Below are positions 1 to 64,000 of a stretch of DNA of 64,000 bases, in pieces. The DNA comes from Abditibacterium sp. (GTDB lineage Bacteria > Armatimonadota > Abditibacteriia > Abditibacteriales > Abditibacteriaceae). Position 1 is the stretch's first letter. Each line of letters opens with the position of its first letter. The notes under the pieces were generated by a model. It searched no databases, was not told where the DNA came from, and worked only from the letters and a program-made list of their open reading frames with translations. A program made the position numbers and the translations under genes. The stretch covers positions 896,001 to 960,000 of the forward strand of contig CBDASK010000003.1 in the NCBI GenBank assembly GCA_965199495.1. The letters run 5' to 3'.

Positions 1-101
1 AAAGATTGGTCTTCATCCGGGCGCGCAAGCGTAAGATCGCGGCTCTTGTCATCGGGCGGAATGGACGTGGCTGGTTGCGAGGTGAGTGAGTGAGTGTTCA
101 T
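1..101 (-). CDS. 5' part of a probable cupin-domain protein (runs off the window)
   Basis: Reverse strand from ATG at 101 reads MNTHSLTSQPATSIPPDDKSRDLTLARPDEDQS and stays open to the window edge; the N-terminus resembles a cupin family. Confidence 0.5.
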   Translation of the reverse strand, partial: MNTHSLTSQPATSIPPDDKSRDLTLARPDEDQS

Positions 102-150
102 GGTGATGTTCAATACGATTTCGGCGGGCAGTTGCAGCAGGTGAGTTAAA

Positions 151-324
151 TAGAGCGTCTCGCAAGTTCGTTGGTATTTCGGGCGAGTTGTTTGGAGCGC
201 GGGCTTTAGCCCGTTGAATGGCAGCATTCGCGTTTATTTTCAGCGACTTCTGATGTCCAAACGGGCTAAAGCCCGCGCTCCAAACAACTCGCCCGAAATA
301 CCAACGAACTTGCGAGACGCTCTA
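151..324. repeat. Long palindromic MITE/REPIN-like element A (65-bp perfect arms, 44-bp spacer)
   Basis: 151-215 is the exact reverse complement of 260-324; ends TA-GAGCG...CGCTC-TA; each arm carries a GGAG plus CGGGCTTTAGCCCG REP-like hairpin. Confidence 0.9.
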
Positions 325-343
325 AGTAGTCGGGAAAACCATT

Positions 344-380
344 AAAAAAGTCCCGGCGAATCCATTCGCCGGGACTTTTT
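344..380. terminator. Intrinsic terminator (bidirectional type)
   Basis: AAAAAGTCCCGGCGAAT-cc-ATTCGCCGGGACTTTTT just after the stop of the 392-691 gene. Confidence 0.85.
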
Positions 381-391
381 CAACGGCTTGC

Positions 392-691
392 TCAGGAAGA
401 CGAATCAAGAACGGCGCCTATAAAACCGCTTGGAGGCGCGCCGAGCAGTTCCGTCGCGCGCTTGATCTTGTCATCGTTGTTGTAGACGGACAGCACCGAT
501 TCGGCTTGCTGCTGGCTCTCCCACAGCGTGTTGACCATCACATGGCCCACGTCGCTCACATCCTGGACGACCTCGTGAGATAGATAGCCCTCTTTCGCTG
601 GCATATCGGCGCCGATGGACTGGGCGACGCGAACGCCTTCTTCGCGCGCCTGGGCAGAAAACTTGAACTCGAACAGTGATTTGACATTCAT
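392..691 (-). CDS. Small ABM-like dimeric alpha+beta barrel protein
   Basis: ATG at 691 with GAGGAGG RBS; 99 aa with an ABM-like pattern (GYLSHEVVQD...VNTLWES). Confidence 0.65.
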   Translation of the reverse strand: MNVKSLFEFKFSAQAREEGVRVAQSIGADMPAKEGYLSHEVVQDVSDVGHVMVNTLWESQQQAESVLSVYNNDDKIKRATELLGAPPSGFIGAVLDSSS

Positions 692-777
692 GATTTTTCC
701 TCCTCGAAATTTCCGCTCAATAGCAGAAACGGTCAACGGCTTTGAATTTCAAAGCCAGCGGTGAGTGCGGCTTTGAT

Positions 778-1488
778 TCACCAGGGCAAAGTTTCGCCCG
801 CGTGGAAAAAGCCGCCGTGTGGCCCATCGTCGTCCAACGTGGCGAGCGTGACGCCAGTCTGGGCGCCCTCTTGCACGGAAATTTCGCCGTGCGAGTTGCC
901 TTCGGTCGTGACGTTGCCGGGATGCGCGGCGTTGGCGCGGTGCGGCGTGCCCGCCCACTGCTGCGCGTAGTGAATCGTCATCATGTTGAGCGCGGCTTTG
1001 GAGGCGTCCATCGCCAGAGGCTGAATCGGCTGCGAGCCGTTGGCCTGCAACGTCAGCGAACCCAGCGAACTGGAGATATTAACTAAACGCGCGGCGGTCG
1101 AGCGATTTAAGAGCGGCCAAAACGCCTGCGTGACCGCGTGCGCCCCGAACACGTTAAGCTCGAATGTTTGGCGCAGCACCTCCATCGACACTTGCGCCGG
1201 TGGCGCGAAATCGCCGGGCAGCAACGCGCCAGCATTGTTGACCAGCACATCCAAAACGCCGAATTTGGCTTCAACTTCGCGCACCGCACCGGCAATCGAA
1301 GCGGCATCGGTCGGGCCGAGCAAAAGGAAGTGCGCGTCCAAATCTTCGTCGCGCAGCATCTGGGCCGCCGCCTCGCCGCGCTCCGCGTCGCGCGCGCCGA
1401 GCAAAACGGTGTGATTCTGTTGCCCCAGTTGACGGGCGGTTTCCAAGCCCAACCCTTTGTTGGCGCCGGTAATCAGTGCGATTCTCAT
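778..1488 (-). CDS. Short-chain dehydrogenase/reductase (carbonyl reductase-like)
   Basis: TGANKGLG and LVNNAG motifs; the YxxxK catalytic motif reads MDASK, with no Tyr. Confidence 0.9.
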   Translation of the reverse strand: MRIALITGANKGLGLETARQLGQQNHTVLLGARDAERGEAAAQMLRDEDLDAHFLLLGPTDAASIAGAVREVEAKFGVLDVLVNNAGALLPGDFAPPAQVSMEVLRQTFELNVFGAHAVTQAFWPLLNRSTAARLVNISSSLGSLTLQANGSQPIQPLAMDASKAALNMMTIHYAQQWAGTPHRANAAHPGNVTTEGNSHGEISVQEGAQTGVTLATLDDDGPHGGFFHAGETLPW

Positions 1489-1614
1489 AGCTTCTCCTTA
1501 AACGCGATTATTATAAACGCGTTTACTTTCAACGTTCGGTTGCGAGCCGGGGTTCCGAGGCGTCCGCGCGTTTTTTATGCGGAGAGTTTCGCTGGGCCGG
1601 GCGTCTTAGCCTTT

Positions 1615-2103
1615 ATGATTTCTCAACGCCAAGACCCGACTGCGCTGTTTGCGCTGACCGATGCTCATCGCCCGGAAGACTCGGTTGGTTTTCTGTTATG
1701 GCGCGTGGCGCACCGTTACCAGCGCGAGATCGACCGCGCGTGTGCCGCCGAAGATTTGACGCATTTGCAGTTCGTGGCGCTCACCATGAGCGCGTGGCTG
1801 GGGCGCGAAGGTGAAGCCGTGACGCAACCCGATTTAGGCCGCTTCAGCAGCATTCACCCGATGCAGTTATCGAATGTGCTGAAGGCGCTCGAAGCCAAGG
1901 GTTTGCTGGCTCGCCCGCGCAGCGAAGCCGACAGCCGCACAAAGCACGTCGAACTTACGCCCAAAGGCAACGAAACTCTGGCGCGCGCGCTCCCGTTGGT
2001 GCAAGCGGCACAAAGCCGCTTTTTCGGTCACGATGCGGATGCCAGCGAAGGGTTGCAACTCGCCCTCAAGCGATTGGTGGCGAACTGGAACGAAGACGAA
2101 TAG
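1615..2103 (+). CDS. MarR-family transcriptional regulator
   Basis: wHTH with LEAKGLL..RSEADSRTKHVELT; ATG at 1615; divergent from the SDR. Confidence 0.9.
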   Translation: MISQRQDPTALFALTDAHRPEDSVGFLLWRVAHRYQREIDRACAAEDLTHLQFVALTMSAWLGREGEAVTQPDLGRFSSIHPMQLSNVLKALEAKGLLARPRSEADSRTKHVELTPKGNETLARALPLVQAAQSRFFGHDADASEGLQLALKRLVANWNEDE

Positions 2104-2120
2104 GAGTTTTGAACTAAAAA

Positions 2121-2639
2121 ATGCGGACGCAACACTTATTCCGATACCGCAAATAGATTTTGCCTCCGCAAAACCAAAAAGCGCGCGTTGCCTTTCGGCA
2201 ACGCGCGTTTTTGCTTGCGAAACGGGCGCGCTCGCGCGCGGCGCTCGAATTGATGGAAATGCGTTTGGCGCGCGGCGACGATTTCGCGCTTGAATCGACT
2301 TTGGCTTCGCGTTCTCTGGCGCCCTTCGTTGAGCGTTGTAAAGATGCAAACTACAATTTCATATTGTTTTACGTTTGGCTACGCGACGAAGAATTAGCGG
2401 TGCAGCGCGTGGCGCAACGTGTGGAGAGTGGCGGACATGACATTCCAGACGACGTGATTCGGCGGCGTTACGAGCGCGGGCTTAGCAACTTCTTCGAGTT
2501 GTATCAACCTCTGGCTGATGAGTGGTTTGTTTTGGATAATTCCGGCGATCTTTCCATTGATGTCGCTCGAAAAATGGGCGGCATCGAAGAAATCTTGCAA
2601 TCTCAATTGTGGGAAACTTTCTCAAAATTATCCTTATGA
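2121..2639 (+). pseudogene. Degraded zeta-toxin-like / COG4185 ATPase fragment
   Basis: FALESTL and RVAQRVESGGHDIPDDVIRRRY motifs present; no N-terminal P-loop and no good start. Confidence 0.6.
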
Positions 2640-2836
2640 AAAACACACCACTTCGTTCCAAGGCGGACATCATTTCCACAGCCGCGCGTGAAGCCGTGGC
2701 CGACGCCATTGAAACGCACCGCCGCATGGGCCGCTCGATTGTGGTTTCGCGCGATGGCGTCGTGACGCGCGTGCGGCCCAGCGAAATCACGCCGCGCGCT
2801 TTGCCTCACGACGAGCGTGAAGCAAACGACAATTAA
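2636..2836 (+). CDS. Small hypothetical protein coupled to the ATPase remnant
   Basis: ATGA overlap with the upstream stop; AVADAIETHRRMGRSIVVSRDG. Confidence 0.65.
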   Translation: MKNTPLRSKADIISTAAREAVADAIETHRRMGRSIVVSRDGVVTRVRPSEITPRALPHDEREANDN

Positions 2837-2897
2837 ATTTCTTTCATGATCGGAAGTGTTGCTGGAACTTAACACGATTTGATGCGCCCTTAATTGC

Positions 2898-3261
2898 GTG
2901 CCAAAACCATCTGATGAAGCAGAAATCGAATTGCTCCAAGCGGCGTATGCGGCTTTCAATGCGCGCGATATTGACGCCGCCCTCGCGACAATGACGAAGG
3001 ACGTGGCCCAAAGCCTTCAAAGGCGGCTTTGTGCGTGGCCCGGCAGAAATTCGCGCCTATTGGACGGAGCAATGGTCGGAAATCTCTCCCAACGTCGAGC
3101 CAACTTCGTTTCATTCCCAAAACGATGGGCGAGTTTTAGTAGATGTCCATCAAGTCGTGCGCGATTTGTCGAGCGCCGTGCTGGCCGATGAACACACGGG
3201 TCATCTGTTTACTTTTGAGCAGGGTTTAATTGCAAAGATGGAAATTAGCCCGCTCGTGTAA
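2898..3261 (+). pseudogene. SnoaL/NTF2-like protein, frameshifted near 3005
   Basis: AYAAFNARDIDAAL..MTKDV continues in another frame as WPKAFKGGFVRGPAEIRAYW. Confidence 0.75.
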
Positions 3262-3298
3262 AAGTTAGAGCGCATTGCCTTTTTGCCAATTCCGCATC

Positions 3299-3333
3299 AA
3301 AAGCGCGCGTTAATTCCCAGCAACGCGCGCTTT
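3299..3333. terminator. Possible intrinsic terminator
   Basis: AAAAGCGCGCGTT-N10-AACGCGCGCTTT. Confidence 0.5.
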
Positions 3334-3422
3334 CGCTTTGTGTGCCAGTTTGTCTTTGGCACACAAACCGTTACTTCCCAACTCGCCGCGCGCCAAACTA
3401 TTTGGGCGCGCCACAAAACCTC

Positions 3423-4391
3423 ATGGAATATTTAAATTTGGGCAATAGCGGATTGAAAGTTTCGCGGCTCTGCTTGGGCTGCATGACTTATGGCGTGCCT
3501 TCGCGCGGCAACCACGAATGGACTTTGCCCGAAGACAAATCGCGCCCGTTCATCAAAGCGGCGTTGGATGCGGGCATCAATTTTTTCGATACGGCGAACG
3601 TTTATTCCGATGGCACCAGCGAAGAGATCGTCGGGCGCGCATTGCTTGATTTCGCGCCGCGCGACGAAATCGTGCTGGCGACCAAAGTTCATGGCCGTAT
3701 GCGCCCCGGCGCCAACGGCGCCGGATTATCGCGCAAAGCCATCTTCGCCGAAATTGATGCGAGCCTCCAACGCCTGGGCACCGACTACGTGGATTTGTAT
3801 CAGATTCACCGCTTCGATGCAGCCACGCCGCTCGAAGAGACGCTCGAAGCGCTGCACGATGTCGTGAAAGCGGGCAAAGCGCGCTACATCGGCGCCTCTT
3901 CGATGTGGGCGTGGCAGTTCGCCAAAGCGCTGTTTCTCCAAGATAAGCACGGTTGGACGCGCTTTATTTCGATGCAAGATCATTATAACTTGCTCTACCG
4001 CGAGGAAGAACGCGAAATGTTCGGCCTGTGCGCCGACCAAAACATCGGCGTGATTCCGTGGAGTCCTTTGGCGCGCGGTCGTTTAACTCGCGCGTGGGAC
4101 GAGCAAACCGAACGCGCCCAAACCGACGAATTCGGCAAGACGTTGTATCATTCGTCGGATAAACCCATCGTCGAAGCCGTGGCCCGCATCGCCGAGGAGC
4201 GCGGCGTTTCGCGCGCGCAAGTCGCCCTCGCGTGGATGTTGAGTAAGTCGGTCATTACCGCGCCAATTATCGGCGCCTCGAAGTTGGCGCACTTGGACGA
4301 CGCCGTGGCTGCTCTGGAGTTGAAGCTAAGTCAGGATGAGATTAAAGCGCTCGAAACGCCCTACGCGCCGCATAAAGTCGCGGGTTTTTGA
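3423..4391 (+). CDS. Aldo/keto reductase (YajO-like)
   Basis: GINFFDTANVY, LGTDYVDLYQIH and PWSPLARG motifs. Confidence 0.95.
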   Translation: MEYLNLGNSGLKVSRLCLGCMTYGVPSRGNHEWTLPEDKSRPFIKAALDAGINFFDTANVYSDGTSEEIVGRALLDFAPRDEIVLATKVHGRMRPGANGAGLSRKAIFAEIDASLQRLGTDYVDLYQIHRFDAATPLEETLEALHDVVKAGKARYIGASSMWAWQFAKALFLQDKHGWTRFISMQDHYNLLYREEEREMFGLCADQNIGVIPWSPLARGRLTRAWDEQTERAQTDEFGKTLYHSSDKPIVEAVARIAEERGVSRAQVALAWMLSKSVITAPIIGASKLAHLDDAVAALELKLSQDEIKALETPYAPHKVAGF

Positions 4392-4709
4392 GAGTGACTC
4401 AAATTGTCGCACTTTTACAAATTTGAGAATAAATCTAATGATTTTTTCTTGAACATTGTCCGTTCTTCAATTCATTTCTTCGTGTTGGAAATGAAATTTA
4501 CCGGTAAATTGTCGCTGTTCCAAATTTGAGCCTCGCTTTGAAAGTGGCCATGATCTTCCCATCGTTGGGCTTTTTGTCTGAATCCGCTATATTGATGATT
4601 GAGTTGGCAGACTCTTATTAATTTATCTGCCCAATAATAGTGACAGTGGCGGCATACGATAGAGATAACCGTTATCTTTCGCTATTTCAATTGAAAAAGG
4701 AGAATCATC

Positions 4710-5861
4710 ATGGCTGAGAGTAGAGACACCGAAATCAGAACGCGCGAGTTCATCGAGATCGTGCCACCGGCACCGATTGCTCGCGCCGAACCGTTGAGCC
4801 TGCGCGCTGGATCGCTATCGCTCGCAGATTCAAAACTAAAGTCAGCGCCAACGCCAGCACCGGATTTGGGGCCGCTTCAAGCGTTGCTGGGAATTTGGCG
4901 CGGACAGGGCACGGGCTGGAACATGATCGCGCTGCCCTTTTTTAAGGCGCCAGCGCCGCCCGCAGGGTTCAAATATCGGGTGTTGATGAACCAATACGAT
5001 GAGGAGCTTCAAGTCACTTTCGTCGACAGCAACGTTCCCAATCGCGGCCTGAAACGGCCCGGACTTTCTGGTGGTTCGGATCAGTTCACCGTGACACTTG
5101 ATTACCAGCAGAAGATCGCTCAAGTTGTGGCGGAAGACCGGCCTGATAGCAACGGGCTTGCGGGCGATCCGGGACTACCGATTCATCACGAACCCGGTTT
5201 GTGGCTTTATGCCAAAAACCGCGTCACTAACGATGATCATCTCGAAGCCAACAAAGTGTCGGAGGTTCCGCTCGACATCGCGCGCCTCGCTTCGATACCG
5301 CACGGCAATTCCGTGCTCGCTCTTGGCACATCCGCACATCACGAAGGTATGCCGGAGATTCCGCCTTTAAGTGGGTTTCCGTCGGGGCGTTTCGAGGACG
5401 TGAAGACTCCAGACTACGACTTCAAGTCTGATCCGTATCTCGCCCCGTTCAAGCATTACGTGGATGCTCCTTTCATGGGAAACGTCGCAGTTCCCGGATT
5501 CCCTGGATTTAACCCGGCGGATATGAACGAGATCCTTCGTTTCGCCAATCAAGGCGTCAAAGTGGTGAAAACGACGACTTTGACTGTGGACACGGCGCGA
5601 CAAAGCGGCGGCATTTCAAGCGTTCCGTTCTCGGTTCGAGAGGCCGAGCCGGTCAGTATGAAATCCACGTTTTGGATTCAGGAACTCGACGAAAAAGACG
5701 AGCAAGGCCAACCGAGAATGCGGCTGCAATACTCGCAAGTCGTCATGCTGGAGTTCTTCAATCCCCGGCAAGACGAGTTTCCGGGCCGCGCCATCTGGCC
5801 GCATATCAGCATCGCGACACTGGAAAAAGTTCCGGCGCAATACAAGCTCGTGGCTGCTTGA
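4710..5861 (+). CDS. Putative heme-binding beta-barrel (nitrobindin/FABP-like) protein
   Basis: AAGGAG RBS; LGPL..LLG.W.G, IHHEPGLWL, RLASIPHGNS, LQYSQ and WPHISIATL.K motifs. Confidence 0.6.
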   Translation: MAESRDTEIRTREFIEIVPPAPIARAEPLSLRAGSLSLADSKLKSAPTPAPDLGPLQALLGIWRGQGTGWNMIALPFFKAPAPPAGFKYRVLMNQYDEELQVTFVDSNVPNRGLKRPGLSGGSDQFTVTLDYQQKIAQVVAEDRPDSNGLAGDPGLPIHHEPGLWLYAKNRVTNDDHLEANKVSEVPLDIARLASIPHGNSVLALGTSAHHEGMPEIPPLSGFPSGRFEDVKTPDYDFKSDPYLAPFKHYVDAPFMGNVAVPGFPGFNPADMNEILRFANQGVKVVKTTTLTVDTARQSGGISSVPFSVREAEPVSMKSTFWIQELDEKDEQGQPRMRLQYSQVVMLEFFNPRQDEFPGRAIWPHISIATLEKVPAQYKLVAA

Positions 5862-5872
5862 TGTCTGACCAA

Positions 5873-6038
5873 CTCACCTTACGCAGTTGAGTGTGGTAGC
5901 GAGGTTTGGAGTGGGCACGTAAGTGCCTGAGAAAGTTGTAATCGCTCAACGTAAGCGAAAAGCGAGGGCGAATTTACCTTTCAGGCACTTACGTGCCCAC
6001 TCCAAACCTCGCTACCACACTCAACTGCGTAAGGTGAG
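5873..6038. mobile_element. MITE-like palindromic element C (58-bp perfect arms, 50-bp spacer, 7-bp flanking direct repeat)
   Basis: 5873-5930 is the reverse complement of 5981-6038; flanked by TGACCAA at 5866-5872 and 6039-6045; inner GGAG plus GGCACGTAAGTGCC hairpin. Confidence 0.85.
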
Positions 6039-6107
6039 TGACCAATCCAAATAGGGAGCGGAAGTCACGATTTCGCTCCTTATTTAGCGGGATTGTTTGA
6101 AGAGAAT

Positions 6108-7544
6108 TCAAACGACTTTCGCTTTCCATTTGCCGCGCCGAAACAGCGTCGCGCTTAGAATTGCTAAAACCGAAAAGGCGACCATAATCGCCCAGAAAAC
6201 GCCGTTTGGCCCCAGTCCGAAATGGTAGGACAAAATGTAGGCGAGTGGGATTTCCACGATCCAGAAGCAGAAAAGATTGAGATAAGTCGGCGTCCACGTA
6301 TCGCCCGCGCCGTTGAAGGCGCCTTCCAAAACCATGCCAAAACCGTAGAACAAAAAGCCCAACGAAACGATATGCAGCGCGCTGGCGCCATATTTTAGCA
6401 CGGTTGGGTCAGTGCCAAACCAGCCGACGATTTTGGTTCCGAAGACCAATAAAATCAGGCCGACGAAACTCAGAAAAGTCGCATTGATAATGGCCGCGCG
6501 CCACACCGAAGCCTCGGCGCGTTCGGATTTATTGGCGCCCAAATTCTGGCCGACCAAAGTCGAAGCCGCATTACTCAAACCGGCGGCGGGCAAAATCACG
6601 AACATGATCACGCGTAATCCGATAACATAACCGGCGATGGCTTCGCTGCCAAACCCGGCGACGACGCGCACCAAAACACTCCAACTCGCGGTGCTAATGA
6701 TGAGCTGAAAAATCGCGGGCGCCGCGATACGAATTAAATTCGATGCGATCTCGCGGTCGAACTTCCAGTGCGGCTTTTTGATCGTGATACGCCCTTTTGC
6801 GCGCAGCAAATAAGACGCGGCCAGCGCAACGCCGACGCCACGCCCGATAGTCGTGCCGACTGCCGCGCCCATCACATTCAAACGCGGGAATGGCCAATTA
6901 TGGAGCAGCCACGCCGGGGGACTGAGATGCAAAACGCCGAAAATATCGGGGCCGAACACGAAACAGGGCGATAGAAAAATGTTGATTAAGTTGGCACAAA
7001 ACAACACGCGCATCGCCACCGAAGCATCGCCCACGCCGCGAAAAATCGCGTTGAGCAGAAACAGAAACACGATAACGAAATTGCCGCCCAGCATGATGCG
7101 CGTGAACGGCACGCCCATTTGAATCACGTTTGGCTCGGCGCCCAGCGCGCGCAAAAATTGTGGCGCAAAGGTAATTCCAACCGCGCTGAGAATCAGGCTG
7201 ACCGCAACGCCCAGATAAATCGCGTGCGCCGCGCTTTTGGCGGCGCCTTCGGGATCGTTTTCGCCGGTACGCCGCGAAACCGTCGCCGTCGCGCCAATAC
7301 TCAAACCGATGCCCAACGCGAACACAATCGCCAGCATGGATTCGGTCAGCCCGACAACAGCCACGGCGTCGGCGCCCAGATGCGAAACGAAAAAAATGTC
7401 CACTATGCCGAAGATGCTTTCCATCATCATTTCCAGAACCATCGGCACGGCCAGCAGAAATATCGCCGCCCCAATTGAACCCGTCGTGAAATCGCGCTCC
7501 GATCCAGCGAAAGCCTCTTTCCATATCTTCCAATAACGTTTCAT
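6108..7544 (-). CDS. MATE family efflux transporter
   Basis: About 12 TM segments; LA.P...VD.FFV.HLG, RGVGD and VGQNLGA motifs. Confidence 0.95.
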   Translation of the reverse strand: MKRYWKIWKEAFAGSERDFTTGSIGAAIFLLAVPMVLEMMMESIFGIVDIFFVSHLGADAVAVVGLTESMLAIVFALGIGLSIGATATVSRRTGENDPEGAAKSAAHAIYLGVAVSLILSAVGITFAPQFLRALGAEPNVIQMGVPFTRIMLGGNFVIVFLFLLNAIFRGVGDASVAMRVLFCANLINIFLSPCFVFGPDIFGVLHLSPPAWLLHNWPFPRLNVMGAAVGTTIGRGVGVALAASYLLRAKGRITIKKPHWKFDREIASNLIRIAAPAIFQLIISTASWSVLVRVVAGFGSEAIAGYVIGLRVIMFVILPAAGLSNAASTLVGQNLGANKSERAEASVWRAAIINATFLSFVGLILLVFGTKIVGWFGTDPTVLKYGASALHIVSLGFLFYGFGMVLEGAFNGAGDTWTPTYLNLFCFWIVEIPLAYILSYHFGLGPNGVFWAIMVAFSVLAILSATLFRRGKWKAKVV

Positions 7545-7568
7545 ATTTTATACAAACGCGTTCGTCCT

Positions 7569-7651
7569 GTAGAGACGCTGATTTATCGCGTCTCAAACGC
7601 TGGAGTTGCGGTATTTCAGACGTTTCAGACGCGATAAATCGGCGTCTCTAC
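7569..7651. repeat. REP doublet, GTAGAGACGCCGATTTATCGCGTCT family, copy 1
   Basis: Two inverted GTAG plus hairpin units; same unit at 31778 and 58881. Confidence 0.9.
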
Positions 7652-7665
7652 GGACGCGTGAAATA

Positions 7666-8061
7666 TCAACTCAAATCCAAATAAGGATTCCACGCGATTT
7701 CCCATACGAAACCATCGGGATCGGCGAAAAATCCGTGATAGCCGCCCCAAAACGCGTCTTGCGCTGGTTTGAGGATTCGCGCGCCCGCGCGTTGCGCGAC
7801 TTCTAAAACCGCTTCGACTTCGGCTTTATCTTTCACGTTATGCGCGAGCGTGAATCCGCCAACGCCCGGCGCCGTGGCTGCATTGGCGTCACGGTTTAAT
7901 TCGTCGCGCGGAAACAGCGAAAGCCACGCGCCGCGCAACCGAAAAAACGTCACGCCCTCGAAATCGCCTTGCGTCGGAAAGCCCAAACCGTCGCGATAGA
8001 ATTGCGTCGAACGTTCCAAATCGGAAACGCCCAGCGTAATCATGCTGATATAAGGTTGCAT
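7666..8061 (-). CDS. VOC/glyoxalase family protein
   Basis: ITLGVSDLERS..FY and FWGGY.GFFADPDG.VWEI motifs; ATG at 8061. Confidence 0.92.
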   Translation of the reverse strand: MQPYISMITLGVSDLERSTQFYRDGLGFPTQGDFEGVTFFRLRGAWLSLFPRDELNRDANAATAPGVGGFTLAHNVKDKAEVEAVLEVAQRAGARILKPAQDAFWGGYHGFFADPDGFVWEIAWNPYLDLS

Positions 8062-8154
8062 CGTTAGAGTTTGACAGCAGGAAAGAACATCCTGCACGAT
8101 TTCGCGGCCCCACATCAATTCGCAAAACAAAAGCGTCTGTTCCAAAGTCATGGC

Positions 8155-8511
8155 TCATTCATAATGCGCGCACGCACGAACAACTTGGCCGCTTTCGTCG
8201 AAGAAAAATATTTCGGTCGCCAAAACGCCGCGCGCGCCTTGATAATAAATAATCAGACTGTTCACGCCGCGAAACACGGCGCGAAACTCGAAATGTAAAT
8301 CGGGCAATTTTTCCAAAGCCGCGCGCCAATACGCAGCCACGGCGGGCTTGCCGCGCAATTTTCCCGACGGCTCGCCCGTTATTGTCACGATATGCGGGCT
8401 GCTCATCTCGAAATCTGGGGCGTAGTGCGCCAAAACGCGGTCGAGATCGCGCGCGTTCCACGCCTCAATCCATTCGCGCGCCCACTGTTGCGCGGCGTCT
8501 TGATTCATCAT
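8155..8511 (-). CDS. SnoaL/NTF2-like protein
   Basis: WIEAWNARDLDRVLAHY motif; ATGA overlap with the upstream gene. Confidence 0.85.
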   Translation of the reverse strand: MMNQDAAQQWAREWIEAWNARDLDRVLAHYAPDFEMSSPHIVTITGEPSGKLRGKPAVAAYWRAALEKLPDLHFEFRAVFRGVNSLIIYYQGARGVLATEIFFFDESGQVVRACAHYE

Positions 8512-8984
8512 GGCGCGATTCTCCATTGCTCGCTCAACTGCGCCATTGCCGCCGGATCGAAATGGTCTTGGTCGTCGCCCAGCAACGTTTGCAAATACGC
8601 GATCTGACCGCCGTGATGAATCACGTCCACGACAACGGCAGTGGAGATAAAATTGTTAGAAATCCCGTATTCGGCGGAGAAAATTTCGCCCAATTTCGCG
8701 GCGGACGCCGCGCGCAATGCCGACGTGAAACGCGCGCCGATTTCGGTCAGACTCTGCTGCGCTTCGTCGCCGTTGGCGACGGGCACGAAATCGCGCTTTT
8801 CTCCGTCCAGACTGTCGCAAACTCCATTAACGAAAGCCGCCAGATGATTGACGATTTCCAACGCCGACTTCGCTGTGGGCGCGGGTCTCCAATCGAGTTT
8901 GTCGGCGGGAAGTAGGCCGAAGTTGAAGATCAGATTTTTGAGGTTGCCCTCGAACAGCGTAATTAAAGTTTCTTTGTTAAGCAT
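8508..8984 (-). CDS. DinB family protein
   Basis: WRP....KSALEIVNHL and HHGGQIAYLQ motifs. Confidence 0.8.
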   Translation of the reverse strand: MLNKETLITLFEGNLKNLIFNFGLLPADKLDWRPAPTAKSALEIVNHLAAFVNGVCDSLDGEKRDFVPVANGDEAQQSLTEIGARFTSALRAASAAKLGEIFSAEYGISNNFISTAVVVDVIHHGGQIAYLQTLLGDDQDHFDPAAMAQLSEQWRIAP

Positions 8985-9011
8985 TTTGGTTCCTTGATGA
9001 TGTGCCACTAA

Positions 9012-9302
9012 TTAACGGCTCTTAGTTAAGTTTGCCTCTCTATTCAAAATCGCGCTCGTCGCGCCCAGCGCCTGTGCCACGACGTGGCCGCGTCGGGGCG
9101 CCACGAAACTCTGGCCCGCGCGCAACACGAAATCGCGCGCCTCGCCGCTTTGCGTGAGCCAGATCACGCCGTGCCCGCAACGAACGCGCTCGCCCACGTT
9201 CAATTGCGCGCTCCAAACTTGGCGCGGTTGCAGCGTGATTTCGCGGCAATTGGCGCGGCAGATGCGTTGCGGCAACGCAAGGCGAAGCGGAAAAATGTTC
9301 AT
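9012..9302 (-). CDS. DUF2917-like protein
   Basis: G.IWLTQSG..RDFVL.AG motif; divergent from the MocR regulator. Confidence 0.75.
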   Translation of the reverse strand: MNIFPLRLALPQRICRANCREITLQPRQVWSAQLNVGERVRCGHGVIWLTQSGEARDFVLRAGQSFVAPRRGHVVAQALGATSAILNREANLTKSR

Positions 9303-9469
9303 GGCACGACCTTGAGTTAGCGACAAATCGGCGCGCCATAACAGAGACAAAGCTGTCGTATTGTAACCGCAACAGTGAGAATTTTTGCGCGCTGTTCCGG
9401 TCGTTTACCGGCGCTTCTGTGCCTTAACTTGCCCTGAGGTTGGCGGTAACCTTTGTGGCGGAGGTTTTC

Positions 9470-10930
9470 ATGCAAGCCGTTCACGACGCCCCAATTTTCG
9501 AGGCAACCGACGAACATCTTTATCAGGGAATTGCGCGTGGCTTAATCGAAGCCATCGAATGCGGCGCGCTGGCCGTCGGGCAAAAAACGCCCTCGGTGCG
9601 CCAGATGGCCGCGCAAAAAACCGTGAGCATTTCGACGGTGTTGCAGGCTTACCGTACGCTCGAAGACGGCGGCTGGATCGAGGCGCGCCCGCAGTCGGGC
9701 TACTTCGTGCGCCACCGCATTTCGGCGCCGCCCGAACCCGAAGCGCCGTCCTGCGATCCGCTCGCGGCGGCGACCGCAATCAGCACTTGCGCTCTGGTCG
9801 AACAGGTTTTGCGCGCCACCAACGATCCGAATTTGTTGAGTCTCAGCGTCGCGGTGCCCGACCCGCAACTGTTGCCCACGCGCGCCATTGAGCGCGCGAT
9901 GGCAGCGGTTTTGCGTCACAATTCCGGCAGCAGCGCGCGCTACGATATGGTGCCGGGCTGCCTCGAACTGCGCGCCGAAATCGCGCGGCGTAGCGTCGCA
10001 TCGGGCTGCACCTTTTCGCCCGATGACATCGTTCTCACATCGGGCGCGACCGAAGCCGTCAACCTCTGTTTGCGCGCCGTCACTCAACCCGGCGACGCCG
10101 TAGTTTTGGAATCGCCGACCTATTTTGGCTCGCTGCAAGTTTTGGAGTCGCTCGGCTTGCGCGCGCTCGAACTGCCGACGCATCCGCGCGAAGGTCTGTC
10201 GCTCGAAGCCCTGGAAGTGGCGCTGGAAAGCCACGAAATTAAGGCGTGTTTATTAATGCCAAATTTGTCCAATCCGCTCGGCTCGACGATGCCCGACGCG
10301 CGCAAAAAACGCTTGGTCGAAATGTTGGCTGCGCGCGAAATCCCGCTAATCGAAGACGATACTTACGGCGATTTGAGTTTCGCTGGGGCGCGTCCCTGCG
10401 CCGCCAAAGCGTTCGACGCGAGCGGCAACGTGATGCTCTGCTCGACGTTTTCCAAAACTCTGGGGCCGGGACTGCGCGCGGGCTGGGTCGCGGCGGGCCG
10501 TTATCAGGGCGTAATCGAGTGGCTCAAAGTGACGAGCAGCATGGCCAATGCCAGTCTGCCGTCGCTGGCCGTCGCCGAGTTTTTGCGCGGCGGCGGTTAC
10601 GATCATTATCTGCGCCGCACGCGAAAAATTTATGCGGCGCAACTCGAAAAAATGAGCGAAGCCGTCGCGCACTATTTCCCCGCCGGAACCAAACTAACGC
10701 GACCCGGCGGCAGCTTTTTGTTGTGGGCCGAACTGACGCCACAGATTGACACACTCCAACTTTTTTTCGCCGCGCTCGAAGAAAAAATTTCTATCGCGCC
10801 GGGCCGCCTGTTTTCGGCGCGCGACAAATTCCCGCACTGCCTGAGATTGAGCGCGGGCGTGCCGTGGAACGCCGAGGTCGAACGCGCCGTGCAAACGCTG
10901 GGGCGTCTGGCGCACCGGCAAATGAGCTGA
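9470..10930 (+). CDS. MocR/GntR PLP-dependent transcriptional regulator
   Basis: GntR HTH (PSVRQMA..VSISTVLQAY) plus aminotransferase domain (IEDDTY, TFSKTL.PGLR). Confidence 0.95.
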   Translation: MQAVHDAPIFEATDEHLYQGIARGLIEAIECGALAVGQKTPSVRQMAAQKTVSISTVLQAYRTLEDGGWIEARPQSGYFVRHRISAPPEPEAPSCDPLAAATAISTCALVEQVLRATNDPNLLSLSVAVPDPQLLPTRAIERAMAAVLRHNSGSSARYDMVPGCLELRAEIARRSVASGCTFSPDDIVLTSGATEAVNLCLRAVTQPGDAVVLESPTYFGSLQVLESLGLRALELPTHPREGLSLEALEVALESHEIKACLLMPNLSNPLGSTMPDARKKRLVEMLAAREIPLIEDDTYGDLSFAGARPCAAKAFDASGNVMLCSTFSKTLGPGLRAGWVAAGRYQGVIEWLKVTSSMANASLPSLAVAEFLRGGGYDHYLRRTRKIYAAQLEKMSEAVAHYFPAGTKLTRPGGSFLLWAELTPQIDTLQLFFAALEEKISIAPGRLFSARDKFPHCLRLSAGVPWNAEVERAVQTLGRLAHRQMS

Positions 10931-10947
10931 CAGACTCTCAGAAAAAT

Positions 10948-11948
10948 ATGGATTTATCGCTCATTCCCGAACCGCACCGCGCCGCAGCCACGCGCGCTTT
11001 GTGCGCGGCGTTTAGCGCCCATAAAATCGAGAATATCGCTCCGCTTGCGGGCGGCTATTCGGGCGCGCTACTCTATCGCGTCGGCGTGGCTGCATCTGCA
11101 CAGGACGCCGTGCTGCGCATTATCACGCGCGTGGATGCTTTTAACGATCCGGTGCGCCAATACGCCTGTCAAAACATCGCGGCGCAGGCGAACATCGCGC
11201 CGCGCGTGCTTTACTCCGATGCCGCCGACGCGATTTCGATTACGGAATGGGTGGAAGCCGCGCCATTTTCCGGCTCAATTGAAGCGCGCTTAAACGAACT
11301 GGCGCGCACCATCCGCGCGATTCAGGCGACGCCGCTTTTTCCGCCGCTTGTTGATTATCTCGACGGCATTGACGGTTTCATCGCCAATTTCCACGCGTCC
11401 GGTTTGTTGCCTACAAGCGCAACCAAATCGCACTTCGCGCTTTACGCGCACATCCAGCGCGCCTATCCGCGTCACACGAATGATTTGGTTTCGAGCCACA
11501 ACGACTTCAACCCGAACAACTTGATTTTCGACGGCGATAATTTTGGGTTGTTGACTGGGAAACCGCGTTTGCCAACGACCGCTACGTGGACTTGGCGACG
11601 GCCTTCAACTTTTCGCACGCCTCCGATGAAGCCGAAGAATTCACTCTGCGCGCCTATTTCGCCGCCGAGCCGACGCCCCATCAACGCGCGCGCTTTTTCC
11701 TGATGCGCCAGATTTGTTTGATGTTTTACGCGATGGTGCATTTTCAACTCGTGTCAGCGCGCAAGACGCCCGCGTTGGCGCTCGACCCCAGCATGGAAAC
11801 GCCGACGGTAGAACAGTTTCACCAGAGCGACGTTGATTTTTCTTCCATCGAAGGCAAATGGCTTTACGCCAAAACCTGCTTGAATCAGGCGTTGCGTAAC
11901 ATGGAAAGCGCGCGCTTTGCGCCCGCCATTGAAGCGATGAACGCTTAA
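10948..11948 (+). pseudogene. APH/choline-kinase-like phosphotransferase, frameshifted near 11541
   Basis: HNDFNPNN in one frame; WVVDWETAF.ND.YVDLA in the next, restored by one extra T in the T run. Confidence 0.8.
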
Positions 11949-11953
11949 AAATT

Positions 11954-12505
11954 ATGAACCAAAATCCCCACCTTCCGCCCATCGAACAGTCCGACGACCC
12001 GCGCGTGCAAGCGATTTTCGCGCGCTGGCAACGGCTCTACGGCAAAGTCTCGACTGTCGCCCAAGTCATCTACGCCCGCGCGCCGCAGTTCGCGACTTTG
12101 GCCGGGCACATGAACGAAACGCAGGAAACTTTGTCGCTCGAACCCGAACTGTGTTTGTTGATTCAAATGCAAGCCTCGCAACTCAATGGTTGCGCGTTTT
12201 GCGTGGATTTGACGCTCGCCCGCGCGCTGCAACAAAGCATCGGCATTGAACGATTCCGCGATTTGGAAAACTTCCGCGACAGCGATGCCTTTTCGCCGCG
12301 CGAAAAAGCCGCGCTCGCGTTTTGCGACGAAGCCACGCGCAACCGCAAAGTGGGCGCGGCGACGTGGCTGGAAGTCAAAGCGCAGTTCAGCGACACCGAA
12401 ATCGTCGAGTTGACGTGGCTCAACGCGATGGAAAATTACTACAATTTACAAGCGGGCGTGCTGGGCATCGAGTCGGACGAATTAGCGCAAGCCGTGGCGA
12501 AATGA
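11954..12505 (+). CDS. Carboxymuconolactone decarboxylase / AhpD-like protein
   Basis: SQLNGCAFCVD and FSPREKAAL motifs. Confidence 0.9.
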   Translation: MNQNPHLPPIEQSDDPRVQAIFARWQRLYGKVSTVAQVIYARAPQFATLAGHMNETQETLSLEPELCLLIQMQASQLNGCAFCVDLTLARALQQSIGIERFRDLENFRDSDAFSPREKAALAFCDEATRNRKVGAATWLEVKAQFSDTEIVELTWLNAMENYYNLQAGVLGIESDELAQAVAK

Positions 12506-13062
12506 CAACTCACATCGCGCTTTTACGCGGCATCAATGTCGGCGGGCATCGCGTCAAAATGGAGCGTTTACGCGTCTTGTTGGGCGAGTTGGAATTGCGC
12601 AACATTCACAGTTTCATTCAAAGCGGCAACATCTTTTTCGAGACGGATGCGCCCGATGTGGCGGCATTGACGACGCATATCGAAACGCATCTGGAAGCGA
12701 ATTTGGGTTACGCGGTGCCAACGTTTTTGCGAACGCCAAGCGAACTAAATCAAGCATTATCGCCCAATCCGTTCGCGCAAATCGAAGTCACGCCCGAAAC
12801 GCGATTGCTGATTGTCTTCACCAACAGCGCGCCACTCGATGCAGCCACGCCGCCGCGCTTGCCCGATGGCGAAATGAAAATAGTGAAAATTACGTCCAGC
12901 GAGATTTTCGTGGTTTATCGTTTGAACAACAAACGCCCGCCCGACATGGCTGCGTTTCTGAAACGAACGATGAATTTGCCGCCGCACGCGACGACGACGC
13001 GGTTTTATGAGACGACGCTCAAAATGCTGCGCGCCGCTCAAGCCACTGAAACCGCGCCGTAG
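12502..13062 (+). CDS. DUF1697 family protein
   Basis: IALLRGINVGG and FIQSGNI motifs; ATGA overlap. Confidence 0.9.
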   Translation: MTTHIALLRGINVGGHRVKMERLRVLLGELELRNIHSFIQSGNIFFETDAPDVAALTTHIETHLEANLGYAVPTFLRTPSELNQALSPNPFAQIEVTPETRLLIVFTNSAPLDAATPPRLPDGEMKIVKITSSEIFVVYRLNNKRPPDMAAFLKRTMNLPPHATTTRFYETTLKMLRAAQATETAP

Positions 13063-13147
13063 CCGCGCGAAAGCGCTGTGGAGGCCGCCGCTTTTTTCAC
13101 GAGTGCGCGGATTTTTGCTGCTTCGGTGAAAAATTTTCATTTATGGC

Positions 13148-13207
13148 TTGACGGCGCACGCGAGATAGATTATATTTTACCTTATGGTTAATTAACCATA
13201 AGGTAAA
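13148..13207 (+). promoter_or_regulatory. Sigma70 promoter with a 32-bp perfect palindromic operator (likely ArsR autorepression site)
   Basis: TTGACG(13148)-N17-TATATT(13171); TTTACCTTATGGTTAA/TTAACCATAAGGTAAA at 13176-13207 directly before the ATG. Confidence 0.8.
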
Positions 13208-13209
13208 TC

Positions 13210-13566
13210 ATGTCGTCGGAGCAATTGGATGGGATATTTGGCGCGTTGGCCGATTCGACTCGCCGCGCGATTTTGGAGCGCTTGGCGCGGGGCGAGGCTT
13301 CGGTGAAGGAATTATCGGAGCCGTTTGCGATGAGTGCGCCAGCCATCACCAAGCATTTGAAGGTGTTGGAAAACGCCGGTTTGATTTCGCGCAGTCGAGA
13401 GGGCCAGTGGCGTCCCTGCCGCCTCGAAGCCGAGCCGTTGCGCGAAGCCTGCGAATGGGTCGAGCAATATCGCCAGTTCTGGGAAGAGAGTTTCGACCGT
13501 TTGGACGATTACCTCAAGGAATTGCAAAACCAAAACAAGGAGAAAACAGATGACAACAGCCAGTGA
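13210..13566 (+). CDS. ArsR/SmtB family regulator
   Basis: FGALADSTRR and PAITKHLKVLE.AGLI motifs. Confidence 0.95.
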   Translation: MSSEQLDGIFGALADSTRRAILERLARGEASVKELSEPFAMSAPAITKHLKVLENAGLISRSREGQWRPCRLEAEPLREACEWVEQYRQFWEESFDRLDDYLKELQNQNKEKTDDNSQ

Positions 13567-14035
13567 AACCGTCGCGTCTGCGGCTCAGGAACTCGTGATA
13601 GAACGCGTTTTCGATGCACCGCGCGAATTGGTGTGGCGGGCATGGACGGAACCGCAACAGCTCGCTTGCTGGTGCGCGCCGCACGAGTTCACTATCACGC
13701 ACTGCGCAGGTGAAGCGCGTGCCGGTGGCTCGTGGCGAACCTGCATGGTTTCGCCCGAAGGTTTGGAACATTGGGTCGGCGGCATTTACCGCGAAGTCGC
13801 GCCGGTCGAGCGCCTCGTTTTCACGCACCAGTGGGACGACAGAGACGGCCAGTCCAGCCCGGAAACGTTGGTAACGCTCACGTTCTTCGAGCAAGGCGCG
13901 AAAACGCGGCTTCATTTTCTCCAACAAAATTTGGCTTCGCCGTCTTCGCGCGCTGGCCACGAGATCGGTTGGAGCGAGAGCTTCGAGCGCTTGAACGAAC
14001 ATTTGCATCGCGTTCAAGACACCAGAAAAGGGTAG
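13550..14035 (+). CDS. SRPBCC/AHSA1 domain protein
   Basis: IERVFDAPRELVWRAWT motif. Confidence 0.92.
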   Translation: MTTASETVASAAQELVIERVFDAPRELVWRAWTEPQQLACWCAPHEFTITHCAGEARAGGSWRTCMVSPEGLEHWVGGIYREVAPVERLVFTHQWDDRDGQSSPETLVTLTFFEQGAKTRLHFLQQNLASPSSRAGHEIGWSESFERLNEHLHRVQDTRKG

Positions 14036-14219
14036 TGGCTCAATGGGGTTAGGTGACTTGTCATTCTGAGCGGAGTGAGGAACGAACGAAGTCGAAGAAT
14101 CCATAAAAGGGAGTCGAGATGAAAGCGAAGTCAACGTGCGACCTGTGGATTCTTCGACTTCGTTCGTTCCTCACTCCGCTCAGAATGACAAGTCACCTAA
14201 CCCCATTGAGCCACTACTC
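14030..14219. mobile_element. MITE-like palindromic element E (72-bp perfect arms, 42-bp spacer)
   Basis: 14032-14103 is the reverse complement of 14146-14217; CAGAAAA direct repeat at 14023 and 14220; inner TGTCATTCTGAGCGG..GAAGAATC unit also at 56522. Confidence 0.85.
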
Positions 14220-14259
14220 CAGAAAAACATAGAAAACAAACGGAAATTTCAAGAAAACA

Positions 14260-14730
14260 ATGTCAAAAATTACCCCATTTTTATGGTTCGACAATCAAGC
14301 GGAAGAGGCAATGAATTTTTATTGCTCGATCTTCCCCAACTCCAAAGCCGACCCGGTTTCGCGCACCGGCGAAGGCGCGCCGTTGCCTGCGGGCGCCATC
14401 GTTTCGGTGAACTTTGAACTCGACGGCCAACCGTTCATCGCGTTCAACGGCGGCCCCATGCACACGTTCACGCCCGCGATTTCGCTTTTCGTTTCGTGCC
14501 AGACGCAGGATGAAGTGGACGATTTGTGGAACAAGCTATCGCAGGGCGGCGAAGAAGGGCCGTGTGGTTGGTTGCGCGACAAGTTCGGCGTGTCGTGGCA
14601 AATCATTCCCACCGCGCTGGGCGAACTGTTGGGCGATCCCGACAAAGAGAAATCGAACCACGTTTTGAACGCGATGTTGCAAATGCAGAAAATCAATATC
14701 GCACAATTGCAAGAGGCGCATAGCCGCTAA
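14260..14730 (+). CDS. VOC family PhnB-like protein
   Basis: KITPFLWFD.QAEEA and CGWLRDKFGVSWQI motifs. Confidence 0.92.
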   Translation: MSKITPFLWFDNQAEEAMNFYCSIFPNSKADPVSRTGEGAPLPAGAIVSVNFELDGQPFIAFNGGPMHTFTPAISLFVSCQTQDEVDDLWNKLSQGGEEGPCGWLRDKFGVSWQIIPTALGELLGDPDKEKSNHVLNAMLQMQKINIAQLQEAHSR

Positions 14731-14748
14731 CCCAGAACATTCTCAATC

Positions 14749-15636
14749 ATGCAAATTCAGCCTTATCTCCAATTCAATGGCCGTTGCGAAGAAGCGGTCA
14801 ACTTTTACCAGAGTGCGCTTGGCGCGCAAGTTCTCACGCTGTTGCGTTTCAAAGATATGCCCGACAACAGCGAAATCACCATGCCCGCCGAGCAGGTCAT
14901 GCACGCCAGCCTGCTCATCGGCGACAGCACGTTGATGGCGACAGATGGCGGCTTTCAGAGCGACGAAGGCTTTAAAGGTTTTTCGCTCACGCTCGACGTG
15001 GCTGATGCAGACGAAGCGCACCAAAAGTTCGCGGCTCTCGCGGACGGCGGGCGGGTGCAAATGCCGTTGTCGGCTCATTTTTTCTCGTCCTGCTTTGGCA
15101 TTGTCACCGACCGTTTCGGCATCGCGTGGAACATCACCGTGCCGCTGGAAAATCATATCTTCCTCACGCGCGTTTTCGATGCACCGCGTGAACTGGTGTG
15201 GAAAGCGTGGAGCAACGCCGAAGCTCTGGCGCAGTGGTGGGGGCCGAAAGGCTGCGCCACGCGCGTCGAAAAACTGGATTTTCGTCCGGGCGGCGTTTTT
15301 CACTACGCGATGCAAACGCCCGATGGCGAATTCTGGGGCAAGTTTGTCTACCGCGACATCGAGCCACCGGAACACCTTTCTTTCCTGCTGTCGTTCGCCG
15401 ATGCCCAAGGCAACATCGTGCGCGCGCCCTTTAGCGACACCCATCCGCTCGAAATCCTCAGCGATGTGACGTTCACCGAACAGGACGGCAAAACCACCAT
15501 CACGATGCGGGGCGGCCCCTTCAACGCGACGCAGGAAGAGCGCGAAAGCTACGCCGCCATTCTGACCGATATGCGGGAAGGCACCAATTCCACCTTCGAT
15601 AACCTCGCCGAATATCTGGCTAAAACGCAAGCGTAA
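14749..15636 (+). CDS. PhnB-like VOC domain fused to an SRPBCC domain
   Basis: PYLQFNGRCEEA...DRFGIAW then LTRVFDAPRELVWKAW in a single frame. Confidence 0.85.
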   Translation: MQIQPYLQFNGRCEEAVNFYQSALGAQVLTLLRFKDMPDNSEITMPAEQVMHASLLIGDSTLMATDGGFQSDEGFKGFSLTLDVADADEAHQKFAALADGGRVQMPLSAHFFSSCFGIVTDRFGIAWNITVPLENHIFLTRVFDAPRELVWKAWSNAEALAQWWGPKGCATRVEKLDFRPGGVFHYAMQTPDGEFWGKFVYRDIEPPEHLSFLLSFADAQGNIVRAPFSDTHPLEILSDVTFTEQDGKTTITMRGGPFNATQEERESYAAILTDMREGTNSTFDNLAEYLAKTQA

Positions 15637-15652
15637 ATCAACTTCATTGGAG

Positions 15653-15697
15653 CGGCAAGAAGTGCGGATACACAAAAAATATCCGCACTTCTTGCCG
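15653..15697. repeat. Intergenic inverted repeat (18-bp arms)
   Basis: CGGCAAGAAGTGCGGATA-N9-TATCCGCACTTCTTGCCG; no U-tract. Confidence 0.75.
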
Positions 15698-15728
15698 ACT
15701 AAAACCTAATCTGTCACTCTTGACTTCC

Positions 15729-16187
15729 ATGAATCTGCAAACTTTTCTCTCCACCTCGATCCCCAAAGCCGCCGCCGATCTCGAAACCGCGCTTTTGCGT
15801 TTGCCCGCCGACAAACGCAATTGGAGCGCGGGCGGCGACGCGCGTAGCGCGCTCAATATGGTCGCCGAAGTCGCGCTTCTGAACGGCGACACCGCCGAAA
15901 TGATCGAAAATCGTCGGGGCATGGCGAACCTCGATTTGGGCGAACTCAACCGGCGCATCGCCGAACTCACGGGCGATTGGCCCGCGCTGCAAACGTTGTT
16001 GCACAGCAACACGGCGCGCGTGGCTGCGGTTGTCGGCGCGCTTTCGGATGATGATTTCGACGCCGAAATCCAAATGCCGTGGGGCGCGATGACAATTGCG
16101 CAAATCGCGGCTTATCCGTATTGGAACGCCTGTTATCACGAGGGCCAAATCAACTTCATCGCTTCGCTGCTGGGCTGTTTGAAATGA
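15729..16187 (+). CDS. DinB family protein
   Basis: RSALNMVAE and YHEGQINFI motifs. Confidence 0.8.
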   Translation: MNLQTFLSTSIPKAAADLETALLRLPADKRNWSAGGDARSALNMVAEVALLNGDTAEMIENRRGMANLDLGELNRRIAELTGDWPALQTLLHSNTARVAAVVGALSDDDFDAEIQMPWGAMTIAQIAAYPYWNACYHEGQINFIASLLGCLK

Positions 16188-16672
16188 CGCAATTTTTCGC
16201 GCGCCTGACGCGCTACAATCGCTGGATGAACCAGCGATTGATGCAGACCTGTTCGCAACTTTCCGACGAAGAGCGCCAACAGCATCGCGGCGCGCCGTTT
16301 GGCTCGATTCACGGTTTGTGGAATCATCTGCTGGTTTGCGACCGCTTATGGCTCGCGCGTTTTGCTGGGGCGCCGATGCCCTATTCGCGTTTGGACGAAG
16401 AAATTTGTGCCGATTGGGACGAATTTATGAAACAACGCGCGCTCACCGACGACGCGATTGACGCTTATATTTCTGCGCTTACGCCGGAATACTTGGATTC
16501 GACGTTACATTTTGTTTCGGTTTCCAATCCGCAGCCACGCCAACTGCCTTTGTGGGTCGCGGTGCAGCATTTGTTCAATCATCAGACGCATCATCGCGGG
16601 CAAATTACGGCGCTGATGGAGCAAGCCGGATTGGATTGCGGCGTCACCGATTTGGCGGCGATGCCAGACTAA
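16184..16672 (+). CDS. DinB family protein
   Basis: YNRWMN, FGSIHG..NHLL..D..WL.RF and HLFNHQTHHRGQ motifs. Confidence 0.92.
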   Translation: MTQFFARLTRYNRWMNQRLMQTCSQLSDEERQQHRGAPFGSIHGLWNHLLVCDRLWLARFAGAPMPYSRLDEEICADWDEFMKQRALTDDAIDAYISALTPEYLDSTLHFVSVSNPQPRQLPLWVAVQHLFNHQTHHRGQITALMEQAGLDCGVTDLAAMPD

Positions 16673-16677
16673 TTTTC

Positions 16678-17253
16678 ATGTTTGTCGAATCGCTCGTTGG
16701 CTCGCGCGTCGAATTGCGGTTACTGCGCCGCGATGACGCCGACGCGCTCGCCGTGGTTGCAAGCGACGGCGAGTTGTGGAATTTGCCTTTTACCGTCGTG
16801 CCCAACGCGCAAACCGTTGACGCTTACCTCGAAACCGCGCTCGCCGGACAAAGCGCCGGAACCGTCGCGCCGTTTGCGATTTGTCTGCGCGCAAGCGGAG
16901 AGATCGTCGGTTCGACACGGTTTTGGAAAATGGATTTTCAAAATCGCAAACTCGAAATCGGTCATACGTGGATCGCGCGTTCTTGGCAACGCACGTTCGT
17001 CAACACCGAGATTAAGTATTTGATGCTCAGTTGGGCATTCGAGGAGATGAAATGTATCCGAGTGCAGTTCACGACCGACGAACGCAACGCCGCCTCGCGC
17101 GCGGCGATATTGCGTTTGGGCGCGCGCGAAGAAGGCATCATTCGCCACGAACGGATTATGCCTGATGGACACAAACGCAACGCGTTTCGTTTCAGCATCT
17201 TGGACGACGAATGGCCCGATGTCAAACGAAATTTGCAACGAAAACTGGATTAG
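16678..17253 (+). CDS. GNAT (RimJ/RimL-type) acetyltransferase
   Basis: LEIGHTW, RTFVNTE.KYL and N..SRAAILRLGA..EG motifs. Confidence 0.92.
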   Translation: MFVESLVGSRVELRLLRRDDADALAVVASDGELWNLPFTVVPNAQTVDAYLETALAGQSAGTVAPFAICLRASGEIVGSTRFWKMDFQNRKLEIGHTWIARSWQRTFVNTEIKYLMLSWAFEEMKCIRVQFTTDERNAASRAAILRLGAREEGIIRHERIMPDGHKRNAFRFSILDDEWPDVKRNLQRKLD

Positions 17254-17306
17254 ATGGCGAATACCGCGTGGAACATTTGCAGGTCGCTTGTGGTCTGAGT
17301 TTCATC

Positions 17307-17804
17307 ATGCGAAATCAACAATTCAAAGCCGCCGCCAGCCTGATATTTTTGGGCGCTGGCGCCGCGCTGCTCTGGAATTTTCGCGCGCGCGCGGGCGCCA
17401 ACGCCAATCCACCAAAACCCACCGTAACCATCGTCGTCTTGGGCCAGCCATTTGAAGTCGAAATTGGTAAAAGCACAGCGATTCCCTCTGAGAAACTCGA
17501 TGTCAGCTTCGAGCGCGTGACCGAAGATTCGCGCTGTCCCAAAGATATGGATTGTTACTGGGCCGGACAAATCAGCGTCGTCGTCGGACTAAAAAAGGCC
17601 GGTAAAAAATTAGGCACCGCCTTACTGACGGTGCAAGGCAGCCGTTACGTGACACCGAAATCTATCGGCAAGATTGGGCCCTATTGGGTCAAACTTACGG
17701 AAGTCTCGCCCGAAAAAGGGCCGCAAAACGCGCCGGGCACGGCCAAACTTATCACGCTCGTTGTGCAAAATAAACCGTTTGCCGCGCCCAAAAATGGAAA
17801 ATGA
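17307..17804 (+). CDS. Exported hypothetical protein (DSRCP...C.WAG motif)
   Basis: N-terminal signal-like segment; EDSRCPKDMDCYWAG. Confidence 0.7.
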   Translation: MRNQQFKAAASLIFLGAGAALLWNFRARAGANANPPKPTVTIVVLGQPFEVEIGKSTAIPSEKLDVSFERVTEDSRCPKDMDCYWAGQISVVVGLKKAGKKLGTALLTVQGSRYVTPKSIGKIGPYWVKLTEVSPEKGPQNAPGTAKLITLVVQNKPFAAPKNGK

Positions 17805-18274
17805 ATTTCGATATTACGCCCGCCCAACTTTGCGACGCCGCCGAAATTTTGGCATTGCAACACCTCGCCTATCAAAGCGAGGCGTTGCTTTACAACGCTT
17901 GGAACATTCCGCCTTTGACGCAGAATTTGGAGGAATTGCAGAACGATTTCCATGTCAAAATCGTTCTCAAAGCCTGCGACAGCGGGCGCATCATCGGTTC
18001 GGTGCGTGGCACCATTCGAGACGAAACTGCTTGCATTAAACGATTAATTGTTCATCCCGATTATCAGCGACAAGGCATCGGCGGCGCATTGATGACGCAA
18101 ATCGAGCATTGCTTCGATGCAGCCACGCGCATTGAATTGTTTACGGGCGAGAAGAGCGAGAGCAACATTCGGCTTTATCGAAAGTTGGGTTACGAGATTT
18201 TCAAACGTGAAGCGATCAATCCAAATTTGACTTTTGTGTGGATGGAAAAACTCATTTCACCAAAGATATTATGA
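17801..18274 (+). CDS. GNAT family acetyltransferase
   Basis: RLIVHPDYQRQGIG and NIRLYRKLGY motifs. Confidence 0.92.
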   Translation: MNFDITPAQLCDAAEILALQHLAYQSEALLYNAWNIPPLTQNLEELQNDFHVKIVLKACDSGRIIGSVRGTIRDETACIKRLIVHPDYQRQGIGGALMTQIEHCFDAATRIELFTGEKSESNIRLYRKLGYEIFKREAINPNLTFVWMEKLISPKIL

Positions 18275-18731
18275 ATGATGCGCACGCGCTCAACGCCGCC
18301 AAAGTGCGGACGTGATTCCAAATCATCCACGCGCCATAAAACGAAGCCCACGCCGTGGCTGCATCGGGCGCGTCGGGTTTTAAAGTCGCCAACGCATCGT
18401 TGAGCGGCACGTTTCCCCCTGCCGTTACGCCAAAGGTGCCGATCAAATAAAGCGCGCACCCGACCAGCAGCCACGCCGCATTGGGTTGTTTCCATCCGAC
18501 AAATGCCAGAACGAGCGACAACAGCGCCGTGCCCATAAAAACCAGCATGAATAGCGGGTTGATGACGGCGAGGTTGATGCTTTGCATCGCGGCGATGGCT
18601 TGCGGCGCGGGCAGGCGCTTGAGCGCGGGCATCACGAAGACCGAAAACGCGAAGAACGTTCCGGCCATCAGAGCGCAACCCAGCGCGACAGCGAGTTTGG
18701 CGGCGAAAAGCCAGCGGTCGAGCGAGGACAT
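18252..18731 (-). CDS. DUF1772 / anthrone oxygenase-like membrane protein
   Basis: FFAFSVFVMPAL, NVPLNDAL and W..WNHVRT motifs. Confidence 0.88.
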   Translation of the reverse strand: MSSLDRWLFAAKLAVALGCALMAGTFFAFSVFVMPALKRLPAPQAIAAMQSINLAVINPLFMLVFMGTALLSLVLAFVGWKQPNAAWLLVGCALYLIGTFGVTAGGNVPLNDALATLKPDAPDAATAWASFYGAWMIWNHVRTLAALSACASFIISLVK

Positions 18732-18741
18732 GAAAGCTATT

Positions 18742-19953
18742 TTAACCCAGCTTGCGCGATTTCGGGTCGAGTGCATCGCGCAGACCGTCGCCTAAAAAGT
18801 TAAAAGCTAAAGTCGCCATAAAAATAGTCAGGCCGGGCGCTAAAATCCACGGGCGCGTCGTTAGCGTTGTGTTATCTTGGGCCGCCGAAAGCATGTTGCC
18901 CCAACTCGCCATCGGATCGCGGATGCCCAAACCCAAAAAGCTCAGGCCCGCTTCAGCCAGAATATAGCCGGGCACGCTCATCGTGGCGGCGATAATGGCG
19001 TAGGTGAACGTCGAGGGCAAAATGTGGCGCGTGATTAATTGCATATCGCTCAGCCCCAGCGATTTGCCCGCCTCGACGTATTCGCGCTCGCGCACGCTCA
19101 AAACCATGCCGCGCACGATGCGCGCCATGCCCGCCCAACCGACGAAGCTCAAAATGATGATAATCAGGAAATAAACGACGACCGGATTGAGCGTCGGCGG
19201 CAGAGCGGCAGCCAACGCCAGCAATAGATAAAAATCGGGCACTGACATAATCACTTCGCAGCCGCGCATAATCAAATCGTCGGTGCGCCCACCGTAAAAC
19301 CCGGCGATGCCGCCGACGAGCATTCCCAGCGTGAAGGTAATCGCGATGCCGATAAATCCGACGGACAAACTGATCATCGAACCGAAGATGAGACGCGAGA
19401 AATAATCGCGCCCGAATTGGTCGGTGCCCAACAAGAAAACCGGCCCATTTTCGGCGCCCGTCAGATGAACGTCGGTTGGAATGAAACCCCATAATTTGTA
19501 GGGCGTGCCGTGAATAAAAAACCGCAACGGCCATTTTTTGGCTTTATCGGGCAGCCAATCGCCCGCCTGATAGGTCGTGCCGTAGACGAACGGCATCGGA
19601 TCGAACCGCACCCGCATCGGCGGATGATAAGACGCGTTGATGCCTTGCGGATTTTGATCGTTGTAATCGTAGGTCGCCACGAACTGCCCGAAAATCGCGA
19701 CCAAATACATGACGACGAGAAGCCACAAACCGATCATCGAGAGCCGATTCTTGCGGAGTTCCTTCCACGCGAGTTGCGCCGGGCTGCCGGTATCAGGCGG
19801 CAAATCGCGCGCGGCTTTGCCAGTCAACATTTGGTTGCCCGCGCGCCGTTCGCTTTTGCTCAGTTCGACGGGCGAAAGCGCGGGCGCGGCGATAATTTGG
19901 CCTTCGGTGGCGCCGGGCAAAGGTTCGGGCGGGCTTTGAGTAGGGTCTTGCAT
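18742..19953 (-). CDS. Peptide ABC transporter permease (OppC/DppC-like)
   Basis: LLGTDQFGRD, EYVEAGKSLG and FLGDGLRDALDP motifs. Confidence 0.95.
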   Translation of the reverse strand: MQDPTQSPPEPLPGATEGQIIAAPALSPVELSKSERRAGNQMLTGKAARDLPPDTGSPAQLAWKELRKNRLSMIGLWLLVVMYLVAIFGQFVATYDYNDQNPQGINASYHPPMRVRFDPMPFVYGTTYQAGDWLPDKAKKWPLRFFIHGTPYKLWGFIPTDVHLTGAENGPVFLLGTDQFGRDYFSRLIFGSMISLSVGFIGIAITFTLGMLVGGIAGFYGGRTDDLIMRGCEVIMSVPDFYLLLALAAALPPTLNPVVVYFLIIIILSFVGWAGMARIVRGMVLSVREREYVEAGKSLGLSDMQLITRHILPSTFTYAIIAATMSVPGYILAEAGLSFLGLGIRDPMASWGNMLSAAQDNTTLTTRPWILAPGLTIFMATLAFNFLGDGLRDALDPKSRKLG

Positions 19954-19960
19954 TGGCAAA

Positions 19961-20365
19961 TTAATCTTCGTGTTCGAGTTCTTCGGGCCATTCGTCGTCT
20001 ATCGTCAGTTGCGCTTGGTCGCCCGCCACGAATTTTTCCAGTTGCGCACGGTCGGCAAACGTAATTTGGTTATGGCTGATTTCGGTGCCGTCGCCCGGCT
20101 GTTCTTCATCGCTGAAACATTGCATCAACTTGCGCAAACCCAAAAATTTGAACTCGGCTGGCTCATCGCTTAGAGTCAAACCTTTGAAAGGATGATCGCG
20201 ATTTTGATCGTGAGTTTCATCTTCACGGGCGCGAGCCTCAGCTTTGGCATGCGCCTCTTTCGGCGTGGTTGCCTCAATCAAGAAGATATTTTCCCAAATC
20301 GGAAACTCAGTTTGCTCACCCGAATTCAGGCGAATGAGCATCACAGCGTGCGCGGCATACCACAT
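19961..20365 (-). CDS. DUF4288-like small acidic protein
   Basis: MWY.A, WENIFLIEA...EA and F.GLRKL motifs. Confidence 0.65.
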   Translation of the reverse strand: MWYAAHAVMLIRLNSGEQTEFPIWENIFLIEATTPKEAHAKAEARAREDETHDQNRDHPFKGLTLSDEPAEFKFLGLRKLMQCFSDEEQPGDGTEISHNQITFADRAQLEKFVAGDQAQLTIDDEWPEELEHED

Positions 20366-20376
20366 AAATTTATCTC

Positions 20377-21339
20377 CTACGAAAACTTAATGCGTGGATC
20401 GGTGACCGCCAGCAAAATATCGGCGACCAAGTTGCCCGCGATTAACAACAGCGTGCCCATCACGAACGAGGCCATCGCGACATACAAATCGCTACTCTGC
20501 ACCGATTCGAGCAATAGACGCCCCAATCCCGGCCATGCCATCACGTTTTCGACCAAGGCAGAACCCGCCAAAAGTCCCGATAATTCGTAGCCAAATAAAG
20601 TAATCAACGGGTTAATCGAGTTGCGCACCGCGTGTTTCCATACGACTTTGCGTTCGCTGAGGCCGCGCGCGCGCGCCGCCAAAATATAATTTTCGCCCAG
20701 CACTTCCAGAGTGTTGCCGCGCATCTGGCGCATCAGACCAGCCACGCCGCGCGTGCCCAGCACCAAAACCGGCAAAATCAAGTGCCAGCCGGTGTCCTTG
20801 ATTTTATCAATTTGTGACATCGCTTCGTAGCCAATCGAAGTCGCGCCGCCCACGGGAAAATAGCCGTGTTCCGAAGCGAACTTCATCGCCAGCAATGCCA
20901 CGAAAAATCCCGGCAACGAAATGCCCGCAAACGCCAAAAAATTGGCCGCCCGATCCGCGAAACCGTTGCGATGGCGCGCGATGTAAACGCCCAGAGGAAT
21001 TGCCACGACCCACGCCAAAATCGTTGCCCACAACGACAAAATGAAGGTGTAATAAAGCCGTTGCTTTATCAGCGTGACTGCCTCGATTTTATAGCGAAAC
21101 GAGTAACCGAAATCGCCGTGCAGCGCGTTCCACAGCCAGCGCCCATATTGCACGTAAAGCGGCTGATCGAGGCCGAAACTTTTGCGCAGACTTTCAATAG
21201 TTTCGGGCCGAATCGTCGGCTGGCCGCGCAAAGTATCGAGGTAATCCGGCCCCAGTTGCATTACGCCAAACGACAGCACCGTTACGGCGAGCAAAAGTGG
21301 GATGAGCTGTAAAAGTCGGCGGAGAATAAAACGTTTCAT
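20377..21339 (-). CDS. Peptide ABC transporter permease (OppB/DppB-like)
   Basis: GLDQPLYVQY, YILAARARGL and DPRI motifs. Confidence 0.95.
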   Translation of the reverse strand: MKRFILRRLLQLIPLLLAVTVLSFGVMQLGPDYLDTLRGQPTIRPETIESLRKSFGLDQPLYVQYGRWLWNALHGDFGYSFRYKIEAVTLIKQRLYYTFILSLWATILAWVVAIPLGVYIARHRNGFADRAANFLAFAGISLPGFFVALLAMKFASEHGYFPVGGATSIGYEAMSQIDKIKDTGWHLILPVLVLGTRGVAGLMRQMRGNTLEVLGENYILAARARGLSERKVVWKHAVRNSINPLITLFGYELSGLLAGSALVENVMAWPGLGRLLLESVQSSDLYVAMASFVMGTLLLIAGNLVADILLAVTDPRIKFS

Positions 21340-21370
21340 TTTTGAGACGGGAACAAGGAACAACCATAAC

Positions 21371-23242
21371 TCATGGCTTGGCCCGCGTGGCTTTCAGATC
21401 ATACAACTCTTCCAAATTCCACGTCACGCCGCCCAGCGAACACGGTTTGACGTTGCCGAAACGATTATACAGCGCCACAATCGCGTCGGGCACGACGGTA
21501 TAAATATACGGTTGCTGCTCGCCGACGATCTTCTGAAAATCGCCATAAATCGCTTTGCGCTTGACCGGATCCATCTGCTGCGCGCCCTCGCGAAACAGCG
21601 TGTCAATTTGGGCCTCCCAAGGGCGCGTCGGCTTGGTTTGATACGGCTCCCACTGATGCATATTGCCGCCACTGTTCCACACGTTGACACCGTTGTGCGG
21701 CTCGACGCCGCCAGTTAAACCCAAAATCATCGCCTGCCAATCGAACGGCGGATAGGGTTTGCCCGGAATCACCTGATTGTCCACACGCGAAATTAGCGTC
21801 GGAAATGCGATGGCAGTAAAGGTCGCATCTATGCCGATTTTCTTCAAATCGTCGGTCACAATCGTGGCCGTGCCGACGCGCAATTTGTTCTCAACATTGG
21901 TAATGATATTGAAGCTCACTGGCTTGCCGTTGGGCAATTCCAAAATGCCGTCGCCGTTGGTATCTTTCAGTCCGATGTCCTGCAACATCGCTTTGGCTTT
22001 GGCCGGATTATATTCAAATTTGGGAATATCTTTGGTATAAAACAGTTTGTTGGCCGGAGTTTCCGGGCCGTAGCCGGGCTGCGCCAAACCATCGAACACA
22101 TTGCGCACGATCTGCTCGCGGTTAATCGCGTGCGAAACCGCCTGACGAAAACGCACATCGTTGAACAATTTGAACAGCTCCGGGTTTTGCTGCGCCGGTT
22201 TGCTGCGCATGTTCATGTTAAACGACAAAAAGTTGGTCGTCGTCGTCGGGCCGAGATTGGTGACTTTGAAATTTTTGGCGTCGGCCTTGGCGCTGACGGT
22301 TTTATAATCGCTTTGCGGAACGGGCATCACGTCGGTTTCGCCGCTCAAAAATTTCAGCGTCGTCGTGTTGGTGTCGGGCACAATGAGCGTCACCAAACGA
22401 TCAATATAGGGCAATTGGTCGCCGTTATCGGCTTTCTTCCAGTAATAGGGATTGCGTTTGTAAATCATGCGCTGGCCGGGCACATAAGAATCGAAAATAT
22501 ACGGCCCGCTGCACACGATTTTGGTGACATCAGTATCAATGCCCCACTTGGGATTGAACGCGGTTTTGCCGGGTTGGCCCTGTTTCCACGCCGCGTAAAG
22601 CGCGTGTTTGGGCGCGACGGGAATGTTGATAATATCGCGCGCCGGAGCGTAGGGAACCGGAAAAATAAAAGCGATTTTATCGGCGCCGACTTTTTTATAT
22701 TTGATCGGCTCGCGCTTGAAACCGCCTTTGCCATCGGGCACATCAACCTTCAGACCTTCGCGCATATTGGTTTGGACTTTCTCGTCGAAAATCACGTCGA
22801 GCGTGAACATCACGTCGTCCACCGTTAAAGGCTGGCCATCGCTCCATTTCAGACCCGGCTTCATGGTGAAAGTCCACGTCAGTTGGTCGGCTGAAACTTC
22901 GGGCAGTTCGGCCAGAGCGCTTTCCCATTGCAGCGTGTAGGAGTTGCGATTAATCAGCGTCGAAAACAGGTTGCCAACGGCATCGCCCGAACCGGCGTCG
23001 GCGGAAACCCACAGGTTGAAAGTTTTCGGATCGCCCAACGCCGAATCGGTCAGCGTGCCGCCATATTTGCCCGGTTTGGATTCGGGTTCTTTAACCTCGC
23101 CACCCTGCGCGTCGGCCAAACCGGCAGTGACGCGCGATTCATCGTTGACAGCGACGTTGGAATCGGCGAATTTTTCTTGCCCGCCGCAACCAGCCACGGC
23201 CACAAGAGACAAAATCGAGAACAGATAAAGGGGACGCATCAT
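21371..23242 (-). CDS. Peptide ABC transporter substrate-binding lipoprotein (SBP family 5)
   Basis: Lipobox VAGC; KWSDGQPLT.DDV.FT, SGPY and FRQAVSHAINR motifs. Confidence 0.95.
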   Translation of the reverse strand: MMRPLYLFSILSLVAVAGCGGQEKFADSNVAVNDESRVTAGLADAQGGEVKEPESKPGKYGGTLTDSALGDPKTFNLWVSADAGSGDAVGNLFSTLINRNSYTLQWESALAELPEVSADQLTWTFTMKPGLKWSDGQPLTVDDVMFTLDVIFDEKVQTNMREGLKVDVPDGKGGFKREPIKYKKVGADKIAFIFPVPYAPARDIINIPVAPKHALYAAWKQGQPGKTAFNPKWGIDTDVTKIVCSGPYIFDSYVPGQRMIYKRNPYYWKKADNGDQLPYIDRLVTLIVPDTNTTTLKFLSGETDVMPVPQSDYKTVSAKADAKNFKVTNLGPTTTTNFLSFNMNMRSKPAQQNPELFKLFNDVRFRQAVSHAINREQIVRNVFDGLAQPGYGPETPANKLFYTKDIPKFEYNPAKAKAMLQDIGLKDTNGDGILELPNGKPVSFNIITNVENKLRVGTATIVTDDLKKIGIDATFTAIAFPTLISRVDNQVIPGKPYPPFDWQAMILGLTGGVEPHNGVNVWNSGGNMHQWEPYQTKPTRPWEAQIDTLFREGAQQMDPVKRKAIYGDFQKIVGEQQPYIYTVVPDAIVALYNRFGNVKPCSLGGVTWNLEELYDLKATRAKP

Positions 23243-23385
23243 GGAAAATTCAAACGCTCGCGAGTTGAGAGCCGAGCGTCAAAAAGCTGCATTCTATTTT
23301 ATCCGATTCAGACTTCACCCATTGAGCGTTTGAAATACAACCGAAACAGGGGGCGGCTAACTCCCCTAAAAAGCGAGACAAAACA

Positions 23386-23416
23386 AAAAAGCCGCTCGAA
23401 ATTCGAGCGGCTTTTT
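23386..23416. terminator. Intrinsic terminator of the pilin gene
   Basis: AAAAAGCCGCTCGAA-a-TTCGAGCGGCTTTTT. Confidence 0.8.
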
Positions 23417-23438
23417 GCAATTCGGCTGGGAAGCGGAA

Positions 23439-23603
23439 TTAGGTGGTGGTAACGATGGAGTTGGACGCGGTGCCGAAGACACCTTTGATTTTGCCGCCCA
23501 ACAGGGTCAGCACAGCGATAACAACGAGGGCGATCAGCGAGATCAAAAGGCCGTATTCAACGAGGGTCTGGCCCTCTTCTTCTTGCAAAAATTGTTTCAT
23601 CAT
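23439..23603 (-). CDS. flp: Flp/Fap (Tad-type) pilin, 54 aa, not in the ORF track
   Basis: MMKQFLQEEEG/QTLVEYGLLISLIALVVIAVLTLLGGKIKGVFGTASNSIVTTT with the G/xxxxEY prepilin motif; AGGAG RBS. Confidence 0.92.
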   Translation of the reverse strand: MMKQFLQEEEGQTLVEYGLLISLIALVVIAVLTLLGGKIKGVFGTASNSIVTTT

Positions 23604-23685
23604 GGGTAATTTATTCTCCTAAATTTTGAGGCGGGCGTTTTGGTTTCGCTTTCTGGGCTAACCTCGCCGCCACGAAACTTTATGT

Positions 23686-23701
23686 AGCAACGGAATTGCC
23701 A
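23686..23701 (-). promoter_or_regulatory. Sigma54-type -24/-12 promoter of the pilin
   Basis: TGGCAATTCCGTTGCT (GG-N10-GC), about 85 bp upstream of the start. Confidence 0.65.
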
Positions 23702-23731
23702 GCAGAAAAATTTCTCAATTTAAATTTAGCG

Positions 23732-24364
23732 TTAGGTATAAATCGTGGTGCGTTTCGATTTCCAGTCGTGCTGTTCGAGCGCACGCCAGATGGCGCGCGC
23801 GATTTTGCCGCCGCCGCGCACTGATGGCTCGATTTCGTTGGCGTAATCGGCGCATTCGCCGCAAACCAGACGCAAGTCAATGAGGGGCGCGCCGAACTCG
23901 ACGGCGTTGCGAGTGATGGATTCGTTGAAGAGCGCCAGGCCGGTGGCGACTAACTGCCCGGTGCGCGCATCGGCGAAGTTGGCGTCGTAAATTGTGCAAA
24001 CGATCAACGGTAAACCCGTTTTTTCGAGTAATTTCATCACTTCGGCGTGCGCCAGCCCAAAGGCGTCGGCGATGGCGCGCGATTTGAGCAGAACTTCGGC
24101 GACCGAACCCGCCTCTTCCATTAAAAAATCTGAGTTCATCAACGCATCGTTGCCGCCGACGCTTATTACTAAATGCGTCGCATCCGGGGGCAAATGTTTG
24201 AGTTGGCGAGCGATGTCAACCGTCATATCGCCATCGGTGGCCAGCAAAGTGACGCAATCGTCCGCAGCCATCAGACGATGCAATTGGGCGGCGACATCGG
24301 GGCCGCCGTCCGTATAAGCGGCGTTATCTAAAATTGAGTCGCCTAATAAAACTACGTGTTTCAT
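23732..24364 (-). CDS. SGNH/GDSL hydrolase
   Basis: LLGDSILDN and SVGGND motifs. Confidence 0.9.
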   Translation of the reverse strand: MKHVVLLGDSILDNAAYTDGGPDVAAQLHRLMAADDCVTLLATDGDMTVDIARQLKHLPPDATHLVISVGGNDALMNSDFLMEEAGSVAEVLLKSRAIADAFGLAHAEVMKLLEKTGLPLIVCTIYDANFADARTGQLVATGLALFNESITRNAVEFGAPLIDLRLVCGECADYANEIEPSVRGGGKIARAIWRALEQHDWKSKRTTIYT

Positions 24365-24489
24365 GAGTTGTTTCGTCCCCCATTTAAGCCTGCCACGCGA
24401 GTGAATTACCTTGAAGGCAATTCGCGCAAATTGTCATACTAAATCTTACGATTTTAGAGCGCAGTCCATCCGCTCCGCGCGATTTCTCC

Positions 24490-25488
24490 ATGAATTCTTC
24501 CCTTCCACTCTCGCTGGTTCCCGACTTTGATTTGCCCGATGGTTCGCGCGCCTCGCATTGGCGCGGGCGTCCACTGATTGTCGCGTTTGCGCCCGACGAC
24601 TGGAATCCGGCGCGCGCGCAGCAAAACGAAATTTGGCATCAGTTGGCGGCGCAGTTTGGTGCCGAAATCGTGGACACCTCCTCCGACGACTGGCACGCCT
24701 TTGACAGCCACGGCGAGACGGCGATGCGTTTTGGCGTGCGCGGGCAACGCGCCATTTTCGTCATTGACGAAAATGGCCAAATCGCCTGGCAGTGGAAATC
24801 GGACGGCGAAGAGGTCGCGCCCGGCGAAGTGTTGGCGGCTTTGGAAAAGTTGGATGTGACCGAAAAACGCGGCGCTTTGTCGCGCCGCTCGTTTTTGGCG
24901 GCGACGTTGGCGGCGAGCGCGGTTTTGGCGCTTTCGGGTCGCGGCGCACTCGCGCGCAACCAGAACGAACTGACGCCGCCCGCGCCGGGCGAAGCGCGCT
25001 TCAAATCGAGCGATTCCTACGACAAAACCGATACGATTCCGGTGAAGTTGCGCGTCAACGGCAAAGTTCGCACGCTGCAAATCGAGTCGCGCGTGGCGCT
25101 TTTGGACGCGTTACGCGAATACATCGGTTTGACCGGCAGCAAAAAAGGCTGCGATCACGGTCAGTGCGGCGCCTGCACCGTTCATATTGATGGCGAGCGC
25201 CAACTGTCGTGTTTAACGCTGGCGGTCATGGCGCAGGGCCGCGAAATCACCACCATCGAAGGTTTGTCGCAGGGCGAGAACTTGCATCCGATGCAAATGG
25301 CGTTCGTGCAAAACGATGCGTTTCAATGCGGTTATTGCACGCCGGGCCAAATCATGTCGGCGGTCGCGCTGCAACGCGAGGGAGGCGACGGCTCGGACGC
25401 CCAAATCCGCGAAGGCATGAGCGGAAATTTGTGTCGTTGCGCCGCGTATCCCAACATTGTGGCAGCGATCAAAGCGGCGCGTGCGTAA
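24490..25488 (+). CDS. PaoA/YagT-like 2Fe-2S subunit with an N-terminal redoxin-like domain and internal Tat motif
   Basis: GCDHGQCGACT, QCGYCTPG and NLCRC motifs; SRRSFL at about residue 131; N-terminal PDF.L....RAIFVIDENGQI. Confidence 0.85.
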   Translation: MNSSLPLSLVPDFDLPDGSRASHWRGRPLIVAFAPDDWNPARAQQNEIWHQLAAQFGAEIVDTSSDDWHAFDSHGETAMRFGVRGQRAIFVIDENGQIAWQWKSDGEEVAPGEVLAALEKLDVTEKRGALSRRSFLAATLAASAVLALSGRGALARNQNELTPPAPGEARFKSSDSYDKTDTIPVKLRVNGKVRTLQIESRVALLDALREYIGLTGSKKGCDHGQCGACTVHIDGERQLSCLTLAVMAQGREITTIEGLSQGENLHPMQMAFVQNDAFQCGYCTPGQIMSAVALQREGGDGSDAQIREGMSGNLCRCAAYPNIVAAIKAARA

Positions 25489-25492
25489 CCCC

Positions 25493-25553
25493 AATCGTAG
25501 GGGCTTGCCGCGCAAGCCTTGATTCAGGTCTTGCGCGGCAAGCCCCTACGATT
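25493..25553. repeat. REP doublet, GTAGGGGCTTGCCGCGCAAGCC family
   Basis: 24-bp perfect arms at 25493-25516 and 25530-25553, GTAG-led. Confidence 0.85.
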
Positions 25554-25563
25554 TATCAAACCA

Positions 25564-26601
25564 ATGAAACCCTTCAAATACCAGCGCGCTCAGAGCTTCG
25601 ATGCAGCCACGGCGCAAGCGTTGGGCGATGGCGGCCTCGATTTCGTCGCGGGCGGCACCACGCAAATTGACCTGATGAAAGAGAACGTGATGCAGCCCAA
25701 CGTGTTGCTCGATCTCAACCCGATTTTGTCGCGCGACATCATCACGCGTGAGGGCGGTTTACGCATCGGCGCGGGCGTGTCCAATACGGCGGCGGCTCAC
25801 CATCCCGAAATCGTGGGCCGCTATCCCGGTTTGTCCGAGGCGATTTTGGCGGGCGCGTCGGGCCAAATCCGCAACATGGCGACGATGGGCGGCAACGTTT
25901 TGCAAAAAACGCGCTGTCCTTATTATCGCGATACCGCCCTGCCCTGCAACAAACGCGAGCCGGGTTCGGGTTGCGGCGCCATCGGCGGCATCAACGCCAA
26001 TCACGCGATTTTCGGCGGCAGTCCCGAATGTATCAAGCTCTATCAGGGCGATATGGCCGTGATGCTAAGCGCGCTCGACGCCATCGTGCAAACGCGTTTG
26101 CCGAGCGGCGCGCGCTCGATCAAGATGCCCGATTTGCATCGTCTGCCGGGCGATACACCGCAATTCGACACGATTTTGCAGCCGGGCGAAATCATCACTT
26201 TTATAGATTTGCCCGCGTTTTCGGGCCGCTCGCATTATCTCAAAGTGCGCGACCGCGCCAGCTACGCCTACGCGCGCGTGAGTTGCGCCGTCGCGATGGA
26301 ATTGCAGGGCGAGAAAATCAAAAGCGCGCGCATCGCGCTGGGCAGCGTCGCGCCCAAACCGTGGCGCGCCACGCAAGCCGAAGCGATGTTAGCTGGCCAA
26401 ACGCCGACCGAAGAACTCTTTCGCGAAGCCGCCCGCGCCGCGTTCGCCGACGCCAAACCGTTGGAATACAACGCTTACAAAGTGCCGCTGGGCCAAAACG
26501 TCATGGTGCGATGCCTGATGGAAACCAGTGGATTGATGCCATTGCAGGGAAAATCCGGCACCGTCTTCGCTTCCAGCGTCGGCGCCGTGGCTGGCATGTG
26601 A
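25564..26601 (+). CDS. PaoB/YagS-like FAD-binding subunit
   Basis: AGGTT.IDLMK, QIRNMATMGGN and YLKVRDRASY motifs. Confidence 0.93.
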   Translation: MKPFKYQRAQSFDAATAQALGDGGLDFVAGGTTQIDLMKENVMQPNVLLDLNPILSRDIITREGGLRIGAGVSNTAAAHHPEIVGRYPGLSEAILAGASGQIRNMATMGGNVLQKTRCPYYRDTALPCNKREPGSGCGAIGGINANHAIFGGSPECIKLYQGDMAVMLSALDAIVQTRLPSGARSIKMPDLHRLPGDTPQFDTILQPGEIITFIDLPAFSGRSHYLKVRDRASYAYARVSCAVAMELQGEKIKSARIALGSVAPKPWRATQAEAMLAGQTPTEELFREAARAAFADAKPLEYNAYKVPLGQNVMVRCLMETSGLMPLQGKSGTVFASSVGAVAGM

Positions 26602-26611
26602 ATTTCAGTGA

Positions 26612-26713
26612 CAAGGGGCAGGGAACAAGGAACAAGGAAACGCACGCTTAAAACGTAGAATCACGCTTTCTTTCCGCTAATTTCTTGTTCCTTTTTCCCT
26701 GCCCCTTGCCCCT
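26612..26713. repeat. Inverted pair of heptamer-like tandem repeats
   Basis: AAGGGGC-AGGGAAC-AAGGAAC-AAGGAAA with an imperfect complement at about 26681-26713. Confidence 0.6.
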
Positions 26714-26719
26714 TTATCT

Positions 26720-27703
26720 ATGCACGAACGCACTGCAATTCTCGACTTGTGGAATGCCGCTCATGCCGCCGAAATTGACGCGGCGTTGGCGACGGTCGTC
26801 GAAGTCAAAGGCTCGGCCTATCGCCGCGCGGGCGCGCGCATGATTTTGACAAATGATGGGCGCAGTGCGGGCATTCTCAACGGCGGCTGTTTGGACGCCG
26901 ATTTGTGGATTCGCGCACGGCAAGCGATGGAAAGCGGGCGCGCGCAGTTAGCGATTTATGACACGCAATCTTCGCAAGATATTGTTTTCGGATTGGGTTT
27001 GGGTTGTCGCGGCGTGGTCAAAATTTTGATCGAACCCATCGAAAATCTCGATTGGCTACGCGACGACGCCGTCGCCGTGGCTGCATTCGAGGACGAGTTA
27101 GAATTGGGCACGCGCGCCGGAGACGACGAATTCGTCGGGCGCCCGCAAATCATCGCGACCGCGACGGGACGCGCGTTCATCGAACGATTGGAGGCGCCGC
27201 AACCGTTAATCATTTTTGGCGCGGGCGCCGACGCGGTGCCGCTCGCGCAGATGGTCGAATTGTTGGGCTGGAACGTGCAAATCGTTGATCCGCGCGCGCC
27301 GCATTCAGAGCGCCCAGTTCACTTGCCCAACGCGCGATATGTGGCATCCGAACGGTTGGGCGAACTTCAAATTCCGGCGCGCGCGGCGTGCGTTTTGATG
27401 ACGCATAACTTTTTGCACGATCTCGAAATTTTGAAACGCTTGTTGCCATCGAACGCGAGTTACATCGGATTGTTGGGGCCGCGCCGCCGCGCCGATGAAC
27501 TGTTGGAAAAGTTGAACGAAGAAACTTTATCGCCGGGCATAGCAGCCACGGCGGAGCAGTTGGCGAAGTTGCACGCGCCAATTGGCCTCGACATCGGCGC
27601 CGAAACGCCCGCCGAGATCGCTCTGGCGATTGTCGCGGAAATCCAGAAAATTCGGCGCGCCAAAAGCGGCGCGAGCCTACGAGAGTTGAACGCGATTCAT
27701 TGA
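26720..27703 (+). CDS. xdhC: XdhC/CoxI family Moco maturation factor
   Basis: GSAYRRAGA.M, LGLGC.G, YIGLLGP and PIGLDIGAETPAEIA motifs. Confidence 0.9.
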   Translation: MHERTAILDLWNAAHAAEIDAALATVVEVKGSAYRRAGARMILTNDGRSAGILNGGCLDADLWIRARQAMESGRAQLAIYDTQSSQDIVFGLGLGCRGVVKILIEPIENLDWLRDDAVAVAAFEDELELGTRAGDDEFVGRPQIIATATGRAFIERLEAPQPLIIFGAGADAVPLAQMVELLGWNVQIVDPRAPHSERPVHLPNARYVASERLGELQIPARAACVLMTHNFLHDLEILKRLLPSNASYIGLLGPRRRADELLEKLNEETLSPGIAATAEQLAKLHAPIGLDIGAETPAEIALAIVAEIQKIRRAKSGASLRELNAIH

Positions 27704-27705
27704 GT

Positions 27706-27879
27706 GTGAGGCGTTTAGCCCCCTCCCCAGCCCTCTCCCGGAACGGGGGAGGGAACACCCACTCGGAGTTATGATTTGTTTCAACTAACTTCAAGTTAGT
27801 TGAACCTAACTAAAACCTGCTCGAACGTGCTCCCTCTCCCGGAACGGGGGAGGGCTGGGGAGGGGGCTAAACGCCTCAC
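27706..27879. repeat. Palindromic element H (CCCCTCCCC..GGGGAGGG family)
   Basis: GTGAGGCGTTTAGCCCCCTCCCCAGCCCTC at the left end and its complement at the right; small internal palindrome at 27780-27804. Confidence 0.85.
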
Positions 27880-27899
27880 CACAAAAAACCAAAATTATC

Positions 27900-30195
27900 A
27901 TGTCAAACATCATCGGCCAGCCCGTAACGCGCCAAGATGCCAAATTGAAAGTCACCGGCAACGCCAAGTATTCCGCCGAATTCGCCTTGCCCAATCTGGC
28001 GTATGCCGTTTTGGTCACATCGCCCGTCGGACGCGGCACCATTCGGGGTTTCGACTTGACTGCGGCCCAGGCGGCGACGGGCGTGATTCGGATAATTACG
28101 CACGAGAACACGCCAAAATTGCGCGCGATTGACCCCAAAAGCGCCGGGGAAGCCAAGGCTTCGTTTGGCGAATTTCTGCTGCCGTTTCAAAGTCCCGACA
28201 TCGTTTATAACGGTCAGGCCATCGCGATTGTTGTGGCCGACACCTACGAGCGAGCGCGCTGGGCCGCCAGTTTGGTCAAAGCCGACATCGAAGTTTTGGA
28301 GCCTTCAACAACGTTGCACGATGCGCCTGTTATAGAGCAGCCCAAAGGCAATCGCGCGCAATCGCAACGCGGCAAACCCGCCGAAACTTTCGCGGCGAGC
28401 GCCCAGAAAATGGACGAAACCTATGTGACGCCCTATGAGCATCACAACCCGCTGGAGCCGCACGCGAATCTGGCTTATTTCGAGCCAAACGGCGATTTGA
28501 CGGTGTATCAATCGAGCCAATCCACATCGGGGCCGCAAGCGACTTTGGCTTACGTTTTCGAGTTGGACAAAGACAAAGTGCGCATCATCAATCACTTTAC
28601 TGGCGGCGGTTTCGGTTGCAAAGGCGCGGGCGCGTGGCAACACGACACCGCCTGTGTTTTGGCGGCGCGCGAAACCAAACGTCCGGTCAAATTGGCGCTG
28701 ATGCGCCAGCAGATGTTCGCGGGCGTCGGGCACCGGGGCAAGTGCGAAATGGACGTGCAAATCGGCACAAATGACGCGGGCGCCATCGAAATGCTGGGCC
28801 AGAAAACGCTAACGCAAAGCCACAAAGATCAGCCGTCATTTTTTGAGTCCGCCGGAATAATGTCGCGCGTGATGTATCGCGCCCCCAACTACGAAATGGG
28901 GCACACGGTCGCGCGCAACAACATTTCGCCGCCGACTTATATGCGCGCCCGGCGAGGCGCCCGGCTCGTTCGCTTTGGAATGCGCCATTGACGAAATGGC
29001 GCATCAAGTCGGCATTGATCCGATTGAATTTCGTTTGCAAAATTACGCGCAAACCGATCCCGAATCGGGTCTGCCGTGGTCGAGCAAACAGTTGGCGCAG
29101 TGCTATGCGAACGGCGCGCGACTCATCGGTTGGGACGCACGCGCGATGCAGCCACGGGCGCGGCGCGAAGGGCGTTATTTGATCGGCTACGGCATGGCCT
29201 CAGCGACCTATCCGGGCAACCGTTCGCCCGCCGCCGCACAGTGCCGACTTTACGCCGATGGCCGCGCCGTGGCTGGCAGCAACGGCGTGGATATTGGAAC
29301 GGGCGCCTACACGATTTTCCGCCAAGTCGCCGCCGCGACTTTGGGTTATCCGCTCGAAAACGTGATTTTTGAACTGGGCGATTCCAAACTGCCCTATGCT
29401 CCGGTCGCGGGCGGCTCACAACTTTCGGCCAGCGTCGCGCCCGCCGTTGCGCAGGCGTGCGAATTGGTTTTGGCCGAAGTTGTCAAATTGGCGGTTGCCG
29501 ACCCGAAATCGGCGGTCTACGGGCGTCCACTCGAAGCCGTCCAACTGCGCGATGGCTTGATTATGCCGCAGGGCGAACCGCTCAAAGGCGAGCCGGTGAA
29601 AGACGTGATTCGGCGGAGCGGCCAACCGTTCGTCGAAGCGTGTTGCCGCGCCGAAACGATGGGAAGCGCCAAGGGCAACGAAGGTTTGAAGCAGCAAAAT
29701 AACGCGCCCTGCAACGTAGCCACGCCGGAACCCGAAACCGATCAGAACAAGGCGAAATACGCGTTTCACTCGTTCGCCTCGCAGTTTTGCAAGTTGCGTG
29801 TGGACGAAGAATTGGGCACAATTCGACTTCTGGATTGGGCGACCGTCGTGGATGTCGGTCGCATTTTGAACAAGCGCACGGCGCGCTCGCAAATGCTCGG
29901 CGGCATCGGTTTCGGCATCGGCATGGCACTCTGCGAAGAGACGCTTTACGATCCGCCGACCGCGCGCCCGGTCATTCGCAATCTGGCCGATTATCACGTC
30001 GCCGTCAACGCCGATGTGCCGCGCATTCAGGTCGAATTCATTGACACGCCCGACCCGCACATCAACAGTTTGGGCTGTCGCGGCATCGGCGAAATTGGCA
30101 TCGTCGGCGTGGCTGCTGCCATCGCCAACGCCGTGTTCAACGCGACGGGCAAACGGTTGCGCGAACTGCCGCTCACGCCGGATAAGTTTGTGTAA
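27900..30195 (+). pseudogene. PaoC/YagR-like molybdopterin-binding subunit, frameshifted near 28945
   Basis: HNPLEPH, GGGFGCK, then YMRA continuing in another frame as PGEAPGSFALE; GIGEIG near the C-terminus. May be a sequencing error. Confidence 0.8.
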
Positions 30196-30206
30196 AGCGC
30201 GGGCAT

Positions 30207-31157
30207 TCACAAAAGTTCTTCCGCGCGCATCCACGCGATGAAATTCGCCAAACCCTGTTCGACTTTGGTTTGCGGCGCCCAACCTAAAATTTCGCGCGCT
30301 TTCTCAACCGAAGCCCACGTTTCGAGTGGCTCCGACGGCGGGCACGGCACGTTTTCTATGATGGCTTCGCGCCCGACTAATCGTTCCAAAATGCGCACGA
30401 ATTCCAAATTTTCGGTCGGGTCGCCGCCGCCTAAATTGATGATTTCCCACGCCAAACCTTTGTCGAGCGCCGCGATGAAACCGCGCACGATGTCGTCAAT
30501 ATACGTCCAATCGCGTTTCATGTGACCGGCGTTGAACAAAGTTATCGTCTCGCCGTGGTTGATGCGCCGCGTCCATTGCCACGGCATCATATCGGGGCGA
30601 CCGTGCGGGCCGTAAACGTTGAAAAATCGCAGAATCGTGATGCGCTGCTGATACAAATGCGCGAACGAATGGGCGAACAGTTCCATCGCGCGCTTGCTGG
30701 CCGGATAGGGCGCCAAAGGCGAAACGGCGGGCGCGCTTTCGAGAAACGGAACTGGCGTATCGCGCCCGTAAACGCTGCCCGTCGAGGCCAAAACGCAAAC
30801 CGGATCGGAAGTCTGGCGCGCGGCATCCAATAAATTCGCCGTGCCCTGCACGTTGACCTGCCCATAAACCAGAGGATGTTGCACCGAATAGCGCACCGCC
30901 GCCATCGCCCCGACATGAGCCACGGCGTCGAACTGTTCGGCTTCGCACAACGCGCGCACGGCGTCGGCATCGCGCAAATCGATGTTTTCGAGGCGAAAAT
31001 CGCGATTCGCCAAATCTCGCAAATGCAAGTTTTTCAGCGCGACATCGTAATACGGATCGAAATTATCGAGGCCGACGACACAATCGCCGCGCGCACAGAG
31101 CGCAAGAGATAAACGCGAACCGATAAATCCGGCGGCGCCAGTGACGAGAACTTTCAT
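30207..31157 (-). CDS. NAD-dependent epimerase (UDP-glucuronate 4-epimerase-like)
   Basis: TGAAGFIG, YPASK, LRFFNVYGP.GRPDM and RDWTYIDD motifs. Confidence 0.92.
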   Translation of the reverse strand: MKVLVTGAAGFIGSRLSLALCARGDCVVGLDNFDPYYDVALKNLHLRDLANRDFRLENIDLRDADAVRALCEAEQFDAVAHVGAMAAVRYSVQHPLVYGQVNVQGTANLLDAARQTSDPVCVLASTGSVYGRDTPVPFLESAPAVSPLAPYPASKRAMELFAHSFAHLYQQRITILRFFNVYGPHGRPDMMPWQWTRRINHGETITLFNAGHMKRDWTYIDDIVRGFIAALDKGLAWEIINLGGGDPTENLEFVRILERLVGREAIIENVPCPPSEPLETWASVEKAREILGWAPQTKVEQGLANFIAWMRAEELL

Positions 31158-31258
31158 AGTTGCAAAAGAATTATCCCAATTTCACCGCCAACGCGGCACC
31201 CGTTTGGCCCATAACAACGCCGCAACGCCCACAGTTCCGCGTTCAAAATTCCACTATC

Positions 31259-31768
31259 ATGGCAACCACAATTACATTCAAAGGCGATCCGGTCGAACTT
31301 TCCGGCACGCCTCCGCAAGTCGGCGACCGAGCGCCCGCGTTCGATCTGGTCAACACCAAAATGGAACAGGTCAAACTCTCCGATTACGACGGCAAAATCC
31401 GCGTCATCTCGATTATTCCCTCGATTGACACCGGCGTCTGCGAAACGCAAACCCGCAAATTCAACAAAGCCCTCGACGAAATGCCCGACAACGTCATTGG
31501 CCTGACGATTTCCGAAGACACACCGTTCGCCCAGGCGCGCTGGTGCGGCGCCGAAGGCATCACCAAAATGGAAATGCTCTCCGATTACAAAGGCCATAAT
31601 TTCGGCCAAGACTATGGTTTGTATATGCCTTCGATGGGACTTTTGGCGCGCTCGGTCTACATCATTGACGGCGACGGCAAAATCGCCTATTTTCAACTGG
31701 TGCCCGAAATGAGCCAAGAACCCGATTACGACGAAGTGCTGGCCAAAGCCAAAGAATTGGCGGCTTAA
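31259..31768 (+). CDS. tpx: Thiol peroxidase
   Basis: PSIDTGVC and PFAQARWCGAEG motifs. Confidence 0.95.
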   Translation: MATTITFKGDPVELSGTPPQVGDRAPAFDLVNTKMEQVKLSDYDGKIRVISIIPSIDTGVCETQTRKFNKALDEMPDNVIGLTISEDTPFAQARWCGAEGITKMEMLSDYKGHNFGQDYGLYMPSMGLLARSVYIIDGDGKIAYFQLVPEMSQEPDYDEVLAKAKELAA

Positions 31769-31777
31769 TAAATTTCC

Positions 31778-31872
31778 CGTAGAGACGCCGATTTATCGCG
31801 TCTAAAATGTTTGAGTTGCGTCAACGTGACGCAACTCAAACATTTTAGACGCGATAAATCGGCGTCTCTACG
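31778..31872. repeat. REP doublet, GTAGAGACGCC family, copy 2 (46-bp perfect arms, 3-nt loop)
   Basis: 31778-31823 is the reverse complement of 31827-31872. Confidence 0.92.
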
Positions 31873-31912
31873 AAAATATCCGCGAACCCAAAAATTCGCG
31901 GTTTTTTGCATC

Positions 31913-31942
31913 TTGCATTTACCTTCTGAACCGATGTATAAT
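31913..31942 (+). promoter_or_regulatory. Sigma70 promoter, probably giving a leaderless padR mRNA
   Basis: TTGCAT-N18-TATAAT ending 6 nt before the ATG at 31949; no RBS. Confidence 0.65.
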
Positions 31943-31948
31943 TAAATT

Positions 31949-32299
31949 ATGGCACGCAAACCCACGCGCGGCGATGTTTCCGCCTTAATTCTGGCCGTAT
32001 TGAGCGAAGGCGCTTTGCACGGCTACGCGATTGCGCGCGAAGTCGAGCGGCGCAGCGAAAACGCGCTCGCGTTGCGCGAAGGTTCGCTTTATCCGACATT
32101 GCGTGATTTAGAAACCAACGGTTACATCGTCGGCCAGTGGGACGATGCAGCCACGCCGACTGGCACACCCGCGCGCAAAACCTACAAATTGACGGCGGCG
32201 GGCCAAACCGAACTCGAAAAACGCGCGCAAGAATGGCAAATTTACGCGCGCGCCTTGAATGGATTTTTAGGAGGAAAACTCGATGTCAAGAACACCTGA
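31949..32299 (+). CDS. PadR family regulator
   Basis: HGYAI, EGSLYPTL..LE..G and RKTYKLT..G motifs. Confidence 0.95.
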   Translation: MARKPTRGDVSALILAVLSEGALHGYAIAREVERRSENALALREGSLYPTLRDLETNGYIVGQWDDAATPTGTPARKTYKLTAAGQTELEKRAQEWQIYARALNGFLGGKLDVKNT

Positions 32300-33011
32300 A
32301 GCTCAATCACTCGAAATTTATCTGTCGCAAATCGAACGCGAACTGCGCGATTTGCCCGCACAAGCGCACGCCAATGAAATGCGCGAAATCGAAGCGCATT
32401 TAAGCGCGCTGGTTTTGGCTGGTCAACAGTTAGAAAATCTCAGTCATGCGCAAGCCACAGCGGTGGCGCTCAAGCAGTTTGGAGCGCCGCGCGCAATCGG
32501 GCGTAAATTGCGCAAAGCGTGGGAGCGCAAGCAACCAGAAGCGTGGTGGCGCGTGATTGTGGCGCCCATCGCGGGTTCAGCTTTCATCGCCATATCTATT
32601 CTAACGATAGATATGATTTCAGCGAGCCTTGGTAACGTGAATTATAACTTTGGATCTTTCGCCTTTTATTTTTGGACGATTTTAGGTGTTCTACTCCCGT
32701 TTTTTGTGGCGGGATTTATAGCCAGTGTTCTCTCTCCCAAACGTGGAATTATTCTAACCGCTCTCTATGGCTTCCTCGCGATTTGTGGGCTTACTATAAT
32801 TCATTCTTTTATCAAACAGGCAGGAGACACCGATTCAATCATAACGAAGTGGTTCTATACGATGGTTTTGTATGGAGTTATATCCACAATCGCTTGTTGG
32901 TCGGGGACAATATTTGGCACTCGTCATGGCGGAAAATTTCTCGATTACATCACGGCGAGCCGGAAATCCCTCGCCCGTATAGCAGGAGGAAAACTCAATG
33001 TTCAACTCTGA
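32283..33011 (+). CDS. Membrane protein with HAAS/DUF1700-like N-terminal domain, copy 1
   Basis: YLSQIERELRDLP...E.EAHL...FG.P motif then about 4 TM segments; AGGAGG RBS inside padR. Confidence 0.8.
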   Translation: MSRTPEAQSLEIYLSQIERELRDLPAQAHANEMREIEAHLSALVLAGQQLENLSHAQATAVALKQFGAPRAIGRKLRKAWERKQPEAWWRVIVAPIAGSAFIAISILTIDMISASLGNVNYNFGSFAFYFWTILGVLLPFFVAGFIASVLSPKRGIILTALYGFLAICGLTIIHSFIKQAGDTDSIITKWFYTMVLYGVISTIACWSGTIFGTRHGGKFLDYITASRKSLARIAGGKLNVQL

Positions 33012-33618
33012 AATCACTTCGTTGGAAACTTATCTTTCGCAAATCGCCCGCGAATTACGCGATTTGCCAGCGCAAGCGCGCACCGACGAAATGCGCGAAA
33101 TCGAAGGGCATTTGCGCGCGCTCGTGTTGGCAAGTCAACAACTAGAAAAAATCAGTCACGCCGATGCGACAGCTTTGGCGCTGAAGCAGTTTGGCGCGCC
33201 GCGTGGCATCGGCAGCAAATTGCGTAAAGCGTGGAAGCGCAAACAACCCGAAGCATGGTGGCGCGCGATATTAGCACCAATAATTTTGGCGACTTCTTAC
33301 TTTTTTGGCGGAAGCGCACTGATGCAATTGTTTTTCGCTTTTGCCCCTAATTTCTATGGCATTTACTATGTCCTGATTGCCATTATCTGTTTCGTAACTT
33401 TTACAGGTAGTTATATCGCTGGCTTAATTTCGCCTAAACGTAGTTTGTTTGGAATCGCAGCTCTTCTTCTCTCGCTGACATTGAACGGTCTTTTCACAGA
33501 AGATTTTCTAAACTTTCAATGGTTAATCTCACACATAATAATTTGTATGTCCGCCACAATGGGAGCTTACTTCGGCGCACGCTTCAGCAGAAAACGCGCT
33601 ATTGCCAGAACGCTCTAA
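32998..33618 (+). CDS. Membrane protein with HAAS-like N-terminal domain, copy 2
   Basis: N-terminal ~88 aa closely similar to copy 1; TM part divergent. Confidence 0.8.
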   Translation: MFNSEITSLETYLSQIARELRDLPAQARTDEMREIEGHLRALVLASQQLEKISHADATALALKQFGAPRGIGSKLRKAWKRKQPEAWWRAILAPIILATSYFFGGSALMQLFFAFAPNFYGIYYVLIAIICFVTFTGSYIAGLISPKRSLFGIAALLLSLTLNGLFTEDFLNFQWLISHIIICMSATMGAYFGARFSRKRAIARTL

Positions 33619-33660
33619 AAGTGTACGATAGGCGCGCGCCTATCGTACACTTTTAGAGCG
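33611..33660. repeat. Perfect 50-bp palindrome with no loop
   Basis: CGCTCTAAAAGTGTACGATAGGCGC/GCGCCTATCGTACACTTTTAGAGCG; contains the stop codon of copy 2. Confidence 0.9.
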
Positions 33661-33768
33661 CTCGCGTTTCGTGTAGATTATCAGCGACCATTGTGCGCCT
33701 CGACAGATTTTTGGAGAAAAATACCAATGTCAAAAGCACCTGAAGTTCAATCACTGGAAAGTTACTTA

Positions 33769-34630
33769 ACCAATGGTGCGGATGGGTTTAGAGCTTAAAC
33801 TGGGCCAAACACAGTTGTGTTTCTCCGCTCCAGTCGAAGCAGAGATTGCAAACCGCGCAGGTATAAGCCAATCGGGCTTTGAGCGGTTCAAGCAGCCGAT
33901 GGGCGAGCTTCTTCATCCTCAAGACGGTTGTGAACAAAGAGAAGAGCGTTTCGACGATCATGCGGTCGTTCCACTGTCCCTTACGACAGATTTTGAGGTT
34001 TTCCGGGTCGCCCTCACGGGCGTGAAAGCCCCCATCTCCAAACACAATCGTCTATTCTTTCACAGACTCGATGAGCGGATGGAAGGCGCTGTCATGCACG
34101 CCCGCCCCATCCACGCGAAAGCCCACGATGCGCCCCAGATTGTCGGTCAATACGCACACTTTGGCTCCGACAATCCAGCGGTGCAGGCTCTTGCCTTTGC
34201 GCGCGACTTGGCGCTGCGTGCGCCGCTCGCGCCACGGATGCACCAGCTCGATGCCATAGGAGTCCACGATGCCAAAGAGCGTGGCCTTTACCAGAAAGCG
34301 TTGGCAAAGTTCCTGATAAGTCACGAACAAACGGAACAGGCGTGTGCGTTCGGGCAGCCGGGGAAAGAGCGGGCCTAACTCGCGCCGCACCCAGCGATCA
34401 AAGGCGCGATTGCCTTCGCCGCGCAGCACTTGCAGCATCGCCAGTGTCACAACTTCGCTGGGATGAAGCAGGGAAAACGGGTGTTTCTCTTGGTCGAATA
34501 ACCCATCATCGACACGGCAAAACAGGGCAATGGTAAAATCAATTGTGGTCATCGGGGAGGCTCTTTGGTGTTTTGGTCAACCTCAAAGTTTGCCGTCCCG
34601 ATGACTCCTTCGCATACCCGCACCATTGGT
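33769..34630 (-). mobile_element. IS982-family insertion sequence (~860 bp)
   Basis: Terminal IRs ACCAATGGTGCGG / CCGCACCATTGGT; target duplication TACTTA (or the 10-bp GTTACTTAAC if the ends are 33771/34628). Confidence 0.88.
33788..34552 (-). pseudogene. IS982-type DDE transposase with an in-frame TAG at 34052-34054
   Basis: LFCRVDD, SEVVTL, FPRLP and VDS motifs; VFGDGGF and R..VET.FS continue in the same frame after the stop. Confidence 0.85.
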
Positions 34631-35213
34631 TACTTAACGCAAATCGCCCATGAACTGCGCGACTTGCCGCCGCAAGCACGAGCTGACGAAATGCGCGAAA
34701 TCGAAGCGCATTTGCGCGTGATGATCGAAGCGCGCGGCGACGTGGCTGGGGTGTTGGCGCAGTTTGGCAAACCGCGTAAAGTCGGGCGCGATTTGCGCCG
34801 CGCGTGGGAGCGCAAACAACCCGAAAGTTGGATGCGTTGTCCTTGGGCTTTGATTCTCGGTTGCACTTTCGCGGGCTGGCACGATCACATGACGTATAAG
34901 CTCTGTTCACTTCATGCCATCCAAAATTTCTTCGTCGCGCACTCTATCTTCAAAATAAACGCGGTTGAAGTCGTCATTTCTCTGTTTGTCGGCCTTCTCA
35001 TCGGCTTGATTTCTCCGCGAAGAAAGTTCGCCTTCATCGCCGTTACAATCGCGTTGATGGCTATTTTCGACGCACGTCCCTACAACATCTATTGGAGCGA
35101 TTTGTTGATCACGACTCCGCTAAGATACGAAATTTTGATTCCTTTTCTTATGGGAGGCGCCCTCATCGGCGCAAGCAACGCGAAAAAGATTGACATCGCT
35201 CGCGCCAGATAGT

Positions 35214-35248
35214 AAAAGCACCGCAAGCTCATCGCTTGCGGTGCTTTT
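35214..35248 (+). terminator. Intrinsic terminator of the padR array
   Basis: AAAAGCACCGCAAGC-tcatc-GCTTGCGGTGCTTTT. Confidence 0.85.
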
Positions 35249-35313
35249 TGCGGGTTTCTTGGCACGAACACAGTTTTTCAATTGAGAAGCGGTAAACTAT
35301 AACTGCTGTCTCC

Positions 35314-37035
35314 ATGCCCCCTCGTTCTCGTTTTCGGCGCGATTTAATCGCGCTTTTGCTTTGTTCGTCCCCAACTCTAACGGCGCGCGCCCAAACGCCC
35401 GCGCCAGTTCCGGCAGTTGTGCCGACGCCGGTTGCGCCCGTCAGACCGGCGCCGACTTCGCCGCTCACGCCCGAACCGGCCTCGCCGACGGTCGAGCCGC
35501 GTCCGCTCGTGCCGCCCAACGCGACGCCGCCTTCGACGGGTAACGTCGGGCCGACTTCGCCGCCCGAAGCGACAACGCCGCCCACAACAACAGCCACGCC
35601 GACGACGCCCGGCGACAATCCAGCCAGTCCACTCGCGCCCAACGCCGCCGCAACCCAAGGCGCGCCCGCGAACTTGCCAGCGAATGCGCCGGATGGAAAC
35701 ACGAAAGACGCGACACCCACCAAGACGCAACCGAAGTTGCCCGCGCGTGGCACGATGGAAGTGACGGGCGACGCGGCTTCGATGTCGGTGTTCGCGGTCA
35801 GCGTGGATGCGCCGCAGCTTTTGACGGCGATTGCGGCGCGCGCCAACTTAAAATTGGTCGTGGACGACACGGTTTCGCGTTTGATTACGTTGTCGGTCAA
35901 AGACAAACCGGCGCGCGAAATCATCTCGTCCATCGCGGGCGCCTACGGTTTGGCCGCCGCCGATGTCGGCGGCGTGACATTAGTTTCCGAGGGCATTCCG
36001 CGCACGCCGTCGAGTTATTTGCTGTCGGACATCGATCAGATTTCGACCAAATACGTGGACGCCCAGAATGCGCGCAACCTGTTGCCGGTGTTTTTGCAGG
36101 ATTACGTCAAAGTCAATTCGTCGCAAAACGCCGTGGTTTTGAGCGCGCCCGCCGAAGTTCTGCGCAAGTTCCGCGACGACATCGCCGGTTTCGATATTCC
36201 CGCCGCGCAAATTACCGTGGACTTGTTGTTGGTCGAATTCACCGAATCGGGTTTGGATCAACTCAATCTCAACCTCAGTTATTCCAACGCGGGCGGGCAG
36301 ATTAATTTTTCGCCAAGTCAGGGTTCGCTTTCCTTTCGTTCGCTGACGACGTTGCCCGATCAGTTTTTGGCGCAATTGTCGGCTTTGCAGCAAAAGGGCG
36401 AGGCGCGCGTGCGAGCCAACCCGCGCATCGCGACGGTTTCGGGGCGAACCGCCTCGATTTTTGTCGGTCGCCAACGTTATATCGTGACGCCGATTGATAC
36501 CGGTAACGGCCAGAGCAACCACATTGACGCCGGTGTGCGTTTGCAAATCACACCTTACACCGGCGGCGAAAAACAGATTATCGTGGACGTGAATACCGAG
36601 GTTTCGACTTTATCGGCCCTCGATCCGGTTACGCGATTGCCGGAAAAATCAACGCGCACCGCCAACACCAAAGTGCGCGTGGCGGATGGCCAAACCATCG
36701 TCATCGGCGGCCTGCGCCAGCAGGAAACCAGCAACACCACCACCAAAGTCCCGATTTTAGGCGACCTGCCGTTGCTGGGGCCGCTCTTGTTTCGCTCGCG
36801 CAACAAGCGCACGACCAACAAGGAATTGGTGTTGTTCATCACGCCGCGTTTGCTGTCGGATACCGGGCATTTGCCCGCCGACGAAGAGAAAAAACTCAAA
36901 GATCGCTTTTTGGCGCCCGACCTGAGCGCGCCCTTGCCTCCGCCCAACTTCGAGCGACCCAATGTGCCAATGCCGGGCGAAACGACGAATGAATCGGCTC
37001 CAGTTGACGATGTTAATCCGATGGTGAAACCGTGA
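35314..37035 (+). CDS. Secretin (PilQ/GspD-like) 1 with a long Pro/Thr/Ala-rich N-terminus
   Basis: Signal peptide; ANPRIATVSG, GVRLQITP, DGQTIVIGGL, KVPILGDLPLLG.LF and ELVLFITP motifs. Confidence 0.9.
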   Translation: MPPRSRFRRDLIALLLCSSPTLTARAQTPAPVPAVVPTPVAPVRPAPTSPLTPEPASPTVEPRPLVPPNATPPSTGNVGPTSPPEATTPPTTTATPTTPGDNPASPLAPNAAATQGAPANLPANAPDGNTKDATPTKTQPKLPARGTMEVTGDAASMSVFAVSVDAPQLLTAIAARANLKLVVDDTVSRLITLSVKDKPAREIISSIAGAYGLAAADVGGVTLVSEGIPRTPSSYLLSDIDQISTKYVDAQNARNLLPVFLQDYVKVNSSQNAVVLSAPAEVLRKFRDDIAGFDIPAAQITVDLLLVEFTESGLDQLNLNLSYSNAGGQINFSPSQGSLSFRSLTTLPDQFLAQLSALQQKGEARVRANPRIATVSGRTASIFVGRQRYIVTPIDTGNGQSNHIDAGVRLQITPYTGGEKQIIVDVNTEVSTLSALDPVTRLPEKSTRTANTKVRVADGQTIVIGGLRQQETSNTTTKVPILGDLPLLGPLLFRSRNKRTTNKELVLFITPRLLSDTGHLPADEEKKLKDRFLAPDLSAPLPPPNFERPNVPMPGETTNESAPVDDVNPMVKP

Positions 37036-38972
37036 ATGTGTTGTTCTGGTTATGGTGTCAGGCCATTGCGGTTTGTTTGAGGCGACTATTATTCACACCC
37101 CCACTGCGCTTCGCGCATCTCCCCCTCCGAGAGGGGAAGAATGCGCTTTTGCCGTTCGTCACTCGCGTTATTTTTGGCTATGTCGAGAGTAAAAGCGCAT
37201 TCTTCCCCTCTCGGAGGGGGAGATGCGCGAAGCGCAGTGGGGGTGTGAATAATAGTCGCCTCAAACTCGCGCTTCTCGTCTGCCTAATATTACTAACCGC
37301 CCTTCCCAGCCACGCGCAACTGGCGACTTCGTATTTGACCATTACTGGCATCACAGTCAAGCGTTTGCCCAACGCGGTGCAGGTGCGCATCGAAACCGAT
37401 GGCACGCCGCGTTTTGGTACCGATTTGAACGATTTCATAGATTTGAGCAACTTTTCGCCCAAGCCGACGCAGAGCTTACGCATTCGCGTTGTCGGCGCGA
37501 TTTCGCATTTGCCCGCTTATGTCCCGCTCGATGCCTATCCGCTCGATGGCGCGATAGTTTCGCCGGGACGCAGCAATTTTGCGAACCCCTATTTCACCAA
37601 CGGCGCCGGAAATCAGCCCGAACCGCGCGTGGACATCGAGCTTCGTTTTGCCACGCCCGTCACGGCGCAACAGTTTTCGGTCAACATCGGCGATAACGGC
37701 ATTCGGTTCAGTCAATACGCGGGGCCGCTGCAATATTCGGTCGAGCCTTCCAGAGACGGGCGCGCCATTGTGCTGACGGTGATTCCCGACCGCGCCGATT
37801 TAAGCGCGGTCGAGCGATTGAATCGTTCGCCGCAGCAAAACCGCCAGAGCAAAATCGAAGTCAGCGCCAATGCCGACAGCACGTTGCGCGTGTTGGCGCT
37901 GCACGCTCCGTTACGCGATTTGTTGGGCAAAGCCAGCGAAAAAAGCGGCGTGCCCTTTCTCACGCGCGACGACGTGGCTGCTCTCGACATCTCGCTATTT
38001 TTGCCGCACGCGACGCTGGCCGAACTGCTGGACGCGTTGCAAACCGGCTACAATCTGGGTGGTCTCATCCAAAACGGTTCACTGGTGTTGGGGCGCGGCG
38101 ACGAGTTTCTGGAAGCGCGCAGTTTGCCACTTTACAATTTGGCGCCCAGCACGGCGCGCTTGCTGTTCCCCGATTTTTTGTTGCCTGCACTGCGTCCCGA
38201 TCCGCAGGGCAACGCCTTGGTGGCCACCGGCTCGCCCGCGCTGTTGCAGCGCATCGCCAGCGATTTGAAACAGTTGGACGCGCCGCGCGCGCAATTCGAG
38301 ATCGAGGCGCAAATCTGGGAACTCAATTCGCAGCGCGATTTGAACGACGCGCTGCAATTTACGCGCAGCGTGGGCCGCGACCGCGAAACGGTAGATTTCG
38401 GCGCGGGCACCGCCAGCGTGCGCGTTGAAAGTGAACAGACCGACCAACTGTTGTTCAACTTGCAACTGCTGGCGCGGCGCGGGCGCGGGCGTTTGAGTTC
38501 GGCGCCGCGCGTTACGGTTTTGGCGGGCGAAAGCGGCTCGATATTTCTGGGCCAGACGCGCTATATTCTGGTTTTGCAACAGCGCGGAAACGAACAGGTT
38601 TCGCAGGCGTTGCCGCTGCAAATCGGCACCAATTTAAAAGTGACCGCTCGCGGCTCGCTCAACCCCGATGACCCAATCGCCCTCGAAGTCGCGCCGCGCG
38701 TTTCAACCGTGGACGCCCTCGAAACCGGCACCAGTCTGCCGACGCTTGGCATTCGCGAAGTCAGCGCCAATGTGCGCATTGACCCCGACCAAAGCGTCAT
38801 TATCGCCGGACTTGATTCGGCGATTGACAGTCAGACGAATGGCACAGCCTTCAAACTTTTCCCGACGCGCCGCTCCAATCGCGAGCAACAAAAATTACTT
38901 GTCGTCGTTAAAGCGCGTCGCGTCGGTTCGGCTTCACCAGCCACGGCGACGGCACTGGCCCAACGTCAGTAA
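37032..38972 (+). CDS. Secretin-like protein 2 (AMIN-like N-terminus, degenerate C-terminal motif); true start may be GTG near 37245
   Basis: SAPRVTVLAGE, GTNLKVT and QSVIIAGL motifs; lacks the P.LG.LP.LG.LF signature; palindrome F lies in its 5' end. Confidence 0.8.
   Translation: MNVLFWLWCQAIAVCLRRLLFTPPLRFAHLPLREGKNALLPFVTRVIFGYVESKSAFFPSRRGRCAKRSGGVNNSRLKLALLVCLILLTALPSHAQLATSYLTITGITVKRLPNAVQVRIETDGTPRFGTDLNDFIDLSNFSPKPTQSLRIRVVGAISHLPAYVPLDAYPLDGAIVSPGRSNFANPYFTNGAGNQPEPRVDIELRFATPVTAQQFSVNIGDNGIRFSQYAGPLQYSVEPSRDGRAIVLTVIPDRADLSAVERLNRSPQQNRQSKIEVSANADSTLRVLALHAPLRDLLGKASEKSGVPFLTRDDVAALDISLFLPHATLAELLDALQTGYNLGGLIQNGSLVLGRGDEFLEARSLPLYNLAPSTARLLFPDFLLPALRPDPQGNALVATGSPALLQRIASDLKQLDAPRAQFEIEAQIWELNSQRDLNDALQFTRSVGRDRETVDFGAGTASVRVESEQTDQLLFNLQLLARRGRGRLSSAPRVTVLAGESGSIFLGQTRYILVLQQRGNEQVSQALPLQIGTNLKVTARGSLNPDDPIALEVAPRVSTVDALETGTSLPTLGIREVSANVRIDPDQSVIIAGLDSAIDSQTNGTAFKLFPTRRSNREQQKLLVVVKARRVGSASPATATALAQRQ
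37075..37266. repeat. Palindromic element F (76-bp perfect arms, 40-bp spacer), in frame in the secretin 2 5' region
   Basis: 37075-37150 is the reverse complement of 37191-37266; inner unit shared with element G. Confidence 0.9.
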
Positions 38973-39076
38973 ACTTTCACACCTCCCAATGGACTCGCGC
39001 GACCAAAACAGATCTTGTTTGCTGTTAAAGCGAAAATAACTTTGTGCGCTCTTCCAAACTCTTCCTCGTTTTCTTG

Positions 39077-40789
39077 ATGCTCCCATTTCTTTCTCTGCGC
39101 TTCGGGCGCACTTGTCTCAGATTAAGTTTTCTTTTAATAATTTCAATCTGTTTTTGTAAGGGTTTTCCCGCTTGCGCGCAAGGGGCAGCTTACACTAACA
39201 TTAAATCTGTAACAACCAGAGCATTATCCAACGGCGTGCAAATCACGATTCAGGCCGACGGGATTTTGCAATACCGCGACGTTGATTCCGACGGCAACAA
39301 AATGGGGGCTTATTTTCCTGCCGCACGCAATGGGACGGGGAAAAATTTCATCAATCTCAATACCTATCCGGTTTCTTCGATTCAGCTTTCGACGCCGCAG
39401 GGCGCAACAAACGGCATTGGGCTACGCATTGACATCACCAACTTTGTCAGCACGCGCGCTTCGGTGACGCAGACGCCCAATGGTCAGGGCGTGTTGTTCA
39501 CCATTCAATCCGACCGCACTCTGCCCGGTGGCCGTGGCGGCGACAACAACGCGGCGACCAAAGCGCCCGACGATTTGAGCGCCGAGGTGACTTTCGATGG
39601 CAAATTAATTTCGGTGCGCGCGGTGAAAGCCGACATTCAGGAGTTGATGGCTTCGATTGCGCAAAAGACCGGTTTGTCTATCGCCGTTGACGATGCCGTC
39701 AGTCGTAAAGTCAGTCTCAATTTGCAAAACGTCGAGCCGCAAAGCGCGGTCAACACGATTGCGGCAGCTTACGGATTGGCCCTCGCGCCGATCAATGGAA
39801 TTCTGGTGTTGACCGAGGGCGTGCCAACCGATTTGGCGACTTATCGCTCGTCGGAGACCCAGAGTTTTCGGATTCAAAACGGTCAGGCGGGGCAACTTTC
39901 GGGATTGTTGCCCAACTTTTTGTATTCCTACGTCAAGGTCAACGGCGAGCAAAACGCGATTGTGGTGACGGCGCCATCGCAAATGCTGGACAAAATTGGA
40001 GCGGATTTGCGCCGGGTTGACGTGCCCGCGCCGCAAATTTCCATCGAAGCTATCGCGGTCGAGTTGTCCGATTCCAACGATTTGGACATCGGTTTGCGGC
40101 TGGGCAATCCCGACCAAAACAGCTTCGATTCGTTCGATGTGGGAGCCGGACGAGTGACGTTTAACACGATTGGCAAACTGCCGAGGAGTTTTGAGGCGAG
40201 CTTGAAAGCGTTGGAATTGAAGGGCAAAGCGCGCGTGCGGGCGCGGCCACAAATGGTGGTTGTCAACGGTGAAACGGCCAATCTTTTCATCGGTTCGCAG
40301 CGCTTTATCCTGACACAGTTCAACCAATCGGGTCAAACTCAAAACCGTATCCAGCCCGTTGATGTCGGTGTGAAGTTGTCGGTGACGCCCCTAACGGGCG
40401 GCAACGGCGAGATAACGGCGCGCGTCGCGCCCGAAGTTTCCAACATTACCGAGTTGGATTTACAAACCGGTTTGCCCGTGCTCTCGACCCGCCGTAGCGA
40501 TACGACGGTGCGCGTGCAGGACGGCGAAACCATTGTGATTGGCGGCTTGACGCTCGATCAGGAACAGACGACCAAGGGCAAAATTCCGTTCTTCGGAGAT
40601 TTGCCAATTTTGGGAGGTTTGTTCCGGTCGCGCAAAAAGACGACGGTCAAAACGGAGTTAGTTGTTTTTGTCACGCCCCATATCCTGAAAGATAACGGCG
40701 AGGCAATTGCAGCCAACGCGAACCTCGCGGGCACAGCCGCTTCGACAGAAGCAGCCACCGCGCTTCCTCCCAACGCGACGAAAGGGTGA
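39077..40789 (+). CDS. Secretin (PilQ/GspD-like) 3 with an AMIN-like N-terminus
   Basis: ARPQMVVVNGE, DVGVKLSVTP, DGETIVIGGL, KIPFFGDLPILGGLF and ELVVFVTP motifs. Confidence 0.92.
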   Translation: MLPFLSLRFGRTCLRLSFLLIISICFCKGFPACAQGAAYTNIKSVTTRALSNGVQITIQADGILQYRDVDSDGNKMGAYFPAARNGTGKNFINLNTYPVSSIQLSTPQGATNGIGLRIDITNFVSTRASVTQTPNGQGVLFTIQSDRTLPGGRGGDNNAATKAPDDLSAEVTFDGKLISVRAVKADIQELMASIAQKTGLSIAVDDAVSRKVSLNLQNVEPQSAVNTIAAAYGLALAPINGILVLTEGVPTDLATYRSSETQSFRIQNGQAGQLSGLLPNFLYSYVKVNGEQNAIVVTAPSQMLDKIGADLRRVDVPAPQISIEAIAVELSDSNDLDIGLRLGNPDQNSFDSFDVGAGRVTFNTIGKLPRSFEASLKALELKGKARVRARPQMVVVNGETANLFIGSQRFILTQFNQSGQTQNRIQPVDVGVKLSVTPLTGGNGEITARVAPEVSNITELDLQTGLPVLSTRRSDTTVRVQDGETIVIGGLTLDQEQTTKGKIPFFGDLPILGGLFRSRKKTTVKTELVVFVTPHILKDNGEAIAANANLAGTAASTEAATALPPNATKG

Positions 40790-40900
40790 GCGGATTTTGA
40801 ATGGATAAAGTTCAAAATCGGATTCCCGCAAAGTCGCGCGATGAGGAATACAACCGAAATCATTCGGCGGCAACGTGCGAATGATTTCAAGAGAACAATT

Positions 40901-41614
40901 ATGGCAAAGAAGCACATTTTAGTCGTGGCAAACGACAAGACAATCTGTCAGGGACTGGTTAACCAACTCAAAGAGGTTGGCTACGAAGGCACAATCGCAG
41001 TGACATCGCAAGAAGCGATGGATCGTCTGCGCGAGGCGCGTCCCGACGCGATTTTGATGGGACTCGATGGCGAAGGCGTGGACGAAGGTCTGCTGGACGA
41101 GCTGCGCGGCGAAGGCGATTACTCGACCGGCGCACCGATTGTGGTTTTGGCCAACAAGGGCAGCGAAAGCGCCGCGCTTTCGGCCATTGACATGGGCGCC
41201 GACGATTTCATCGTGAAGCCGATGCGCGCCAGCGAACTGGCCGCGCGCCTCGAATTCTCGATGTCGCGCGCGCGCCATTCGAGCGCGCCCTCGCCCGCCA
41301 AAGCCCTGCGCGCTGGCCCGATTTTCCTTAACGCCGACCGCCGCGAAACCTACGTGCGCCTCGACAACGGCGAGATTCGCCCGTTGAATTTGACCAAACG
41401 CGAGTTCGCATTGATGCGCGCCATGATGGCCCGCAAAAACACGATGATGACGCGTCAACAATTGGTCGAGGAAGCCTTTGGCGAGAACACCAAAGTCAAC
41501 CCGAACAACTTGGGCGCTTACATTCACCGTCTGCGCGAAAAGGTCGAACCCGACCCCAGCCACCCGCGCCATATCCTGACCGACCGTGGTCTGGGCTTCA
41601 AAGTCGTGGATTAG
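40901..41614 (+). CDS. OmpR/PhoB-family response regulator with a degenerate receiver domain
   Basis: GADDFIVKP, LTKREF.L and RLREKVEPDPSHPRHILT.RG.G motifs; phosphoacceptor position reads PDAILMG. Confidence 0.88.
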   Translation: MAKKHILVVANDKTICQGLVNQLKEVGYEGTIAVTSQEAMDRLREARPDAILMGLDGEGVDEGLLDELRGEGDYSTGAPIVVLANKGSESAALSAIDMGADDFIVKPMRASELAARLEFSMSRARHSSAPSPAKALRAGPIFLNADRRETYVRLDNGEIRPLNLTKREFALMRAMMARKNTMMTRQQLVEEAFGENTKVNPNNLGAYIHRLREKVEPDPSHPRHILTDRGLGFKVVD

Positions 41615-41627
41615 TTTTGGAGCGAAT

Positions 41628-41665
41628 AAAACAGCGCCGCGATATTTGTTGCGGCGCTGTTTTTT
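41628..41665 (+). terminator. Intrinsic terminator
   Basis: AAACAGCGCCGC-N10-GCGGCGCTGTTTTTT. Confidence 0.8.
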
Positions 41666-41674
41666 GTTTTGGAT

Positions 41675-41918
41675 GGGCTGATGTTTTGTGGCACATTTCA
41701 AGATTGAGGAAATTATAACTCACACCCCCACTGCCTTCGGCATCTCCCCCTCCGAGAGGGGAAGAATGCCTCATCAGGTTGAAGAACTTTCTTGGTTAAA
41801 TACGACGCAGCGAGGTAAATGAGGCACTCTTCCCCTCTCGGAGGGGGAGATGCCGAAGGCAGTGGGGGTGTGAGTTATAATTTCCTCAATCTTGAAATGT
41901 GCCACAAAACATCAGCCC
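41675..41918. repeat. Palindromic element G (100-bp arms with 1 mismatch, 44-bp spacer)
   Basis: 41675-41774 versus 41819-41918; inner CACACCCCCACTGC..CCCCTCCGAGAGGGGAAGA unit as in element F. Confidence 0.92.
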
Positions 41919-41924
41919 CAGCCC

Positions 41925-43001
41925 TCACTTCCAAACAACAGCCACGTCGCTGACCAACGCGCGATGATCGGACGCATTCGTCGGTACGACGGTGCTGCGC
42001 CGCGCGCTCACGCCGCGTCCGAGCCAAAGATAATCAATGCGCATCACCGGCAACTTCGCCGGAAAAGTGAAACCGCTCCCCAACCCGGCGCGCGCGAAAC
42101 TATCGGTCAGGCGCGCTTTGAGATGGCGATAAAACCCGCCGCGCGGTGGATTATTGAAATCGCCCGCCAAAACGTACGGGCGCCCGCTATGCTCTGCTTC
42201 GTCGAGCGCGCTGTCCAAAGTGGGCAACTGCTTCAAACGCGTTTGCGCGGTGCCATGAACCAAACGCGCGGTTTCGAGCAAACGGTTCAGACTGCCCGGC
42301 TTGCGTCCGCCGAAATGGCTACCGGGCGCCGATGTCGAGATATGCGCGACGATTACGTCCAGCGGCCCATTGGGTGTGCGGCAGGTGACGGCCAAAACGC
42401 GACGCGTGCTGGTTTTGAGATTTTGGTATTGCCGCACGTTTTCGATGGGCCAGCGCGAAATTAAGGTGACTTCATTCGCGCGCTGCGCGTGCCAACCGGG
42501 AAAACGTCCGATGAGTTCGGGCGTGCGGTCGGGACCGAAACCGCGTCGGCCCAGAGTTTCCTGCAAACAAACGATGTCGGGCTTTTGCGCCTTAATTACG
42601 CCCGCGATTTTCTGCGTGCCCGCGCTCGACGAAAGCACATTCCACGTCATTATCCGCACGCCGTGGCTGTTAACGGGCGCGGGCAACAGTCGCGCCCACG
42701 GAACGTGAACGCCCAGCAGAATCACGCCGAAAATGGATAAAGTCGCGCCGTTGAACCAACAAACGCGCCAGTTTTTCTTGCACGCGGCCCAAATCAGTAA
42801 AATCAGCGTCGGCAGCAAAAACGGATGTTGCGGTAGATAAAGCCCAAACGAGGTGAACGACGTGCGCTCGGCCACGCCGTTGATGAGAAGCCACCAAACG
42901 ACGAGCGCGCACAAATTAATCCGACTTAAAATCGGAAGTTTGCTGGATTTTGTTTTAACGGTGAGAATCGGCGAAGTTGGCAACAGAAAGAATTTAACCA
43001 A
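41925..43001 (-). CDS. Membrane-anchored endonuclease/exonuclease/phosphatase family protein (start uncertain)
   Basis: IMTWNV, DIVCLQE, LAGDFN, RIDY and SDHR motifs; N-terminal TM segments. Confidence 0.9.
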   Translation of the reverse strand: MVKFFLLPTSPILTVKTKSSKLPILSRINLCALVVWWLLINGVAERTSFTSFGLYLPQHPFLLPTLILLIWAACKKNWRVCWFNGATLSIFGVILLGVHVPWARLLPAPVNSHGVRIMTWNVLSSSAGTQKIAGVIKAQKPDIVCLQETLGRRGFGPDRTPELIGRFPGWHAQRANEVTLISRWPIENVRQYQNLKTSTRRVLAVTCRTPNGPLDVIVAHISTSAPGSHFGGRKPGSLNRLLETARLVHGTAQTRLKQLPTLDSALDEAEHSGRPYVLAGDFNNPPRGGFYRHLKARLTDSFARAGLGSGFTFPAKLPVMRIDYLWLGRGVSARRSTVVPTNASDHRALVSDVAVVWK

Positions 43002-43045
43002 AATTCATCCGAGCAACATTGCGTTGGGTGAGTTCAACTGAAAAC

Positions 43046-46000
43046 TCAAACCATACTCGCGGCCTTTCGCAGCGCCTCAATCGCTTCGTCCGCCGGAAGC
43101 GGGCGCGCGAACAGATAACCCTGCGCGTGCTGGCAATTCAAGCCGCGCAAATCTTCCAATTGTTTGGCTTCCTCGACGCCTTCGGCCACGACATCCATGC
43201 CCAGATTTTTGCCCAGCGTCACGATTGTGCGCACGATTTCGCGGTTTTCACCGTCTTCCAACAAGCGCGCGACGAACGAACGATCAATCTTGAGCGTATC
43301 GAGCGGAAAGCGATGCAGGTAACTCAAACTCGAATAGCCGGTGCCGAAATCGTCCAAACCCAATCGAACGCCCAACTTGCGCAGTTCGAGCAGACGTTGC
43401 GTCACGATTTGCGCGTCTTCCATAATAGCACTTTCGGTGATTTCGAGTTTCAAAGTGTCGGGCGCAATGCCCGATTCGCGAATAATGGTTTCGACGACTT
43501 CGATGAGATCGGTCTGCGAAAACTGCTTGCCCGATAGGTTCACGCTCATCGAAAGTGGCTGGGCGGCGGCGAACTCGGTCTGCCATTTTGCCAACTGCGC
43601 GCAGGCTTCTTCTAAAACCCAACGACCGATGGGAATGATCCAGCCGGTCTCTTCGGCGATGGGAATGAACTCGGCGGGCGCGACCAAACCGCGTTCGGGA
43701 TGTTGCCAGCGAATCAAGGCTTCAAACCCGACGATGCTCTGATCTTCGACCCGGACGATGGGCTGATAATACAAGCGAAACTCGTTGCGTTCGATGGCCC
43801 AGCGCAGATCGGTTTCCAACTGCAACAGAGCCACGGCGCGCGTGTGCATCTCGGCGTCGAACACTTCGTGGCGCGCTTTCCCGCGCGCCTTGGCGCGATA
43901 CATCGCCATATCAGCGTCACGCAGCAGGTCTTCGGCCCGTTCGTAGTTGCCGTGTCCCAGTGCAATTCCAATCGAGGCCGACGAGAAAACTTCCTGCTTG
44001 CCCAACTGAAACGGTGTGCGCATTGCGTTTTGTATGCGCTCGGCGACCAAAGTCGCGCCGCTCAAATCGTTGACATCTTCCAGCAACAGCGCGAACTCGT
44101 CGCCGCCAAAACGCGAAACGGTGTCGCCGGGCCGCAAACACTCCTGCAAGCGCTGAGCGATGGCTTTGAGCAATTCGTCGCCCGCCAAATGGCCCAGCGA
44201 ATCGTTGATATTTTTGAAGCGGTCGAAATCTAAAAACAGCACGGCGAACAGATGATCGGGATGCCGCACCAAGCGCGCGAACGCTTGTTCCAATCTGTCC
44301 ATGAAAAGCGCGCGATTGGATAATCCCGTCAGCCGGTCGTGCAGCGCGTCGTGCAATAATTGCTGCTTATTGTCGCGCGTGGCTGTGATGTCTTCGACGG
44401 TGCCTTCGTAATAAACGATCGCGCCCTTTTCGTCGCGTACGGCGCGCGCATTTTCGGAAATCCAGATCAATTCGCCGTTTTTGCGCCGAATCTGCGACTC
44501 GAAATTCGAGACTTCCCCCTGCTCGTCCATAACCGCGACGAACTCAGCGCGGCGATTGGGTTCGACATAGAGTTGGCCCGCGATGTTGGAAAAAGTCGCG
44601 CGCAACTCTTCGACCGAATCAAAGCCGTAGATGCGCGCCAGACTGGAATTGGCGTCCAGATATTTGCCTTCGGGCGTCGTCTGAAAAATACCTTCGACGG
44701 CGTTTTCAAAAATCGAACGATATTTTTCTTCGGCCTGACGAAGCGCCTCTTCATTGGCACGCCGTTGTGTGATGTCGCGCGAAACCGTGTGGATTTCGGT
44801 TTCGCCGCGACCATTGATAAAAGCGTGTCCGGTAATTTCCGTCCAGACCCAGTGCCCATTTTTATGCAGCAGACGAACTTCAACTTTTTGATGCGCTTGC
44901 GAATTTTCCATCGAGCGTTGCAAGGCGGCCATTAAAATAGGAACGTCGTCGGGATGCGCTAACTCAAAATTGCTTCGTCCACTGAGTTCTTGAACCGTAT
45001 AACCAAAAATACGCTCGACGACTGGAGACACATAGAGCAGAGTTCCATCAGGCCGGTAGGTCGCCAGACAATCGCTGGAATTTTCGGCCAGCAGACGAAA
45101 CAGCTCCTCGCGTTGCGTCACTTCCTGGCGCGCCCGATGGGCTTCGGTAATATCGCGAATAATCCACAAAACGCCGTCCTCTTCGAGCGGCGTGATGCTG
45201 GCGGAAAACCATTTTTCCGCGCCCCGAATGTCCAACGGATATTGCACTCGCACCAATTTCTTGCTGGCAGTCACTTCATCAACAATCGCTTGAAAACGCG
45301 CAGCAATTTCTGGTTCAAAAATCTCGTGAACCGAGCGGCCCACAATCTCGCTTTTGGGCCAGGCCAATAAACTTTCGTCGTGCGCAAAAACCTTGAGATA
45401 AATGCCGCTACGATCCATGACGAAGACCGGATCGCGCATCGCATCGAAGAGCGCGGCCAATTCCTGCTCGGACTCGCGCAGGGCCACCTCCGAAATTTCG
45501 CGCGCGATAGCTGCCGCTATCATGTCCGCACTCAAGCGCAAACTCTCTTCATCTATCGCGTGCCAGACGCGCGTCGCGCGGCACTCGTCGAATCCCATAA
45601 ATCCCCACCACTGACCGTTGACCATAATTGGCACGATCAAAATAGATTTGATGTTTTGCGCTTCCAGGATGTGCCGATGAGAATCGGGCATAGATTCGGC
45701 ATCGCCCTGAATTATGAAATCGCTACGCAAGCTCTCGTTCCAGCGGCCCATACCAATAGCCGAGAGCTTAACGTTTTTCAATTCTGGATTGTCTATCTGA
45801 GATTTCACGCCGGGGGCGCACCATTCGTAAAGTTGATGATGCTGGATTTCTCCTGCGGGAGAAGTTCTATTTTCAAACAAATAGGCGCGCGAAACATCGC
45901 TTCCTTCGCCCAATTCACGTAAGAGTGCGGGCATCGCTTGTCGCCAATTACCGATGAGAAATCGTTCTGCCGCCCCAGAAATCGCGCGCAACACCTGCTC

Positions 46001-46117
46001 GCGCCGCACCAAAGTCGCTTCAACATCCGCGCGTGACAGGGCGCGAGATAACTCGCCTGCATCCAGCGTGTTCCTTGAAGAATGCAGTCCTTCCAATTTT
46101 TCTTCGTAATCGTGCAT
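43046..46117 (-). CDS. GAF-PAS-PAS-PAS-GGDEF-EAL protein
   Basis: RFGGDEF, FEALIRW and LDDFGTGYSSL motifs all intact; PAS/PAC repeats. Confidence 0.95.
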   Translation of the reverse strand: MHDYEEKLEGLHSSRNTLDAGELSRALSRADVEATLVRREQVLRAISGAAERFLIGNWRQAMPALLRELGEGSDVSRAYLFENRTSPAGEIQHHQLYEWCAPGVKSQIDNPELKNVKLSAIGMGRWNESLRSDFIIQGDAESMPDSHRHILEAQNIKSILIVPIMVNGQWWGFMGFDECRATRVWHAIDEESLRLSADMIAAAIAREISEVALRESEQELAALFDAMRDPVFVMDRSGIYLKVFAHDESLLAWPKSEIVGRSVHEIFEPEIAARFQAIVDEVTASKKLVRVQYPLDIRGAEKWFSASITPLEEDGVLWIIRDITEAHRARQEVTQREELFRLLAENSSDCLATYRPDGTLLYVSPVVERIFGYTVQELSGRSNFELAHPDDVPILMAALQRSMENSQAHQKVEVRLLHKNGHWVWTEITGHAFINGRGETEIHTVSRDITQRRANEEALRQAEEKYRSIFENAVEGIFQTTPEGKYLDANSSLARIYGFDSVEELRATFSNIAGQLYVEPNRRAEFVAVMDEQGEVSNFESQIRRKNGELIWISENARAVRDEKGAIVYYEGTVEDITATRDNKQQLLHDALHDRLTGLSNRALFMDRLEQAFARLVRHPDHLFAVLFLDFDRFKNINDSLGHLAGDELLKAIAQRLQECLRPGDTVSRFGGDEFALLLEDVNDLSGATLVAERIQNAMRTPFQLGKQEVFSSASIGIALGHGNYERAEDLLRDADMAMYRAKARGKARHEVFDAEMHTRAVALLQLETDLRWAIERNEFRLYYQPIVRVEDQSIVGFEALIRWQHPERGLVAPAEFIPIAEETGWIIPIGRWVLEEACAQLAKWQTEFAAAQPLSMSVNLSGKQFSQTDLIEVVETIIRESGIAPDTLKLEITESAIMEDAQIVTQRLLELRKLGVRLGLDDFGTGYSSLSYLHRFPLDTLKIDRSFVARLLEDGENREIVRTIVTLGKNLGMDVVAEGVEEAKQLEDLRGLNCQHAQGYLFARPLPADEAIEALRKAASMV

Positions 46118-46184
46118 GAAAGTAAAAAGCGGGGCTGGAATTTTGGCATTGAAAAATTTTTTCTTAACAGAAATTTTTCCAATC

Positions 46185-46200
46185 TGTGATATATTTCACA
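46185..46200. promoter_or_regulatory. CRP/FNR-type binding site
   Basis: TGTGA-tatatt-TCACA, about 70 bp upstream of the GGDEF-EAL start. Confidence 0.6.
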
Positions 46201-46338
46201 GAATTGGCCGGATTGACAATAAATTTATGTTGAATAATTTAAATCGCTAATTTGAGGAGCCACCGGCATGAGTTGCGAGCTAAAAACCAAGAAAACGCGA
46301 ACTGAGAATCAGTCGCGTTTTCTTTGCTGCCGCTTTGA

Positions 46339-46839
46339 TTAAATGGCGACTTTGGCGTGGTCGCCCACATGTTCCTGTTCGCCCGTGACCTTCGATTGGA
46401 TAAAACCTTTGATGTGCGCAATAGTGCTGGACGGCGCGTCCCAATATTCGGCGCCACCGACTTCGACTTTGAGTAAAGCCAGTTCGGGATCGTCCAATCC
46501 ATCGGGGAACCACGCCTCGAACTGCGGCTTCCAATATTTTTCGTTGAGCGCTTTGTCAACGACCAAACGGGCATTGCCCGCGAGCGAAACGTAATCCTGG
46601 TTTGACGGATCGGAATAGGCGACGTTGACGCGCGGTTCTTTGCCGATTTGCTCGACTTTTGCCGAATCTTTTTTGGTAAAAAACCAGACTTCGCCATCGA
46701 AATCCATTTCTAAAATTGCCATTGGGCGAGCGTGAAAATGGCCCTCATCGCTGACGCTGGTCAGCATGGCGATGGTCTTACCTTTGATGAGTTCGTTAAT
46801 CTTTTCGATGGCCTGCGAATGAGTGGGTTGGGGTGACAT
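46339..46839 (-). CDS. General stress protein 26 / pyridoxamine-oxidase-like FMN-binding protein
   Basis: HARPM, VWFFT, AWFPDG.DDP and AEYWD motifs; ATG at 46839 with GAGG RBS. Confidence 0.9.
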   Translation of the reverse strand: MSPQPTHSQAIEKINELIKGKTIAMLTSVSDEGHFHARPMAILEMDFDGEVWFFTKKDSAKVEQIGKEPRVNVAYSDPSNQDYVSLAGNARLVVDKALNEKYWKPQFEAWFPDGLDDPELALLKVEVGGAEYWDAPSSTIAHIKGFIQSKVTGEQEHVGDHAKVAI

Positions 46840-46867
46840 TACTATATTTTCCTCGGCAGATTCATTG

Positions 46868-46883
46868 AGCATGAAAGGTGCCA
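46868..46883 (-). promoter_or_regulatory. Sigma54-type promoter
   Basis: TGGCACCTTTCATGCT (GG-N10-GC), 29 bp upstream of the ATG. Confidence 0.65.
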
Positions 46884-46892
46884 AGCCTTTTC

Positions 46893-48152
46893 CTACTTGC
46901 GCATGATCGGCGTGCCGTCAATTTTCACGCGAAACAGTGAGTAAGGTTTGACGCGCAAATCTTTGCCATAATTGTAGCCCTTCTGGCGGTGTAATTGATT
47001 GGAAATCACATACAGATAACCATCGCCCGCGATGCTCATCGTGTCGGGCCACAACAAACGCGGGTCGCGCACGACGGTTTGATACAAGCTGTTGGGCAAA
47101 CGGCGCGCGATGGCATTTTGTTCGGGCAGCGTCACGTAAACGCGGCCTTGCGCGTCGGCTTCCAGCCCGTCGCTCATGCCTTTTTCGCCGTGATCAATCA
47201 CCGAGTTTTCGACCAACGATTCGGCGGCTTTGCCGTTGCGTAGCATGGCCGTCGAAACGCTATAAAGATGGCGCGAAGCGAGCGGACAATAGAACAAACG
47301 CGAACCGTCGGCGCTCAGCGCGATACCGTCTGAAGCGAACTTAACGTAGCCGGGAAATTTGCCCGGCGGCGTCGAATACATCGCGTCACCCTCGACATAA
47401 GGCACGAACTTGGGCGTGACCTGCGTCGAAAAATGAGTATCCAAACGGCGCGTGGCGATGCCGCTCGCCAAATCCACCACGATGATGCCGCTATCGCCCG
47501 AATCGGTGATGTAAGCGACACCTTCGCGACCAACAGTTAAATCGAAGCGCACATCGTTAAAGTAGCTTTTGGGCCGCGCGATGTCGGGCTTGAATTGAAT
47601 CGTCTTGACGATTTTGTTGGTATTTAAGTCAATACCGACGAGTTTGGGGCCGCCGGGCGCGGTCGGAGCGAACTCGATGGAGCCGGTGTCCAAAACCCAC
47701 AAACGGTCGGCGCTATCCACGACGACGCTTTGCACGCCGACAAAATGCGTGGCGCGTTCTTTTTGGGCGCGCGCCGATTTTTCCTGCGCCAAAACTTTGC
47801 GCGTGCCGTTGCTGCCGAACGCGTTGATTTCTCGCGAAGGAAACGCCACGGCTTTGCCATTGACAATTTCGGCGACGGTGAATGGCACGTTATCGCCCCA
47901 GCGCGGAAAATTGACGAAGATGCGGCTTTTTTGCGAAACCGTAACGCCGGTCGGCATCGGCCCGAAAAACTGCGCGACGGTTTCGAGTTGGCCTTTGGAG
48001 CGCGCCGCAGCAACTTCGCGGGCGCCCAAATGATCGGTTGCGGTGGGCGTTTTCGCGAGATTTGGCGCGGACATTTTCGGTTGCGCGCCCGCCGTGGCTG
48101 CACTCAGAGCCACGGCGGCGCCCAGAGCGGTTAAAGAAATTTTTGGAATCAT
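46893..48152 (-). CDS. Secreted major royal jelly / yellow-like beta-propeller protein
   Basis: Signal peptide; PTGVTVS..RIFVNFPRW, LWVLDTG, SDGIALS and WPDT motifs. Confidence 0.88.
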   Translation of the reverse strand: MIPKISLTALGAAVALSAATAGAQPKMSAPNLAKTPTATDHLGAREVAAARSKGQLETVAQFFGPMPTGVTVSQKSRIFVNFPRWGDNVPFTVAEIVNGKAVAFPSREINAFGSNGTRKVLAQEKSARAQKERATHFVGVQSVVVDSADRLWVLDTGSIEFAPTAPGGPKLVGIDLNTNKIVKTIQFKPDIARPKSYFNDVRFDLTVGREGVAYITDSGDSGIIVVDLASGIATRRLDTHFSTQVTPKFVPYVEGDAMYSTPPGKFPGYVKFASDGIALSADGSRLFYCPLASRHLYSVSTAMLRNGKAAESLVENSVIDHGEKGMSDGLEADAQGRVYVTLPEQNAIARRLPNSLYQTVVRDPRLLWPDTMSIAGDGYLYVISNQLHRQKGYNYGKDLRVKPYSLFRVKIDGTPIMRK

Positions 48153-48249
48153 AATCAGTCGAAAAGTTCGGACGAATGTGCCGAAAATCAAATGCTGTGC
48201 CAAGGCAAAACGAGTGCCCGCCGCGCGCCAATTGCGACAAACTAAGGGA

Positions 48250-48951
48250 ATGTCCTCTGAACCGAACTCTTTCAAGCGCCCGTTATGGCCGATGATGATT
48301 TTAGCCGTCTGCGCACTGGGCGCGGGAATTTCCGGCACCTTGTTATACACGCAAAATCGCGCGCCCAAAACCGTCGTTGCGGCGGCGCCCGATGCCAAAC
48401 CCGACGTGGAAACGATGCCCAACCCAATGGCCGATTTGCCATCCGCCGTACAAAATTTGCCCAAAGCGCCGCCATCTTCGGTCGCGCAACCGGTTTTGCC
48501 CGACACGCCGCCCGACTTGGACGCCGCGCCGCCCGCGCAGGCGTTGGCCGGATTGACGCCGTCCCAATCCGCGCTGATGAGCGGCAACTGGTATTTCGAC
48601 CACCAGAATTGGCCGCGCGCCATCGAATCGTATCAAAAAGCGATTGCGGGCGGCATTGACAATCCCAACGTGCGCACCGATTTGGGCAGTTCCTATCGCT
48701 TTATGAAGCAACCCAAACAGGCGATGGAACAGTATCAAATCGCACAAAAGCAAGACCCCAACCACGAAAACAGCCTGTTCAATCAGGGCGGACTTTACGC
48801 GTTTTCGCTGGGCCAAACAGCCAAGGGTATCGAAGTTTGGAAAACCTATCTGAAGAAATTTCCCAACGGCGAAAGCGCCGCCGCCGCGCGCCAACTGTTG
48901 CAACAGGCGGAATTGGGCAAACCGGGCGCGAAAGATAAAACCGCCGCTTAA
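48250..48951 (+). CDS. Membrane-anchored TPR protein
   Basis: One TM segment, Pro-rich linker, TPR-like GNWYFD..W..AI..Y and VRTDLG. Confidence 0.85.
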   Translation: MSSEPNSFKRPLWPMMILAVCALGAGISGTLLYTQNRAPKTVVAAAPDAKPDVETMPNPMADLPSAVQNLPKAPPSSVAQPVLPDTPPDLDAAPPAQALAGLTPSQSALMSGNWYFDHQNWPRAIESYQKAIAGGIDNPNVRTDLGSSYRFMKQPKQAMEQYQIAQKQDPNHENSLFNQGGLYAFSLGQTAKGIEVWKTYLKKFPNGESAAAARQLLQQAELGKPGAKDKTAA

Positions 48952-48955
48952 TTTT

Positions 48956-49048
48956 AAGCCACGAAGAAGCACAAAAGGAACAAAAGTTTGGAAGAAATCG
49001 CCGAGATTTTTGGCGATTTCTTCCAAACTTTTGTTCCTTTTCGTGGCT
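48956..49048. repeat. Inverted repeat between convergent genes (30-bp perfect core arms)
   Basis: 48973-49002 is the reverse complement of 49012-49041; outer AGCCACGAA / TTCGTGGCT. Confidence 0.85.
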
Positions 49049-49064
49049 ATTTAAACTCGACAAA

Positions 49065-50090
49065 TCAGTCTTTTTCTTTCAGCAAAAACCGGTTTGAAAT
49101 CGCTTTAAACGAAAGCCGACCCGCCAAAACTTCGCTTGTGCGTTCGTGAAGCGGGCGCACAACCAAGCCTTCGCGCTCGTTGGAGGTGCCGGGATATTTG
49201 CCTTCAGCCAACGCCAACAGCGAGTTTTGGTTGTAGCCAAACGATTCGCCGGTTTCGAGCGTTTCGACGGCGGGCACTTCGATTTCCGCCAAAAACTCGC
49301 GCGCCTCGCCGTGATCAAGATAACGCCGATTGGCGAAGTCGTAGACGTTGAACGCGAACAGCGTGATTTGCTTTAACTCCAGGCGATTCTTTTGAATGCC
49401 CGGCCCACAAATCTCGCCCTGAATCGCCATTTGGGGATGCGCGGCCAATTTCGCGGGCAAATCGTATTGGCGCGCGATGCGCCAGTAAAAACTATCGCCT
49501 TCCGAAATCGAGTAATTGCGCCCGCACGCCAGAAACTGTCCGTCGCGCGGATCAACGCAATAAGTCGCCGAAGTGCCGTCGTATTTGAGCGTAATCGCAT
49601 ACGGCGTCGCGAAAATCTCATCCAAAACTTCGGGCGCGCTTTGCACACGAATCTCGTCAGTTTTGGGCACGAAACCGGGGAAATTGCCGCCGATTTCGCC
49701 GCCGCTTCCGGCAGGAATTGGCGGTTCGTATTTAGTGACGCCCAATTTTTCCGTCACGTCGTCGCCAGCAGCCACGGCGCCAAGGTCGAATGGACTCAAA
49801 GGCAAAAACAAACCCTGCGACAACGCGCCGCGCAGTTTCATGGTGCGAATCCGAAACTTGTCGGGACGCGTTGGCACGCTGCCGTCTTTGGCCGTCCACA
49901 GAAATTGAAAATTGGGATTGTCGGGCGGAATCGCGTCAATTTCGAGAAAAACTCCCAGATCGCCGATCTTGAACTCGCCCTTTTTGGTGACACATTGCCA
50001 CCCGTTGATGCGCACCAATTCGATGGCGTCGGCGCCCACAATTGGGACGATTTCGAGCGCGCGCTGAACCGATGCTAATTTGCGTTCCAT
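49065..50090 (-). CDS. ATP-dependent RNA ligase, DRB0094-like
   Basis: N-terminal RKLAS..GADAIE; PKTDE.R.Q, motif I KYDGTS, QGEICGPGIQKN, REGLV and SFKAISN motifs. Confidence 0.9.
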   Translation of the reverse strand: MERKLASVQRALEIVPIVGADAIELVRINGWQCVTKKGEFKIGDLGVFLEIDAIPPDNPNFQFLWTAKDGSVPTRPDKFRIRTMKLRGALSQGLFLPLSPFDLGAVAAGDDVTEKLGVTKYEPPIPAGSGGEIGGNFPGFVPKTDEIRVQSAPEVLDEIFATPYAITLKYDGTSATYCVDPRDGQFLACGRNYSISEGDSFYWRIARQYDLPAKLAAHPQMAIQGEICGPGIQKNRLELKQITLFAFNVYDFANRRYLDHGEAREFLAEIEVPAVETLETGESFGYNQNSLLALAEGKYPGTSNEREGLVVRPLHERTSEVLAGRLSFKAISNRFLLKEKD

Positions 50091-50309
50091 GTTGAAAACT
50101 TCACTCCATCGCTCGCACTTTTGATGGTTTCGGCGCGTCATAAACCCCGGTAAAACCGCAAGTTGCAACCGGAAAAATAAGCGGAGCATCCGAAATCGGC
50201 ATCTCACAAACGCCGGTTTCGCCACGTCTTGTCCCACGAAATTGATAGATTTTTTCGATGTCGCATCGCGAGCGACTGAGAATTATAACACGTATTCGAG
50301 GCGCGCACA

Positions 50310-50343
50310 AAAAAGCCGAAGAGCAAATGCTCTTCGGCTTTTT
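50310..50343 (-). terminator. Intrinsic terminator after dps
   Basis: AAAAAGCCGAAGAGCA-aa-TGCTCTTCGGCTTTTT. Confidence 0.85.
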
Positions 50344-50357
50344 CTGTTCAAAACGAT

Positions 50358-50981
50358 TTAGCTCGCGTGAACCAAGGGTTCGGGCGCCAGATGCGTGGCG
50401 ATAAACCAGACTTGCAATTCGTTGGTTCGCAGAACTTGCGAGACCAATAAATCGTTGGTGCCGTCGTCGCCCGCGTCGTCGGCTTTGCCCGCGTAGTCGC
50501 GGGTTTCTTTGTTGATGAGTTCGTGCGCTTCGAGCAAACGCGAGATTTGCACCGGCACTTCCTCGACGCCATCGGGCGGATTTTCAACTTTCGACAGTTT
50601 GGCGACGGCGGCGGGCATGCCGGTGGCGACTCCGCCCAACAGTTGGATGCGCTCGGCGATGGAATCAACGAGGGCGCTCTGTTCTTCGTAATGTTTATCG
50701 AAGAGCAAATGAAGTTGATAAAAAGTGTGACCACTGACCTGCCAGTGATGCTTTTTATACATGTGCGCTAACGTGATGGTATCAGCTAAAACCTGATTGA
50801 GGTTTTCGCACATTTGTCGGCGCACATCGGAATCGAGGCCTTGCGGCAGATTGCGCACGGTGCCGTAATCCTGAATTATTGGGCCGCGCTGGTTGAGAAT
50901 CGGCTGGTATTCTTTCACTTGGCCGTTGGAGTGGCCGTTGGTTTCGGCCTTAACAGGGGAATTTTTAACTTTGGTTGCCAT
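50358..50981 (-). CDS. dps: Dps DNA starvation/stationary phase protein
   Basis: KKHHWQVSG.TFYQLHLLFD and D.IAERI..LGG motifs. Confidence 0.95.
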   Translation of the reverse strand: MATKVKNSPVKAETNGHSNGQVKEYQPILNQRGPIIQDYGTVRNLPQGLDSDVRRQMCENLNQVLADTITLAHMYKKHHWQVSGHTFYQLHLLFDKHYEEQSALVDSIAERIQLLGGVATGMPAAVAKLSKVENPPDGVEEVPVQISRLLEAHELINKETRDYAGKADDAGDDGTNDLLVSQVLRTNELQVWFIATHLAPEPLVHAS

Positions 50982-51015
50982 GATTTTACGTCCTTTGAAG
51001 GATGAGAAAACAAGA

Positions 51016-51031
51016 CGCAACTTCAATGCCG
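51016..51031 (-). promoter_or_regulatory. Sigma54-type promoter of dps
   Basis: CGGCATTGAAGTTGCG (GG-N10-GC), 35 bp upstream of the ATG. Confidence 0.6.
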
Positions 51032-51058
51032 AAAACTTTTCTCCACTTGAGAAATCGC

Positions 51059-51778
51059 TCAGAGATTTTCTTCGTCTTCGTCTTCAATGCGCGCCAACGC
51101 GGTTTTGACGGTGCCATAACCAAAGCCACGGCGCGCCATCATTTCGATGGCTTTTTGCGTGCGCTCGCGGCCTTGCTCCCACTTTTCCAATTTGCGCTCA
51201 ATTTTCCGCAACGCCGCCATCGCGTTTTCGATTTCCTCGTCGGCGTCGGGCAACGCGGCTTCGATTTCTTCTTTATCAACGCCTTTGAACCGCAATTCTT
51301 GTTTGAGCAGACGCGCGCCGCGCGGTTTGGAGCGGCTGCGACTTTCGACCCAATCGCTCGCGAACTGGGCATCATCCAACATTTTGTTGTCGCGCAATTT
51401 ACGGATAACTGCCGCGATGACCGTTTCGCTCCATTCGTCGCGTTGCAGGCGCTGGCGGATTTCTGCTTCGGCGCGCGGGCGATAACCGATGAAATTGAGC
51501 GCCGTCGTCAACGCTTTGGTCTCGCCGTCTTCGCGCAACAGTTGCTCTAAAAACTCGGCGTCAATTATCAGTTTCGGGCGCAATCCGTGTTTAAACGCCA
51601 AATCGGCGCTCAGGGCGAAAGAGAATTTTTCTTCGATGAAAACGTTGACGCGCGCGCCCAAGTGCGCGCGCTTGCGTTGCTGCGCGACGACCGACGAAAT
51701 CGCGCCGGGAAACGGCTCGACTTTCGGCTTGAACCCTTCGGATTTTTCCGAATCTGGTTTGCGCTGTTGAAAGCTCAT
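51059..51778 (-). CDS. recX: Regulatory protein RecX
   Basis: ALNFIGYRPR..AE, LDDAQFA..WV, G..LLKQELRFKGV and RRGF motifs. Confidence 0.9.
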   Translation of the reverse strand: MSFQQRKPDSEKSEGFKPKVEPFPGAISSVVAQQRKRAHLGARVNVFIEEKFSFALSADLAFKHGLRPKLIIDAEFLEQLLREDGETKALTTALNFIGYRPRAEAEIRQRLQRDEWSETVIAAVIRKLRDNKMLDDAQFASDWVESRSRSKPRGARLLKQELRFKGVDKEEIEAALPDADEEIENAMAALRKIERKLEKWEQGRERTQKAIEMMARRGFGYGTVKTALARIEDEDEENL

Positions 51779-51878
51779 GCGCCGTGGCTCCCATTTCCGG
51801 TGCGTTGCGGGCGCGAACAATTATAGCTCGATTCGATGCGTTGCATGAGAAAATTTACGGGGCAAAAATCGCGCGCGT

Positions 51879-52652
51879 TTAACCGCAAACGCAAGTGCTA
51901 ACCGATTTCGTCCAATCGCCTTTGTAAGCCTCGACCGTCACCGGACGAAACTCGATCTCGCCAACGGTTTGCCACGGCATCTCATCGCGCTTGACAATTT
52001 TGACATCGCTAAATCCGGCGTTTTCAAACGCCCGCACAAACGCGTTTTCTTGGTAAGCGCCCGAAATGCAGCCCGACCACAAATCGGCATCGTCGCGCAT
52101 CTCTTGGGGCACCTCGCGGTCGCTGACGATATCGGAAATCGCGACACGCCCGCCGTCTTTGACGACGCGAAACATCTCGTTGAACAACTGCGCTTTTTGC
52201 GCGGTTTCGACCAAATTCAACACGCAATTGGATAGCACGACATCAATCGAATCGCTTTCGATAATCGCGCTCAAATCCTGAATCTGACCGCGCCGAAATT
52301 CGACGTTATGAAAACCCAATTCATCGCCGATTTGCGCTTTGTATTTTTCGGCCAGCGCCAACATTTCGGCGTTGATGTCAACGCCGATAACGCGTCCGCT
52401 CGCGCCGACGATTTGTGCGGCGATATAGCAAATTTTTCCGCCGCCGCTGCCCAAATCCAACACGGTTTCGCCCCGACGCACGAAAGCGGCGGGATTGCCG
52501 CAACCGTAATCGCGCTCGACAATTTCGGCGGGCATGACTTTGAGATATTGCGCGTCGTAATTCACGGCGCAACAGAGCGCCGGTTCGACTTGCCGGGCGG
52601 CGTGGCTGTAGCGCGCGCCAACGGCGGCTTCGACATCGAGAGTTTGGGACAT
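51879..52652 (-). CDS. SAM-dependent methyltransferase, ArsM-like
   Basis: LCC, YGCGNP, VLDLGSGGG, SNCVLNL and WSGCISGA motifs. Confidence 0.85.
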   Translation of the reverse strand: MSQTLDVEAAVGARYSHAARQVEPALCCAVNYDAQYLKVMPAEIVERDYGCGNPAAFVRRGETVLDLGSGGGKICYIAAQIVGASGRVIGVDINAEMLALAEKYKAQIGDELGFHNVEFRRGQIQDLSAIIESDSIDVVLSNCVLNLVETAQKAQLFNEMFRVVKDGGRVAISDIVSDREVPQEMRDDADLWSGCISGAYQENAFVRAFENAGFSDVKIVKRDEMPWQTVGEIEFRPVTVEAYKGDWTKSVSTCVCG

Positions 52653-52704
52653 AGAAAAGCAAAAGAACCGTCGTGACCCGCGCAGTTCCGCGATAAAACC
52701 AACT

Positions 52705-52998
52705 TTATGGCATTCCATTGATAAGTAACGCCCAAAAGAGCGCCGAGAGACAGCCGACGAACAGCCACGTCGCGCCAATCTTTGTGGCGCGCGAATCTTT
52801 GAAGCGTGCGCCGACAACGAGCGAGATGAGTATTAGCGCCATCAACGTCATCAAAACGTAGGCGAAACTCAAAGAACGCAGCAAGAAAAACCAGACGAAG
52901 AAAATCGCCAGTGGCAGCAGAAAACCTATCGCGGCAAACATAAATTGGCGCGCGTTGCTATCGGACGAAGATTTGATGTCGTTGGAATTATCGGGCAC
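52705..52998 (-). CDS. Small 3-TM membrane protein
   Basis: Three hydrophobic segments; fills the intergenic gap. Confidence 0.55.
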   Translation of the reverse strand: MPDNSNDIKSSSDSNARQFMFAAIGFLLPLAIFFVWFFLLRSLSFAYVLMTLMALILISLVVGARFKDSRATKIGATWLFVGCLSALFWALLINGMP

Positions 52999-53189
52999 AA
53001 ATAAAAAAAACGGGAATTTTAAGTATCCGAGATTCTCGCGACAATTCCAACGCCGCCAGAATTTGGCGGCGTTGCATGAAAGTGAAATTCGGTAGATAAA
53101 GCCGACCTATAACGCGAAATAGCTGCAATGACAACAGCCAATACTCGCGTTAGACCAAAGCGCTTGCGGTTTATACTTGAACCTTGCTT

Positions 53190-54254
53190 ATGCCCCAAAC
53201 CATGTCCGCCGCCGTGTTGCACGGCGTTAAAGATTTGCGCGTTGATTCCGTGCCCGTGCCCGCCGCGCCCGCGCCGGGCGAAGTTCAAGTTCGCATCGGC
53301 AAAGTCGGCATTTGCGGCTCCGATGTCCACTATTGGGAACACGGTCGCATCGGCGATTTCATTGTCAAAGAGCCGATGATTTTAGGCCACGAATGTGCGG
53401 GCACGGTCGTATCTGTCGGCGAAGGCGTGGGCAATTTGCGCGTGGGCGACCGCGTGGCTATCGAGCCGGGCGTGCCGCGTTTGTCCAATGCGGCCTCGCA
53501 TTTTTACATGAAGCGCGGGCAATATAACCTGTGTCCCGATATTTTCTTCTTCGCAACGCCGCCCGATCACGGTTCATTTTGCAACCTTGTCAATCACAAA
53601 GCCGATTATTGTTTCGCGTTGCCCGACCACGTTTCGCTCGAAGAGGGCGCGATGATCGAGCCGCTTTCGACGGGCATTTTCGCCGCGCGCGTGGCGCCGA
53701 TTCGCATGGGTGATACGGTCGTCATTACCGGCGCCGGGCCGATTGGTTTGATGAACCTTTTGGCCGCGCGCGCGGCGGGTGCCGCGAGGGTGATAATTTC
53801 GGATTTCGTGGGTTCGCGTTTGGATGTCGCGCTGCAAATTGGCGCCACGCAGGTCGTCCAAGGCGACGCCGCCGAACTCAAAGAGGCCGCGCACGCGATG
53901 ACCAATGGTCTGGGCGCCGACGTTTGCATCGAATGCGCGGGCCATCCGGCGGCGCTGGCGGCGGCGATTGGTGCCGCGCGCGCGGGCGCTTCGGTCGTGT
54001 TAGTCGGTATGCCAGCGAGCGACACAGTGCCGGTGAATATCAACGATCTAATTGTGCGCGAAATCACGCTCAAGCCGATTTTTCGCTATAATAACACGTT
54101 CCCAACCGGCGTTGATTTATTAGCGAGCGGCAAAGTGGACGTGAAGCCGCTCATTTCCAAAAGGTTTGAATTGAACGAAGTGCCGCAAGCGTTTGAATAC
54201 GTCATCGCCAATCGCGATACGTGTGTAAAAGCGATTGTCAATATCGGCGAGTAA
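53190..54254 (+). CDS. Zn-dependent polyol (sorbitol/xylitol) dehydrogenase
   Basis: GICGSDVH, GHE and GAGPIG motifs; the structural-Zn Cys cluster is mostly absent. Confidence 0.92.
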   Translation: MPQTMSAAVLHGVKDLRVDSVPVPAAPAPGEVQVRIGKVGICGSDVHYWEHGRIGDFIVKEPMILGHECAGTVVSVGEGVGNLRVGDRVAIEPGVPRLSNAASHFYMKRGQYNLCPDIFFFATPPDHGSFCNLVNHKADYCFALPDHVSLEEGAMIEPLSTGIFAARVAPIRMGDTVVITGAGPIGLMNLLAARAAGAARVIISDFVGSRLDVALQIGATQVVQGDAAELKEAAHAMTNGLGADVCIECAGHPAALAAAIGAARAGASVVLVGMPASDTVPVNINDLIVREITLKPIFRYNNTFPTGVDLLASGKVDVKPLISKRFELNEVPQAFEYVIANRDTCVKAIVNIGE

Positions 54255-54269
54255 ACAGCAGCCACGCCC

Positions 54270-54309
54270 AAAAAAGCCGCGATAGAAATGAATCTATCGC
54301 GGCTTTTTT
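54270..54309. terminator. Bidirectional terminator
   Basis: AAAAAAGCCGCGATAGA-N6-TCTATCGCGGCTTTTTT between convergent genes. Confidence 0.88.
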
Positions 54310-54320
54310 AGCGGTTCAAA

Positions 54321-54731
54321 CTATTGCAAACCGGGATCGCCATACGGGTCTTCATCCGAAGATTTGACGTTGCCGTAACTGGCATTCTGACCGCCGCCCT
54401 GCAAACCTGGGTCGCCGTAAGGGTCTTGGTCGGAAGAGCGAGCGTTGCCGTAGCTGACGTTTTGACCGCCACCCTGCAAACCCGGATCGCCGTAGGGGTC
54501 TTGGTCGGATGACATCGGGTTTTGCCGGGTGCCCTGCTGAGAGCCACCGCCGCCGCCCATCAAGCCACCAAGGGCCGATTCAATTCCGCCGCCCGCGCCA
54601 CCGCCGCCAAGGATGCCCCTGAGGGCACCGATGAGCGGGTTAGGATCGAATTCGGGGCCGGGGGTATCGGCGGAAGCGTGGCTACGCACGGCGTTTTCGA
54701 CCTGTCCAAAGATGGAATCCATTAAGCTCAT
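54321..54731 (-). CDS. Gly-rich protein with three DPYGDPGLQ repeats
   Basis: 75-bp (25-aa) period at 54325, 54400 and 54475; AGGAG RBS. Confidence 0.8.
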   Translation of the reverse strand: MSLMDSIFGQVENAVRSHASADTPGPEFDPNPLIGALRGILGGGGAGGGIESALGGLMGGGGGSQQGTRQNPMSSDQDPYGDPGLQGGGQNVSYGNARSSDQDPYGDPGLQGGGQNASYGNVKSSDEDPYGDPGLQ

Positions 54732-54772
54732 GTTGTTACTCCTGTTGTGTCTGTCGTCTCACATTTGTCGTC

Positions 54773-55273
54773 TTACTGAACGCTGAAAACGCTGTCCAAA
54801 CCTTTGCCGGTTGTCGCGCCATCATAACCCTGCCAGCCCTGATAAGTGCTCGCCTGATCGGCGGGAACTTGCACCTGCTGAATCTGGTCTCTTGGCGGCG
54901 TCACGAAGTGCGCCTGATGCGTTTTTGGATCGCGGTAGTAAACCCGGCCTGTTGACTTGGAAACGTAATACTGCACGTTTTGCGCGGCATTGGCTTGTCC
55001 CTCTTTGCTCTTCTCGTATTTCTTATAAAGATAATACGCGGCGGCGGCTCCAGCCAAGATTTTGAGTTTGGTGCCAGTACTCATGCCCTGCTTGGCGGCG
55101 GGTGCCGACTGGGGTGCCATCTGGCCGGGCCCATCCGTGACGGGCGGCGGCGGAGCCGATGCTTTGGAACCGCAACCGACCAAAGGAACAGTCATGGAAG
55201 CGATAACTGCGACCCCGCCAAAGCGCCACAGCAAAGTCGGCGCGGAAAAGGTTCGTAGGGAAGGTGATTTCAT
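54773..55273 (-). CDS. Hypothetical lipoprotein
   Basis: Lipobox LVGC; LAGAAAAYYLYKK and YYVSK.TGRVYYRD. Confidence 0.75.
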   Translation of the reverse strand: MKSPSLRTFSAPTLLWRFGGVAVIASMTVPLVGCGSKASAPPPPVTDGPGQMAPQSAPAAKQGMSTGTKLKILAGAAAAYYLYKKYEKSKEGQANAAQNVQYYVSKSTGRVYYRDPKTHQAHFVTPPRDQIQQVQVPADQASTYQGWQGYDGATTGKGLDSVFSVQ

Positions 55274-55317
55274 TTAGTTTTCTCCGTTGAAGTTAAATTG
55301 TGCAGCGCCAGCAAAAA

Positions 55318-55333
55318 TGCAAAGCCCGTGCCC
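55318..55333 (-). promoter_or_regulatory. Sigma54-type promoter
   Basis: GGGCACGGGCTTTGCA (GG-N10-GC), 45 bp upstream of the ATG. Confidence 0.65.
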
Positions 55334-55463
55334 GAAAAATAACACAGTGATAAACCCGGATTAAGAAAAAACACAATTTATCTCGACAGATATTGAGTTC
55401 GGGCGCGATAAATCGGCCCGGAGCGCCGACAAATGATAAATTAGGAACGTCCCTTTTTCGATC

Positions 55464-56483
55464 ATGCGTTCTCTCAACTCTTCCCCTCAGCCCGAATTAT
55501 CGTCTTCATCGCCTACCGCTCGCGTCTCCGGTCTGCGCGTGGCTCTTGCTGTCGTCGGCGTTGGAGTGGGCGCGTTGGCCGCGCTGAACGCCATTATCGC
55601 GGCGCGCGTTCCGCAACAGGGGCCGCGTCTGGGCGGACAATTCGACCGCTATCCCGCGCGCTATGCCGATTTAGCCTATGTCGTCGGCGGTAGCGGTTCG
55701 CCGTTACTATTGCTTCATGGTTTGGAGCCGGGCCGCTCGATGGCCGAATGGCGCGCGGTCTTCGAGCCTTTGTGCGCACATCACACGGTTTACGCGTTCG
55801 ATTTTCAGGGTTGCGGCCTGTCCGACACCACGCCCGAAGGTTATAACGTGGAAGACTTCGCCGAACAAATCGTCCATTTTATCCATGATGTCATCGGCAA
55901 ACCAACCGTGGTTTTGAGTGCGGGCCAGAGCGCCGCTTCAGCAATTTTGTCGGCGAGTCGCTCCGACTTGATCCCAAAAATCGCGCTGATTTGTCCCAAC
56001 GCGCCGGACGCGCCCGCGCCCGAATCGCGCGCCGAAGCCCTCGCTCTGGATTCGATAGCCACCAGCGTTTTGAGGGCGCCCATCATCGGGACGGCGGCGT
56101 TGAATTGGTGGCGTAGCGCCGCCCAACTGCGAAAGCGCGCGCGCGAACACAGCTTCTACAATAAAGACGAGGCGGATCGCGAGGCCAAATTGTGGCACTT
56201 GACCGCGCATCAAAAGGGCGCGCAAAACATTCAAAAAGCGCTTTTGCAAGACGCCTTTGCCTTCGATTGGCGCGCTATATGGGAGCAGACAAACGCGCCC
56301 GCGTTGCTGATATGGGGACGCAACGCCATGAGTCAGGGCTTCGATTCCTCGCCCGAATGGCTGGCCCTGCGCCCCGATGTTCAACTCGCCGTTGTGGAAG
56401 AAGCCATGCTGTTTCCCCATCTCGAACAGCCGGAGCGCTTCTGCGAAATCGTCGAAAACTGGATCGGCAAGTCGAGCGATTAG
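55464..56483 (+). CDS. Alpha/beta hydrolase fold protein
   Basis: PLLLLHG, VYAFD..G.G.SD and PHLEQPERF motifs; no canonical GxSxG nucleophile. Confidence 0.8.
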   Translation: MRSLNSSPQPELSSSSPTARVSGLRVALAVVGVGVGALAALNAIIAARVPQQGPRLGGQFDRYPARYADLAYVVGGSGSPLLLLHGLEPGRSMAEWRAVFEPLCAHHTVYAFDFQGCGLSDTTPEGYNVEDFAEQIVHFIHDVIGKPTVVLSAGQSAASAILSASRSDLIPKIALICPNAPDAPAPESRAEALALDSIATSVLRAPIIGTAALNWWRSAAQLRKRAREHSFYNKDEADREAKLWHLTAHQKGAQNIQKALLQDAFAFDWRAIWEQTNAPALLIWGRNAMSQGFDSSPEWLALRPDVQLAVVEEAMLFPHLEQPERFCEIVENWIGKSSD

Positions 56484-56521
56484 TTCATCTTACACCGTTG
56501 CTTTATCATAGAATTTCCTCC

Positions 56522-56682
56522 CCATTTTGTCATTTTGAGCGGCGTGAGGCGTCGGGTGCGTAGCCGAAGGGACGAAGTCGAAGAATTCATCCCTTGGAAT
56601 CGAGGCAAAAGCGAAACCAACGGGCCACCGGTGGATTCTTCGACTTCATTCATACCTCACGCCGCTCAAAATGACAAAATGG
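56522..56682. repeat. Palindromic element of the TGTCATT(C/T)TGAGCGG family, copy 2
   Basis: 28-bp outer arms at 56522-56549 and 56655-56682; inner GAAGTCGAAGAAT / ATTCTTCGACTTC as in element E. Confidence 0.85.
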
Positions 56683-56848
56683 TGGGCTAAATCACTCGGA
56701 TCAACTCAGGTTGATTAATCATGCTTTTGGCGGAGTCGATATAGCCAAATGCTTGGTAACAAACCCAACAAATATTGACAATATGTGTTTTATCGCCCTA
56801 TAAAAGGCGTGTTCATTGCATATAAAGAAAAATTATCTCTTGTTAGTT

Positions 56849-58867
56849 ATGAATAATTTTTCGTCCTCGCCACACTCTATCCCTCAGTCATTCGAGCCGC
56901 AAAATTTGAGTCCTATTACGCTCGACATCGTGGCCGCGCCGACACTGGCGCGCTTGCAGGATGTCGCGCTACGCGGCGCGCTTGCTCTGAGCGAGGCGCG
57001 CGAAGGCGTTTTGACGTTGCGCGGCGATAGTTTCGAGGCGCCGGGTGCAGCCACGTCGCGCGAATCGCAGACTTTGCATATCGGTGAAGACGGTCGCGCG
57101 CGCGCGGGTAGCGAAAAAGCGCTGTCGGTGAGCGGGCGCGGCTGGAAAAAATGGCCGCTCGTCTGGGATGGCAGCGATTTGGGGCAACTTTCGCTACGCT
57201 GGGAAAACGACGATTGCGAGGCGCCCAAATCGCTCGAAATGTTGTGCGCTCACGTTGCAGCCACCGCCGCAAAAACACGCTTATTCGAGCAGTTGCAAAA
57301 CATCAAATACGAATGGCAGGCGATGCTCGACGGCATGATTGACGGCGTTTATGTTTGCGATCAGAACGGCAAAATTTTGCGCGCTAACCGCGCGTTGGCG
57401 GCGATTTTAGGCGTTTCGATTCCCGATGTTCTGGGCGGCACGCGCGACGAATTGTGGGCGCGGCTACCCGACTATTCCGTGACGCATCCGTGGCAAGAAT
57501 TGGAAGTGGGGCCGACGCATTTGTCGCCGCAAATGACCGAGTTTCGTTGCGGTCAGCCCGACCGCGTTTACGTCGAAATGGCGTTCGAGCTGAAAGCGCG
57601 CGACGACGCGTTCGATAATTCTCACACCAACGGCGAAACAGTGGGCGAAACGTCCAACAAGAATCCACAGCGCGAAGAACGCCGTTTGTGCGTGTTGCAT
57701 GACGTCACCGAAAGTCGGCGCTTGCAAGAACAGTTGCTGCAATCGGAAAAATTGGCCGCGCTGGGCGAACTCACTTCGGGCGTGGCTCATGAACTCAATA
57801 ACCCGCTCGCCACCGTCGTCGGTTACGCCGAATTACTGGCGCTCGACACGCAGTTGCCCGAAGGCGTCAAGCGCAAACTCGCCACGATTCATCAAGAAGC
57901 CACGCGCGCTTCGCATATCGTTTCCAATTTATTATCATATGCGCGCCGCTCGTCGCCGGAAAAATCGTTCGTCAATCTCAATGATGTCATTCAGGCGGCG
58001 CTCGAAATGCGACGTTATCAACTGCAAACCGACAACGTGCGCATCACGACCGATTTATCGGACAAAGCGCCCGCCGTGTGGGGCGACGAGTTGCAGTTGC
58101 AACAGGTTTTGCTCAACATCGTCAACAACGCGGCGCAGGCGATTACCAACTGGCGCGGGTCGGGCGAAATCCGCATTTGGACGCGTTCGGCTACCATGAG
58201 CGGGCGAGCAGCCACGCGCATCATCATCGAAGACAACGGGCCGGGCATCGCGCCCGAACATCTGCGCCGCGTCTTCGATCCGTTTTTTACCACCAAACCG
58301 ACCGGCGAAGGCACCGGATTGGGCATGAGCATCGCGCTGCGGATCATCTCGAATCACGAAGGTTTAATCTGGGCCGAAAGCCGATTGGGGCACGGCGCGC
58401 GTTTTATTATCGAATTGCCGGGCGCGGCGGGCAGCGAAGTCGTTGAAGATTTCGACGACGCGCCCGTGCCGAGCGAAAATCGCGACGAAAACGCTCATAT
58501 CTTGGTGGTGGACGACGAGGAACCGGTCGTCACGCTGATGACCGAGATTTTGCAAATGGACGGTCATCGCGTCACGCCCGCTTTTAATGGCGCCGAAGCT
58601 ATCGCGCTTTTGAACGTGGACGATTACGATTTGATTTTGTCGGATGTGCGCATGCCCGCCGTCGGCGGGCCGACGTTCTTCGAGATTTTGCAGACGACGC
58701 GCCCCGACTTGTTGCCCAAAGTCATCTTCGTCACCGGCGACACGATGAGCGCCTCGACGCAGAATTTTCTGCAACGCGCCGCGCGCCCGGTGCTTTCCAA
58801 GCCCTTCGATCCCGAACGGTTGCAAACAATGGTCGCGGATAATTTACGCCAAACGCGCGATGATTAG
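56849..58867 (+). CDS. Hybrid sensor histidine kinase (PAS-HisKA-HATPase-REC)
   Basis: GVAHELNNP, DNGPGI, FDPFFTTK..G.GTGLG; receiver ILVVDDE and ILSDVRMP. Confidence 0.95.
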   Translation: MNNFSSSPHSIPQSFEPQNLSPITLDIVAAPTLARLQDVALRGALALSEAREGVLTLRGDSFEAPGAATSRESQTLHIGEDGRARAGSEKALSVSGRGWKKWPLVWDGSDLGQLSLRWENDDCEAPKSLEMLCAHVAATAAKTRLFEQLQNIKYEWQAMLDGMIDGVYVCDQNGKILRANRALAAILGVSIPDVLGGTRDELWARLPDYSVTHPWQELEVGPTHLSPQMTEFRCGQPDRVYVEMAFELKARDDAFDNSHTNGETVGETSNKNPQREERRLCVLHDVTESRRLQEQLLQSEKLAALGELTSGVAHELNNPLATVVGYAELLALDTQLPEGVKRKLATIHQEATRASHIVSNLLSYARRSSPEKSFVNLNDVIQAALEMRRYQLQTDNVRITTDLSDKAPAVWGDELQLQQVLLNIVNNAAQAITNWRGSGEIRIWTRSATMSGRAATRIIIEDNGPGIAPEHLRRVFDPFFTTKPTGEGTGLGMSIALRIISNHEGLIWAESRLGHGARFIIELPGAAGSEVVEDFDDAPVPSENRDENAHILVVDDEEPVVTLMTEILQMDGHRVTPAFNGAEAIALLNVDDYDLILSDVRMPAVGGPTFFEILQTTRPDLLPKVIFVTGDTMSASTQNFLQRAARPVLSKPFDPERLQTMVADNLRQTRDD

Positions 58868-58880
58868 GTTTGTAATGCAG

Positions 58881-58979
58881 CCGTAGAAACACCGATTTAT
58901 CGCGTCTAAAACGTGGATGAATCCGCGAACTCTGTGGGAGCCTCAACGTTTTAGACGCGATAAATCGGCGTCTCTACGG
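58881..58979. repeat. REP doublet, GTAGAGACGCC family, copy 3
   Basis: CCGTAGAAACACCGATTTATCGCGTCTAAAACG ... CGTTTTAGACGCGATAAATCGGCGTCTCTACGG. Confidence 0.9.
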
Positions 58980-59049
58980 AGCGAATGCGAATTTGCAGCA
59001 CGAGATTAATGGACTCGCACGTCACGTTAAATGCTTGCGAACCTACAAT

Positions 59050-60768
59050 TTACGCCACGGCATCCGCCGTGGCTGCTTTGTCGTCGGCGACTTCTGCGAC
59101 CGATTGAGTCACGCGATTGCGACCGCGATCTTTGGACATATAGAGCGCTTTGTCGGCGGCTTCAAGAAGTGATTCGCCGTTGGACATACCGACTTCGAGC
59201 GAGGCCACGCCAAAACTGGCAGTGACGGGGCGCTCTGGCCATCGGGTTTTTTCGACGCTTTCGCGTAGACGCTCCGCCAAAATATAGGCGCCTTCGGCAT
59301 CGGTGTTGGGCAGAATTAGCGCGAACTCTTCGCCGCCGTAGCGCGCGAAAAAGTCGGTGGTGCGGATGAGGCTCATCACCGTCTGCGCCAGAGTTTTGAG
59401 CACTTCATCGCCCGCCTGATGACCAAAGTTATCGTTGTAACTTTTGAATTGGTCTACATCGAACATCACGAGGGCAAGCGGTGTGGCGTAACGCTGCGCG
59501 CGCGACCATTCTTCGGCCAGTTTCTCGTTGAAGGCGCGCCGGTTTTTGGCTCCGGTCAAACCGTCGTGAGTGGCCAGCGATTCGAGTTTGCCGTTGGCCA
59601 GCAGCAGTTCTCGTTGCTGCTCGGTCAAAGCGGCGCGCGCGTTTTCGCGCTCGATTTCGCCACCGACCCACTCGGCCATCAGATGCAACAATTCGACATC
59701 GCGCGAGCTAAACGGCTCCGCGCGCGCCTCCAGACCGGCAAACGAAAGCACGCCGAACACGCGGCCCTCGACGTTGACTGGCGCGCCGATATAAGCGATA
59801 TTGTCGTTATGTTCTATGTGCAAGTTGTCGGAGGGCACGCCCGCAGGAGGCAGGTCGGCCAGCCCCAACAATTGTGCTTCGAGCGAGAGCGATCCTTCGG
59901 CGAGTTGCGAGCGCAGAAGCGTCATCGCGGGCCGAATGCGGCGGTCGGGCGACTGCACGAAGAGCGTTTCCAAACGGTCGCCCGCCGCGTCGTCGCACAG
60001 GCGCCCCAAAACGCCAATCGGTAAATTCAAACGCCCGCAACCCATCGCGAGTAACGCCCTCATTTTGGCATCGAGCGTGCGCGCGCGGTCGCCGCCGATC
60101 ACGCCATACAACGCATGCACCGTCTCTTGCGCATTATCCAAATCGCTATTGGCGGTGACCTGTTCGGTGATGTCGTGCAATCCCACGATAACCGACGAAG
60201 GTTTGCGCGCCTCGCCCTGCCGCTTGACCCAGACGCGCGCCTGTTTCAGTTCGCCATCGGCGCGAAACAGGCGCGCGGGCGCGCCAAATTCGGCGCGGTC
60301 GCCATCGAACACGCTCTGCATCCCGACGCGCAAAGCCGTCAAATCGTCGGGATGAAAATGCGACAAACGCTGACCGACCAAATTGGATTCGCCCAAAAAC
60401 TCAAAAAATGGCGCGTTGGCGCGCGTGATTTTTTCGCGACTGTCAACGATGGCGAGCGGAAACGGCACCTCGTCGAACATCTGCCCCGGCCCAATTTCGA
60501 CGGGCGCGGCGGGCGTTTTTTTGAGTGACCAGCCCAAGCCCGCGCCCAGCAGTAACCCGCCAGCCACGGCGCCCAACAAGAGGGGAAGCGGCGAAGGCGT
60601 GGGAGCAACAACCAGCTTTGTTGCCTTCGACTTTGCCGGTTTTTTCGCTCCCGTTTGAGCGTAAACTGCGGGCGAACTCACCATCCATCCCGCTCCGCAC
60701 AACGCGAGGCCAAGCGCAAGGCGCGGGCGAACGCGAAGCGGAAGATACGAACGAGAAATTTGCGACAT
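59050..60768 (-). CDS. Membrane-anchored PAS-GAF diguanylate cyclase
   Basis: DGLTG..NRR, RTTD I-site and RYGGEEF motifs. Confidence 0.93.
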   Translation of the reverse strand: MSQISRSYLPLRVRPRLALGLALCGAGWMVSSPAVYAQTGAKKPAKSKATKLVVAPTPSPLPLLLGAVAGGLLLGAGLGWSLKKTPAAPVEIGPGQMFDEVPFPLAIVDSREKITRANAPFFEFLGESNLVGQRLSHFHPDDLTALRVGMQSVFDGDRAEFGAPARLFRADGELKQARVWVKRQGEARKPSSVIVGLHDITEQVTANSDLDNAQETVHALYGVIGGDRARTLDAKMRALLAMGCGRLNLPIGVLGRLCDDAAGDRLETLFVQSPDRRIRPAMTLLRSQLAEGSLSLEAQLLGLADLPPAGVPSDNLHIEHNDNIAYIGAPVNVEGRVFGVLSFAGLEARAEPFSSRDVELLHLMAEWVGGEIERENARAALTEQQRELLLANGKLESLATHDGLTGAKNRRAFNEKLAEEWSRAQRYATPLALVMFDVDQFKSYNDNFGHQAGDEVLKTLAQTVMSLIRTTDFFARYGGEEFALILPNTDAEGAYILAERLRESVEKTRWPERPVTASFGVASLEVGMSNGESLLEAADKALYMSKDRGRNRVTQSVAEVADDKAATADAVA

Positions 60769-60860
60769 AAGAAGTCTGCCCTATTCATAACAACCTTTTG
60801 GCCCGATGAGAACGCCAGAAATAAAGCCTTCTCGAACTTGTGGGTTTCTAACTGTTTCAG

Positions 60861-60876
60861 CGGCATCAGCTTTGCC
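60861..60876 (+). promoter_or_regulatory. Sigma54-type promoter
   Basis: CGGCATCAGCTTTGCC (GG-N10-GC), about 65 bp upstream of the SDR. Confidence 0.55.
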
Positions 60877-60941
60877 TCACGATTTGGACGAAGCACGCGC
60901 CGAATAAAACGGAAATTTCCCATTCTGGCGTGCCCAAAATC

Positions 60942-61811
60942 ATGTCACAAAATCAAGAAGCCAAACCAGTCAATCCGCCCCAACATCAAGACGAGCAACC
61001 CGGAATCGAAGCCGAAATGAATCCGGCACCGATTTATCTGCCCGATAATTATAAAGCTGCGGGCAAACTCGAAGGCAAAGTCGCCATTGTCACCGGCGGC
61101 GATTCGGGCATCGGACGTAGCGTCGCCGTGCTATTCGCCAACGAGGGCGCCGACGTGGCTGTGCTTTATCTCGACGAACATCAAGACGCCGAAAAGACCA
61201 AAGCCGAAGTCGAAAAAGCCGGGCGCAAGTGTCTGCTCATTCCCGGCGATGTCGGCAGCGAAGCGCATTGCAAAGAATCGGTCGAACAAGTTATCGCCGA
61301 GTGGGGCCAACTCGATTGTCTGGTCAACAACGCCGCCGAACAGCACGTTCAAAAGTCCATCGAAGACATCACCGAAGAACAACTCACCGCGACCTTTCGC
61401 ACCAATATCTTCGGCTATTTTTTCATGGTCAAAGCGGCGCTTCCGCACCTAAAAAAAGGCGCGACAATTATCAACACGACTTCGGTCACGGCGTTCGCCG
61501 GAATGCCCGAACTGCTCGATTACTCTTCGACTAAAGGCGCGATTTTGGCGTTCACGCGCAGCCTGTCGCAGAGTTTGATCGAAAAAGGCATTCGCGTTAA
61601 TGGCGTAGCACCCGGCCCAATTTGGACGCCGTTCATTCCGTCTTCGATGCCCGCCGATAAGGTCTCCGAATTCGGCTCGCAAACGCCGATGGGCCGCCCC
61701 GGCCAACCGTTCGAGTGTGGCACTTGCTACGTCTTTCTGGCTTCAGATGATTCGTCGTATATCGCCGGGCAAACGCTGCATCCCAACGGCGGCGAAGTCG
61801 TCGCGGGTTAA
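60942..61811 (+). CDS. SDR oxidoreductase, general stress protein 39 (YdaD/YhdF-like)
   Basis: PPQHQ..QPG.E..M.P, TGGDSGIG, YSSTK and GQTLHPNGG motifs. Confidence 0.93.
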   Translation: MSQNQEAKPVNPPQHQDEQPGIEAEMNPAPIYLPDNYKAAGKLEGKVAIVTGGDSGIGRSVAVLFANEGADVAVLYLDEHQDAEKTKAEVEKAGRKCLLIPGDVGSEAHCKESVEQVIAEWGQLDCLVNNAAEQHVQKSIEDITEEQLTATFRTNIFGYFFMVKAALPHLKKGATIINTTSVTAFAGMPELLDYSSTKGAILAFTRSLSQSLIEKGIRVNGVAPGPIWTPFIPSSMPADKVSEFGSQTPMGRPGQPFECGTCYVFLASDDSSYIAGQTLHPNGGEVVAG

Positions 61812-61921
61812 GAAGCTGTCCAAATTGGGCGCAAGCCCCGCCCTATTTGGATAACTTCTTAGTTACGGTTCGCACGACCAACGAAAAAGCGGAAGACCAA
61901 AATCTTCCGCTTTTTCGCGTT

Positions 61922-62965
61922 TCATCCCACAAATCGCGCGCGTTCATCCGCTGTGGCCTCAAAGACGCCGCGCAAAACCGCTTCCGATTCGGGGCGCAAC
62001 ACGGCGTTGCGACGGCCCAAAGTCGCTTTAACGGTTTTGATGCAATCGTTAAAGCGATGTTCCATCCAACCGCCCTGCCCGCCCCAACTAAAACTCGGCA
62101 CATATTTGGGCGCGATGCCGCCGCCAAAAACGTTGCAACCCGCGCCGATATTGGAGCCGGTATTTAAGCCCTGCATAATCCCAATTTTGGTGTGATCGCC
62201 GATCAAACTTCCCAAAAATTGCGAGTTGGTTTCGACGTTTCGTTTGGAATCCATCGGAAAACGAATCGTGCCGTAAGTGTTTTTTAAGTTGGAAGTCGTC
62301 GAGACCGCGCCGAAATTGACCCAGCGTCCGGCCCAACTGTGGCCGACGAAACCGTCGTGGCCTTTGTTGACGCGACTCTGAAAAATCGTCGCCGCGATTT
62401 CGCCGCCGACTTTGCAGTTGGGGCCAAGCGAAGTGCCGGGCCGCAAACGCGCGCCGTCAACGACACAACCGGCGCCCACGAAAACCGGCCCGGCGAGATG
62501 CGAAAATTTCACCGTCACGTTGTGCGCGATGATAATCGGCCCCTCGGTCGCATCCAACACGCAACCCGGCTGCACGCTCGAACCGCGTCCAATGAAAACG
62601 TCGCTTTCGTCGCCGACGATGTGCGCGCCGTTCATTAGAGCCACGTCGCGGCTGTTCTCGTGGCGTTTTTCCCAATCGCGGAAATCAGCAGCGATGTGCG
62701 CGCCCGAATGCGCTAAAATTTCCCACGGCGTTGGGGCGGGCAAACCGGGGAACGGTTCGCCTTCAATGTCTTCGTTGACGCGAAGACCGGTTTTGGCGCG
62801 CAAATAATCCGCCAATTCGGGCCGCGCGCGTAGCACGATGTCATCGGTGATTTGCAAAGCGCGGTCGAGCGGACACAAAGCGCCATAACGCAGTTCAAAC
62901 GTGGCGCGCGTTTGGGTTAATGGCCCAAAATTTTCGGGGTTTTCTTCGGCGACAACGAGGGGCAT
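61922..62965 (-). CDS. GlmU-related putative sugar-phosphate nucleotidyl/acyltransferase
   Basis: PLTQTR..FELRYG, hexapeptide repeats, KGHDGFVGHS, NFGA....SNLKN.YG. Confidence 0.85.
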   Translation of the reverse strand: MPLVVAEENPENFGPLTQTRATFELRYGALCPLDRALQITDDIVLRARPELADYLRAKTGLRVNEDIEGEPFPGLPAPTPWEILAHSGAHIAADFRDWEKRHENSRDVALMNGAHIVGDESDVFIGRGSSVQPGCVLDATEGPIIIAHNVTVKFSHLAGPVFVGAGCVVDGARLRPGTSLGPNCKVGGEIAATIFQSRVNKGHDGFVGHSWAGRWVNFGAVSTTSNLKNTYGTIRFPMDSKRNVETNSQFLGSLIGDHTKIGIMQGLNTGSNIGAGCNVFGGGIAPKYVPSFSWGGQGGWMEHRFNDCIKTVKATLGRRNAVLRPESEAVLRGVFEATADERARFVG

Positions 62966-62969
62966 TTTA

Positions 62970-63224
62970 AAGGAGACGGGAAACAGGAGACGGGAAACAG
63001 GAAATTAGCGATACAGTAGACGTTTGCCAGCGAATGAATTCGCGGCTGAGAGGCGTTCCGCCGAGCGTCCCCCTGCGGGGACGCAATGGCATTGTGTCCG
63101 CGTAGGCGGACTTCCGGCTTTAGCCTCTCAGCCGCGAATTCATTCGCTGGCACGGATGCAAGAGGTCTAATTCTATTGCAGCTTCCGATGACCTTCGCCT
63201 GTTTCCCTCGTCTCCTGTCTCCCG
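62970..63224. repeat. Nested element: heptamer-repeat arms around a CAGCGAATGAATTCGCGGCT REP-like doublet
   Basis: AGGAGAC-GGGAAAC repeats at 62970-63004 with an imperfect complement at about 63198-63224; 30-bp perfect inner arms at 63025-63054 and 63123-63152. Confidence 0.8.
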
Positions 63225-63229
63225 AAAAA

Positions 63230-64000
63230 CTAACGGATGATGCGCGGGCCGCCTTTGGGCGCCAGCGTCGCGCCCGAAATGCGGGTGTAATTCGACTTTA
63301 AATCGTTCAAAACGCGCTCCAACTCGGCGGCAGTGCGCGCGTCAACGCGAGATTTAATCGTGTCATAAAGCGCCTCGAACGCTTCGATGGCAAGGCGCGC
63401 TTCGGCATCGTTGCGCGCGACCAAACCGGTGTAGGGATTGGCGACCAAACCCAGATGCACGGCGGCGTAACGCGGCAATTCGGTGATAGTTTTGAGCAAA
63501 ACCGGCGCGACTTCGAGTTTGGTCATGGACTGCGCCTCGCGCTCCATCATCTGACGCACCTGATCTTTCTCGGCGTCGGTGAGGGGGCGACCGATTTCCT
63601 GTTCGAGCGCCGCGAACTGCTCGGCTTCGAGTTGCGAACGCATCTGCTCGACTTCCTCATCGGTCATCGGCGTTTCGTCGTCCGCATCCTGCTCGTCCAT
63701 ATTGGCGGGCACGGTTTCGGTCGCGTCGGCGGCGTCAACGCTCGCAGACGGCGCGCTTACGGCTTGACCGGGTTGCTCATCGAGCGACGACGAACCGATG
63801 GCGCTCTGGCCGGATTGGGAACCGGAATTGGGATTGCCGCCGCCAATAATTTCGAGTTTGGGGCGATCTTGCGATGAAGATTGATTCTGGCCCGGCACTT
63901 GAATGAGCGGCTTGGCATCCGACGTGGCTGGTATGTCGGTCGAGGTGCCTTTACGGTCTTCTTCGGTCAAAACGCGGCGGTCTACAATTTGGAAACGCGG
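63230..64000 (-). CDS. DUF1844-like protein (5' end beyond the window)
   Basis: Frame open to the edge with FQIVDRR; C-terminal HLGL..NP.TG...ARLAI..F...L.DLKSNY. Confidence 0.75.
   Translation of the reverse strand, partial: PRFQIVDRRVLTEEDRKGTSTDIPATSDAKPLIQVPGQNQSSSQDRPKLEIIGGGNPNSGSQSGQSAIGSSSLDEQPGQAVSAPSASVDAADATETVPANMDEQDADDETPMTDEEVEQMRSQLEAEQFAALEQEIGRPLTDAEKDQVRQMMEREAQSMTKLEVAPVLLKTITELPRYAAVHLGLVANPYTGLVARNDAEARLAIEAFEALYDTIKSRVDARTAAELERVLNDLKSNYTRISGATLAPKGGPRIIR

What the first reader, a model, noticed from the sequence alone, without database searches (positions are those of the whole stretch)
3819..59076. Highly iterated non-palindromic 9-mer GCAGCCACG: candidate DNA-uptake, Chi-like or methylation-linked signal
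Seen: at least 27 exact copies counted by eye. Plus strand: 3819, 6905, 8333, 10984, 12841, 16531, 18119, 18467, 25603, 27542, 29148, 32147, 49768, 54258, 57047, 58208. Minus strand (CGTGGCTGC): 4304, 5849, 7873, 11085, 16019, 18354, 27076, 30108, 37973, 48093, 59068. There are also many one-mismatch copies with a CAGCCACG core, and the motif is often extended to GATGCAGCCACG. A rough base-composition estimate gives only about one copy per window. The motif sits in unrelated genes, is read in different frames and orientations (DAAT, VAA, MQPR/PQPR, AWLL), and also occurs intergenically (54258). It uses GCA/GCT Ala codons where GCC/GCG otherwise appear to dominate. I saw none in the IS982. Known: Neisseria DUS, Pasteurellaceae USS, Chi sites and cyanobacterial HIP1 show this kind of frame-independent enrichment, but none has this sequence. 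Inference: a lineage-specific DNA-level signal. The weak strand bias fits an uptake or methylation-maintained motif better than Chi or KOPS. The orphan secretins and pilin in this window could belong to an uptake machine, but that link is speculative.
Basis: partly seen in the sequence, partly recalled or inferred. Interest (0 to 1): 0.88.

Follow-up and report, generated by a model that had tools for sequence, protein, structure and literature searches.

The report
Lineage-specific uptake-signal-like DNA word
A 12-letter DNA word is written about two to three thousand times, on both strands and in every reading frame, into the chromosome of this Abditibacterium and of only its two closest relatives, in the way DNA-uptake 'self' tags are written in Neisseria and Haemophilus, which would be the first such system outside the Proteobacteria if uptake is confirmed.

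Summary
All 27 copies of GCAGCCACG lie at the stated coordinates, against 0.81 expected.

What the motif is:
- The 9-mer is part of a longer oriented motif, W-GC-AGCCACG-B-C-G.
- On the 4.72-Mb chromosome I counted AGCCACGNCG 2913 times (reversed control 107), GCAGCCACGNCG 1350 (12) and the 9-mer 1780 (140).
- It is a DNA-level signal. All six frames are 6-42x above an amino-acid-preserving shuffle, and intergenic copies number 157 against about 6 expected.
- 562 of 1424 Ala-Ala-Thr tripeptides are spelled with it, using the rarest Ala codon.
- It shows no replichore polarity.
- It is about 17x rarer on the plasmid and the phage-like replicon, and absent from integrated mobile DNA.

Where it occurs:
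- Among 151 sampled genomes of the phylum, only three Abditibacterium species carry it.
- One of them uses a second dialect, GACACCAGCCACGTCCTA, with 1288 copies, half of them in intergenic hairpin pairs.

A further finding: copies on the same strand exclude each other out to about 1 kb, while opposite-strand copies do not.

Best reading (0.5): a DUS/USS-like uptake or recombination signal. It is untested and its reader is unknown. This scan has noted similar motifs in other genomes.

The parts
3819..3827 (+). motif copy, GATGCAGCCACGCCG
   Evidence: in gene 3342-4391(+), sense frame 0 (Ala-Ala-Thr)
4304..4312 (-). motif copy, AGAGCAGCCACGGCG
   Evidence: same gene, antisense frame 2 (xVAA)
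5849..5857 (-). motif copy, 3' flank off consensus (AGC)
   Evidence: gene 4710-5861(+), antisense frame 2
6905..6913 (+). motif copy, GGAGCAGCCACGCCG
   Evidence: MatE gene 6108-7544(-), antisense frame 1
7873..7881 (-). motif copy, AATGCAGCCACGGCG
   Evidence: gene 7666-8151(-), sense frame 0
8333..8341 (+). motif copy, TACGCAGCCACGGCG
   Evidence: gene 8155-8526(-), antisense frame 2
10984..10992 (+). motif copy, GCCGCAGCCACGCGC
   Evidence: not in my gene calls; lies in ORF 10864-11703 (APH family)
11085..11093 (-). motif copy, GATGCAGCCACGCCG
   Evidence: same ORF 10864-11703
12841..12849 (+). motif copy, GATGCAGCCACGCCG
   Evidence: no called gene (ORF 12322-13062)
16019..16027 (-). motif copy, ACCGCAGCCACGCGC
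   Evidence: gene 15720-16187(+), antisense frame 2
16531..16539 (+). motif copy, TCCGCAGCCACGCCA
   Evidence: no called gene
18119..18127 (+). motif copy, GATGCAGCCACGCGC
   Evidence: gene 17801-18274(+), sense frame 0
18354..18362 (-). motif copy, GATGCAGCCACGGCG
   Evidence: gene 18252-18776(-), sense frame 0
18467..18475 (+). motif copy, CCAGCAGCCACGCCG; opposite-strand neighbour of 18354
   Evidence: same gene, antisense frame 1
25603..25611 (+). motif copy, GATGCAGCCACGGCG
   Evidence: gene 25519-26601(+), sense frame 0
27076..27084 (-). motif copy, AATGCAGCCACGGCG
   Evidence: XdhC gene 26720-27703(+), antisense frame 2
27542..27550 (+). motif copy, ATAGCAGCCACGGCG
   Evidence: same gene, sense frame 0
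29148..29156 (+). motif copy, GATGCAGCCACGGGC
   Evidence: gene 28975-30195(+), sense frame 2
30108..30116 (-). motif copy, GCAGCAGCCACGCCG
   Evidence: same gene, antisense frame 2
32147..32155 (+). motif copy, GATGCAGCCACGCCG
   Evidence: PadR gene 31949-32299(+), sense frame 0
37973..37981 (-). motif copy, AGAGCAGCCACGTCG
   Evidence: secretin gene 37032-38972(+), antisense frame 2
48093..48101 (-). motif copy, AGTGCAGCCACGGCG
   Evidence: gene 46893-48623(-), sense frame 0
49768..49776 (+). motif copy, CCAGCAGCCACGGCG
   Evidence: RNA ligase gene 49065-50237(-), antisense frame 2
54258..54266 (+). intergenic motif copy, just upstream of a terminator-like hairpin
   Evidence: between the convergent genes 53184-54254(+) and 54321-54731(-)
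57047..57055 (+). motif copy, GGTGCAGCCACGTCG
   Evidence: histidine kinase gene 56816-58867(+), sense frame 0
58208..58216 (+). motif copy, CGAGCAGCCACGCGC
   Evidence: same gene, sense frame 0; 1161 bp from the same-strand copy at 57047
59068..59076 (-). motif copy, AAAGCAGCCACGGCG
   Evidence: GGDEF gene 59050-60768(-), sense frame 0
66..63930 (.). 22 further copies with the strict core CAGCCACG but another letter in place of the first G
   Evidence: start(strand): 66(-), 1793(-), 7358(+), 12363(-), 14997(-), 20739(+), 23191(+), 24705(+), 26586(-), 29268(-), 34741(-), 35591(+), 37307(+), 38938(+), 41939(+), 42662(-), 44378(-), 52601(-), 52762(+), 60561(+), 61154(-), 63923(-). 17 of the 22 carry the 3' NCG.

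Best explanation
GCAGCCACG is the centre of a 12-13-bp oriented word, W-GC-AGCCACG-B-C-G. I read it as working like the DNA-uptake sequences of Neisseriaceae (DUS) and Pasteurellaceae (USS).

Proposed mechanism:
- A still unidentified reader in the DNA-uptake or recombination pathway prefers DNA that carries the word.
- Alleles that happen to contain it are therefore taken up from dead kin and recombined in more often than alleles that lack it.
- Over time this molecular drive writes the word into resident DNA by point substitution, wherever the protein can bear it.
- DNA that arrived recently stays bare.

What is shown:
- the motif and its extent;
- its independence from coding;
- its absence from mobile DNA;
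- its restriction to one subclade of Abditibacterium;
- a second dialect in the sister species;
- conservation of sites between the two genomes that share a dialect;
- exclusion between copies on the same strand over about 1 kb.

For: Abundance and anatomy.
- The chromosome holds 1780 copies of the 9-mer, 2913 of AGCCACGNCG (one per 1.6 kb) and 1350 of GCAGCCACGNCG. Reversed-word controls give 140, 107 and 12.
- Every one of the commonest non-low-complexity 12-mers of the genome derives from the motif.
- The flank consensus holds in 5 of the 6 frames and in intergenic copies; it is weak in the rarest frame, which has 33 copies.

Not explained by coding.
- Shuffling synonymous codons within each gene gives 41+53 copies, against 787+832 observed (30 shuffles).
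- Each frame is 6-42x enriched. Intergenic copies number 157, against 5 for the reversed word and 5.9 under a Markov-3 model.
- 562 of 1424 AAT tripeptides use GCA-GCC-ACG, where 12.8 are expected.
- AAT, VAA and SSH tripeptides are inflated relative to samples of congeners without the motif.

Both strands are used equally, 1469 to 1444, with no polarity.

Depletion in mobile DNA.
- Density is 0.03-0.04 per kb on the plasmid C1 and the phage-like C2, against 0.617 on the chromosome.
- I scanned 30 proteins from the 7 largest motif-free stretches. They include 4 large serine recombinases, a T4SS coupling protein, TnpB, a phage capsid and portal, and TIR and E2/ThiF/JAB defence genes.
- Density is lowest in the genes with the least typical codon usage: 0.45 per kb against 0.71-0.72 in the middle half.

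Lineage restriction and dialects.
- Only G000, G011 and G004 of the 13 species of the genus are enriched, and only these three of 151 sampled genomes of the phylum.
- G004 keeps the core but has other flanks: ACACCAGCCACGTCC occurs 1288 times there, 3 times in G000 and 0 times in G011.
- At orthologous sites G000 has GCAGCCACG where G004 has CCAGCCACG, at the price of an Ala/Pro change.

Hairpin pairs as in DUS.
- In a 400-kb sample of G004, 94 of 191 CCAGCCACG sites form 47 convergent pairs. Their mean folding energy is -43.7 kcal/mol and their loops vary.
- In known uptake sequences, about half of all copies and over 90% of inverted-repeat copies lie in predicted terminators, and copies in genes favour cheap reading frames (10.1101/2025.10.24.684340, abstract read).
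- DUS dialects share a core (PMC3630211, abstract and passages read).

Maintenance.
- 67% of G000 core sites are letter-perfect in G011, against 38% of control 8-mers at 85% overall identity.
- In G004 the figures are 25% against 28%.

Machinery is present: ComEC in 13 of 13 genomes of the genus, and in G000 also DprA, a ComEA-like protein, a type IV pilus operon and secretins.

[quoted passage not shown] That is the kind of length scale seen in the 1-kb exclusion here.
Against: - No experiment shows competence, or motif-dependent uptake, in any Abditibacterium. My search for the genus name returned 62 papers, of which 15 were listed. None of the listed titles or abstract openings concerns transformation.
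- The competence and pilus genes are also present in the congeners that lack the motif, so they do not discriminate.
- No homologue of the ComP DUS receptor (PF16732) was found in 0 of 13 genomes. That search rang in no control genome either.
- A strong exclusion limited to the same strand is not a documented property of DUS or USS. In my control on 334 unpaired DUS sites from metagenome contigs it was absent at 100-300 bp (24 same to 23 opposite) and only weak at 300-1000 bp (51 to 85).
- A simple uptake model predicts that a nearby copy in either orientation is redundant.
- In G000 the motif is denser in genes (0.40 per kb) than between them (0.23 per kb), and is rarely in terminators. This is the reverse of DUS.
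- In G004, 13 of the 43 intergenic hairpin pairs lie between two gene starts by my crude gene calls, so they are not simply terminators.
Confidence: 0.5

Rival explanations
1. The word is an oriented 'self' signal read inside the cell by a machine that tracks along one DNA strand. Candidates are a Chi-like regulator of a helicase-nuclease during break repair, or a mark that spares own DNA from a defence nuclease. Selection for coverage of both strands would keep it abundant. In an organism exposed to desiccation, breaks arise anywhere, so no replichore polarity is needed.
For: - The two orientations behave as separate signals. Same-strand pairs are at 0.07-0.35 of expectation below 500 bp and recover by about 1.5 kb, while opposite-strand pairs are at expectation. 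This is what a reader working one strand and one direction at a time would produce.
- A 1433-aa open frame carries a PD-(D/E)XK nuclease domain, so an AddAB/AdnAB-type enzyme may exist.
- Depletion in foreign DNA and divergence between species are also known for Chi (recalled, not from a call).
Against: - There is no replichore polarity at all, whereas known Chi and KOPS are strongly polar (recalled).
- RecC was not found.
- The word has 12 constrained positions, and 18 in G004. Chi has 5-8 (recalled).
- The drive is strong enough to respell 39% of all AAT tripeptides with a rare codon and to change amino acids. That is far beyond what is described for Chi.
- Half of the G004 copies sit in long intergenic hairpin pairs, which has no Chi parallel.
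- The resident plasmid and phage lack the word, so it does not seem to be needed for survival in the cell.
Confidence: 0.2
2. The word is maintained by a sequence-specific repair or modification bias, the class of explanation discussed for HIP1 in cyanobacteria. An enzyme that recognises the word, or near-copies of it, corrects mismatches towards it. The word then accumulates in resident DNA without any DNA uptake.
For: - Accumulation is by point substitution in all frames, and depletion in newly arrived DNA is predicted equally well.
- The motif holds two CpG and the genome is unusually rich in CG runs.
Against: - The word is long and asymmetric, unlike the recognition sites of known methyltransferases or of Vsr-type repair (recalled).
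- Its sub-words are not enriched on their own. GCAGCC occurs 3495 times against 8901 for the reversed control, and GCCACG is near control level once the motif copies are removed.
- This model gives no reason for a same-strand exclusion of about 1 kb, nor for hairpin pairing in G004.
- I did not search for methyltransferase or Vsr genes, so nothing here speaks for such an enzyme.
Confidence: 0.12
3. The word is the conserved arm of a small mobile hairpin element of the REP/REPIN type, moved by a RAYT transposase. The copies inside genes are secondary.
For: - In the G004 sample, 95 of 152 copies of the 12-mer are intergenic. Half of the CCAGCCACG sites form hairpin doublets with conserved arms and variable spacers, spread over all kinds of intergenic region.
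- Y1 transposase genes are present in G000, G004 and G011.
Against: - In G000, 1619 of 1780 copies lie inside called genes, in frame, without disrupting them, and often at orthologous positions that differ only by point substitutions. Transposition cannot do that.
- Y1 transposases are found in 12 of 13 genomes of the genus, including those without the motif.
- None of 6 loci in G000 and none of 8 in G004 is bracketed by inverted motif copies in the way RAYT genes are.
- The loops and inner stems of the G004 hairpins differ from copy to copy.
Confidence: 0.05
4. The enrichment is a by-product of amino-acid, codon or dinucleotide usage.
For: - Two frames, AAT and xVAA, which encode common residues, hold 1232 of the 1619 copies in genes.
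Against: - Shuffles that keep amino acids, codon usage and the codon-junction dinucleotide give 244 copies, against 1619 observed.
- The word uses the rarest Ala codon.
- It is about 27x enriched between genes.
- Ten congeners show no enrichment; the two sampled, G006 and G012, have similar GC content, 58% and 55%.
Confidence: 0.01

Closest known systems
DNA uptake sequence (DUS) of Neisseriaceae, 12-mer AT-DUS and its dialects, read by the minor pilin ComP (PMC3630211; PMC3868556, search listing only)
   Same: - A 10-12-bp oriented word in thousands of copies, about one per 1-2 kb, on both strands.
- Dialects between related species that share a core.
- Inverted pairs that form hairpins (seen in G004).
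- Copies in genes sit in reading frames that are cheap for the protein.
- Depletion in mobile DNA.
   Different: - The sequence is unrelated and the phylum is different (Abditibacteriota/Armatimonadota).
- No ComP_DUS homologue was found.
- In G000 the word is mostly inside genes and rarely in terminators.
- Same-strand exclusion over about 1 kb is strong here, but at most weak in my DUS control.
- Uptake is untested.
Uptake signal sequence (USS) of Pasteurellaceae, Hin and Apl types (recalled; summarised in 10.1101/2025.10.24.684340, abstract read)
   Same: - A strict short core with graded flanks.
- Two types in sister lineages that share the core.
- Many copies inside genes in preferred frames.
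- Accumulation by point substitution.
   Different: - The sequence and the GC-rich composition are unrelated.
- There are no AT-rich flanking segments.
- The receptor is unknown in both cases.
Chi sites (crossover hotspot instigator) of RecBCD/AddAB (recalled)
   Same: - An asymmetric word read in one orientation.
- Over-represented in core DNA.
- Differs between taxa.
   Different: - No co-orientation with replication.
- 12-18 constrained positions rather than 5-8.
- Far stronger enrichment.
- RecC not found.
HIP1 and other highly iterated palindromes of cyanobacteria
   Same: - Hyper-abundant, independent of reading frame, lineage-specific, with an unresolved cause.
   Different: - HIP1 is a short palindrome. 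This word is asymmetric and its two orientations behave as distinct signals.
REP/REPIN elements with RAYT transposases (recalled)
   Same: - The G004 dialect forms intergenic hairpin doublets with conserved arms and variable spacers.
   Different: - Most G000 copies are in-frame substitutions inside intact genes.
- No transposase gene is bracketed by the motif.

Membership tests
DNA uptake enhancing sequences (DUS/USS) | Short oriented word at roughly one per 1-3 kb, on both strands about equally | tested here: met
   AGCCACGNCG occurs 1469+ and 1444- in 4.72 Mb, against a control of 107
DNA uptake enhancing sequences (DUS/USS) | Enrichment beyond amino-acid and codon usage, in several frames and between genes | tested here: met
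   All six frames are 6-42x above the shuffle; intergenic copies are 157 against about 6
DNA uptake enhancing sequences (DUS/USS) | Dialects in related lineages that share a core | tested here: met
   G000 and G011 have WGCAGCCACGBCG; G004 has GACACCAGCCACGTCCTA with 1288 copies of the 15-mer
DNA uptake enhancing sequences (DUS/USS) | Depleted in recently acquired or mobile DNA | tested here: met
   The plasmid and phage-like replicon are about 17x poorer; the motif-free stretches hold recombinases, prophage and defence genes
DNA uptake enhancing sequences (DUS/USS) | Inverted pairs in terminator hairpins | tested here: inconclusive
   In the G004 sample 94 of 191 sites are in hairpin pairs, but 13 of the 43 intergenic pairs lie between gene starts. 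In G000 only 8 of 68 convergent pairs are intergenic
DNA uptake enhancing sequences (DUS/USS) | The word raises DNA uptake or transformation | not testable with these tools
   This needs uptake or transformation assays
DNA uptake enhancing sequences (DUS/USS) | Competence machinery present (ComEC, DprA, ComEA, type IV pilus, secretin) | tested here: met
   It does not discriminate: ComEC is in 13 of 13 genomes, and the pilins are in 11 and 12 of 13
DUS of Neisseriaceae (homology) | ComP-type receptor (Pfam PF16732) and a DUS-like sequence with a CTG core | tested here: not met
   0 of 13 genomes match PF16732, though no control genome rang either. The word has no likeness to GCCGTCTGAA
Chi / KOPS-type polar sequences | Co-orientation with replication | tested here: not met
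   The cumulative orientation walk has a range of 42, against a random mean of 85
Chi | A RecBCD or AddAB reader | tested here: inconclusive
   RecC was not found. One 1433-aa frame has a PD-(D/E)XK domain
Highly iterated palindromes (HIP1 type) | Palindromic word | tested here: not met
   The word is asymmetric, and its two orientations have different neighbour statistics
REP/REPIN | Extragenic hairpin copies spread by a RAYT that they flank | tested here: not met
   1619 of 1780 G000 copies are inside called genes. No Y1 transposase locus is bracketed by inverted copies. Y1 transposases are also present in genomes without the motif

The most novel reading that the evidence does not exclude
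The word is not merely an uptake tag. It would be a new kind of genome-wide, strand-specific 'self' mark. A so-far unknown machine would read it one strand at a time with a reach of about 1 kb, so that each strand is tiled separately: same-strand copies exclude each other while opposite-strand copies ignore each other.
Probability: 0.25. Interest if true: 0.9.

Novelty: new variant of a known kind. Interest (0 to 1): 0.72.

Why it matters
Sequence-specific DNA uptake is documented in only two families of Proteobacteria. A system with the same genomic footprint in Abditibacteriota would show that such 'self' tags arise independently, and outside host-associated pathogens. This phylum has very few cultured members and lives on rock, bark and Antarctic soil.

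The case is well suited to study for three reasons.
- The signal is young: three species of one genus have it and ten do not.
- It has already split into two dialects with different genomic niches.
- The same-strand exclusion zone is a new quantitative constraint on how such signals are read, and can be tested directly in complete Neisseria and Haemophilus genomes.

In practice the word marks resident against foreign DNA in these genomes, and could guide binning of metagenomes and the design of transforming DNA for this phylum.

Tried and rejected
- **Codon or peptide artefact:** rejected.
- **Chi/KOPS polarity:** rejected. The GC skew is too weak to place ori and ter, so I used the cumulative orientation walk, which needs no origin.
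- **REPIN/RAYT:** Y1 transposases are not specific to the motif genomes and are not bracketed by the motif.
- **Other dialects in the genus:** 400-kb samples of G012 and G006 show no iterated word. G012 has only tandem repeats, and G006 has a repeat of about 85 copies that looks like a CRISPR array. The other 8 motif-less congeners were not sampled for words of their own.
  - ComP_DUS was found in 0 of 13 genomes.
  - About 44 DUF1559-type pilin-like genes make a candidate-by-candidate test impractical.
  - Two pilins of the pilus operon have orthologues in genomes without the motif. The 618-aa one is only 57% identical between G000 and G011, which share a dialect, so neither stands out.
- **Secretin cluster of the window:** no pilus genes lie beside it.
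- **Is same-strand exclusion a DUS property?** My control on 74 metagenome loci (1.08 Mb with overlaps, 334 unpaired sites) was inconclusive.
- **Site-turnover test:** pairs of private sites from different genomes were same-strand in 16 of 37 cases, against 12 of 53 for pairs within a genome. The direction is as expected, but Fisher p = 0.06.
- **Literature:** a full-text search for the 9-mer gave 252 papers. The 15 listed are primers or unrelated sequences. A search for 'uptake signal sequences' + 'same orientation' + 'spaced' gave 2 papers, neither on this point by title or abstract.
- **Rfam:** nothing in the window.

Full report
**1. The observation**

Dinucleotide-preserving shuffles give 0.81 copies on average (largest 4), and 0 of 100 reach 27.

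The window is G000:C3:896001-960000 of a 4.81-Mb assembly. The assembly has a 4.72-Mb chromosome (C3, 55.7% GC) and two small contigs of 24.7 kb (C1) and 64.6 kb (C2). Genome-wide there are 1783 copies: 917+ and 863- on C3, 1 on C1 and 2 on C2. Apart from CG-runs, it is the commonest 9-mer of the genome.

**2. The organism**

Relatives of a window protein carry titles naming Abditibacterium or Abditibacteriaceae, at 85-91% identity for the nearest. The genome therefore belongs to the genus Abditibacterium (Abditibacteriota, placed within Armatimonadota in some taxonomies).

**3. The real motif**

Aligning the 1780 chromosomal copies shows further constrained positions:
- A or T before the word (78%);
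- not-A at +9;
- C at +10 (85%);
- G at +11 (79%).

These hold in 5 of the 6 reading frames and in the intergenic copies. They are weak in the rarest frame, which has 33 copies.

Single-letter variants show that the first two letters are soft. ACAGCCACG occurs 500 times, CCAGCCACG 536 and TCAGCCACG 267, against controls of 24-82. Variants inside AGCCACG sit at control level.

| Word | Copies on C3 | Reversed control |
|---|---|---|
| AGCCACGNCG | 2913 | 107 |
| CAGCCACGNCG | 2179 | 33 |
| GCAGCCACGNCG | 1350 | 12 |
| WGCAGCCACGBCG | 1085 | 3 |

The window holds 49 CAGCCACG, 43 AGCCACGNCG and 19 GCAGCCACGNCG.

**4. A DNA signal, not a protein or codon effect**

I made crude gene calls of my own: 3559 genes covering 85% of the chromosome. 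By these calls the 1780 copies split as follows:

| Location | Copies |
|---|---|
| Sense frame 0 (Ala-Ala-Thr) | 562 |
| Antisense frame 2 (x-Val-Ala-Ala) | 670 |
| The other four frames | 387 |
| Between genes | 157 |
| On gene boundaries | 4 |

- Shuffling synonymous codons within each gene gives 41 sense and 53 antisense copies, against 787 and 832 observed. A stricter shuffle that also keeps the third-base/next-base dinucleotide gives 150 and 94 (30 shuffles each).
- Frame by frame, the excess over the shuffle is 6.1x to 41.9x. Intergenic copies number 157, against 5 for the reversed word and 5.9 under a Markov-3 model.
- 562 of all 1424 AAT tripeptides are spelled GCA-GCC-ACG, where codon usage predicts 12.8. 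GCA is the rarest Ala codon at 6.3%.
- The proteome is shifted. Observed over expected is 1.51 for AAT, 1.54 for VAA and 2.15 for SSH in G000. In 400-kb samples of two motif-less congeners the values are 1.10-1.16, 0.99-1.34 and 0.59-1.34.

**5. Strand and position**

- AGCCACGNCG is balanced between the strands, 1469 to 1444. The cumulative orientation walk spans only 42, against a random mean of 85. There is no replichore polarity.
- GC skew is very weak.
- Copies are as often sense as antisense to genes.

**6. Foreign DNA is bare**

- Density is 0.041 per kb on C1 and 0.031 per kb on C2, against 0.617 on the chromosome.
- C1 is a plasmid (RepA, a TraG/TrwB-type coupling protein, ArdC). C2 is phage-like (Mu-type portal, S49 protease).
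- The largest motif-free stretches cluster at 415-536 kb, 1119-1256 kb and 4220-4296 kb.
- I scanned 30 proteins of 250 aa or more from the 7 largest stretches. They include 4 large serine recombinases, a coupling-protein fragment, an IS605 TnpB, a phage capsid and portal, a pentapeptide-TIR protein and two E2/ThiF defence-type proteins.
- Density also falls in the genes with the least typical codon usage: 0.45 per kb in the lowest tenth, against 0.71-0.72 in the middle half.

**7. Who else has it**

- Among 31 relatives the 9-mer is enriched only in G000 (1783, control 141), G011 (1411, control 146) and G004 (972, control 135), all of the same genus. The other 28 genomes are at control level.
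- All 13 species of the genus were then searched with CAGCCACGNCG. G000 has 2180, G011 1838 and G004 739. The other ten have 17-59, with controls of 17-48.
- In a sweep of 151 genomes drawn across the phylum, the core CAGCCACG is 8-11x its control only in these three. The next highest are 5.5x (274 against 50) and 4.5x (63 against 14).
- G011 is the closest relative, syntenic at 86-91% DNA identity. G004 is at about 80%, and G001, G003 and G006 at about 70%.

The signal therefore arose in the common ancestor of one subclade.

**8. A second dialect**

A 400-kb sample of G004 shows the same core with different flanks, consensus GACACCAGCCACGTCCTA.

| Word | G004 (per Mb) | G000 (per Mb) | G011 (per Mb) |
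|---|---|---|---|
| ACACCAGCCACGTCC | 302 | 0.6 | 0 |
| GCAGCCACGNCG | 55 | 286 | 256 |
| CAGCCACG | 690 | 653 | 649 |

Over whole genomes the 15-mer occurs 1288 times in G004, 3 times in G000 and 0 times in G011, G006 and G012, with controls of 0.

The niche differs too:
- 95 of 152 copies of ACCAGCCACGTC are intergenic, 6 are on gene boundaries and 51 lie in gene calls in all six frames.
- 94 of 191 CCAGCCACG sites form 47 convergent inverted pairs. There is 1 divergent pair and there are 5 direct pairs.
- The pairs fold into long hairpins with a mean energy of -43.7 kcal/mol. Their loops and inner stems vary, and they are often flanked by A-runs and T-runs.
- By my gene calls, 30 of the 43 intergenic pairs follow at least one gene end and 13 lie between two gene starts.

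At orthologous positions G000 often has GCAGCCACG where G004 has CCAGCCACG (9 cases: 4 Pro-Ala-Thr and 5 on the other strand). Of 30 in-frame AAT sites of G000 aligned to G004, 17 differ in amino acid, 9 differ only synonymously and 4 are identical.

Samples of G012 and G006 show no iterated word of their own.

**9. Maintenance and turnover**

- In 163 kb aligned between G000 and G011 (85% identity), 67% of 131 G000 core sites are letter-perfect in G011, against 38% of control 8-mers. For the 9-mer the figures are 55% of 67 sites against 34%.
- In 238 kb aligned with G004 (80% identity), the figures are 25% of 178 sites against 28%, and 18% of 112 against 24%.

Sites are held in place between genomes that share a dialect and are not held across dialects.

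**10. Same-strand exclusion**

Same-orientation copies of CAGCCACG (n = 3083) avoid each other. Opposite-orientation pairs do not.

| Distance (bp) | Same strand, observed/expected | Opposite strand, observed/expected |
|---|---|---|
| below 30 | 0.07 | 2.55 |
| 30-100 | 0.13-0.15 | 0.70-0.99 |
| 100-300 | 0.29 | 0.81-0.88 |
| 300-500 | 0.35 | 1.05 |
| 500-750 | 0.54 | 0.97 |
| 750-1000 | 0.78 | 1.14 |
| 1000-1500 | 0.87 | 1.09 |
| beyond 1500 | 1.0 | 1.02-1.08 |

- The excess of opposite-strand pairs below 30 bp reflects palindromic pairs, mostly inside genes.
- At 100-500 bp there are 128 same-strand pairs against 383 opposite-strand pairs (binomial p about 1e-30).
- Eight control 8-mers of similar abundance have same-strand fractions of 0.49-0.69 at 30-1000 bp.
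- The effect holds for pairs within one gene, for pairs in different genes on either strand, and for pairs that include an intergenic copy.
- It recurs in the G011 sample (same-strand fraction 0.06-0.21 at 30-500 bp) and less clearly in G004.
- Known DUS gave at most a weak echo. For 334 unpaired GCCGTCTGAA sites on metagenome contigs the counts are 24 to 23 at 100-300 bp and 51 to 85 at 300-1000 bp (p = 0.004). I rate this control inconclusive, because the sample is small and mixed.
- Treangen et al. (PMC2397512, passages read) report that DUS spacing matches conversion-fragment size. They do not treat orientation.

**11. Machinery**

- ComEC is present as a single intact gene in 13 of 13 genomes of the genus. 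G000 also has DprA and a ComEA-like HHH protein.
- The window holds three tandem secretin genes at 35314-40789. Their neighbours are PadR/HAAS-type genes and a response regulator, not pilus genes.
- A type IV pilus operon lies at G000:C3:861065-876728. It encodes an MshE-type ATPase, a platform protein, a prepilin peptidase, four pilin-like proteins and a 1366-aa protein of no known family.
- Two of its pilins have orthologues in 11 and 12 of the 13 genomes, so the operon does not track the motif.
- No ComP_DUS domain was found, though the search had no positive control.
- RecC was not found.

**12. Reading**

Six features match the defining genomic footprint of DUS and USS: abundance, frame independence, strand balance, depletion in mobile DNA, dialects with a shared strict core, and hairpin pairs. 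My sources for that footprint are PMC3630211 (abstract and passages read) and 10.1101/2025.10.24.684340 (abstract read).

I therefore take an uptake- or recombination-linked molecular drive as the most likely mechanism (0.5). It is analogous to DUS and USS, not homologous: the sequence is unrelated and no ComP was found.

That can be fitted to a strand- or direction-specific uptake and recombination tract. It equally allows an intracellular machine that tracks along one strand (0.2). A repair- or modification-driven bias (0.12) and a REPIN-like element (0.05) fit less of the data. A compositional artefact is excluded.

**13. Context in this scan**

Earlier notes of this scan describe comparable lineage-specific iterated words in other genomes. 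I did not test them. Another calls a separate piece of this genome a phage, which fits C2.

**14. Limits**

- My gene calls are crude: they use ORFs and codon usage only, and some real genes are missed.
- G011 and G004 were sampled (270 kb and 400 kb), except for the whole-genome pattern counts.
- Genomes other than G000 are mostly MAGs of 79-94% completeness.
- Properties of Chi, HIP1, USS and REPIN that are not tied to a call are recalled.

Noticed in passing
window 27706-27879: A self-complementary intergenic repeat of about 175 bp (MITE-like, with G/C-rich ends around an AT-rich centre). BLAST gave 37 hits in G000, many of them the same locus on both strands. Many partial matches appear in G011 and G004.
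   Followed up: partly
window 23370-23720: A dispersed repeat of about 340 bp with copies at 90-92% identity near C3:2238378-2238709 and C3:1772536-1772809, and matches in G011, G004, G003 and G006.
   Followed up: partly
whole genome G000: CG-runs dominate the k-mer table: CGCGCGCGC is the commonest 9-mer with 3093 copies, although the genome is only 55.7% GC. The same holds in the G004 and G011 samples. GC skew is almost flat, so ori and ter cannot be placed from skew.
   Followed up: no
window 35314-40789: Three secretin genes in tandem (573, 646 and 581 aa) without pilus or secretion partners beside them. They are preceded by PadR and three HAAS-domain genes and followed by a response regulator.
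   Followed up: partly
G000:C3:868592-870448 (L361:8592-10448): The 618-aa pilin-like protein of the type IV pilus operon is only 57% identical between G000 and G011, and 47% to G004. Its 403-aa neighbour is 86% identical between G000 and G011. It looks fast-evolving.
   Followed up: partly
G004:C8, within L091-L110: In one gene-like stretch the G004 word occurs as an 18-bp tandem unit (GACACCAGCCACGTCCCG, several repeats), which would read as a repeated hexapeptide.
   Followed up: no
G006:C24:1-400000 (L151-L170): About 85 copies of one repeat of roughly 30 bp, which looks like a large CRISPR array.
   Followed up: no
G000 C1 and C2: C1 (24.7 kb) is a plasmid with RepA, a TraG/TrwB-type protein and ArdC. 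C2 (64.6 kb) is phage-like, with a Mu-type portal, an S49 protease, a 2400-aa protein and a LAGLIDADG-papain fusion.
   Followed up: partly
window 46893-48623 and 49065-50237: A major-royal-jelly-protein (MRJP) family gene, and an RNA ligase with a PHA02142-type OB fold.
   Followed up: no
G004:C3:617000-650000: Several paralogous copies of the xanthine-dehydrogenase-type genes of the window lie in a region of G004. In the part of the list that was shown, no plus-strand copy of the G004 15-mer appears between 575627 and 672144.
   Followed up: no
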